Of a stretch of DNA of 64,000 bases, positions 1-64,000 are shown piece after piece. The notes beneath the pieces were generated by a model that worked only from the letters and a program-made list of their open reading frames with translations, was not told where the DNA came from and made no database searches. The stretch comes from Ascidiella aspersa (Eukaryota). The stretch covers positions 29,698,001 to 29,762,000 of the forward strand of contig OZ004607.1 in NCBI GenBank assembly GCA_963924565.1. The letters are read 5' to 3'. Position numbers and translations under genes: made by a program. Positions within the stretch are counted from its first letter, which is position 1; the number at the start of each line of letters is the position of its first letter.

Positions 1-42
1 CAATAGGTCTTTCACCTGACGTATTTATGTGTCGAATTTAAG

Positions 43-6244
<6,202 letters not shown>

Positions 6245-6443
6245 CACATATTGAATATCTACATTTTTATTGACTTGTATCATGTTCAGCCAAGTCATTT
6301 ACCACGCATACGAACAGTGCCTTCAATCCCTCCATGATTTAATTTGCGTCCTTTTTTTAAGCAATTTATTGATGTTGTTTCGTGCTTTTTTTTCAAATAA
6401 GTTTTCGTAAATCGAGTATTTTTCTACTGTCGCCAGGTACCAG

Positions 6444-6449
6444 AATAAA
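6444..6449 (+). terminator. putative polyadenylation signal of ABCC gene
   Basis: AATAAA about 200 nt after the stop codon. Confidence 0.5.
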
Positions 6450-6811
6450 TCAACAAACGGCTGCATCATTTTAATTATTTATATAAACCATAAGCACGAA
6501 TGGTTCGATTTTCGTCGAAATTGTGGACTTCATCTTTTCAGCTAATTAGATAATTTGTAAACCTCACAGGCAGTGTTTTTTTTAATGTGTTTTTTTTTTC
6601 AAATTTCTCCAGAGGTTTCCCAAATTTTGGACTTGCAACTTTTAGTATTTAAATGAAACCCTTGCGGTTTCTCAAAACTACTTAGCGGTCACCCAAACCA
6701 AACCTTAAAAAAACCTGCTCACAGATAATATTGGCAATATCTCTAAATAAGGTGGTCCGGTAGTATGTTATGAAAGAAAATATATTAGCTAACTCAACAT
6801 ACCGGTATAGC

Positions 6812-7618
6812 CAGGGTTACCATCTGCTCAGACCAAAACATAAGCACGGTACACCAAAAAAATAAGCACGCTACTAATAACCATGGCAAGATCTAGGATT
6901 CCGGGGATGTTTTAGGAAAAACGTCATGAAATAACAAACACGTATTTTGTATGCGGAAAACGTAGCTTAATCGCGCGAAGCGCGAAAAAAACTGCGTTTA
7001 TTTGATCGAAATTGGTAAAACCTATTATTTAAGAGACCTGGCGCCTTAAGCTCGGGGCATTTTGTTTTGTAACAAAGTTTTGCTTGTAATAAAATTATTC
7101 ATTGAATGATTTGCTGTAATGCTTCTAGGAAATTTTTTGCATCTTGTCGTAACATTGTGGGCACTAATGGCTGTTTTTCCATAGTCTCTACAGGTAAGTG
7201 TTTCCCAACGTTGGCTCTACCGCTCCCCTTTAGGCGGCGCCAAATCCACATTAAGGGGCCCAATGACCCATGGTTATCTAAACCAGTAGCTCTGCACAAT
7301 ATCGCTTTATAAACGCGTAAAATGGCTTGTAAGTGCAGCTTACTACTTTCACAATCCATTGTTATTATGTAATAATAATGCATTGTTTTATAATCTGGGT
7401 CAAAGAACTTGGTAAATATAAATAAATGAAGTTTCTCACTCCTCCGTGAAAGTGAAATAATTAATAAAGCACACTTTTGAGAAACTAAAATAAGACAAAC
7501 TAAGCACACAACTATAAAATAAGCACGTTTCTTATAAATAAGCACATTAATGTTTTCTAAGACACTGCACCCGAAAATAAGCACAAATCTTAGAAATGAG
7601 CACGGTATGGCAACCCTG
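6812..7618. mobile_element. hAT-type MITE with subterminal TAAGCAC repeats
   Basis: TIR CAGGGTTACCAT / ATGGCAACCCTG; perfect TSD GGTATAGC; multiple AAGCAC motifs at both ends. Confidence 0.9.
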
Positions 7619-8207
7619 GGTATAGCTTATCCCAGCATGTAAAGCGCTGTCACAGCGTGTTGCACTTTTTTGGCTGTCACCTAAAGAAACGATTCTTTTC
7701 GAATATTTTATTTGACGTCAGCAACTTCTAACGTAGTAGCCTAACTTAACTCTTTAAAATATAAGTTGTCACAACATGCTGGAGTAAACCGCTATGTTAA
7801 CTCGTTCAATTTGTCAAGGTTCAAGTTCTACTCGGCTAAGTTCCGGTTTGGCTCAATTGTCGAAAATTAGTTAAGGTTCGATTTCGGTTCGGGAAATTTC
7901 GGGCTCGGTTGCACTCCCTGGTTTAGGCTTACTCTTTAAAGACCTTCGAAATCGCCAATTTGACAAAATTATTAGGCCCCATAGGCGGCTGTACAACAGT
8001 GTACACATCCCAAAGCCTAATGAATAAGATACGGCCCTGTGCATTACAAAATTCATTTTTTAAGATAAAATTTGGTACATAAATAATAACAACAAAGCAT
8101 GCTCACCTACCCTTAAAAAAACTATATATTTTACTCGCGGAGAATAAAGTAAGTATTTTAAGTAGAAGTCTTTTTTCCTAAAGTGTCATGGTTCAGTGAC
8201 TTAATGG

Positions 8208-8218
8208 TTCGCGCCAAA
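8208..8218. promoter_or_regulatory. E2F-type site TTCGCGCCAAA in CHAF1A promoter
   Basis: Reverse complement contains TTTGGCGC (TTTSSCGC consensus), about 140 nt upstream of the ATG of an S-phase gene. Confidence 0.6.
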
Positions 8219-8353
8219 TTCGATGCACAATTCTTTAACCTGGAATAAGGGAAGCTGCTTTTGCCGCCTTTCCGACACAGGAAAACATTAGTTTTTAGAT
8301 TTACCTCATGACCACATTAACAGCTGGTGAACACTCCTACCCAACTTACCATC

Positions 8354-11300
8354 ATGGCGGATGTGATAGTTCCTGTTTCGAAAAAGCTTAAACAAGGTTA
8401 GTGAACTTCCTATATTCGAAATAGTGTTGTATAAAAATAGCTTTGCAAGTAAAAACACTTATGTGCGACTGCTAATTGATTTTGCAATAAGAGTCTAGTT
8501 TGTATTTGCAAGTAGTGAACTAATATATTTTTAAACTGTACTGAACTTAACTTCTCAGTTAGTTGGAAGAACTAACGCCTTTTTACATGGAATTGTTGAA
8601 CAGTAAATATCCCAATTTTGTGCCCAATATGCATGTTGTGGCATATGCAGACCATTTCTTAATTTGTGTGAATACCTTATAAAACTGCACAAGTATTTTT
8701 GGCGCTGGACTATAATCCTACCACACTTTTGTCTGGGTTATATTGCTAATAATATTTGGGTTAGGGTGAGAGGTGAGAGTTTGAGTTTGGGTGGGTTAAG
8801 TATTATTATTATATTTATTCTAACATAATTATGCCTTTCCTTGCAGTTTAAACTTTGACTGTTCTCGTTTTGTTAGTGTTAAAATAAATGTGATAGAATT
8901 CTAGACCAGCGACGTGTTTTCTCCCTGGTGGCATAAACAACCGACCGCCGAATGGAATGAGTTGCAAACTGAGTGTTGGTTAGTCATAGCAAAAGGCTAC
9001 CATGGGTCTGCCACTTAAAATAAGGACCAATGAAAAAAATTAGAAAACATTCTCATTTTTTTTTTAATTTTTAAACAATATTGGCACTGGTTTACAATCC
9101 TTCCACTTTTTCACAGTGACACAATAAGTTGTCAAAAATGAAATTGCAAATAAAATAAATATGGGAGAATAGATATAACAATAATATTTGTCCTACCTAA
9201 ACCCAAAAGCTAACTGGCAACCTAACCCAAATATGTTAGCAACATAAACGTCCGGACGAATATGTGCTAGGATTCTAGACCAGCACCATAATATTTTCTA
9301 CATTTAAGCATTTTTATTCAACACAACACTAGCTGTTCCAACTAACCAAGATACACCACAGATTAGGGTACCTCTTTTTCCCAGATTTCTTCACTCCCGA
9401 GAAACAATATTCAAAAATTAAAATTCCTGAAAATCCTGATGAAATTATTTGACTATTTGCGTTGGGGAATTTTAAAACGCAAAATCGGTCGCAAAAATAG
9501 GTCCTAAGACAGTGGGATTACGATGTCAATAAATATTCGGATTTTTGCCCCTTTCTTTTATGCCAAAACAACGGGGGCTTTGTGCAGTGACCTCTGTTTA
9601 TGACTTCAATACAATTGCATTGAAAGTTCAAACACCAATCCTTTCGCTTTCCAAATTTAGCCCCTTTACTGTGCAGGGCGCATTTTAATTGGTTTAATAA
9701 ATTTAATCAAGTACTTACGCTGGTAAGGGCAAATAAAGCAACTCAGACAATGACTTTTATATGTTAGGTAATATTTTTTCTTTATATCAGTCAAAAATTC
9801 AGGATCGTTATTTTTTGGGAAATCCCTCGCATTTATTACATTTTAGATTGTGTTTAAATTCCCAAACTGCTAAGGGCTGTCTAAGTCTCTTACACGTTTC
9901 TTATAACTTCTTAAACTCTAGAGAGTCACTTACTCGGTTGATATTTGTTAAGTATATTCACAAATCTCAGTACATACACAACATAATACAGTGAATCAAG
10001 CCATTTGTAAAACTGTATACAGTATAAGACCATATCGAATCCTGTGTAGCGTGGAAACCACTACTTGAGTGTTGTTCACACGATAGTGAAGCCCATCACG
10101 AGTGTTGTGATGTCGCCCGAATGCTTCGCGTGCCACACAAAATTCATTCGCGGGCCCCGTGTTCGTCACCCCTGCTATAGCATCATAGTCAATATTTTCA
10201 TTTTTACATCTGATTTATATTGATAGCATGAATTATATTTTTAGCTCGACTTTCATTTGGCAGCCCGAAAAACTCTGGATCAGATGGAAACAAAGAAAAC
10301 ATTACCAACCATCAAAAGATGATCCTAAGTGGAAAATTAAATAAATCTAATCTCTCTTCAACAGAAAATATTTCGACTGAAGAAGAAATAAATTTTAAAT
10401 CCTTGTCAAATAGCAAAAAAAGGTTTTATTTTGTTGTGTTGGTAATTTATTTGGAAAGTATGTCGTACAAGATTGTCGTTATAGATGTAGGTAATTTTGA
10501 ATAAAGTTGTAAAATATACATACCAACCTGCTTTATGTGAAGATCCTATTTTCAATGTGTTTTGCTACTTTAACCTACTTTTATTTAGTGTATGTTTTAT
10601 TATGTAATTTACAGTAGTCACTCCATCACAGTCAAAGCAGATGTACACACAACAATTCAATGTCCTGAAGTGTCTACCAGCATTAATTTGGAAGTTGGGG
10701 AAGACAATACTGAGGTTTAAAGATACATATTAACTAATTTAAATAGTACACAGAAAGCCATGGCATAAAAAAAAAAAAAAAGCGGCTTCAGAACAGCTAG
10801 ATCACATTTGTAAACACTTACACACATATAAGTGTGCATGTTTCATTAAGTAGTTTAAAATGAGATTTTTATTAGTGCCGAATATCACTAGGCTATATAT
10901 ATGTTATCTATTTGCTGAATGTTTTGTTTGCCATACGTAAAATTGTCTGTATTTTGGCAATCCATTCTGTATCATTATGTTATATTACTAATCTTGTAAA
11001 CACGTTTAATGGTTAAACATTTATTAGAAAAACTGCTCAATGATAGAAAGTACCATGGAAGACAATGAAGTCATTGACTTGCTTTCGGATCCAGAATGTG
11101 AAGCTTTGCAGGTTTCTGCCTAAAAAACTGAAATTATTCTTATGAATTTTCTCTAAATTCTACATTCTGTGGATTTAATCGTTTATAACCAGAACCCGCC
11201 CGAGCGTGTTGCAGATCCCAACCCTGTTCAGCACACCAATGATTGAAAGACCCATTTGTGAAAAATATATATAGATGACCCATGTCTCCTATCCTACTAT

Positions 11301-14300
11301 CCATTAGCTCTTGATTTTATGTCCTAATCCATTGCATTTTTTTACGTCCTAATCTTTTTTAACCTAGATTTAATTCATTACATCTTGATTTTATGAGATA
11401 TTTTAGTTGGGTTTTTAAGTGGAATATATGTGGACAATTACAAATCCAATCTATCTTTTATAATTTTTTTAATGTTGTTTTTTGGTATTTTTGTCTTAAG
11501 TATATATACAAATGTTGACAGTTTTTTAATAACGTATTTTAGGAGGCCACCCAGTCTGCAATGTCTGATGAAGTGGCTCGCAACATCGACAATGCGATCA
11601 ATGCAGCAGTGGCGCGCTCTCTTAATGACAAAGAAGGTCTCATGGCGAGCTTAGCAGCGAAGGATTCCAAAAAGAGAAGACGGTCAAAATCTCCTGCTGC
11701 CCATTCCAGTGGAATATCCGACATTAGCAACAGTCCTGCTGTTGATCAAGAAAAATTATTGACAAACTCTAACCAACATCCAAATGTTGCCTGTTATTCT
11801 TCCGATACTGAGAACAAGCCCAAAAAGCCAAGAAGATCTGTCCTTGAACTGTTGCAAACGAGTCCTGCGATAAAGCCTTCTATTAAGGTTTCTCCACCGA
11901 CTGACGGCCCACCAGAAAAATCTGAAACCAACAGTGGCACTGATGTTGAAATGATTGTGATCGACTCCACGCCTGAAACTGAAGAGGGGCTGTCTGAAAA
12001 TAAAATTGCCAAAGAAGAAGCCACTGGAACACCAAGCAAAACATCCAATCTCAATGACCCAGCTGATAGTTCTGACAAGGTTTCCTCCGAGTCTTCTGCA
12101 ACCCTTAATACTGCAAAAACCCCAAATGCCAAGCAGCGCTCTCCGGTAAAAAGAGTTTGTGTTTTGTGTGAGCTATTAGATAAGGTACTAATTGTTGTGT
12201 TTTTCTTCTTTAGACTCAAAAGCCTCGGAGCAGCAAGAAATCAAAAGAAGCAATGGTACGAGTAGTTTATTTTATTAGCATTATAAGAGTAGTGTGTTAT
12301 TGTGTTATTTAGTAGCTACATTTGTACTAAATAAAAAATCAGACATATTGATATTAAGTTCAAATTGCAGAATCAAGAAAAAGAAGAGAAGCGTCGTTTA
12401 AAAGAGGAAGAAAAACACCAAAAAGAAATGGAAAAACTGGAACAGAAAAAGAAAAAGGTAGTTTTGTTAACTTTGATTGTTTGCTAATCTTTTAGAATGA
12501 ATACAAAACACAACAAATATTCTAGGATAAAAACATTTAAAAATATTTTGCCTATATTTTGTAAATGATTGAGAAAAACAGTGGAAATTATTGTTTATGC
12601 TTACATGTATGTTTATTTAATATTGTTGACTCCAAACCAAGGACTTATACACAGTTATATAAAACACTCTTACTGCATAAATTCCACAAAAAAACATTTT
12701 ATTTTTAAATTCATCTATAAAACACTGCAGGTTTTGTATTTTATTGACTCTAATTTTGTTTTCTGCAACACAGGAAGAAGAGAGGGCCATAAGGGAAGAA
12801 GAAAAACGAAAGATGAAGGAAGACATTGAGAGGCTTAAGGAAGAAAGAATGAAAAAGAAATTAGAAGAGCAGGAAAAAAAGAAAGCAGAAATGGAGTATG
12901 TTGTTATTTTAAAATAATCTTAAGTCATCAAGCAGAAAGCTTAAACCGTGACTACAATTTAGAAAAAAAAACAGTATTTTCAAGTTTGCTATGCGTGAAT
13001 TAACTTATTTATATTCGTAGATAGTTTTAAGTAAATTCAACCTTCAAATTTGAATACTAGAAAAAAAATTGATAAAAACATCATGGCAATACACTAATCT
13101 ATATATACATGTACAAACCGATGAGCTATGGTACCATAAAAAGAAAACCCATCTACTGTAATTGCATGATTAAGAACACAAGTAACTTAAAAAACTAAAA
13201 TGACATCAAGTTAATTGTGCATTACCTGTTTGCATCCATATTTAATTTTCTTTGTTATTTGTAATACCTTTTTATTTTACTATTCAAGTTTTACGTTTAT
13301 AAAACTAAGAAGTACGCTGCTATTACTGTGGCTATTTTTTTCATGTTCATCTATTTGTTTGATAGAGTAAAGAGATTGGAAAAGGAACAAAAAGATGAAG
13401 AGAAACAACGAGAAAAAGAAGCAAAAGAAGCAGAGAGGTTAAAGAAGGAGGAAGAAAAACAAAAAGTGGAAGAAGAGAAGGTTGCTTTTTTTCTTCGATT
13501 TTAATGGAATATTTGTGACTAACTTTTTGTGTTTTCTATTTGTCTCAGAAACGTATTAAGGAAAAGCAAGCATGTGCCTTCAAAAGCTTTTTCAAACCAT
13601 CGCCAACAGAGAAAAAAGTTCAGGTTACATTCCTTGTTGATGTATTAATTAAAAAAATGTTTTTGAGTTGTTTAGTTTTTTCCAAATCTGACCGACAGAT
13701 AAGTTTGGTATTTTAACTTGCTAATTTCAACTAAAATATATGTAAATTCGTAATTTACCTGGCAAAAATTAATACTCATTGTGACACATTTGTATTTTAG
13801 ATACCCAGAGTGACAACAGGTCACTTTGTTCAGTTCCAACTGAAAAAAGGCATGGTTTTGGCTCCTGTGGTTAGGCACAAGCTCGCTTGTTCTAATGTAG
13901 AAAAGCTGGATGTCCTCATGGGAAAACAGGTAGACGCATAAGCACAAGTCTTTTTTCATCCTTTTGGTTTTGACCTTTAAATTTCGTTGCTAGTCAAGTG
14001 TTTAATTTGACTTATATAGCACATTTTTGCACTTGACAGATTTTATAAACTATTATGTGCATATTAAGAAAATTTTATGTCTGCTTTCTAACATATATAC
14101 TATAGGGTAGAAACAAAGTCTTTCACAGGTCTTTAAAAACCCTATGTTTTTTTTCAAAGGGCTTTCAAAGGGAATTTAATTATATATGTAGTTATGTCGT
14201 AAGACTAGTTTTTAACTCTTTTTTACTGTGTTGAAACTGTTGACCATGGCTTTTATAATGTTCTGTTTTTGATTTATTTGAAAGAAAAACTCCGAGCAAT

Positions 14301-17300
14301 CTAATTTTAGGCTTTTAAAAGGCTATAAATGTTGAACTTTCTTCATTAAACTGTGTGACATGCCGTAATATACTTGCAGTAACAAAGACACTTGTTAACT
14401 GAGTATTCACCCCAAAACACTGTTTTTAGTTGTAAAATATTTATATATAACTATTAGGAAAATTTCTCATACATTGATGATTTAAGAAGTGGTGTGAAGC
14501 CTTTCAGAAAAGAAAATGCAACCATTCCAAACAACAGCAAAACTCGCCTAAGGTAATTAACATCTGGGATAACATTTGGTGTTTTTTTAATGTTAATATC
14601 TAACAGTTTCTATTTGTGTTTAAATAAGCCTAATTAAACCTAAAGCCTAATTAAACCTAACTTAACAAACTTTGCCATATTTGTCTAAAATCTTGTATTT
14701 TTTATTTTTTTTTAAATAAATTCTTCAAAGATTAACAACGCCTAGAAAATATGTTGGGCCTATTGAAATCTTCATTCCATAAAAATATTAATAAATTTTT
14801 ATTTTATGTTGGACAGTCTATCAGATGACGGACTTGAAATTGTCCAGATTGACGAGAGTAGTTGTTCAAGGAGAAGCGTTTTCAAGAGAAAGCTTCTCCA
14901 GTTTACGGAGAACAATCGACCTCCCTACTACGGAACCTGGAGAAAACTCAGCAAAGATATCAAGCCAAAAAACCCGTTTGCAAAAGACGAAGTGAGATTT
15001 GGTTTCGGAATGAAGTTCTTTATAGTTTTATGTGCTAAACACACCAGCAATTTTACATTAGTGTAGCAAACCTGTGTAGTTTTTTTTATTAAATTACAAG
15101 CTGAAATTGTTGGTATGAGTTCTACGCAATTTTAACTTTGCTTTTATAAGCCGTCATTTTAAAGCAGTATTTCTCAACCTTAGTAAGTATCTTTAATTAC
15201 ACTTCACGGCTTCCCAAGTCGTACGTGAACAGATTTTAGATCTTCTGGGGAGTTTAGGAATATAACGCTACTGTAAATTTATTTTGACTGTGGTAAGTTC
15301 TATTTTCCCTTTGTTACGTTTAATCATCATCCTATAATTTTTATGCCACTACCGTTTAGCACTTATGATTTATTTTTAGCCTTTATTAATACAGTTTTAA
15401 ACTTAAAAGCAATTTAAGCAAAATAAAATTCGACTAGGTGCGCAAAAAGAGACGCCACCTGACTTAGAATCACTACATAAGAGTAATTGGTTGGTTGGCC
15501 CAATTATTGCTGCACACAAATCTTCCATTTATCTTCCAGGGTCAGCTCGATTACGAAGTTGATTCTGACGATGAATGGGAGGACCCTGGAGAAGGCGAAG
15601 ATATCGCAAACAGTGATGGAGTAAGTAACTCTTTAAATTTATTCGGCTTCACATTTTTAGCTCTGCAAAGACGAAATTCGCTGTGAAAAACAGGAATGAG
15701 TTGGACTGAGGTCTCGGGGTTGGACTGAGGTCTCGGCTAAGACGGTTTATTTTGCTTAAACACAGGACTGGAGTAAAACTCTGTGTAACAACCAGAGTCT
15801 CGAGTCCGACGTGTGCATGAGTACTACCAAATTTAGAAACCGCCAAAGCCGCAAACTATAAATTGTAAAGATTGGCTAACAGGGTGGTCCAAACCAAGGC
15901 CCGCGGGCCATATGACTGTGGCCCGCGACATCATTTTTTGTGGCCCGCGAGCACTGAACCATTGCAATGCGTACCTTAAGGTTTTAATCCAGCGGTTCTC
16001 AACCAGTGGGCCATGGCTCAAGTTCGGATTAAGGGTCGTGTCAAGAACGCCTAATTTTTGGAATGTTGTAGCCTTTTTTTGGGAATGTTGGATTTGAATT
16101 TTTGGAGTGTTGGATTGAAAGTCGCAGTACATCCTATGTGCAATTTGTTTTAAATGGCTTATTTGCGAACTTATAAGTTATAGTTGCGTTTTGTTTTCCG
16201 TCTTTTCAATGGACCACTAAACATAACATAAAAAGTGCGACGCTATACCAATTACTACTTTTGCAACTTTAAAGTAAATGAACGATAAAATATATCGCGC
16301 TTCTAGAAAGTATTATTTTACAGGTTTTCACTGCGACTTAAGGCTAACGCCTGACAAAATTGATCTAGTTTAAAAAAAAATACCCTTTGGAGTTTGACAA
16401 ATTTAACAACATAAGTTTTTTAAGAGATAATAAACATAATTCCACCCTTTTTCAGGAGGAGGAAACCGAAAAGGATGAAGATGACGAGGAGGATGGATTT
16501 TTTGTTCCTCATGGTTACCTCTCCGACGATGAGGGCCTTGATGCAGATGTAAGTTATCCTTAATATGCCATTAATATCTTGGCTTTTTTTTAGATAGACC
16601 CAAGTTTTCCTAATATCAAGCCCACTGCACACCTGTACAAAAGCTGCAGCTGGTCATACATTTTTTAAGTTTATCCTTGATTTATTATATAGATATAGTT
16701 TTCAAACAAAATTATTCATTTAACAAAAAATATGTTTAAGCTTGCAAGACCAAACGCTTGCAAATATTGTTCAATCAATTGTCACAAAAAGTGACTCACA
16801 AATTATATTGATTTATTGTCAAAAAGTTTCAATAATCTGTAACTCATTCCTAAACTTTTATTGTTCAGGGCGAAGGGTCGGAAGAGCTGTCGGAACAAAA
16901 GCTAAAAATGAAGCAGCAGGAATTCGAGAACTCGTTCAAGCAGCGAGTGAAGGCGCTCAAGCCGGTGGTGGTCGGGTGCGTGTGGCCAGATGTACAGGAT
17001 AGCTTCCAGAAAAGCCAGCTGGAGTTACTGCAGCAGTTCGAGGTAAATTTAAGAACATTCTAGTCCAGCGGTTCTCAGCCAGTGGGCCATGGCTCACTGG
17101 TGGGCCAAAAGAACATTTTAGGTTGGCCACAGATCAATTTAAAAAAGCTAGATATTTAATTTAACAGGAATAATGGCTTGGGGAGGAATAAAAAGGGAAT
17201 GTAAATTTCTTGTTCAACCGCAAGTGTCTTACTATGCACGATTGAATAAATAATCTGTTTTGAAATATGTTTTGCTTTGTTCTAAACTTGTTCTAAACCG

Positions 17301-20300
17301 ATTTTACAGTTTTTTTCTTTCATGAAACTATCGGGCCACAGAATTTTTTTGCAACGTAAATGGGCCACGAAAGAAAAAAGGTTCAGAACCACTGTTCTAG
17401 TCCTACATGAAACAGTGATCTAGTAAGTGTTTGGTGTTTAAAAGGCATTATTTTCTCGTATTTTTATTATTTTTTCTCCAGTTTGCCAAAATGCAATTGA
17501 GGTGCTTCTCTTAGGCCAACCATTAGACTTATAATTTACGACCAGTGCTGCGTTTTCGGTTCCCTTATTTTTATGTTGTTTGTCACCGCTCATAAAATTT
17601 CACCAATGTAAATCATCGATTACAGGTCCCTTGTTTTTATGTATTGTAAAGCTTCGCTTATCGTTCGTTGTTTTTATATATTAATTAGCCTCTGCTCATT
17701 GTAATTGTTTTTCGTAAAACATGTCAACCATGCGTTGTATAACGCATGTTTGAATAAATAAACTAATTTTAACAAGAAAATATAGTGCCACAGAAATTTG
17801 CAGTGGATGACTGGGAAGTTTAATAGTAATTTTTAACAACACCGAATTTTTTTTTTAATTTTAATCGAACAAGAGTCCACAGCAAAGCAATTTCACTTAT
17901 ACGAATTTTAATTGAGCAATTCGTTTTCAAGGTTATGACTTTTGTCGACACGCCAATCGATTTTGAACCGCCGCAAGTCACAAACTCGTCACAAGGTGGC
18001 AACGAAGCGACGCCCAAAGCATCGAAACAACCGCGGAACGTTCCAGAAGAAGGTTTGGGCTTGGTTTATATTTCTACATGCTAGATTAGTGAGTGGAAGC
18101 TATGAGATACACCACCACTTGGTTTTGGTTTTCAGATTTTACACTGTTGTAATGACTCGAATCATTGACTTGACTTCAGTCATTTGGCCAAAACAACTTA
18201 ACTTGAGTTAAGTCTTTCGGACAAATGACTTGACTTAAGTCTTTTGAACAAATGTCTTTGGTTGAAATGAAGTGTTTTCTTTAAGTATTTTTGTTAAAAA
18301 ATTGGGCTATTCATCCAAATTTTTGCTCATAAAACAATTTGCTTGCCATCGGTTGCGTTTTTCCTATATTTTTTAGTTGAGGTATTGCTCATATTCGTAC
18401 AAGTTGGTCAAAAGATTTTCGGCATCTCGTTCAACAATATATTTTACGTATTGTTTGCGGGTCACAACAATAGGCTACATGAGTGCTAGGAAAATAAAAA
18501 AATGCTAGAAAGTCTCCAACCTTTGCTAAAGTTTGTTAAATATTTGATACTTTTATTTATATTTCAATATATTTAAAAAAAAATTTGGTCCTGTTTAATA
18601 TAATGCATTTATAATTTTGTTAGTGTAATATATTTTATGTGCTGCTTGATAGTAAACAAAACCCAATAGCTTCATGTAGTTTTGAAGTGCTATTGTACTA
18701 TGCATGCTCACAGTGGTTAAACATTTTTAACTGGACCAAGTTGTTTGAGGCAGATGTATTTATTACAGTTATAGGCACTATAATGAATCATTAAGTCGAA
18801 AAGAGTGTAGCAAAGCGACATCATCTTGATAAATACGTTTTAACATAAGCTGATGATGATACAAGTGGGTATCGAAATATGTTTATCAAGATGATGTCGA
18901 TTTAGTCGACCTTTTGGCTTTGAGATTCATTATCAAGCTACATTACAGATCAGTGCCTAAGATTATTTAGAATTCTATTTTTGAAGCAAAATCTTTGCTG
19001 TAAGAACCTAAATTACAGTCTTTGTTTACCATGCATTTTACCGAAAAAAAAAACAACAACAAATGTCCAATGCCGCTATCGTATAAACCAGGGTTTCTCA
19101 ACCGTGGCCCTCGGCCACTCTGGGGGGCCACGGAGCGGTGTTTGGGGGGCCACGGGCAGAACTCTTAACCTAGGTCATGGTATTACAAAAGTTCTTCCGT
19201 TTATATAGGGTAATTGAAAACGATATAATTTATTCGTTTAATCGCAGAAAATTTGGATCAACGCAGCCTATCACTGTGGCGAACCATATATACTGTGCTG
19301 CAGCTTCAAATGCAGTCATATATGCGGCGTTAGCGTTTTTACCGGCGACCATACTGGCTGATAACTTTCGCCTAATTATTAGGGGTCCGTTAAATGCAGT
19401 TGGGCGAGCAACTAACGTGTAATGTCAGGTACAGATATTTCCTTTAAGGGCGTTAGGTTGCAAAACAAGCATTTCATTGTAAAACGAGAAGTAAAACAAG
19501 TGAAAACAGTAACACGTTAAATACCATGCTAGGCATTTTTATGGCCAGGGGGCCACGAGAGTTAAGAGCCTAACAAAGGGGGCCACGAAGCATTATAGGT
19601 TGAGAACCACTGGTATAAACCGTGTACAGATTTCTATCCGCCATACCGCAATGCTTTTGTGTTTTAGCTCTACCCGACCTGATTCGCATGGTGCACGGCA
19701 ATCCACACAGCGCGGCCAAGCTGGTAAAGGAGTTCCAAGCCTACTGGAGAATGAAGAATACAAACGAGCTACCTCACAACGCTGGACCCGTGGATGAGAA
19801 TGAGAACTCTTCGAACTCTAACGGTAACTTTGAATTGTAGCAAAGTCGTCGCGATGTATACATTGTTCTTTTGTAATGCATATTAACATGATTGGTTTCG
19901 TTTTTGTCCCACAAGAAGGACATTTTTTCAAGACATGGGCAATATCCAATATAATTTTATCGACTTTAAAAATGCGTTCTCCGCTTTTAATAAACGAGAA
20001 ATGTTTTATTTTTTTTTGCTTAAACTCACACCAGAATCACCGACAACCGACCATGTTTACCTTAAGAAAAGTTTCTCAACTTGGAGTCTAGTCGTGCACG
20101 CTTTCCTGTATTCCTAATTTGGGCAGTTTTTAGAATCTCTTGAAACAATGACCTAAAACACTGTTTCTCAACAAATGCGTCGCGACCAAAATGTGGTCGC
20201 CGATTGCAATAGTTACATATGGTTAGATTTACTGAGATTGGTCTGAGAAAGTTTTCTACAGTGTAAGAAATACAATGACATTGCTGATATTAACTGAAAT

Positions 20301-23300
20301 CGCACTAAAATACTAATTTCCAAAGTTTTGTTTTATTGCAAAAAATTCACTTGGAAAGATAGTCGGGTTCGCAAAAGGTTCGCTGTTGTACTTACGCTTT
20401 AGTTTTTGAGTGGCCGCGAAAAAATGTTGAGGAGCACTAAAAAAAGAAAAAAAGGTTGATAAACGGTTGAGTGACCCAAAAACACATGAAATGTAATTTT
20501 ATTATTTTCCAGCGATGGACACGAGCGTTGACCCCTCGGACAGTGAAGTCGCTCAGATCACCTCAAGCCACCCCAGCGCCAACACTAGCCCCGCCAAGTC
20601 GTCCCTCGCACCCACCCCCGAGCCCCAGGGGGCTTCCCCGAGGGTGGTCAAGTCGCGAGACGCCTCGCCGTCGAGAAGCAGCAGTCTGGCCGACGTGACG
20701 ATATTCACGCCGCAGGAGAAGGGTCCGTTTTGGATCCCGAAGAGCCAGCTGATGCGCAAGATGAAGGAGATTGGCGTGTACGGACGAAGGGATAACCTCT
20801 CGCGATCCTGCTGGTGAGATTCTGCTTTTGTTTGTTTGTTTGCCCATAATTTGGATGTTTTTAGTTTTGTTGGCTATTCGTAACTGTTGTTAAATGAATA
20901 GTTATCTTCTCCCGAGTAAATTGCTGTTTTTCCGTGCTTCGAAAAAAAATTGGAAAACGTGAGAAAAATATTTCTTTAAAAAAAGATCATATTAGGCTAA
21001 AATATCTTTGGGGCGCCTTAACGTGTGTATTTTGAAACTTCACATTTAAAATGTCTGCCACGAAAGCCAAATGTAATTTTAACTTTTTAAAATGCCTATA
21101 ATGATATAATTATAATCGATAAAGTTTCTCTCGTATTCTTATAGTTCCTAACATTCGATTGCGGTTTATTTTTATTAGTAACTTACGAGGCTGTTTATTA
21201 TACAGTCAACATATATTTCTACTTTATCTGAAAACAAACATTTTGCTTTGTCACAATTCAAATAAGAAGTCAGATTTTCTTATTCAAGGCAAATTGGTCC
21301 CTTTATTGCGTTATTTTGTTGTGCTTTTTACAATAGGTTTGTCTTCACGATGTGTTCGACAAGTAAAAAAATATTTTTTGAAGGAAAGGATCATATTAGG
21401 CAAAATTCTCTTCGTGTTTCAAAACTAAACGTTAAACAAATTTGTTTGTACTTTTTTACCCTATAGGTTTGTCCTCGACGAGGTCTTTGATAAGTATTCG
21501 CTCGACCACGAAAAATTCCCGGTGCCCTGTCGCTGGCGTTACGTCACAAAAGTGCCCGAAATCAAGTTCGTCGCCCTCCCGGAAATCCCCACTTCCACTG
21601 GGGCCCCTGCCGCGAGCCCTGCGACCCCCGCTGGGGCCGAATTGCCGCCCAAAGAACCCCCGGTCACCAAGCCAGTGGCCATCCCCAGTATCAGCAAGTT
21701 CACTACCAAGGTTTCGGCTCAGGACTTGCTCGAGCAATCTATGCAAAAGTGAGTCGCTTTTTTAAAGTCGCTTTTTTTTTTCTTTTTTTTTTGTTGTTGC
21801 TGTTGGGTTATATCAGATTTTTTCAACCGGTGTTCCGAGGAACACTAGTGTTCCGTTAAAGACGTCCAGGTGTTCAGCAACAAATTTATTAATTGGAGCA
21901 ATGTGTTAAAAAACAATAGGCGTAAGTAGCTTTAACACACATTGGGATTAAGTAATTTTTTTTTGTAAGGTAACTAACTATGATATCCACTATCACAGTT
22001 TAAATGTGCCATCGTGATTTGTTTTATTTATTGATGTGTAATACTGAGATAACAATTGCGTGTCCCTGCTGTTATTAAGCCCGAAATATCCATTTTGTGC
22101 TCATCCAAACAGACCTAGATATCGCACTAAGAAAAACTAAAATTGAATAATTGTTGCTTTGTTTTTTTCTTAATACATTATTATAATTCGTTTTTTGGTT
22201 TTCCACAAAATTATTTATTGCATAAAGTGTTCGTGACCCAAAATAGTTAAAAAAAACTCCGGGCTATGGCATAGGAGGTTATACTTATGCAACTTTTTTC
22301 TATTCCACTGAACAGTGGACCGCAATTTTTCGGAATGTTGCACTTGTTGTACTGGTAGTCTAGACTGTAGAGTAATAAGACCATAAAAAATACCACACAA
22401 AAACGAAAATTCATTTCCAGCAATTATGTATTAACCTTCTCTTTGGCTTCTTTAACCGCTCTATACCGTTATTCGTCTGACCTTTTGGTCATACACTGGA
22501 CTACGTCTTTGCTAGCCATGCCCCCCAGCGCCTGACTCCGTAAAGTGGGTTTCGTACCGACGCCTGTAAAGCACATCCCCAATAAGCTCAGTTTGTTTTT
22601 GATCGAGTGGTATGTTGCCTTATGTAATGTTTTAACTTGTGATTTAGAGACAAGATGGAGAAAGAGAAACAAGCCCAACAGGAACAGTCGGTTGCCGCCA
22701 TCAGCCAGTTCGCAACAACAAAGGTTGGTCTATTGTTTACTGACGTCACTGGCGCGTGATCTTGTCCTTCAACTTCCTTGTTGGTGTAATTTTTTAATGA
22801 ACAATTTGGTTGGATGTTTTATATACAAAGCTAGCTGACGCCAATCGTCCGCGAAGAAAATCTTAAAAACTAACTACCACAACTACGTTAAAAACTATTT
22901 CAACTTTGTTATTTCTCTCAGAATTAGAAACTTAGAATGATAAAAATTGCGTCCCACCTTTTATAAGTCAGGTTTGGATATATTTCAGCCACATTAACTA
23001 ATTACGTTAAAGGGCGTATCGAAGCGTCTTTATTATGATGAGGTCGATTAACTCGGCCTTTTTGGTTTTGAGATTCATCAGTGTGGTATAACCTTTTTTT
23101 ATCGATTTTTCAACTAACCATAAAAAGCGCAAACATTAGCGAACCAAAACGCTATTGCTATTTAATAAAACCCTTCCGAAGAAGTTTAACTCCTTGAATT
23201 TAACTTCCTTTATTAACAAATCGAAACGCTATCACTATGCTGTAAAACCCTTTAAAGAAATTCAACCTCTTCAATTCTCGGCGAGGCTCACTCTTTTATT

Positions 23301-24583
23301 TGTCGGCAGGTGTCGCCAGAGGACCTGATCGAGAGCTCGCGTCGCAAGATGGCGGCCAGTGAGGACAGCAGCCGCAGGGTGGAGCTCACAACAATCGCGC
23401 TGGCCTCGCCCCAGTCGCAACCATGGAACACCGAGCCGGTTAACGAAGGGAATGCCCCTCATGGCTGCTTCGGCCTTCCGACGCACGCCGCATTCAAAAC
23501 CTTTTTCGACAAGAAGCCCGCACAAAAAGCGGTCGGTGATTATTCTGTGTTTCGCGCGGTTTTTTTTCAGTCCTGGTTTTTAGGCGAGTTTAAAGATCCC
23601 GTGGGCGTGCTTTTATGCCATTTTTAGGTGGGAATGAAACGAGGACATGGGCCTTTCGTCGAGATAATCCTTAAAAAAATAAAAATGGCCATTTTTTATG
23701 GTTTTATGAAGAATAATTTTGGTTTAATGCGCGATTTGGTCAAACTTTGTGTGTGAAAAAATAAATCGCGCTTTGAAAAAAGACAAATACTGTATTTCAG
23801 TGATTGTTTTTTATCCCAGGCACGGTGAAGTATGAGACATTTAGGACACTAGCTGAAAATAGGTCGAATTTGATTTAAATATTAGGTTTAGCAATTGTCA
23901 AACGCAAGTTAGATGTATTGTATATATTTATCCGAAGATTTATTTTACTTGTCATCTTTGACAATCTTGTAAATGCCATAGTGCAGAATTGAACTTCTTT
24001 CGAAGGTTGTTTTTCTATGACATTTTAGCGGTCGACCGATATTACATTTTCGGGACGATATCGATACTCAATTTTTCAATTTTTTGTCAACCGATACCCG
24101 ACACCGATACCGATTTTTTCACATAATTGGGATATTGTAAAAATTTAAATGAATTAACAATAAAATCGTAATAAATTCCACTTTTACAAATTTTATTTTA
24201 CATATTAACTTTGCGTGATGTTCCCCGCAACCGAAATTCAAATGCAAACCTCTAGGAAATTTATTTGCTTTTTAGGTAAATAAATAAAATATTTTCTTGA
24301 AATTTGGACAAAATTATTGGCCTAAATTTACCAAAACCGACATATCGGTATGGAGCGCCGAAACGATATATATATATTATATATCTAGTTGGTTTGTTTT
24401 ATTTCAACTCAATTTTCGCGTTTACAGGAAAGCAAGGGTAGCAGCAGGGTGAGTTTAAACTTCGCCGCCACACCAAGTGCCGAAAACAAAGTTCCTGAAC
24501 CGATCAATTCCGGCAAAGACGCCCTGAACCCAACAGCGCCTCCTGTGGACGACGCAAACAGTGGCGTCATGGAAACCGAGTAG
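8354..24583 (+). CDS. CHAF1A: chromatin assembly factor 1 subunit A (CAF-1 p150), complete, 23 exons, about 1172 aa
   Basis: Exons 8354-8396, 10245-10422, 10615-10714, 11028-11111, 11543-12154 (alternative donor 12146), 12214-12255, 12371-12457, 12774-12895, 13366-13480, 13549-13623, 13801-13929, 14458-14552, 14817-14991, 15540-15620, 16456-16548, 16869-17042, 17932-18052, 19668-19823, 20513-20813, 21467-21748, 22648-22723, 23310-23531, 24428-24583; total 3519 nt in frame. Motifs: PIP1 KKLKQARLSF, KER coiled coil, PIP2-like QACAFKSFF, FQLKKGMVLAP, KLLQFTENNRPPYYGTW, DYEVDSDDEWE, DGFFVPHGYLSDDEG, winged helix LPDLIRMVHGN...CWFV...PVPCRWRYVT. Confidence 0.95.
8700..9288. mobile_element. long-TIR (~95 bp) foldback/MITE in CHAF1A intron 1
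   Basis: 8700-8800 matches the reverse complement of 9190-9288 (TGGCGCTGGACTATAATCCTA... / ...TAGGATTCTAGACCAGCACCA); a third end copy lies at 8897-8913. Confidence 0.75.
15690..16020. mobile_element. cluster of MITE fragments (GAGTCGGA family; CAGGGTGGTCCAAAC end at 15880; CAGCGGTTCTCAACC end at 15990)
   Basis: Matches to the ends and motifs of complete copies at 17066-17394 and 44288-44709. Confidence 0.6.
17066..17394. mobile_element. hAT (Charlie/Buster-like) MITE
   Basis: TIR CAGCGGTTCTCAGCC / GGTTCAGAACCACTG; perfect TSD TTCTAGTC. Confidence 0.9.
18142..18275. repeat. TGACTT/AAGTCA subterminal-repeat transposon fragment
   Basis: Multiple TGACTTGACTT units; same family as 35910-35995, 45290-45325 and 53665-54083. 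Confidence 0.6.
18772..18959. mobile_element. palindromic MITE-like element
   Basis: Ends TAGGCACT / AGTGCCTA; 18781-18845 pairs with 18869-18932; half-copy at about 23010-23080. Confidence 0.65.
19089..19612. mobile_element. hAT (Charlie/Buster-like) MITE
   Basis: TIR CAGGGTTTCTCAACC / GGTTGAGAACCACTG; perfect TSD GTATAAAC; GGGGCCAC subterminal repeats. Confidence 0.9.
20159..20439. mobile_element. degenerate hAT MITE
   Basis: CACTGTTTCTCAAC ... GTTGAGGAGCACTA; TSD not clear. Confidence 0.5.
21814..22261. mobile_element. degenerate hAT MITE
   Basis: CAGATTTTTTCAACCGGTGTTCC left end with GTGTTC repeats; right end decayed. Confidence 0.4.
24026..24387. mobile_element. CCGATA-repeat MITE (TAG...CTA ends)
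   Basis: TAGCGGTCGACCGATAT left end and many CCGATA/TATCGG motifs; a related element lies at about 28050-28420. Confidence 0.55.
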
Positions 24584-27500
24584 AAACCTATATCTTCCTA
24601 ACTGTAGAACAATTTCTTAACCTCTTTAATTCATTCTCGCGTAGCCCTATTTTCGAGGCACTAGATCTTGTTTTTCGCCGTATTCCCTTTCTATTCTGTG
24701 TAACAATTATGTGTTTTTGTCGTTCTCTTTTCGCGTGCAACTTCAAGCCAACCCAACGCTTGTTACGATGGCCGTCGTGTGGTGAGTTTGTTCTTGGTCC
24801 GACCGAACCGTTTGAGACTTGTCGACGCATAACCATTCCTTCGCTGGCTTGTGGAATTTACAAATATAAGTGCTGCGTAGGTCGCACATGAGCCAGTGAT
24901 ATTCAGTCTCGGATTTTTTTATTGAAAATCTTCCATGGAAATTGATGTACGTTTAAATTAATCAATCGAAAATCACCATTTTGTGCATGATAAACACACA
25001 AAAAGAATGGTGAGTTGTTTACCATTGCTGGTTTTTTTTAACTTTAAAGTAATATATAATGCGGTAACAAGGCGTTGAATCAACGACGTCATTCTGTGGC
25101 CAGGGCATTGAGTTTTAAGTTGTTCTCTGGTTGTTACTTTGACCGTTGCAACAAACTTGCGGTAACTGGTTCGCCGTCACCCACTTATAAACCCAAATTT
25201 CGTTTGACACGAAAGCTCTTAATTCGTTTACTGTCTGGAAATTTTGCTGCTTTATCGACCGCCTCCGTTTTGACATTTGTATTTCTAAATCTGCGCAAGC
25301 CTCCGAGACTTTGCGATGGCTTAAGCGGCCGCGGAGCGTCACGACAGAGTCTGGGGTCTTTTGCAAGTCGAACGCGGCGACTCGACTTTGGCTGGGATTA
25401 GTTTTTCTTAATGTGCCTTGTCGGCGACCAGCAACATTCGATGTCGTCGTCGCTTGCTGCCTCGGCCTTGTAAGGTAGCGCTTTACCTCTGGGTTGGAGC
25501 CTTGGCGGGCTTGCGGCGGATCTAGCGACAGCTTTTGCGAGCGCCAATAAACTGGAATGCACGAAAGCGTGGTTTGCGTTGATTCTTTGTTCAAGATTGC
25601 GGAATGACTCATTCGTTGTAAGGCCTTTGGCGGATAAGAATCGAAAACTTGCTACTGCTGTAGTGCATACAGGTTTTTCCCGAAGGTTTCGTTATCCAGT
25701 TAAGTGTTTCTTGATTTTCTGTAACTCGCGCCACACAAAGAAAATCAAAAAAAGTTCGTGGCACGCTTTTTGCAAAGAGCAATACCAAAAATTGGCAAAA
25801 GACGCTAATGCAGGGCACAGCAATAGGTAAATACCATGACGACATGAGTTTTACAAAGAATAGTGTGAGTTTAAATCTCGCATGAAAATGAGTGATATGG
25901 AAAAGTTTATTCAGCTAAATTACAGAAATACAGGCTTTACACTTGATAATCTCTAAAGATACACCAATTTGTTGCGACACACAGATTTAGAATCACACGC
26001 ACAGTCGTTAAAATAGTTCGAAGGTTTTCTTAATGGCAGCTATAAAATTTAAGGACGTTTATTCGATGCAAACAGTACGAGCTAGCGCGATTGGGTTTAC
26101 CATAATGTGATTTAAATACACAACGCGTGTTATTTTATATTCTTGTCAAATGACAGTCTACAGGTTTAAATGTATTTTATCTAAAATACATCACGAGTGT
26201 GCATGGAATCTACATACTCTAACGATAGTATCAAACATAAAGTAAGATAATATCTATTCATTATAAAGGGAGAAATATCATTTCAGGTGGCACCTTCGGG
26301 TATAAAGAGTAAAAAATGCCTTGTTTTGGTGGCCCGGCAAACAATTTAAACTTGTTGAGAAAAAAACGCCCATGTCAACCACAACAAATCATGAAAACCT
26401 GTCGTTGTCTCATGCAATAACTTCAAATTATAATTTTTTCCTTAGATGGTGTCAGACCCAATTTGCATGGAACTTGTTTTGCGCCGGGAGTTCGCTTTGT
26501 AGTTTTCCTGATGTAAAGTTCAACACAGGCGGACCCTGAAAAACAATCCAAAGTCAATAGCACATTGCCCAGGCGACTGGCGTTTCGCGTAACCCATATG
26601 GTATTTATCTTTTAGCGCCCCGATCAAACGTTAACTAGTAAGACACCGAAGCCTGTTGACTGAAAGCCGCTGACACGTTGGAATACACATCTAAGAAGTT
26701 TCTTGTTAGACAGCCACTGACGACAGCTGCTTTACCGCATTAGCCCATAGGAGGCAGCAGCGGTGTTAGGCATTAGCGTTAGAAACTTTATGTGCTCGAA
26801 TTGGCCAAAACCACCGCAGGCGGAGTATTGAGGGTAAATTATTTATGCAAGGCTCATAACAATGTCTACAAAGCGTATAGGCAGTCACGCACCTCGTCTC
26901 CGCTTCATAACGGTCCGCAAAAATCGTAAAAATCGCGCAGGCAATAAGTGGAATTATGGTTTCAGCCTTTGTAAGGCACGAAAACTTGTGCACAATAGTT
27001 TTTCGAACTTGGATTTCAATCAAACCTTCGTTAAAATAAGGAATACCATTAACGTTTTTATTTTGAGAAGTGGGCCGTTTTCGATTTAGTTGATAATTAG
27101 ATACATACTTTTAAATTTACTAAAAAATAACACTTTGCGCTTAATTAAAGATTTCTGGTTAAAATGTGCTTGTTTGCAACGTTTTCTAGTTTCGTAGTCG
27201 TAGCTCGTCGCAATTTTTCTTAAGCTTTCGATCAGGGCCGGACCTCGCGCTTACCTATGGCCGAGAGGTCAACACCGACAGATGTCCGTCAGTCGAAAGT
27301 GTCGAGTCCGGCGCCGGCTGCGACGCACTGCCTTCAGTCAGTAAGTCAGCTGTGCGCTGATCGATGACGAGGGCTTGTGGTAAAATGTTGCAGTGGCTAT
27401 TTTCTTGCGGCGCTTACTCTGCTATCCGCTTCACCTTCAGTCCTGGTGGGAAAGGTTTACAGCTCAGCTTATCGATTACCGTTTTGGGTTTTCACGCAGC

Positions 27501-28603
27501 TCGATGCTTCTTGGGCGAATTACGCCCCCCTGTAATCGTTTTGTATCGATATTGTGCGCTTTTAAACGATAACATTTCCATCTGCGTCCTTCAGTAAATG
27601 TGTATAGCTACCGAATAGGCAGTCTGGCTACCTGTCGAGTGTCGGCCTGGTGTTGCTTTAGCGGACGGCTGTTTGCTTTGACAAAGGCGCAAATTTGTCG
27701 GTAAGCCAGCTGAAGATCGCAACCTCTTAGCGCAAACAAACCGCAGGCGATGAGACCAAGAGCTCCATGTTAGTTTTGACGCTCTCGCTTAAGGCGAGCG
27801 CCGGCCGGCAAATTAAGTTTAAATCGGATTACATTGTATAAAGGTATAGAGCGGCATGTCATCGAGGACTAGTGTAAGGTAGTCGTGTGCGCAGTATATC
27901 CGTATTTATTTTTGTCTATAGCAGCGACGATATATGTTAAGTAGAGCTGCAATAGCCGTTTCTGTGAACTATTCGTTTCGATTTCAATGTACGAACAGTT
28001 GCCTCTGCAAAGACGTTATCGTTTCTTTAAGGATAACAAAGTTGTAGCAAGATGCGCAATAATATCGGATCGGAGCCGTTTACTCGATGCCAACTGGTAG
28101 TATCGGTACTTGTCTGATACTTGGGTGGTTTAGCTGCCGATTGATGTAAAATCACTATACACTTTTTAACAGTGAAAACAATTGCAATTTTCTAACTAAT
28201 AACCATTTGATAAAAATTAGTAGATTAACGGGACGTAACTAAACTTTTTAACGCTGAACCAAATTTTGACCTAACAACCTGAAAACACTACGTTTGAAGG
28301 TTTTAATTTCATCTATTTGTTGTATTCGAGCATATGAAAGACCTCATTTGGTATCAGATCGCAATACGTGTTGTCCAAAATATCGGGTTTTTCAGCCTGC
28401 ATACGCAAAATCGGTCTTCTAATTGCGGGGGTAAGCTACCATGGGTTTAGATTATGGTATTTTCCGAGATAAATCACTTCAAAAAGTTTAAGATTCACTA
28501 TTTTTCATATGAACGACGATATTTGTCATTACTACTTCATGGTAGCCTCTAACAGTATACAAAAACGGTTATACAAACTTTTTAATCGCGTTTATTGAGA
28601 ACA

Positions 28604-29106
28604 ATATGTTCCCAAATTCGAGCGTTGCGGTATGTCTGCAGCCTTTTTGTGCTTGTCGTCATTTGTTAACTAAACGGGGCCATATAGGTATTGGTAGCCT
28701 TAAGAAGGACGGTTGGCGGTCCTATAGGCAAGCTGTTCCCCCTGTGTATACTTCTCATACAGCTTATGTATATATTTCGAACTGAAACAGGCGACCGCCG
28801 ACGTTTGTTTATTCGCCAACGGTCGTTATTTCATTCAGATTTTTAGCAGAAGTACGCCAAAATCAGGCTGCAGAATACGTTACGCGGCAATTTGTGGTTC
28901 GTCAACCAGTGATATGTTCCCAAATTCGACCGTTGCGGTTTTTCTGCACCCTTTTTGAGCTTTTTGCCATGTGTTGACAACAAGGGGCCATAGGTATTGG
29001 TGGCGGTTGGTAGTCCTAGGCAGCCCGTTCCCGCTGTGTATACTTCTCATACAGCTTATGTATATGTTTCGAGGTGAAACAGGCCACCTCCGACGGTCGT
29101 TTATTT
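28604..29106. repeat. direct duplication, ~200-bp units, period 308
   Basis: 28604-28813 resembles 28912-29106; shared blocks ATATGTTCCCAAATTCGA and CTGTGTATACTTCTCATACAGCTTATGTATAT. Confidence 0.85.
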
Positions 29107-30716
29107 GGGTTAACCGCTGCTGCCAGCGACCCGGGCGCCGTGTTGTAGTTTGTTTGGGTTAAACCGCAGCGTCGCGGCACCCGGGGCCAGTTCGGGCACG
29201 CAGCGCCCATGACGCCTTTCCCATTCAAAGGCCAGCCCGCGACCGCTCATAGTCGTTAATAGGACCGCTAATCGCTCGCCGCTCCGGGATGGCGCCGCTC
29301 AAGCGCTCGGCAAAGCGTACTATCGATTTTTCCGGGGCCGCTCGAAACTCAATTGCGTATTGCCAGCTCGTCGATGACGACTGCTGCTGTTGGTGCGTGT
29401 TACCTGATCCCATATACACAGCGGCTGTATGAAAAGCCTGCGTATATTAAACGAGCCCCAGAGGGAATGTTCGCCGGACTTAAACTCGGTTCGCGAGCGA
29501 CCACACTGTTCTTGGCGACCGAGATTAGACGCGCTTGTTGGGTTTGGACCGAGGCCAAGACGCCATTGTCGACAGAAAAGGCGACCGCGGGGTGTGAAGT
29601 GGTGTTTAGAGGAGTTGCGAAATAGCCCTGTTCGCCGTTTATAAGACTGGCCTAGAAAAGACTTAAAGGCACGCGGTAAACTATGCTGGTTGGTTCGTAA
29701 CGTTGCCTCGGTCATTTGTCCGGAATTTCAAGCTCGGCCACGAGTCCCCGCCCTTGCCCGGTTAAATATGTTTGCACAGACGCGGTCGCCTTTGGCTTAA
29801 CGGCAGCCTCGACGCGCAGAAGGAAAAAGCGAGCGGTTCTTGGTAGTTCCGCCAACGCGCAAGAGTATATAGAAGGAAAGTCGCTTTCTCGTCACGGAAT
29901 TAGCAAACAAAGGATCGCGGTATTTCACATCTAGCCGAAAATAGAAGTTTGGCCCAGCTGAAGTGCACAGCACCCCATACTAGATCTAAATGACAGGTTG
30001 AGTGGACAGCTACAGGAAAGTGCAGGAACTGCCGTAGTTTGGTTCATGTACGACTTATAAGCGTTGTTCAGTTGTTAACGCTAGGTTTAGTTTCACTCTT
30101 AAATCTAAGGATAAGCCAATAGGTGACGAAGTTATCAGCAGAACTTTTTATGTTTTGTTTTACGACATAATGTTTTCGGTAAATCAGCATCACGAAGTAA
30201 GATCATGTTTATCTCGTAATAGCATTGCAAAAAACATTGCTGAGGTAAACTACAGTCCAGCCTTGAAGATATACTTCGTAAGGCTTCTTTGTCATTTTAA
30301 TAATCCTTTACCCTTTGAACCAAAGAAATTTTCTGATTTTATTGTTGTTAAGTGCCTTGTAAAATAGTAATATCTAAGCCACCCTTTGACCTCTATGAAG
30401 AAATAATGTGTAAACTTCGCTGCAATGCTATCAGGTATCGTGCTGTGTTTGTCGGCTGGCGGTTTGTGAGGGTTGTCCGGAAACATTTAAGGTGCTTGAA
30501 AATGTTAAAGAGTTTCGATCCGTTTAAAGTGAAGCCACATTTGACTGTAAACACGCAATTTTGAATAACAAACCATTTGGATGTGTAACATATCTAGACT
30601 ACTCTTTCGCATGTAAGCTTTGCTTTTTCAACTTTATTTATCATGGCACAATGCAGGAAGCAAGCCCTATGACATATGGATCCAATATAATCAAAGTATT
30701 CTTTCGAATAACAAAA

Positions 30717-30815
30717 TCTGCCTGAATCCGAATGGTGAAAACAAACGATTCTGGTTGCACATCAATGATAAAGATTAAACTAAGTACAGAACTTAGTAAC
30801 CAAAAATCAGTTTGT
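30717..30815. repeat. dispersed repeat, copy 2
   Basis: See 1670-1780. Confidence 0.75.
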
Positions 30816-31821
30816 TTGTATGTGATAAAAAGATTAATATATTTCGCTATAAAGCATCATCAGTATCTAAATACATAACACAAATTAAGATTTTTGCTGT
30901 AAAATTAAACATTTTACCTCTTTTTCATATAGCCGAGCGATTGAAACGCCCACAGTACACTAATGTACATGTTTGATCCCGACGGCAGTCAATAAATTCC
31001 CGGTAAGCCTCTGCAGTCGACTTCTTGCCAGCCTATATAGTGCCGTTATTAAATTGGCAGGATTAGCTCGCATCTTGTGACGAGAGCGGCTTACACGAAG
31101 AGAGCGAACCTACACACTTAGACCTGCGCATTTTTCCAGGAAGAAGCAACTGAAAACTTGCGCAAATGCAGGGTTTCAACCGCGCTCGAGGTAGCGGAAA
31201 GTGAAACATTTTCAAAAAGGTCGTAAAGTTACATTTAGGCGAGGGCATTCAGATTTTAAGCAGGCTTTTGCTAACAGGATCATTAAGAAAACGTTACACA
31301 GCAATTTGTAGTTCGTTACCCGATGAAACAATGAATTTAAAATGTGATTTCGTGCAACGGTAGTGATCTACTTATTATGCACAATTTGTTGGCCTTTTTT
31401 ACCTTTTACTGCCGGAAAACATTAAAGATAGAGAAGAGGCTTGCTGGATACAGCTGCCGTCGAAAATCAGCCTGTCCATCATAATAATGTAGCGGCGCGC
31501 GCGTCGTAACGTAGCCCGAATCAAAATTGTCCGAGAAAATTCGATACGCCAGCGCCGAGCAGAAAGATATCTCGCTCTCACGCCACCGCCGTCCTTGCGA
31601 CATCTGACCCGTAAAGACACAGCGACAACCTGTAATCGCGACCCGGGCCTTTAATGTTTTTGTAAAGGCACGAGATACGGTAGAGAGCTGATAGCGCGGG
31701 CGCTGATTGTTTTTGTTTTGCTCACTCTGTTCACAGGTCGTTAACTTTAGCACGTAAGGCCTGAGTTGCAGCGGGCGCTGCCACATCACAGGAAAGTGAC
31801 GGAGCGGGAAATGTCAGCGGA

Positions 31822-34800
31822 ATGGCCGCCGCGCTCGAAACGCAAACGAAAACGACGGTCAGCGATGGATCACAGGCTTGGAAATGTCCTGAGGCGACCT
31901 TCGAGACTTCGACGGAAGACCAGAGTTCACTGGCTGGCACTCAAGTCGCACTTGAAGCGCACTCGAGAATTTCCGAGTCCAGCAACAATTCGCCCAAGAG
32001 CCCAGGCCGCTATTGCCGCTTTAGCCAGCGGCCTCAACAACAACAAAAACAACAGCTACAGTCCACTACTATGTCCACTGCCCGGCTTCAAAGCGCTGCG
32101 ACGCGTGAAATCGGAGACCCCCTGGGCTGGGAGGCCGAAACACCCGGGCACCAGGGCGTCGTAAACGGAGACTTCCGCTGGAACCTGTCGGCGCTCAAGT
32201 CATACCAGGTCGGCTCGACCAGCGCCATCTACTCGTCGCTGCAGAACATGAAGCACATCACCGCAAGCATGGAGAGCCTAGCGCGCTCGCGGCAATCCGG
32301 CAAATCGCCCGTCAGCGGCGGCGAATCGTTAAGGGCGGCATTCGACACGGTGCCTGGCCATCGTGACGCAAGTCCAGGGGGCGTGACCGACCCGCCGGCC
32401 TCATTGCACGGGGGTGCTTCGGCGCTGCTGGTGCGTGACGACCGCGAACAGCACTCGGCGTTGGGCGCGCAAGAAAAACGCCGACTGGCTCAGCCGACGC
32501 GCCACACTTGTCCGCTCAGGCGCCCGGAACCGAACCGCGCACCCATCGTCGCCGCATTGGACTGGCCGAGGACAGCAACAGCAGAAGAATCAGCACACTT
32601 AACGCGCGCCGCAGATGCGAAAGAAGCCCTTAGCGCTGATAAACTCAGTGACAGTCCTGAGGTGACGAACTGTCACGACGCCGCGGAAGTTTCGCTCAGA
32701 GCGCGCCGCCCCAACGCCAGCCGCAGCAGTCCTGTGGCTGCAGCTAATCAAATTTCAGACGAGGAATCCCATTCAGAGGCGGAACGCGTGGCCGTTCAAG
32801 TTGTTAACCACAGCAGCGGCCATTCGGCGCTCGACTCGCTAAGGCAAGGAGCCTTATCCAAGTTAGTCGACTGTCACCGTTACCGTTGTGCAGAATCAGC
32901 AGCAGTTGTAGACTCGCACCTCGTCGGAAATAAAAACAGCAACAGCAGTTCTTGCCGTTCGACAATCGCACCCGGGTTCAATGGTAATGTGCTGAAGCCC
33001 GGGATTGTTTGTCGTGAATCGAGGCACTCTCTCTGTGTGACTTTCGCCGACAATGTTCCAACCGCAAATGGAAGCGTAAACGGAAAGAGGTTTGGATCGC
33101 TCGCGGACCTACGGAAGGGCAGAGCTGCACCGAGCGGCAACAGTAGCCATCAATACCCATTCGGCAACAGCAACTGTTTTACCCGACCGGTAGAATCTTC
33201 GCCTGAAAACTCGGATCGTAAGCGTCAGTGCAAGTCGCTGACCGACCTAACGGCCGAGGACTTTGTGAGCAGCCCCTGTACTTCCATTCACGACCGTCGC
33301 CAGCAGCAGAAACTCTCCGCCAGCCAAGTGCAGCTTCAAAGCGGCACAATGAGCAACGGCAGGTCACGCATCGTCAAGTTGATCACGGGGCACAGTCGTC
33401 CCACTGCGCAGGTAACGTATGTGTGGTGCATAATTGTGTATTGGCTGTGTTTGGCGAGGGCTCGCGCGTCATGCGTAAAGCAAATTTATTGTAGGGTGTA
33501 ACACGATACGAGGAGCCCAGTCGTCGCGTGAGGAGCCGCGAAGCGCCGACTTACTTGTTTCGAGAATAATTGCCTGTACAGCTGCTGCCTGTATAACTGT
33601 GTAGCTGTCCAGTCGGGCTGTATATCTGTGTGTAGCCCACTGATCGCGCTCACATTTTGTATTTCGCCAGAGCGGTTCGGCGTCGACAGGCGTCGCTTCC
33701 GACAAGCCGAAGAACATGACCAAGCGAAACGGAAGCAACGGATTACGTGGTAGATTCAAGGCCGATCCTAGAGCTGCAGTTGACAAGAAAACAGGCGGAT
33801 CGACGCCACCGGGGCGAATCGGCAGCGTGAGCTCGTCAAGCGGCTCCGAGGTTTCCGATCCGGCCAAGAGCCCTGCCCTTAGCGGCGGCCGGAAGGCGCC
33901 AAAGCTGCCCAAGGCCCTGTTCCCGTTTATGCGAAAAAATCGCAAGCGCCAAAGCGCAACGGCGTCGGGTACCACAACGTCAACTACAGCATCAGCAACG
34001 CAAAGGCAGCCGCTCAAAGCGCGTGGGCCAGAACCGGATTCAAAAGCGCCCCGCGACGAAACGGATCAAAAGACAAGCGTAAATACGAAGCAATCAGCCC
34101 CGAAAGTTGAAGAAATCGGCGCTGATCCATCCCCGGCCGTCGGTTTCCGCAAAATAAAGGCGAGTTGCAATAGAAAAATAGATTTCCTTGCGCATCCCTT
34201 ATAGTTGTCACAGGTTAGGTTACCCCGAGCGTTGTTATTTCCGCTGTTGGAATCATATTACTATAGGCGCAAGTTTAGATTTCAATCGCTCGTCCAGCGT
34301 GCATTTGGCTGCGATTATGGTTGACCGGCTTCAATCAGCGGCAAAACGCGAGCGCCTTTCAATTACAAGAAATCGGTCGATCGCCAAATTGCTGCTATGG
34401 ACCGTAATTTGGGGGTGATTTCGTCGGAATGGCGACTGTGCTTGCGAGCCTATGCGCTGATGCCGTGCGAGACGTTTAACCCAGTGTGCCGCAGTTACGG
34501 GATCTGCAGCGGTCATTTCGTGTTAAAAACGTAAAGCAGGCGTGGGTTCGGTTTACGTAGCCCGTGCTTAGCATTTAGACCCAAAATAAAAAAAAACCAA
34601 TGGTCACTGGGCAAATCGGTAATTTCAGCCTGCCATACAAACACCGCGCCACTTTAACGAAAAGGACAATATTGTTAAATTTAGATCTTAAATTTACCTA
34701 CAACTCAGTATTGTGGGTTGTCGTAAAATAATAACACAAAAATGTAATTTGTTTAGTTTAGCAAAGGTCTTAGTTTCTAAAACAAAGCTTCGTCCGAAAA

Positions 34801-37800
34801 TGCGACTTTTCTTAATATATTGTTTGGCACGTAATTCTCGCGCAAAACAAAGAAGGGAGTTTACAGCAGGCTATTCCATCGGCAGGGGATCTTTTAAAAC
34901 AACTTTTGTCGTGCAGCAGTGGAGTTTCGAAATGGAACGATCTTCCTTTGAACTTGACACCGCGCTGAAAATTTTATTTATCTAAAAACATAACAACAAA
35001 GTCACGGTAAAACGAAACCGAAAATCGCTCAACAGCTTTCATTTAGCTTGATGCCTGTACCCCTTTGTAGCTGCGATCTGACGCATTTTTTACATTGGCT
35101 GTATTATAAATTGATCCCTCCTTTATGGTAGATAGGAATCGCTGTTTAGCTATTCAGTAAAAAGGCTTGGGCTTTAGGATCTTACCATACGCTTTAACAA
35201 CGTTTTTTCATTCTTGTTTAAAGGTATGTTGTGGTATTTTAACGTCGTTTAAACAGCACACCAACGTGTTCAAAGCGGTTAATCATTGCCGGCGAGTGTT
35301 CCCTTACCAGAACTCGGTCAATTAATTACCGACGAGCCGCACTCGTTCACGGCCGCGTCGCCAAGACCGTTCGATCGCTCACGATTATGACATCACGGCG
35401 ACTCGATGGTCCCTCGGCGCGCAATAACAATGCGACGCCCTTCCGTCATCAACAGCTCGCTATATATATATATACGATCGAACGTGTATAATACGAAGAA
35501 CGTGTTTGCGCGAGCGGCGACACTTGTAGTTGCATTGTCCCGCGGGACCGGGCGACCCGTCAGTCGGGCAGCAGCGCGTAACCCTAGCGCCTTTTTGTGC
35601 CGACCGTGTGAGCGCTGTGGCCACAACAAACCCTCCGATGCCTTTTGTGTGTCGTGTTTCTTGCGCCCGATTGAAATCCAACAACCCAAAGCCCTATAGG
35701 TGGTGGCAACTTCGATACATCGCCCGGCCGCGTATCCTTTCGCGTTTTGTTTTTGCTTTTTGCGCAGTGTTGCCGGTGCTGGCGCGCGGGGTGGGGCGCA
35801 CTGGCGTTGTTTACCGCTCTCCTTGGAATTTTTTTGGGCCAGGGCGCCTGGTATTCGCGGCACGCGTGAACACCTGCGGGTTGATTTATACGTTTATTCT
35901 GTGCCTAAACAAGTAACTTTGAAATGACCCCAGTCAAAGATAAGTCAAGTCAATTTGCCCTAAAATGTCAATTTAAGTCTTTCAAACCAGTGACTATAAA
36001 GAAATCAAACAAACATTTAGGACTAAGCGTTAAGTAAATGCTTTTACTAGGCATGGTCTTTGAAGGCAATGTTTTTTTTGTTATATTCAAACAAGAATTT
36101 CCAAAGGAACTTCGAATTAACTACATCGTTTTAGGACCGCCTCTTTATCTAGGGCTGGAACGTGATTCCTAACTCAGCTTGTATTTTGTGCACTAGGTCA
36201 ATTCGAGTCCTGGCCGGAGGAACGTCCATGCAGATTACGCGTCACGTGTCACCAGGGAACGGAGAAGGTCGTCGTCAAATGACAGAAACGGTAAATAACC
36301 AACCTTTGGAAGTGTTACTGTAAGCACAGTTTTACGACCAAAGTTCCAGCTTTTTAAAATTTGCTACAAAACGTGTGGCGTTGTTTTGTTTCTTTAAAAG
36401 GTCAAAATCTGATAAATTATTACCCCCCCCCCCCCCAAAAAAAAATGCAGTAATCCACCCAACCGTGCGCATGCATTTTAAGTAGTGTAGAATATTTAAT
36501 CACACTTTGTCTGATAAACATAGGCTATAATTAAGGCGTATCGTAAACTACGTCATCATACCACACTTTAGTTAGAAATATGCGACAAGATATTGTCAGT
36601 TTTGTTTTATTAATTCCCTTATCCTCAAATGCCAGGAAACGCCTATTTTATCGTCTCCAAAATGTTTTGAATTCCCCAATAATACAATACAGCATGGCGA
36701 AGAAGATATAGACAGTGCCTCGGGCAAGACATATGTTACGAATAGGGTTTCTCTATGATCGCGCATCTTATATTAAATAACAACAAAGTACGTGTGCATA
36801 ACACGATATTGGCATATAATACGTCAAAATTGTAAGGTTAATCAATGCGATAGCCTCACATGACGTTAGATTTTTGCAACAGTGTTTCTTAAGTGATGAA
36901 TAGTTTACCCTGGGCCTCGAGTCAAAGAGATTTTTGAATAGTGAACCAACTATAGTACGGGTAAACGAGGGTTGAATTATTTATTTTTTATACTGCTATT
37001 TGTACTCATTGCGAAACTTGTACCGATCCATAAAAAAATCTTCCAGTGAACATCTTTCGCCGTGAATTTACCATAAAAATGCAGTCAATTCAAGAACAAC
37101 AAATGTTTCTACAACAACAATGCGTCCACAAACAATCTCGCACCCACTGTTGCTTATGTCTACCACGTACAGTCGTACAATCTACAAATTTGGCGTTTGG
37201 GCGAAGACATACAGTTTTCTCTGCTAGGGGTGATTAAAACATGTAAAGAAACACTGTATTTCTACGGAAATCGCCATTGCGTTAGTTTGCGTGCAACGTT
37301 GTTTTCTTCCATAAAAAGTGTGCAATCTTCACGCATTTAGACAACACAATTTAGGCGTTAAAGATGGCTCCATATACCATTGCTGCTGCAATTGGCAAGC
37401 TTTAATGCAACAACTTATTTTGCGAAATCAACCCTGTAATTTAGTAGTATGGCCGAATTTGGCGGCCTTTAACTCTTTTAACTTAAACTATGTGACTCAG
37501 TTTGCAGGTATTTCAGAAAACTCCTAATTGAGACGGAACGAACCGCTCCCAATTACCAGAGTAAACCATAAGAGAAATTGTATCCCTTTGCAAATCCTAT
37601 TCGGTCCGCGCCCAAAACAAGCCGCTTTCGTCCAACTACGACGTTTACCGAGGCTGAGCTTCTCGTCCTGTTTTCGAATAATTATGGCATTTTGATAAAT
37701 GGAATAATTTGTTTCATTTTTGTACATTCGTCTCTCTAAACTGGAAAACGGGCCATTGCTGTGTATTACACGAAACCGTACACGCACAGCGAAGTTGCGT

Positions 37801-40800
37801 TTCTTAGCTGCTTTGGCTTTTACCAATTATGGTCAGGCTGGGCGACGAGGCGCTAATTCGAACTCCGAGCCCACTTAGGTATTTTTGTGAGGCCAACCGC
37901 TCGCTGTATAATGCGTTTACTTGGCCACATCGAACAAGGGCGATCAGGCACCTTTTTGTAGCACATTTTGACCTTTATTTACTCCTAGTTCAGTAACTGC
38001 GATTCTCACCAGGTATTCACGTTTAAATTCCAGCCCGCGAAAATAATAGGTTTCTGACTTGTGCTGCGTGCTGTAATTGTCTTGTGCGGTTGAATTGCAT
38101 TATTTTGTGTTTAAAAATCACACGAGACGGGTAGAACTAAACCCCATATACAAGGCGCCTTTTAATGCGTAAAATTTATATTTAAATTTTAGACCTTGCT
38201 GACTGATTGTTGTTTTTAGTGCGCTTCTCAAGCTATATACAAATAATTTAGAACTTTAATCGTCGGCCTTGTGTGTTCTGTTGGATTGCTAGATTCTGTT
38301 GTGGAAACACGTACTTAGCTTACTTTACAGAAAACCAAGCTTTTCTTCTAAAAAGCGCATTTAAGCATAAATTGGATCCGGCTGCCTTTGACGGGCTGGC
38401 CTGCAACGCAATGCGGCGTGTTGGCACCGGAAACCGGCATTTGGACGCTGGCGTTACTCTTGCGTTCAACGATCAACTGCTTTATTTCCTTGCCGAATCG
38501 AAGCCGTCGCCTCGGGTTATGGGAGGACGACGAAGTGCGATGAAATAGTTTTGCTGACGCGCGTGGCATTAATTACGTAATGCGGGATAAGGTCCAACCT
38601 TGATTAAGATTACCTTTCTGTAATGCGGCGGAAGAGATTAAAATAACGTGACCGTGAACAAAGTAAAAGAGCCTAATGGCGTCGTTGGTCATCCCGGGCA
38701 CACTTTAGAATGGATTAAGATATTAAAGCGTTTAAAATATTTGTCCATTTCTTTTCGCGTCCTGAGGTATCTATATGCTACTGTGGCCAATTCCAATAGA
38801 ACAACTACGATTTCGACATCAGCCATGTGATATTATACTGTTAATACATCACGCGGACTAATGTAGGAAGTGGTGAAAAATATTCAATGAAATGATCCCG
38901 ATGCGATTGATGTATATTTCAGTCTTAATCGTCGCTTTTCCAGACCGCCACTTAAAGCTTCGGTTTGCACAAGCTGACATACCTACTCACATGACGAACG
39001 CGCGTACCTGTACCTTGCATTTAAAATTCCGATTTAGCCGCGAAGTCAAATCTTTGCAAAAGCGAAAGACTCCTTCTTGAATCACAGTTTCGTGCAGTTT
39101 CCGCCATTTTTATAACCGGTTTAAAGAGTTTTTAGCGTGCCATGTTTTTTTGTCCAACACGTGTTTTTACCTCTTGGCATGTTTATATGCCCACTTTGAA
39201 ATGAGCTAGGAATAAATTTGCAATCTCGGTTTTCTTCTACCTAACAGATGTTAACACAACTATGTGCTAATTGATGTGTTCATGTAAAGAGGCTAACGAG
39301 TGGTTATTAAACGTAGATTATAGATACAAGTACAGATTGTCTGCATTTCAATTTCACAACCCGTTTTTTTGGTAAAATGTCACACCAAAGCGTTTAAAGG
39401 GCAGCAAGCAAAATCAAAGGTATCCACGCGCATCGGTCCATCGAATGCAGCGCATTAAGCACACAAGGTCGCACGGACTCCCCAGGACTTAGATTGGCGG
39501 TTGTTGTTTTTGGGCGAGCTCGCAGCTGCCCGGCCACCCTTGGTCCCGCAAAAACCGCCACCTGCGAAGCGTCATCCGAGCCACCCGCAACAGCAGCGAG
39601 ATATGGAGAGATGTACAGCGCGATAACGCGAGGCTTCTGTCTGTCTCCAACGCTTTGTCTCTGTTCTCACATTAAGCCACTTTACGCGGCCGTTTACATA
39701 AGGGCCGGCTCTGAATTTTTGCCACGATTCGTGACGTTTTCGCACTCTTTAGACTGCCGATTTTTTATTGAGTGATGAAATGGAGTCTACACTTTCCCTG
39801 TTTTGTTGGAAAATTAGTGGGAACGTATAGAGGAACACAGGGACCAGAAAAACATTGTCGGCCTACTTTTAACTGGCCACGTAAGACGGCCGATTCGCGG
39901 TCGCTAAATGCGCATCTTGCTTTGGCGTTTAGAAAACAAACAGCAGCTCACGCGAGCAAGATTAGGCTCTCAGTCGTCCCGAGGCATTCCGTGCATAACG
40001 GGGATGGTCGAACCGCTTATTTGCATCGTCACTCATTCTGTCGGGAATCGCAGTTAGCATGGCCGCTCTGCTTTCAAGATGAAACCGCTTAGTGCTGCCC
40101 AACTTACGGAGTCGGCTTCGAATACAATCATATTTAATACTGACAAAAAAAACTTCTCGACTTCAACAAGACTTGGACTCGTACCAATAAAATATAGCAC
40201 ATTAAACGGCAAAACAGCTCATAAAAGTTTCAAATACACAGATGTAAATTAACATTTAAAAAAAAATTAAAATTTCGAAATTATTTTTTTTGTCGATTAG
40301 ATTTGCAATTCAGGTGCTGGATTAAATGTTAAATTAAAAACACGTATTGTATGCTTAACGAGCGTTCACAGTTTTGCTCAATCAAAAACGTAAAATTGTC
40401 TAAAATATTTATGTTTTAATCAACCAGCGATTTATAAACATGCTAAAAAACGCACAAAGAAGAAACAACACGTTCATACATTTTTTTTACATATTGACAG
40501 CAAAGCCAAATTACGCATCGTAATGGGTCAGTTGCGACATTAATTCTCCAATTTTTAGCCGCCAAATATCTGTCTGAGCACGAAATCCCAATCAATCCAT
40601 TTACGATTACAGGTTCCAGCCCGGTTGCCTCCGAAACGCCGGCGTCGTCGGCGCCAACGCCGGCTACAGAAGCGACAAAAGCGGTCCGCCGCAGCAGCGG
40701 CAGCTTCGACGGCGTTGTTATGAGAGCTGACGCCCGGCCGCGACGCAAGCCCAGACTTCGTTACAGCGTCGAGATCTCGTCCAGTTCGGAGCGTCTCGAC

Positions 40801-43800
40801 TCGGAGCAACCTGAGAGGCCTGTTTCTTTCACGGGCGGCGAGCGCTTCCTGATCGGCGCTGGCTCTTGCGACCCGAGTGTTACGTCACAGCAGAAAAGTC
40901 AGACAGTTACCGCCGCCACGGCCGATGTCCACCCCGGCAGGTCGCTCCTGCAAGCCAAGGGGCGCAACCACAGCTACGCGGCGCGCCAGTCGACTGTTGA
41001 AGATGAGCAGGCTCGAGCGTTGAGAGCCCAGGCAGCCAACAGGTAACTTTAACCACGCCCACCGGTGCTACTGGTGAGCGTACGCCGGTGGAAAACGTTT
41101 CGCTTGCGTGCTTTAGAGGCCCCCAGACTATACTGGCTCGCTGGTTGGATACTCAATGCTTAAAGCAGTGTTTCTCAGCCTTTTACGACTAGCGGAACCC
41201 CTCAGAAATAATAAGTAGATTGCGGTACCCCTATAAGGTTTATCGTACGCAAATCACTAGAATGTCACCATAAACGTAACTTGAACAAGACACGTCAACT
41301 CTACACAACGTAGAAAGTTATAATTAGATTTATTAGATTCTAATTTTACACAAAAAGTTATAAGAGTTTAGCAAAATCCGATTCTTAAAGATTCCCAAAT
41401 ATGCCGCGGCACCCTTGAGGATAGAAATGTCACCCCGGGGTGCCGCGGCACCCCGGTTGAGAACCACTGGCTTAAAGAAATACATAAGAGCCATCAATAT
41501 AATAAATGTGACGAACTTTTCGTAATTTTTTTTAACATTCGAAAGGAAGTATTTCCAGGTGGCTTTGCTGGGGATTTTACTCTTGCAAAAATAATCTTCA
41601 CCACGGGATTGGTTGTTTTAACTATGTTGCATCTTGTCTTACTTTATAACTTCATACCATTTTGTTACTTTCTGGGACTGCTTTAGTTACAAACTGTGCT
41701 TGGAAAGTTGTGTTGCCCTTCCACCGGACTTCAATGTTCAAGTTCTTTACGCTCTACTTGCAAACAGTCGTTTTTAAGCTTGTTGCCAGACTTGGGCGAC
41801 TCGATAAATTCCAGGTTTTCTAATTTCATAAATTAGAGCAAAAATGCGGCTAATTCGAATCTAATTTATGCAATCGGGCTTTTCATCTATTTGGACTTCA
41901 ATACGGTTCAATGTGCTTTGTGCATGACCCAGCAAAACAACCGCAGAGATGACGCACGACTTGGCTGTCTAGCGTTTCTTTGCGAACTCGCGTTCTTGGT
42001 GGGTGAGTCGCCGTGGGTGTAGCTTACTCCCTTCATTTCCCGAGGAATTCGTGCGGTTTGGAATGAATGGGCGACGAGGAATAAACGGCGTCCGGGTTCA
42101 CTGCCGCACAAAAACCTCAATTGACATAGGGAGGTACCATCAGCGCGCGCTCGTGTGTGTGTACGTGAATCTCAACTTTCCTAACGTTAGAATTTAGAGC
42201 ACCATGATAAATTTTTCCCGGAACTACATTTGGGCTGACTTTATTCCAATAGTCTTCTATTTAGGAATGCGCAAGGTTTGCTTATTTAACGGCGCAGGGC
42301 CTTAAGTGGGAGCAAAAATATATAGAAACGATCAAATTTAAAGCACCTTTATAAAATATTTCCCATAACTACATTTAGTTGACTTTGTTTCAATAGTCTT
42401 CCATTCAGAATTGGACAAGTTTTGCTCATTTAATGGCGCGAGGCCTTTAGTCTAAACAAAAATTTATTGAAACGATCAACAATTTACACCCGTTCGGCTT
42501 TGAGATTCCATGGACCCCAAGCTAATCGCCTACCGCGTAAATTAGTATCTCGTAGTTCCAGAGCTGCAGTTTTAAACTGTCCTGGCCGGGCTTTAAGGCT
42601 ACATCATCCTGTGGAATGTTTGTTTAAAGGACTTCGACTGAATTTCACGCGCGGATCTTGATCAATATTTGCGTGCTATCTTTGCTAAGCACATTAGGCC
42701 GTCGGGTAAACATGAAGCGGAAAACAGAATCGATTTCATCTATAAGAGCATCAAAAGCGGCCAACACTTTCGTTGTTTTGCTTGCACTTATAATTTGTTG
42801 CACCTATTTGGGAACAACGCCATATGCCACTGTCAAAATAAACGGTGGAAGCCTATTGCTATTTTAATGTATTTGTTATTATAAGAGGCCTAAATTTTAC
42901 GCTTTTCGGCCATCAATCGATTCCCCTTATCACTTCCTATAGTAATTTTTCAGAGTTTATTTAAAATCCGGAAGGTACTCTTTACGATTAAGTGTGCGGA
43001 TAATTCAATGATGGACAGCTTGGTAAACAAGTAAAAGAAGCCAAGTTACGTATCATTATGGTTTCTCAAGCACGTTTAATTCAAAGTCATTACATCAAAA
43101 CATAAATGTTCAATTAGTAACATTTTCAACGTCGTTTGACTCCAATAGCACACCGCATATCCCCAAGGTACAACTACGCGTATCACACAAACGTGTAGTT
43201 ACGCCAAGTTTGCCCAAAATAAGTTTTACGAAATGATAATCACAAGTCAAGTCATTTTAAATGTGCTCGTATGGTCATGTGCGATTGGTTGTAGTCAAAC
43301 AAGGCTAACATGTCTTGTTTTTCTATTTATTTAAATTTTCTGTCAATGGGACGAAAATATAATAAAGTTTTGAAATAATTCAATTAAACAATGTTTTCTC
43401 GGCACTTTAACAATGGTACAAACAGCCAATGCTCACCAACGCGGATGCCATAGAAGACGACCAATAAATGTTTGCACTTTCTTTTCGCAGGCGTTCCCTA
43501 AACCTGGACTGTCCGAACCTGGCCGAGCGCATTACATTCGTCGCTTCCCTGCCCGGACCGGAGACGGCAATCAACGGGAGCAAGAGCAGCAGTTGCCTGA
43601 CCGGGATCAGCACCCCCAGGTCCCACATGGGGCGTCTCTCGGTGCCCCACGGGGCCAGTCTCTCGTCCAGTTTCGCGTCGGTTTTCGAAGACGAGTTGCT
43701 CGCGTCCAACTCGAGGCCGCTTGTCGTCGGCGATTCGGAAGCAGCGAGCCCGCCAGACGACGGGGAATCTCCAGTTCGCGAGCAGCCGCCGCCAACGCAG

Positions 43801-46800
43801 CCTCAAAGGGTTACATTGCGCATGCGCCGCTCCCAGTCGCTGTGCAAGGACAAGCTCACGCTCAAGATAGCGGCCATCAACCGGCGCTCGGTGTCACCGT
43901 CGTTTAACGTTGGTGACGACACCTTCGGACCGTCACGCTCCATCGCCGACAGCCTCGGTGACGACCAGCAGCAGCAACAGCAGCAGCGACCAGCAGGCAA
44001 GCATCTAGAGCGGCGCTTTCAGTCCTGTCGAGACTTTGGCGTCGCGGCGCGTCCCAGTCAGCCTATTAAACCGACTACGCCCAAGCCGCGCAAGATGAGC
44101 GCCGCCAGCGGAGGCAGCAACAGCTCTCTGAACCGCTTTAGCTTCCGCCTCTCGCAGCAGAACCTGGCCACGTGGAGCGAGCACCAGCAAAGAGCTATCA
44201 GTAGCAACGCGCAGCCAAACCAAGGCACTATCATGACGACGGTGGAATCCCAACCAGGTCAGTCGGCTGTTGTGGGCATGTTTTGACTAGGGCCGCGGAG
44301 TCGGAGTCGGGCTGGGGAATCGGGGCTCGGCGGATTCGGTTTGTTTTATTGGAGTAGGACTCGGGTCTCGGGCTCGAGAAAGGCCACGTAAAACTACCCG
44401 AGTCCCAAGTCCGACTTTTAAAACTGATATTACCGCAAACTTTAAATTGTGAAGGTGGAATAGCACATGGTGAAAATTTTATGATTATATGACAGCCCTA
44501 TACAAGTGGATTGCTAAATATCTACCGTATTTAGTCAATTGGCGGAATACAGGCTGTAGAGTCTAAGCTGGACTCAAGACTCGACGAAATCGCATATTTT
44601 GCCGGAGTCGGACTCGGTATTCGGAAGTCAGACTCGGGTATATTTTTTTTAGCTGGAGTCGGACTAGGGAGTCGATCTCGGGTTATTTATAACCAGCTCA
44701 GCAGCCCTAGTTATGAATATTCTAACATCAGCCTGGCTCTCATTTTTAACTATACTTTTGTACCGTTGTTAAAGATCTCTTGAATACCTTACTTCAACAT
44801 TTTCCACAGTTTTGACTGCGCGGCTAATTTTTAATATTGGCGCGTAAACGTTTCGAAAATAACGTACCCGGTACGACTGATTTTTAATGGGCTATGTGAA
44901 CTGACCTAATTTAATCTTTAAGCGGATTGTCATTGTTATGGATTTCGGTTACAGGCTTCAATTAGGTATAGGTACAATGCTGTTCAGTGGGCCACGGGGT
45001 TTCAAAAATATAAATTGACTTTAATAACTCAAGTTTTGTATATTTATATACTCGTCGCTAATTAAGGTGTTCGAGCCTTTGTGTTAGACTTTAAACAATG
45101 TATATTTACTAATTTTGGCTTAAAGAATCTACAAACCGTGACCATACCTAAAGTTTATATTAAAGCTGAGAAGTGTAGACCAGGGCAAGTTTTTCGGGTA
45201 GTAAAATATGCAGTGTTGCAAACGAATCGCTTTTTTTAAACAACCTAAATCCCCGTCAAGACATTTTTCACAATTAGAAGGTCAACACGACCAAGTCCAA
45301 GTCATTTCCATAACAAGTCAAGTCATTCTCTTCCAAAATAAATATTAAACTTACAGAATCGGCCAATACGCTTCATTCTGAGCAGTATTTCGCATAGCAA
45401 GTATCGAAGACGAAATAGAAAGTTAAGAATTTTGCAATTGGCGTAAATACCTTAATTTTAAATAGATTTTGTTAACTAACGCACTTAAATATAGGTAATT
45501 TGCGTAACCGACATATATTTAAATCATTTTTTTTGTTATATTGATGTAGCCTCATTTTTCTCGAAATACTTGAGTCAAGTACAACTGTTCTCTATTTCAT
45601 TTCTAATGTAAAACATATTGCACGACCCAGTCCCCAAATTTGTTCCACATACCTTTAAGAAATGTCTCATGAAGCAGACAGCAAGAAATGTTCTGTTTAT
45701 TTATTACAAACCTGAAAGTTCGCGATAAATTCTAATAAACTTCGAAGAAGTTTGGAAGCCCTAGTCTAGACGAAATATCGTACTTTCTCCAGCACTCTGT
45801 CTTTGAAAATTTACCCTGCATACTTTGAAACGCAATACTTTTTTGTCATATGAGCGACCAATCTGTAGTATGTAGAGTTTAGTTAAGACTTATTGCAAGG
45901 TGCGATATCAATTGACTAACACTATGTGGCCAAATCTTCCAAGGGAAGTACCATCAGCATTTAACGTTTGATTTGACATGCGTCAGTAAACCGAGATATA
46001 TTTTTAAACATTTCCCGTCTTAACAGTCCCGTCTAAATTGCGACATTCAATAGGAACGTCTCAATTTGCACAACATCTCGTATAAGTTATTGATTCGGCG
46101 ACTTACCTTACGCAAACAAACTGCCTTTCTAGTTCAATCGCATGACCGTAAAAAGGGTTGGCCAAAAGATTTCTTCCAATGTTGCCCTTTTACTTTTTGT
46201 TTAATACTATTGATTATCAAGTTGTTCAAGTTGTGAAATAAAATTGTGCAACAATCACCAAAATAACTCGCTTTGTCATCTCGTCAGTATTAAAATTTGA
46301 AGCAAACCTGGGTTGTTTGTTCGTACAGAAAAGTTTGGGTGAGAACCTGGCATTTTTACAAAATTTTCTTCTTTTTTAAATAGGTCAAATTATTCAATTT
46401 TAAATCGCTAAACATTTAGCATAAATGTGCATCGTTTTACCATGTTTCATCTCTATTATTTGGACAATTCGTCTAGTTGAAACGAGTTTCCCAAACACTA
46501 CAAATGGTAGTGATGCCTGCCTTTATGCTTTGTGATCCGTAACGGCCCTGATTCTCTGTTTAGCATTGCTTTGACACATGTAGGATTTATTCACAGATTG
46601 GCCCTCAATTAATTCTCGTTATTTAATTCTTCAACTTTTCGCATAACCTTGTCAATTTGGTTAAATAACTGTTTGTTTTTGGTCCAACAACTATAAACAT
46701 GGTGACTAAATAGACTCTATAAAAAGATATTGTTATGGCTATGGAGTGTACAATATGGTAAACGTTTGAGTTACTTATTTTTTTAATTTTGTTTTCCATA

Positions 46801-49800
46801 AATCCATTAGACATCACTCTGGTCGACAACGCAGAGGCACGACACAAAAAGCAGTCGGCCAAAAACGCTTCGATCCGCCGCAGGATGTCGCTGCAGTTCC
46901 TTAAACCACTCAATCGTGACCGTGACGACGACGTTGTCGTGAACTTTGACGGCCTGACTGGAAAGGTAATACATATCCTACCAATGCGGTACCCAAGCTA
47001 ATAGTAAGGTAATAAAAAACATACCAAGGTGTGGGGGATTCAGAATTTGGTTGTTTTCATTTGTCTCCCTTTTTACACGAAATCACCTGACCATGGTTAA
47101 ATAAAGGCGCTGCTATGGGGAATTAGATGTAAGTCACATGGTTCAACGTTAATTTTTAGCTCGTTCTGCAGTAATACAAATATGTAGCCTTTGTTTTTAT
47201 TACATAACAACCAAATCAACATATACCTTGACACTTGGTTGCAAGGCAATCACAGGTGTTTCCCTCGCATGTTTTTCAGTTTGCCTATTGCTAATACGAA
47301 TTGCGTACTTTCAAAATTAGAAAAACGTTTAAAAAACATAAAACAATCGAGACACACGGTGGTGACTCGCCATGCCGCTCGTGAACCACCGTTATACACG
47401 CACACAAATCCAATTAAACACCAAAACCCGTATCCTTAGTGTACAACACTATTACATAAAGATTGACATTTGTTGTGACGTTTGCAGTCATGTCATCCCG
47501 ATTAGGCATTATGAAATCTAACAGCAGCACGCGTTTAGGCTTGTTTGCTATAAAAGGTACTCTCGGTAGCTTGACAAACCTTGCAGTTTGTTTTAGGGCG
47601 TCACGTGAGAAAGGGCAGCGTACAAAGTGCACGTACTTGGGTGTAACACGTTTGTTTTGCCAGGTCTGGTCTTCCGTTGCGGCAAATCCCAGCTAAATGA
47701 AATATAAACACTTCAAACCATCGACTTAAACCTCCCTTCACGCATTTGCAATTCTACCGTACAATCGTACATGTCTCTAACTTCGATCCAATAACAACGT
47801 AATTCATTCAAATCTTTGCCTTCTTACATGGGTTAATGTTGCACGGACAGCGTAAACTAATTAATAAGATTTATTCCTTTCTGGGAAAAGTTGCTACCTG
47901 TTACGGAACTGCTGAAATAGGATTTGCGTCGTCTTCAGGAGTTATGGGTCTCATACGGTGTCCGCGATATAAGCACATAAACAATTTTAACGTAATCCAC
48001 ACTAATTGCAAGGCGCTGCTGAGCCTGAGAGTGTTCATTTTACCTTCAAGGGAACACGAGGTAAACTTAATATTGTTTGAATGGTCTCTGTTTGCCAGTA
48101 GTTGCGATAATGCCTTTTATTAAAAAAACGAGAGAAACTATAACGCCAAGGTTTAAATAGAATGATGTCCAAAAGTGGACAAGGCAAATTTAACGCTAGA
48201 CATGTTACATCTAAAACGGACTGGACTTATTGTTTATTTGAAACGTGTACTATGCCGGATAATATCACCACTATAAAATGGACATTGCCCCCATTGGCGG
48301 TCCTTTTCAACATTATGCTGGTGTTCTATCAGCCAAACACAGTCAAGCCAATTTTGCGCCACAATATACAAAACAGTGGAAGAACCTGACCAAATAAAAG
48401 ATAGGGAGCACCTAATAAGAAACGATAGGTATATTTATAAACGCGCGCATGAGCACTACTAGTTTTTTTAAATTAATAAGACCGCAACCTGTAAATTGTG
48501 TATGTGGAATAGCGTAGGGTGGAATTTTTCCAACCATAAATTGTTGTAGGAATAAGTATATTACACCCCTATGAGTGGATTGCTGAATATCCTCATAAAT
48601 TTAGTTACGTAAATGGGTGAAATACAAGCTCTGGAATCGGAGTCGAACTCGGGACTCGAGAAAATCGCACATTTGGCCGGAGTCGGACCCGTGTAAAATT
48701 TCCTTGCCCTGTGAGTAAGCTGCGCCCACTGGCGGAGCACATGTGACGCGAAAGCAAATTAGACAAAAAAACTAACAGGCAATGGATTATAAGGGGCCAA
48801 ATGATGACTAAAAATAATCCGCGTTAATCGTAGCAATAAAAAAGCAAAAGAGGTTTAAACAACTTGTAGCTCAATGAAAGATTCACACACATTTTGATCA
48901 AAGATTATTTATAGCTTAGACACGTAGGCCTATTTTTATAAATAGGCATACATCAACCAAATGGAAGAAATGGGCGCGGATAACTTATTTTAAACCCATT
49001 TTAAACGATTTGAACATAATAATAAACAATGAAAATGGTATATATATAAAGCATACAACAGTAAACCATTTACCGATTTCTAATCAAAACTAATTTCAAC
49101 AAAAAAATAACAGCATTAAATACTAAACCATTATCGTAATAAAGACGTTTCGATACGCACTTCTATTTTATCAGCTAATGACTGAGATCAATTCAACCTG
49201 AGCCCTACATTACAGATCCGTGCTCGACGCATGGTATACCTATTAACATTTATTTGCAGAGAACTTTCGATTAAAATAAAAATTGTATTGTCCAAATTCT
49301 TTGACGATTAAATGATAGCGGGATCACGCTGATTTTATTACAGGTAACTGACGAATGGAGGCGTCACTCGCTGGCCGAACTGGACATCGACCAGGCCAAG
49401 AGCGGAATGGGAAGAAACAGTGTGTCCTCCGCGTCCTCCGGATCTGCAACGGGAAGCAGAAACGTGAGAAGGAGGATACGACCGTTGTCGGAAGTCCAGA
49501 ATCTAAAGTGGGTTTTGTTAATAATTGTTCAAAACGAGTTTGTAAATTCTATAAAATAAAACTCAATTTACGTTGTACTTTTGTACTTTTTTTGACTGAT
49601 AAAAATATGTTGCGCCTAGTTAAATTAGGTAAATAGTGCCGACAAAATAGATTATTGTTCGACAAAATAGATTATTGCTGCTGGTGTAAGCTGTCTTCGA
49701 ATGTGCATTTAATTTTACCGCTTTTGATATAATTTTTGTACTTTATGTCTAAATGAAGGCGTTACGGGATGCGTTTTAAGCAATACAATTCATTAAGCAC

Positions 49801-52800
49801 GACATCTTGCATTATTTAACTTTATTCAACAATATTTATCAACTTATACCTTGACACTTACTCGATTGCAAGGCGGTCACAGGTGCATGCCACCGTTATA
49901 CACACAAAAAAAACAAAAAATGGGTTTTGTGTCCGACGGTTATGAGCATTTATCCTACAAATGTAGTCGGATATGCCGCATTTGTTGAGGATCGGTGGCG
50001 ATTACAAACTGTTTCATGGTGAAAACTTTGTCACACGATAACTACTTGTTTGCAGCCTGCGCGTGTTTATGCATACGATATAGAAAACCTAAAATCGTAG
50101 GATGGCCGCTCGCGATCCACAGATTCCAATATGAAAACACGACTTCTTAAATATCACCAATTTATCTTACTTTCAAGATTTTATTTATCTTAATTTCGAT
50201 GAGAAACTTTAACCACGTAGAGGGCCTGCTACCATTCATGTTTTACCACTTTTTTTCAAGCAGTCTCTTCAATTGAATGAATATTCCACGAAAAGCCAAA
50301 GTCGAAAAGCCAACTGACTAGTGATAGCTGGCTTTTCGTGTAAAGCCTTAAGAGCGAAATTGATTCTAAAAAATCATTTCGAAACTGCATTCAGGCCTCT
50401 TTGTTTGATGTCTTGTTTATTAAAAATCCTCCGCCCGGTTTAGGTGGGAGGTGCACGTCATTCCGGAGCACAAGGAGGTCTCCACCTGCGGAGAGGACAA
50501 GTCTTTCGCTCCTGATGGCGCGTCCTCATCAAACTTAACGTCTAACCAGCGTCCACGCAGTCTCCAGCTAAAAAACTTCAGCGTTGCACCGCCCAGGGGC
50601 GCCCCCCAAGTCGACACTTGTCGCGAGTGCGGCTCGCCGCGAATCCAATCGCCCGTGCACGCGGCGCCACCCAGCGACCACTTCTCCTCCAATACCATAT
50701 TGGCGACCCGCCTCCGGACTCTTGGGAGTAGCTTCAGCGAGGAGAACCTGTCGTCGTTAGGCGACGAGGTAAGGATTTTGCTAAGTGGGAGAGATTGGGA
50801 TGGTTTAGCGCTGGGGTTCTTAAATATTTTTTTACCGCGAACCCCTTAGGAAAAATTTTACTTTACATGGACCGGTGTAGGCAAGCAATTTTAAGAGATG
50901 ACGTCATAAATTTACGTCACAATATAAAGAGACTTCTGAAATCTGCTGTTTTCGGTCCAAAACTGTGAAAGTGAAATGGAACCTAAATGCATTGAGTAAA
51001 AAAACGTTTGATTGTTGATTAAACTCTTTATAGACAAACTCTCGCTTGTAGGGACAACAATACAACACAAAAAATCCACCACATTCCGCAGTTTAAATTT
51101 TTAATTACTGATGAACACGTACGCCGCGTTTCTGTGTGAGGCGTGCAGCGCCTTTGGTTTAATTTAGCGGGCGCAGGCTTTAGTGTCGCAGGATGGCAAA
51201 ACGCTGGGCGTATTAATTTGCGTTGGTTTCCCGATGCATTATGCATGACCTTTGCGCCAGATGGTTTCGCGAAAAGTTGCGTTGTGCGCGGAAAAGACCT
51301 ACGCTCTTCTAAATGGCTTTCCTGCATTTATGAAAGTCCAACGTATGTGTTAATTTATACTAGCAACGTTGTTGTTTCTGGTATATAGATATTTACGCAC
51401 ATATTTAGGCCGGTAATTCTAAAAATGGTTGAAACGGCAACGCAACTTAAAAAAAAACGAAATTCATTGTTTTGCTAGCCGCCTTCCAACTAAGAAAGGA
51501 GCGAAACAGAAACGCGTACTTCCTTTCTATTTCATGTTTTGAAATCGGCGTTTTGTTGTGATTTGTCAGGTCACAATCACCCGTTATGACGTAACAAGCG
51601 CGGCAGATATTTCTGCGAAGTAGCCGTTTCATAAACTGCCAATCACCACTAAAACGGCGTAGGCTTCTCGCTGCCTGTAAACCTGGTTGACGACTTTCTT
51701 TGTCGGGGTATCATTTTCGAGAAAAAGGGGGATTCGAAACTGGCATATTATAAAGTGAAAATCAACTTGAACGTTATAACTTCGATCCTTTTTTGAACTT
51801 GTTGGTAAAAAACTCTACATCTCTTGTTTTAATTGCTAAAAGCCTTCCTGTAATGTCAACAAAAAAATCCATAGTAAATGGTAATTTGTGCTAATGTTAC
51901 TTATGGTGGCGGATAGGCGTGAGGAATTGAGTTTTTCTGTTTGTTTCCGATTCCCAAAGTTAAGATCATATATCTTTATTTTGTTTTTTTTTGTCGCTTT
52001 ACTGCTGTCGCCTGTGGCTGCGGGATTCGCTACCTATATATCCACCTCACCAGACCTCTTTACATTGCAGTTTGATAAACAGGCATCTATCAGTTTCTCA
52101 TTACACAATTTCCAAATACTTTTGCGCCGCTGACGCAAAGCGTGGCTACGAACATGCAGCAAAAGGGCGAGGAAGCGCAGATATGTATAATTATATGTCA
52201 ACAAGGGCTAACGGATCAAATGTTACGACGCGTCGACAGAGGCCTTGATTTGATCTTATCTTCCGCTTTTTTCGCAGGAAAGCCTCCCGCGCATTCAAAT
52301 GCAACCTAAGGCCTTTTCGGTGATTGGCGGCCTTAACACGATGCCCGAAAGCCTCGTCAGATTCTACCCGCCCAAGGTAAGCAATCGATTCCGTATTATC
52401 TTCCCATGTCAGACAAGTAAGCACTCCTGTGCATTTCACGTGGACAAAAAACGGCGTTTGATCACAAGAAAACAAGAATTTTTAGCTGTTAAACGTTGTT
52501 TTGTGATTTAAAAAGGCCTATTTAAGCCGATAAGCGACGTAGTGTTAACTTGTTTCGATTGTAGTTTATTTTTCTCTGACTGAAAAGAAAGAAATATAAA
52601 ACAATGGTAAAATTATGACGTGTAATTCATTTCCTTCAGGATAAAACAGATGAATTCCCATTTTATTAGCGTATTGTTTAAAATTTTCCTACACCTAACT
52701 TTACGTTTCATATGAGTCAAACCCTGCAAATGTTTTCACACTGTCAGTATTGAATTAGGTTCAAATTTTGCATATAATTGATATATGCCTAAAGTCATGA

Positions 52801-54327
52801 GCTTAATTTCAATACAATCAAATTGAACGACTAGACAACCATTAAGCCACCCGTATAGCTCTTTATGTTCAAATGAATAAATCGCTATTTAATGTGGTAA
52901 CCTTTTACGCAAAAAATTACCGGCAGTTCGGTTATTTAGTCTGACACAATTAGGTTTACGTCAACCTTAATGACAGACCAGTGGCCTGATGCCAGTAGCC
53001 CTTTTTGCATCGCAAAAAATACGCCTCACTATGCAAAACACATTGTCTAAATCAGGGATGTCCAACATTTTTTTATCGTGGGCCGCATTGACACTTGAAA
53101 TAATTTAATGGGCCGCAGAACCTATTAAGTTTCAAGATTAAGTATTGCTCTTCAGAGGTATAACGGGCCTTTAGACTTATATATATATATATATATATAT
53201 GTATATTGCTCATACTATACTATTAGTGCGCCCCTAAAAGCTGACTGGTACATTTTAATTATGCTAATATTGAACGTTTAAAATACTACTAGGAAGTGAA
53301 AATGACTAGCGGGCAGCACAAAAATTTCAGACGGGCCGCAATGTAGCCCGCGGGCCGCAGGTTGGACATGCCTGGTCTAAATTGTTTGCAAAGTTAACAA
53401 AACCGGTTATTAATAAAAAAATGATACGCTAAATCTTTCTTGCAATAACTTTCGTGTTATTTATCGGAGAACTTAAAATTTTCCAGTTTTTTAACTTGTA
53501 TGAAAAAGGATGACTTGCGAACAAAAGTCGTGTGAACAGTCTAGCGTAGCCTTCTAATAAGACTGCTCCATGTGTTTTGTGTGTTGTATTAAAGTTATTG
53601 ACCTGATGTAAGGCAGTTTTCCATCTACCCTTTCCTACAAGCATCACATGGCCTGTGTCAACAACAGTGTTGTAAACAAGTCACTTCCAAATGACTGAAG
53701 TCCCAGTCAAGTCATTTGTAAAATAACTCAAATTAAGTCAAGTCTTTGTCAACAAATCACAAGTCAAGTTCCAGTCAAGTCATAGTTATAGCAAGTTAAT
53801 TCCATATCTAGTCCTTGTTATGAAAGTAGCGTTAAACTACTAAAATTAGTAAACTAACTCGATTCCAAGCAATAACCCAACTAAAAAATAACAAAAACGT
53901 AACATATTGCAAGCAGATTGTTTTATGTTGAAAAAAATATATAAAAAAAGCCTAATAAAACCACATTATGTTAACCCAAGTCATTTGTCCAAAAGGTTTA
54001 AGTCAAGTCAAGTTAGGTCAAGTAATTTGAAAACAGTGATTTCAGTGCACTTAAGTCAAGTAATTGACTTAGATAAACAACTAACACAATTATTCTCATT
54101 AATTTTCACCTGGTCATAACAGATGCCAGAATTAACAAAAACACTCCTGCTGTTTTAGTACTACGCCGAGCTCTACTGTTCCTGCCGGGTGCCGATCGGG
54201 GGCTACCAGCCTCACCCAACGTCAGCAGTTTCGGGGGCAACGAGGGTCCCAGACCAGCTATCCCCATTCGGCCAGGGCCTTTCCTCTCCCGACGGGCGCT
54301 CCAAGGTGCGGGGAAGCACCGTCTCAG
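31822..54327 (+). CDS. large uncharacterised Ser/Arg-rich, likely disordered protein; N-terminal ~1427 aa of long isoform; continues beyond window
   Basis: Ten GC-rich exons join in frame with matching phases: 31822-33411, 33671-34159, 36197-36290, 40613-41042, 43491-44257, 46811-46965, 49344-49507, 50444-50768, 52278-52376, 54159-54327 (phase-1 donor). Acceptor at 31735-36 and an in-frame TGA precede the ATG. No stop reached and no domain recognised. Confidence 0.8.
41166..41469. mobile_element. hAT (Charlie/Buster-like) MITE
   Basis: TIR CAGTGTTTCTCAGCC / GGTTGAGAACCACTG; perfect TSD GCTTAAAG; GCGGCACCC repeats. Confidence 0.9.
42206..42490. repeat. diverged tandem duplication (~143-bp unit)
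   Basis: Two copies of ...TTCCC..AACTACATTT..TGACTTT..CAATAGTCTTC..GTTTGCT.ATTTAA.GGCGC..GAAACGATCAA. Confidence 0.75.
44288..44709. mobile_element. hAT-type MITE, GAGTCGGA-repeat family
   Basis: TIR TAGGGCCGCGGAGTCGG / CCAGCTCAGCAGCCCTA; TSD GTTTTGAC / GTTATGAA (6/8). Confidence 0.75.
48480..48710. mobile_element. partial copy of GAGTCGGA-family MITE
   Basis: Colinear similarity to 44432-44620. Confidence 0.65.
53053..53374. mobile_element. hAT MITE containing an (AT)n microsatellite
   Basis: TIR CAGGGATGTCCAAC / GTTGGACATGCCTG; perfect TSD GTCTAAAT; GGGCCGCA repeats. Confidence 0.9.
53665..54083. mobile_element. AAGTCA subterminal-repeat non-autonomous transposon
   Basis: Imperfect TIR CAGTGTTGTAAACAAGTCA / TGACTTAGATAAACAACTA; arrays of AAGTCA at both ends. 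Confidence 0.65.
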
Positions 54328-57300
54328 GTGGGTAACTTTGTTTTTCGCGAGGACCATTTATGTTTGGTAACCCTACAGGTTTTCATGTTTGTCGTCACGT
54401 ACTGACTACTAATAGTCTCGAAGATGTGACAATTAACTTTAGTTACGAATCAGTAGATTTAGACCTAATAGCGATTTCGACTGGCATTGGTAAATCAGCA
54501 AGACAAGCCTCCACCTGTATAGGGCGTGCGTGTGACTTTCTGCTGAGCTTGATTTCTTCGAAAGGTTAATGGGACGGCAAACACGCCTGTTGCAGTATTT
54601 GCGAGAAACCCAGGCAAAGTTGTGATGTGTTGTGTCACGAAAAACACTTTCAGCCTTGGCCAGCATGCGAAGTATGTGACAGGACTCCTAACATGAACCA
54701 CGCATGACGACCATATACAAGCGAACTTTTAATCTGGCGTTTCTTCAAGAGAAGCCAATTGCAGTTCTGCACTTCTATTTTCAACGCGATCCCAAGAAAA
54801 CTTCAATTTGTTGAAAATCTGACGTCTGCCACGCAGTTTGCTCATATTTGCACGCAAAACGTACGTATTTGGCAGGGATCCAGCGTGCGTCGTCGATAGT
54901 ATTAATTACGAGAAAGGTCACGCAAACGCGGGGCACATTTAATTGCCATTTGACGCTCTCACGTCTTCACGCACGGCTATTCTAATTTATATATTTGGCA
55001 ATGCACAGTCACGGCCTAATGGCCCTTCCCAGCCTTTCGCGACAAGCACAGATGCAGAGCTTTTACGTACAGTAAGTTGTCGAGAGTTTGCAAAGGCAAC
55101 GCGAGTGAAAATAACCAGTATACAGCTGGTCTTTCAATACAAGTATAGTGTTGCTGCCAACCAATTCAACGAATACGGCCCTTTGAGTACGGTCGCGAAT
55201 TTGAATTCAATGCCGTCCGCCTGTCACACTGGATTGACGCGAGAGAAGCGGTCAATGTACGCACGCGGCCATTGTGACCGTAATATCGCGACGGGACGAA
55301 AGCGAACAGACGCATTCACCAGGAAAAGAGCTTTTGCATGATTCGAAGTCCATAGGAAACCGTTCCAGCTTGGCCATGGATACTGAGAATACCTGGCTTT
55401 TCGACACAGTTTGTTGCTGCAACAGTTTGATATATAACGAGGGGTGAAGCACGATCGCCATTGCTTTCGTTTTTAGTAAGAGCAAAGGTTGTTAAGTGAA
55501 AGTCATAGTAAAACGGTTGACTACAACTCACTGTCACCACATAGTTTGGGAATGCAGATACATGCAACTTAGTTAACGCGGTCTTTGTTAACAATGTAGA
55601 CTGTTGAATATAAACTTACAATTTTTTAAAGATTTGCCTTTGGTAAGAAAGTTAGTTTAATAGAAAGAACTGAGTTTTAGGCGTTTACTAGTGATTTTTG
55701 GTGGTACGTTTTGAAGCAGGCGAATCCGTAAATTTAAGTAGTTTTCTGTTTTAAAAAAATCGAGGAAGGAGATCTGTATTTCAAAATTATGCTAATTTCC
55801 AAGTAATTTTTTTTTCGGTAATTTCTTTTGACAAGCTGATCGCAAAAGGAAGCTGTATGTGAATGAGATAACGATTTGCAGAAAAGTAATTGTTAAATTC
55901 TAATCGCCGCTGCTCAACTGATTCGTTCAATATCTGGACATATGGAGTGTTAAATTGCACAGGAACATATACGTTTTATATGTATTTAAATATTAATAGC
56001 AGTTTTTGTGATACCAAATAGCGAGTTTCTAGTAAATTGCAAACCTAAGGATGACGTAATTCTCCTTAAAACCAGATTAGCAGAACAATAAAAAATTTGT
56101 TTTTTTTAAATATATTACTTTTTGCTATGAATTGATATGTTTAACCGCATAGTAACAATATTCGATATATATATATATTTTTCGATTTGTGTCGGACAAT
56201 ATTTTTTTGCGATTCGTCGTGTCTGAACCAGGGATAGAACAATTCCAGTTGCGCTGTCGTATTTTGTTTTTACCCTAGTAATAACGGCTTAACAATTAAC
56301 CGTTCAGCAATGCGCAAACCACAACACCAGGAGCTGCCAATACGCGATTGGCCGATTGCTGTTGTTCTCGTGAAAGTGCGTATACAGTACAAGCGTGCTG
56401 TGCGCCAAAACGCGTGTCATCCCTGTTTGGCGCGTCACTCGCCGAAGGTGGAATTGCCTTAATCACGCCCATTGCATCGTCGATTGCGAGTCATTTAACA
56501 AGCAGTACATGTTTCGGCTGGGTTTGTTTTGATTGTGCTGTAGAGAACAGTACTTCTTAACCCTAAGGGTCCGAGCATTTCTGTTGCGGCAAGAGTTTCA
56601 CTTTTTATCCCTTTGTTTTGCGTTCCTATGCCCTTCACTTGACGTTATGCTTGTTTGTGCACTTTCTTATGCTCACACAAAATTCAGAATCGTACATCAC
56701 AAAAATGTTTGGCGCTTCTGATTTTGGTATGATACTAATTTAGTACTGAAGAGGTGGACGTAACTGTTAAAGTATAACTAAACAAAGGACAATATAAAGA
56801 CAATAAAAAACACTGCATAAGGAGAACTATAAAACATTATAGCACCAATTTTCAGCATGACAATTTATATAGTAGGTTATATAAACGGCCAGTCTGGTGC
56901 GTTGAAAGTGTCACGAACTTTCACTCACGGAATGTGACCTCACTCTTTTAAAAACAAAAAGTGTAGAATTTTAGTTTTTCATCCACAGAGCACATAGTGC
57001 AATTTTAACGACAAATAATTTTTGGCCTTGGCTTACAACGTATAAGTACGTTTTACATTCCTCGATGATTGATTTGCAAATCAGTCCACAATTAAAGCAA
57101 AAAGGTACCACAGTCATTGAATATTTCCGATGTTGGATTAATATGATACACATTGCTGCTATAAACAGGATCCTTTGGTTTTATAAATTATTTAAGACAA
57201 ATTACTGTTTTATGCACATGACGATAATGTTTCATATCTTCTTGTATATTAAATCTCGGGAGTCCCCAATATAAATGTACAAAATCTATTTAATATGAAA

Positions 57301-59968
57301 GAATCAGTATACGTAATGAGCGCGTAGAATATATGGTGAATTTATATTAGTCCAAAAATATCCGAACCCGTGACTTCTAATCCGACAATAGACACTTTAA
57401 TGTGTATATCTTCTATTTTGTGAGCCCAAATCTGCCCGTCTATTTTGCCATCTCGGTTTTCCGGAAATCCCGAACGCGCAGTAATTTTAGCAGATGTCTC
57501 AGAACGCGCCGGAACTCGGCAATACTGAATTATTCCTTGGGAGGGGGTGGCATCGCGCGCGGCCGACGGGCGTACACATCTGGTAAACTATTAAAACACG
57601 GGACTTGCGTCATGTCAATTCTCGCGGCGTCACCATCGCAAAAGGCATGTCGGAAGTAGCAGCGGCCTTTAAACAGAAGCGCAGTCTATTTTGCGTCGAC
57701 TTGGGTCACCCACGTAATTTTGTCTGGAAAAAGGGCGACTGGCGTTTTTTTGCGCCTTAAAATCACGCGCACAAGCTGACAGACGCAAAGCTGAATCGGT
57801 TGGAGTCCAGCGTCTGTGTATAAATTATTGCAAGCGGCGGCCAGGGTTATTACATGCAGCAGCGCGAGTATATACGCGGATCCGTAATAACTTTCGACTT
57901 GACGTGAAAACAGGAGAGTTTAGCTTTTCTCTTAGCGGCTGTCGGCCTGTGTGCGTCCAAACGCGATGCATAATTTATCGTGTTTATAGGGAATCGATGT
58001 GTTCCAATGGGGTGGGCGGGTATAGGCACTGCGTTGAAGCAATAGCAGTAGCAGCGTAGTAGTAGTAGTATCGACCTGGCGTCGTTTATCGACCCCTCCC
58101 TGTGTCTCTTTGCAACGTGAATGCTTCCACGTGTACCGAAGTTGCAGCTGTGAAACTTCTCAAACGAAAACGGAAGGTGGACCATAAAAAATTGAGAGTT
58201 ATTTTTCAGTCGACAGGCCCAAAGTCCGACTGCGTCGGTCAGATGGACGCGCGACGTTTCAAACTTTCAGTTTCCAGACTTCAGTCGCATTAGCTGTTCG
58301 CAAAACGCGCATTGCGTCGCGCTGAAATGCCAGAAAAATCCGATCGTTAACGATTGTGAGGTAATAGTTATTTGAGGATGATTCAGTAGAATTTTGTGTC
58401 GTCACAGTAACGATTTCGTGCCCAGTTAGGATTATTTAGAGAAAAGGACCAGAGACTAAGGTCTCGTGACACGCCTCAAGACATGGTCATATTGCTTTGC
58501 AGTTGGGTAAGAGCACTTTCTTAAATTCTAGACGGCCATACTCAGCGTGATCTAACGTTTTGTGCTTGACAAGTCTTTAGTAAGTTTAATGCACGTGGCA
58601 GACTCCTGTTATGCTTAACTATAGCGTTTCTGATTTTTTTCAGGTTTAAAGGAAAAATTAGAACAGAACTTTTTTTTTAGTAAGCATGAGGCATTTTTTA
58701 TGGGGGTTCGACAGGTTTATTTTGAACAAGGCGTCATAAAAATCCAAAATTAATAGTGACTATATCGTTCAATAAACTAATTTAACATAATTGCGGGAAA
58801 TGGCAATATTTAGAAATTGCCTTCGTTTGTGTTAATAAATACATAAAATTGGACCTAACGTGTCGTTGGTTTTAATTGCAGGGTTGTGCATTCAAAGCCT
58901 TAAATACTTATTTACCTGAAACTTGCTGTATATAGTTTTGTATCGCTAACAGACACGTAGTGGTAGAAAGCAATTCAATTCACTGCATCAAACAAATGGT
59001 ATGTGACACTGAGTTTTTAATGTTATTGATTGCGCATCGTCTATGATTCAAAACTTATATTAAAAAGACATTAATAGCTTAACTTAATTGTCATTTGTTT
59101 TCCCGGAAATGGGCAAAACAATGCCCCATTGTTTTGTGACAGAGCAACTACCAAGTTAGGAAAAAGCTTTGTCATTTGTTGTGATTGTGTGCGCCCGTAT
59201 GCAGTTCAGGCGTGCTACCAGTCATGGTATTTTTTTTCGGAGTAAATCGATTCAGTTTGCGAGAACCCGTCCGTAGGTATTTGCCTATTCGATATTCCAC
59301 GTTTTTTCCGCCTCTGACGTGCCTTGGCTCTGAGTCGGGGATTTCCTGACTTGAGTTAAAACACGAGGGCTATTTTAGTCGCGCCGAGTTCAATTTGCGG
59401 CGAGCCACTTGACTTGAATGCGGCAAGTCCTTCAGATGCTCTTTTGGTGCGAGTCGGTGGCCTTTGCCGATTAGGTTGCGGTAGCCGATGATTGCTAGTC
59501 GTCGAAAGTGAGCTGGCGTTTTGCTGGAGTGAGTCACACTGTTTTGATGCGCGGCGACACTGCATCGGCAACAGTTGCTGTGTTTTGTTGGTATGATACG
59601 TTGCGGTGGATGGCAGGGGTTCTTCTGCAGGGTTTCGTCAGACAAATCGGTGACTAACCCGGTTTATGGGTTTTTATTTGCAAAGCTTTTATCCAGGCAA
59701 GAAACGAGGCAGTTAAAGCGCTTGTCTTGTAGTATCATTTTTTTAGATTATTAGAAGGTCCTACAAGCTTCCCAGAAAGCGTTGCAAGACCCCTATTAAC
59801 CCAGTTTCTCCGTTTTTCCTCAGCGCAACCGCACACAATTGAGCAACGATATTATATAGGCAATCCGTTAGGAACCGCTCGATTTGCACCTGAACTTTCG
59901 AAACGTTTGAAGAGGACTTACACTTCGCGTCAAGAGTGAAAAACAAGGCGGAAAGAAAACAGAAAACG

Positions 59969-60218
59969 ATGCAGCGATTCCTGCTGAGCGTTGGCCACGG
60001 CTACGCCAACAAAATGATGAGAAAGCACTCGCAGAAAAACCAGAGGTCTGCCGTGAGCATGCCTAACTCGCCTCGCAGCCCGGTCGAGATCACATTCGAT
60101 CCGATCCCGAAGACAGTGAGCTCGGAGGACGTGACTCCCAGGAGCCCGATCCGATCCAGAATGCGTTCCAGCATCCGGCGTTTGCGCCGCACAAAGAGCG
60201 CCCGGAAGTCTAAGAAAC
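59969..60218 (+). CDS. putative alternative first coding exon B of the third gene
   Basis: ATG-initiated MQRFLLSVG...RRLRRTKSARKSKK, GC-rich, in-frame stop upstream, donor C|GTAAGA in phase 1. Confidence 0.65.
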
Positions 60219-62838
60219 GTAAGACGGAATCTCGCGATTGTTTATAGGCCCCTAAAAGGCAGGAAACGCGAATCACTGTTTTTAGGTTGTGATACACTGA
60301 GGCGATCTCTCTCAAGCTAATTTAAAAAATCCGAATTTTTGGAAAGGATAACTTTTATTTAAAATTACTCTGAGTTGGCACTAATCTTGTCATTTTTTTT
60401 GGTGGTTATAGTTTGTAGCTTTTTTCCCTGAAAAATTTGGCTATTTTTTTAATTCTAATCTAGGAAAATTACCTCATATTTCGCCTTTATAGATTGCTTT
60501 TATGAGTTACCGAGGTAAATGAATATATTCCAGGAAATCGATTAATTTTGACCATTTCGATATGTTGTGCAATCTACTACTAGACTGTAACCTATTAGCA
60601 GTTTGTGGCATAAAACTTGCCTAGACTTGCGTCCGACGTGTTTCCGACAGCCACGCGTGGATTTTTGTTGCTTGATTGTCGTGACGTGTGCTGTGCACGT
60701 CGAGGCGCCAAGTGTTTATTCCCCGCCACCTCATTTATGTCGACCCATAGGGCTGTAAAAAACGAAAAGTGCCAACATGGGTATTGGGTAGGTGGCGAAC
60801 GTATATACAAAGGCACATTAAATCGAAAAGCGTGCGGGTGTCAATGGCTGATAACAAAGTGGCTAAAACAGGCTTTAGCCTCGGGCATTTGGTACCTTAT
60901 AATGTGTACCTTAAATTTTAAGGGTCGGTAAATTCCAATATCTGTAAGAATTAGAACATTTTTAAACCCGTTTCACTTCGACTTTTTAGGGGCAGACGAG
61001 GGTCCTAAGGGGTGAGTGTTATTTGTCAAACAACGTTCGTCCAAACCATTTTCTGAGAAGATGGCTCATAGTTCCATTCAGATGTTTAACCTTTTAGTAA
61101 CAGGAAACTAATCAGAAATGTACCAAAAAGGTAAAATCCCTTCGAAGCTGAAATACTAATCGTTTAGTAGGAGACGTCATTTAGTGCTAACCTGTTTTGC
61201 TAAAACGAAGAAGACGTGTACTTCTTTTTCGATGTGTGTTGTCATTCGATACGCGTAATCCTGCTTTGTGTAGTGTTTTGCCGCAACGACCAGGTTGAAC
61301 GTGTTTTTCTTCGAACAGTCTAATTGCGCGCGTGCACGATCTCTCTCGTAGCAGCGCTTTAATTGGTCCACGCAGGTCGAGCAAAACACGTCTGAAGTGC
61401 CTTCGCAGAGGCATTAATTTTCCATACGGAATGCTTTCACTACAACGTTATTTTAAGGTGTTCCATGAAGAATGGCGACAACAAATTTACAAGTCAAATT
61501 ATAAGGCTATGTATAAACTATGTCCTTTTCTAATTGCATCAAAGAATATATCATAAGCAAGAATCCTGGGTATTTGTTTCTTAATCACAGAGTTGCATCT
61601 ACATTTAACTCCGAAAATTTAAACGTTTTTACTAATTTTCTATACACAAACGCTACGATGTTGGTTTTGGCGTTAAACAGTGTTCCCGACTTAAAAAAAT
61701 TCCACACTGAGAAAAGTTTGTATTTATCGAGATTACTTTTAGGCTAAGTTAGAGTCCTAAATAAAAAAATAATCCCTTAAAACTAGTAAAATTAGAAAGA
61801 TGTCTGATCATCCAGTGACTTAGAAGCAAATTTTACGAAGTATATATTGTGCTGCAAATTGGAGCACTGGTGTTGACTATCTCGAACATAAAAAAGGGAT
61901 GATGTCAGTTGTCAGAGTGGAAAAGAGATTCTGCAGCCGCGACGGCGCATGGCCCTTTGAAGCGGCCGAGAAGGCGCGATTAAAAAAATCACTTGGCACC
62001 TTCAGGCGTGTTTTAATCAGCATTGTAATGCGTCGAGCAACTATCCCCTTGCACACCACACACAGCCGCTGTGATTGGCAACCGCTCGGAAGCAAACACA
62101 TCGACCGGAGCCTTTGTTACGAGGCTGCGGGCAGAACTGGCTGTGCAAGAAAAGAGAAGGTCGCCGCTGGGGTTGTTCGACCGTTAATTGCGCGCTATTC
62201 CTGAAGACCTGGCGATGGAAAAAAGCTCCATCGATAAGGCTTGAGACGGTGGCGATCGATCAGATCTATTGCTCTGCCCTTGTGTTGTTTTGAGGGCGGT
62301 GGACCGATGATCGTTGCTTGTTGCTATTGGCCTTGTGCGTACTATGCAGACACGGTTCAGTCGAGTTCAGATTATGTTTCGTTACAATTGCGTTTTAATG
62401 CGCGGTTTAGCAATTAGCCGCGCGCCCGATGAGGGATGTGGTAAAAGCATCACGTGACGAGTTTCCTTTTGCGTTGTGGTTTTCAGCTTTGTTGAGGCAG
62501 GCAGAAGCACTGGTCAGTTCTTAGGTAGACTGTTGTCACGAGTTCTTGTTGTAAGTATATGGTAGTGTGATTTTTTGTGTTAAATTAAACTTCACGACTT
62601 GTAAATGTGAGTTATGCAATTGCCGAATAGAAAACTGTTCTAATGGTAGTTTGCTACTGTGTAGGAAAGAAGTTGTAGTATCACACCACAGAGGTCAGTA
62701 CTACTAGATGTTCTTGCAGGCGATCAACCTTATGTTTCTGCTACTCAGAGTATATAAACATGTAGAAAAGATGTTGCCTTGTGTTCGCCGCAACGGAAAG
62801 CCATAAAACTTGCCAAGAGCCGTTGTTCTGTCCCTGGC

Positions 62839-63472
62839 ATGTCGTCTCCCAACGCCGTGGGCGCGCGTCGTAAGGGCGAGGAAAACAAAGACGGGTCGTT
62901 GAGTAACAAAAGGCTGACGTCGCAGTCCATTTTCCGGGTCTTTACCAAGAGCGGGCGCTTTCTTTTGCGCGGCTCTGCGGGCGGCAGCGTCAGACGGAGT
63001 GCAGCGTCGTCGAGCTCTTTCGTCCAGCCTGGCAGCAGCTGTAGCAGTGAAACCAGCAAGAGCAGTAGCTTCATCAAGCAAGTGTACAGTCCGAGAAGGG
63101 AGCTGCTGTGTACGGTGAGCGCGCCCCTGGCCGGCGGCGTGAACATCAACAGGGAACTGACGATCCGGCGCAGCTTTGAGGTCAAACGCGACAGGAACAA
63201 GGTGGCGGACAGCCGCTTCACACCGCAGTGTCCACGTTCTACCGCCGCCACCAAACACGACCTGTCCTACCAGGGCGTGCGCTCCCGAGTCCAGTCAAGC
63301 GGTCTTTATACTGAAAGCCTACTGATTGTGGACAACGAAGACGACGACGACGAGCCTATAGAAGACGAGGACGATGTATTCGATTGCAACGTGGCACTCA
63401 GACCTTCGCCGAAACCTCTGATGCGAAGCCACACGCACCCCAAGCAAAAGACCAAGTCCGTGTCCAGCGGCT
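62839..63472 (+). CDS. putative alternative first coding exon C of the third gene
   Basis: ATG-initiated MSSPNAVGARRK...KTKSVSSG, 211 codons, in-frame TAA upstream, donor T|GTGAGT in phase 1. Confidence 0.7.
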
Positions 63473-63677
63473 GTGAGTTGGACAGCCATATATGTCTATC
63501 GCATTTTTGAAAGAAACCTGTGGCCTTTGCTGGTTCTCTACGCGTATTCTAAAGTAGGATAGGAGTTTGTTTAGCAATTCTGGTTTGTAATTAGTGAAAA
63601 ACAGAATGCAAAGTGAAGTGTACCGTTTTTTGCAAGGCAGCAAGCTGTTCTATGCGTTTATTTTTGTTCTATGCGGT

Positions 63678-63762
63678 AAATCCGACCGATTCTAGTTAGA
63701 AAGACTTTAGAAAAACACTTGTAACCTAACAAAGTCTTTCTAAACTAGAATCGGTCGGATTT
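63678..63762. repeat. near-perfect inverted repeat (31-bp stem, 22-nt loop)
   Basis: AAATCCGACCGATTCTAGTTAGAAAGACTTT ... AAAGTCTTTCTAAACTAGAATCGGTCGGATTT, differing by a single indel. Confidence 0.9.
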
Positions 63763-64000
63763 TAAAAATGATTTGTTTGTATTAGGAGTAGTACAAGAAA
63801 TAACAATTGAAAATGTCAATCTATGTGATTAAACCCATATGGTGTTCTTATTTCCTAAGCTATTATCTAGAAAATCTTCTAAAAACTCAGCCAAAAAATA
63901 ATACCGATACGTGTGGATCGACTAAACTTAATCCGTTCTTATATCGCAGGTATTTCCAACGAGTCGGGGTATGGAACCATGACCAGAAAGGGAAATCAAC

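Follow-up and report, generated by a model that had tools for sequence, protein, structure and literature searches.

Genes such as PDE4/dunce carry a variable 5′ cassette in front of a constant catalytic core. In the ascidian Ciona savignyi, pem-2 is said, going by the title of the original paper, to be a maternal mRNA localized at the posterior pole. For the vertebrate relative SPATA13, several transcripts with differing 5′ ends have been described, together with short and long disordered N-termini, and the long human form contains a nuclear localization signal and has a GEF activity below that of the short form (as excerpted from PMC7233598). In Asef, binding of SH3 to DH-PH is autoinhibitory, and the APC-binding peptide has been defined (excerpts of PMC8100458). 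The pem-2 gene, its three alternative N-terminal coding parts (here called heads) in public databases for C. savignyi, and the 5′ variation of the vertebrate relatives are thus already known. No description of pem-2 isoforms or promoters was found in the literature searched, a body of text outside which most subscription papers fall.

We analysed a stretch of 64,000 nt from Ascidiella aspersa (the window) and the DNA that follows it. Ascidian pem-2 probably has three coding heads, A, B and C, that are joined in frame to one exon at 63950 and an SH3-DH-PH RhoGEF core, each head likely having a promoter of its own. The initial annotation had described three ATGs, each with an in-frame stop upstream and a phase-1 donor, and all its numbers were reproduced from the sequence. 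Head A, as rebuilt, consists of 10 exons (31822-54327) with 4282 coding nt, equal to 1427 codons plus one base; an in-frame TGA lies upstream at 31762 and the terminal phase-1 donor is CAG/gtgggt. Eight of its nine introns are of the GT-AG type, and the chain requires a GC donor at 34160 (AAG/gcgagt). The coding exon of head B (59969-60218, 250 nt) holds 83 codons plus one base, with TGA upstream at 59891 and the phase-1 donor AAC/gtaaga. That of head C (62839-63472, 634 nt) holds 211 codons plus one base, with TAA upstream at 62755 and the donor GCT/gtgagt, also in phase 1. The acceptor and donor of head B are strong (99.5th and 99.1st percentile, respectively); the donor of head C is low on the matrix made from the gene itself (2.3, 82nd percentile; training range 6.3-11.9).

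The common phase-1 acceptor (AG at 63948-63949) scored 12.6, which is the 99.7th percentile of 2263 AGs. One constant region fed by three heads had been proposed with its start beyond 64000; the single constant region was borne out by the open frames, but it begins at 63950, inside the window, and SH3-DH-PH is found downstream of this acceptor. Joined to A, B and C, the ten constant exons (63950-72597) gave open proteins of 2075, 731 and 859 aa, respectively, with no internal stop. The first suggestion, a single constant region preceded by an N-terminus of 1427, 83 or 211 aa, agrees both with open reading through ten exons and with the C. savignyi database isoforms. Several heads with their own start codons and same-phase donors facing one acceptor form the sequence pattern of alternative first exons. 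Chaining of the heads to each other was examined with 46 AGs before B and 48 before or in C, of which two (59912 and 59936) and three (62770, 62800 and 62890) kept the frame. All five are purine-rich and scored 2.2 to -13.8 on an acceptor matrix made from 18 internal acceptors of pem-2 (training range 1.8-16.5). We concluded, in agreement with the initial annotation, that the three heads do not chain in frame because the frame-keeping AGs are all poor acceptors. The features are listed in Table 1.

Table 1. Features of the pem-2 locus of Ascidiella aspersa; coordinates above 64000 are window numbering extended into the neighbouring DNA.
Feature	Position	Strand	Remarks
Head A exon 1, coding part (ATG 31822)	31822-33411	+	5′ UTR acceptor 31735-31736; matches Phallusia, Ciona and Clavelina long proteins
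Head A exon 2	33671-34159	+	GC donor AAG/gcgagt at end; homologs collinear over junction
Head A exon 3 (94 nt)	36197-36290	+	tblastn with Phallusia protein, 73% over 30 aa
Head A exon 4	40613-41042	+	5′ end inferred from phase; 40559 is an alternative phase-1 acceptor
Head A exon 5	43491-44257	+	matches to ascidian long proteins
Head A exon 6	46811-46965	+	matches to ascidian long proteins
Head A exon 7	49344-49507	+	weakly resembles SPATA13 long-form N-terminus
Head A exon 8	50444-50768	+	matches to ascidian long proteins
Head A exon 9	52278-52376	+	SVIGG motif, found in SPATA13 too
Head A exon 10	54159-54327	+	phase-1 donor; end of the head similar to Phallusia, Clavelina and C. savignyi P0124
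Candidate outron/5′ transcribed region of head B, rich in G+T	59440-59739	+	G+T 0.633, second highest 300-nt window in 25.9-64 kb
Head B exon	59824-60218	+	acceptor 59822-59823, 145-nt UTR, ATG 59969, 83-aa basic peptide, phase-1 donor
Candidate outron/5′ transcribed region of head C, rich in G+T	62280-62579	+	G+T 0.66, highest 300-nt window in 25.9-64 kb
Head C exon	62720-63472	+	acceptor 62718-62719, ATG 62839, 211 aa, phase-1 donor
First constant exon	63950-64050 (window part 63950-64000)	+	phase-1 acceptor; runs beyond window end
SH3 exon	65020-65232	+	Pfam; constant region beyond window
Linker exon	65802-66212	+	constant region beyond window
DH exons	67178-67357, 68504-68698, 69652-69819	+	Pfam RhoGEF
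PH exons	70780-70911, 71545-71798	+	Pfam SOS1_NGEF_PH
Tail exons	72135-72229, 72401-72597	+	stop at 72597

The gene at this locus is ascidian pem-2, a Rho-family activator of the ARHGEF4/SPATA13/ARHGEF9 group. Pfam searches on single exons gave the order SH3, DH and PH in the constant region, which is the order that marks the Asef/collybistin group: SH3 was found at E 1e-13, RhoGEF on three exons, and SOS1_NGEF_PH on two, the second of which scores below the Pfam cut-off. The best relatives of solved structure were ARHGEF9 and ARHGEF4. The DH exon matched Asef at E 1e-27 vs. 1e-14 for P-Rex1, so that the nearest relatives are members of the group; its top database matches were ascidian, including C. 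savignyi PEM-2, behind one sturgeon entry flagged as contaminated. In a tree of 23 rows, which lacks a true outgroup, in which long branches meet and which does not tell the nearest vertebrate paralog apart, the five tunicate rows fell on one side of a branch with 100/100 support and the Ascidiella gene was sister to that of Phallusia (100/99), which makes a phlebobranch host likely; the tunicates formed their own long branch and were not grouped with ARHGEF9 alone. A genome search with the DH exon gave a single strong match, the runner-up reaching E 8e-5 with 50% over 34 aa, and pem-2 is apparently single-copy. The tree, the single copy and the heads in common support orthology to C. savignyi PEM-2. 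The initial annotation had compared the locus with PDE4/dunce and some GAP/GEF genes. The GEF part of this analogy fits because the gene encodes a Dbl-family SH3-DH-PH RhoGEF. The PDE4/dunce part was rejected as an identity, since Pfam found no phosphodiesterase domain in the constant region; the two genes are alike in a variable 5′ cassette on a constant core, although the proteins are unrelated.

A splice acceptor lies 84-145 nt upstream of each ATG, at 31736 (score 8.5), 59823 (10.6) and 62719 (6.9). Because each ATG exon has such an acceptor in its 5′ UTR, the exons that open heads A, B and C are the first to be coding but probably not the first to be transcribed. According to excerpts of two papers, trans-splicing affects about half of the genes in Ciona (PMC4691747), the genes concerned have G+T-rich 5′ transcribed regions (PMC4691747; PMC11155486), and the first functional acceptor is the one preferentially used (PMC11155486). 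At pem-2, the top two G+T windows of about 127 non-overlapping 300-nt windows (38 kb) directly precede the acceptors of B and C. The 400-nt windows before these two acceptors, with offsets chosen by the analyst and background windows that overlap, were at the 97.9-99.5th percentile of G+T vs. the 1-81st at 16 internal acceptors. For head A, no G+T-rich stretch was found within 630 nt of the acceptor (5-59th percentile) and a weaker one was located at 27380; the signature fits two of the three heads. We count this signal as a hint because the richness was spotted by eye before testing and the offsets were chosen.

We consider it likely that each head has a separate promoter. Each would be transcribed from its own promoter and then trans- or cis-spliced at the acceptor just before its ATG, and a transcript from an upstream promoter would skip B and C. 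The three heads might also share one promoter, either through a long pre-mRNA with spliced-leader trans-splicing at 59823 or 62719 or through one non-coding leader cis-spliced to mutually exclusive A, B or C. This arrangement would make use of the acceptor in the 5′ UTR of each ATG exon and of the trans-splicing common in Ciona (PMC4691747, in excerpt), but we regard it as unlikely: the first acceptor is reported to be preferred (PMC11155486, in excerpt), whereas 10 other acceptors, spread over 28-31 kb, come before those of B and C, and the G+T-rich stretches, reported just downstream of start sites, stand directly before B and C. One RNA run labelled as the same species was inspected over 44001-64000; 118 records from about 6% of the run gave a depth below 1 over exons, no splice joint with at least 3 reads and no spliced read over any of the three joints, and the reads fell mostly on intronic repeats near 53.0-53.7 kb. 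A few read pairs in this thin run had the first mate on the minus strand, on B/C bins and introns alike; such sparse data speak neither for nor against the isoforms.

Judged from protein alignments, all three heads and their joint are conserved between Ascidiella and the database isoforms of C. savignyi. The C. savignyi isoforms P0124, P0126 and P0123/P0004 part at the residue before ISSESGYG, the same point as Ascidiella A, B and C. PEM-2 (BAA36290.1/O96035) and the entries H2ZDQ9, H2ZDQ8 and H2ZDR0 begin with homologs of head C, head B and the last part of head A; PEM-2 is presumably a cDNA clone, and we take H2ZDQ9 and H2ZDQ8 to be Ensembl models. In both species the heads are all joined before IS[SN]ESGYG, the C-terminus RESSFVF is common to both, and the SH3-DH-PH core of PEM-2 is 62% identical to that of Ascidiella. 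Head C and the PEM-2 (P0004) head shared 77 of 182 aligned residues (score 216, 0/500 shuffles). The corresponding figures for head B and the P0126 head were 30 of 75 (score 110, 0/500), the identities including those at the very start, in SMPNSP and in the basic tail. The score of the head A tail against the start of P0124 was likewise reached by none of 500 shuffles. The strongest of 12 mismatched head pairs was reached by 14/500 shuffles, which indicates that the matches are head-specific. At the joint, the split codon of head C encodes Cys, the residue that PEM-2 has there.

No full-length A form was present among the five C. savignyi cluster members. Long proteins collinear with chain A plus the core were found in Phallusia (CAB3262817.1, 1967 aa), Ciona (XP_002121633, 1975 aa) and Clavelina (CAK8677581.1, 1965 aa), and the Phallusia protein is identical to that of Ascidiella at 554 of 1240 aligned head residues and at 73% of the core. 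Exon by exon, 28 of 30 comparisons of head A with these species beat all 200 shuffles: 10/10 exons for Phallusia and 9/10 each for Ciona and Clavelina, the exceptions being A10 in Ciona (score reached by 93/200 shuffles) and A8 in Clavelina (1/200). Only A-type heads were seen among the proteins fetched for Phallusia, Ciona (long protein) and Clavelina.

Head B has a single homolog, UniRef H2ZDQ9 of C. savignyi; used alone as query, it found no relative at E<=10 among 50 candidates, and no B-type protein was among those fetched from Phallusia, Clavelina and C. intestinalis. These results would suit a gene in which only A and C are used, B having decayed or being rarely used, and its counterpart in Ciona being an artefact of gene prediction. 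We find this very improbable, given that the similarity of B to P0126 exceeded every shuffle in a species pair whose cores are just 62% identical, and that B combines a strong acceptor and donor with a joint at the same residue as in C. savignyi. Two long proteins of the representative library, P0339 and P0340, came up as possible relatives of head B through 7 and 16 summed stretches and were judged to be chance matches. It is hardly credible that chain A is a separate gene, or that A transcripts include B and C as cassette exons, as the lack of Pfam domains in the 11 head exons examined and the cassette-like acceptor plus donor of B and C might suggest, because the Ciona, Phallusia and Clavelina proteins (1965-1975 aa) unite an A-type head with the core, chain A runs without a stop, and inclusion of B or C via their good acceptors breaks the frame.

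By analogy with Asef, the core may act as an exchange factor for Cdc42/Rac that is kept inactive by SH3 bound to DH-PH. No Pfam domain was detected at E<=0.1 in 11 head exons (all but exon 3 of A) or in the first constant exon. The heads are of low complexity and rich in Ser, Pro, Lys and Arg (head B, 26% Lys+Arg), and short motifs are kept in them, namely the basic tail in B, RSHTHP in C and basic clusters in A. From its consensus, we take RSHTHP to be a 14-3-3-type motif. An AlphaFold2 model of C. savignyi P0126 (B form; 30-row alignment) had a mean pLDDT of 52 and a pTM of 0.41, the latter too weak for placing SH3 relative to DH-PH. Residues 1-122 were nearly all below 50 pLDDT, SH3 and DH were confident, and PH was poor. 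The heads, likely disordered and presumably lacking a catalytic role, probably serve as interchangeable address and control tags, in which case the place and time at which one and the same enzyme works would depend on the promoter chosen. The nearest tested parallel for such a role is the long vs. short form of human SPATA13.

The APC-binding peptide, which stands just before SH3 in vertebrate SPATA13 and ARHGEF4, is missing in tunicates: it is absent from the Ascidiella protein and from all 11 tunicate entries (four species). It was also found in 0/4 amphioxus and myriapod entries and, as the exact peptide, in 0/8 ARHGEF9 entries, while 156 of 214 fetched SH3-bearing proteins contain it. By the strict definition of Asef/Asef2, an APC peptide directly before SH3, pem-2 falls outside these two. 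Because the peptide is missing, APC likely does not open the core, and APC activation of the pem-2 protein is unlikely.

The three-head feature of pem-2 is real and conserved, ordinary in kind and largely known. A specialist would not be surprised by it, because variation at the 5′ end is established for SPATA13 in vertebrates. The preservation of two short heads and one long head between distant ascidians points to function. The full three-head model for ascidian pem-2 is now given, which is of modest importance. The RefSeq-type models examined for Ciona and Clavelina hold the long form only and PEM-2 holds the C head; studies of pem-2 by knock-down or in situ methods may unknowingly target different isoforms. 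The gene also offers a single-copy system for asking what the N-termini of Asef, Asef2 and collybistin do without APC.

To compare the position of head exchange, we collected 63 fetched isoform pairs that differ in their heads but are identical over a 350-aa core. The divergence point before the SH3 motif was at 54-60 aa in 19 pairs, 48-49 aa in three (C. savignyi), 102-105 aa in 14, 9-11 aa in nine, 223-226 aa in five, 756-758 aa in 10 (amphioxus), and elsewhere in three. Pairs at 56-60 aa include SPATA13 (spiny mouse and three birds) and ARHGEF4 (bonobo, pig and wrasse). In Ascidiella, the swap point coincides with the 5′ boundary of the exon that immediately precedes the SH3 exon; for vertebrates, swaps at both about 56 aa and about 10 aa lead us to infer the same one-exon distance from SH3. 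Heads B and C and the first constant exon gave no z above 2.1 against 17 vertebrate, amphioxus and myriapod N-termini, and the head A tail gave z 2.6-3.0 on two of the 17, which is marginal given 68 tests. With hhalign, the A tail matched SPATA13 at E 0.042 (three decoys, 0.21-0.65) through collinear short motifs. A SPATA13 profile hit the same exon-7 motif in 4/4 ascidians (3-8 bits, 0-15/300 shuffles), and similar scores were obtained in amphioxus and a myriapod at other places.

It is possible, though we put it forward tentatively and with some doubt, that the swap point was already present in the common ancestor of tunicates and vertebrates, before control by APC arose. A pre-vertebrate gene would then have had long and short heads from separate promoters; in vertebrates it would have given rise to ARHGEF4, SPATA13 and ARHGEF9, with the APC peptide as an addition, and in ascidians it would be specifically the C-head isoform that forms the maternal pem-2 RNA at the posterior pole. 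If so, promoter choice picks the GEF head that is sent to the posterior pole. The matching swap position and the short motifs shared by the A tail and SPATA13 speak for an ancestral swap point; the weakness of the A tail likeness, the lack of any in the first constant exon, and the amphioxus swap 756 aa upstream speak against it.

Compared with the known members of the group, the Ascidiella SH3-DH-PH core is 47-51% identical to those of SPATA13/ASEF2 and ARHGEF4/ASEF. ARHGEF9/collybistin (hPEM-2), which is without the exact APC peptide, was the top SH3 match among solved structures and has a core 47-48% identical to that of Ascidiella. Heads are swapped 56-60 aa before SH3 in the vertebrate pairs vs. 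48-54 aa in ascidians, and additional swap points, at about 10, 104 and 225 aa, occur in vertebrates.

The exon that links the SH3 and DH domains of the ascidian pem-2 gene carries a cysteine pattern (CxC, 11 residues, CxxC) that is conserved in all four of the other ascidian species read, and is absent from the Ciona entries P0002 and P0125. Comparison with Pfam gave matches below the cut-off only. This pattern could possibly be a tunicate-specific zinc knuckle. The first constant exon encodes the motif ESGYGT (63950-64000), which was conserved across all ascidian entries checked and resembles the consensus of a beta-TrCP degron; the degron-like motif would be common to all three isoforms (A, B, and C).

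The ten-exon head A requires a GC-AG intron at 34160, and homologs are collinear across that intron. An out-of-frame ATG lies at 31811, 11 nt upstream of the A start, and its overlapping frame runs to 32161. The 5' UTR of head C likewise contains three upstream ATGs. Three further G+T-rich stretches are candidates for extra internal promoters. Exon 9 of head A contains an in-frame Met, and the start of the C. savignyi form P0124 falls within the A tail. Most RNA reads were attracted by intronic repeats (53048-53730, 44300-44700, and 48560-48700), where loose ends and cross-joints were found.

Features in and downstream of the window (window numbering)
Feature	Position	Strand	Remarks
ABC transporter gene, 3' part	1-4607		Pfam ABC_membrane and ABC_tran
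Chromatin assembly factor 1 subunit A gene	11543-~24500		Pfam CAF1A_dimeriz at 14767-15063
G+T-rich stretch	27380-27679		G+T 0.59, tied 4th-6th; upstream of A exon 1
G+T-rich stretch	35590-35889		G+T 0.59, tied 4th-6th; upstream of A exon 3
G+T-rich stretch	51130-51429		G+T 0.59, tied 4th-6th; upstream of A exon 9
SH3-DH linker exon	65802-66212		L002 (downstream DNA) 2302-2712; CxC, 11 residues, CxxC
ORFs resembling C2H2 zinc-finger gene	~89800-100100	+	L004-L006 (downstream DNA); by eye
ORFs resembling ZIP-type metal transporter	108800-109300	-	L004-L006; by eye

Among the neighbouring genes, the ABC transporter appears ABCC-like by eye, and exon-like pieces were seen at 17.8, 20.5, 21.5, 23.3, and 24.4 kb, inside the interval given for the chromatin assembly factor gene.

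Shark P0170, named SPATA13-like, groups within ARHGEF4 in a tree of 23 rows without a true outgroup and is likely mislabelled. Vertebrate SH3-DH-PH cores are ~80 aa shorter than those of ascidians. In amphioxus, too, the N-terminus of the ortholog varies: it comes in at least five versions (P0135, P0134, P0130, P0131, and P0133), with the swap point 756 aa before the SH3 domain.
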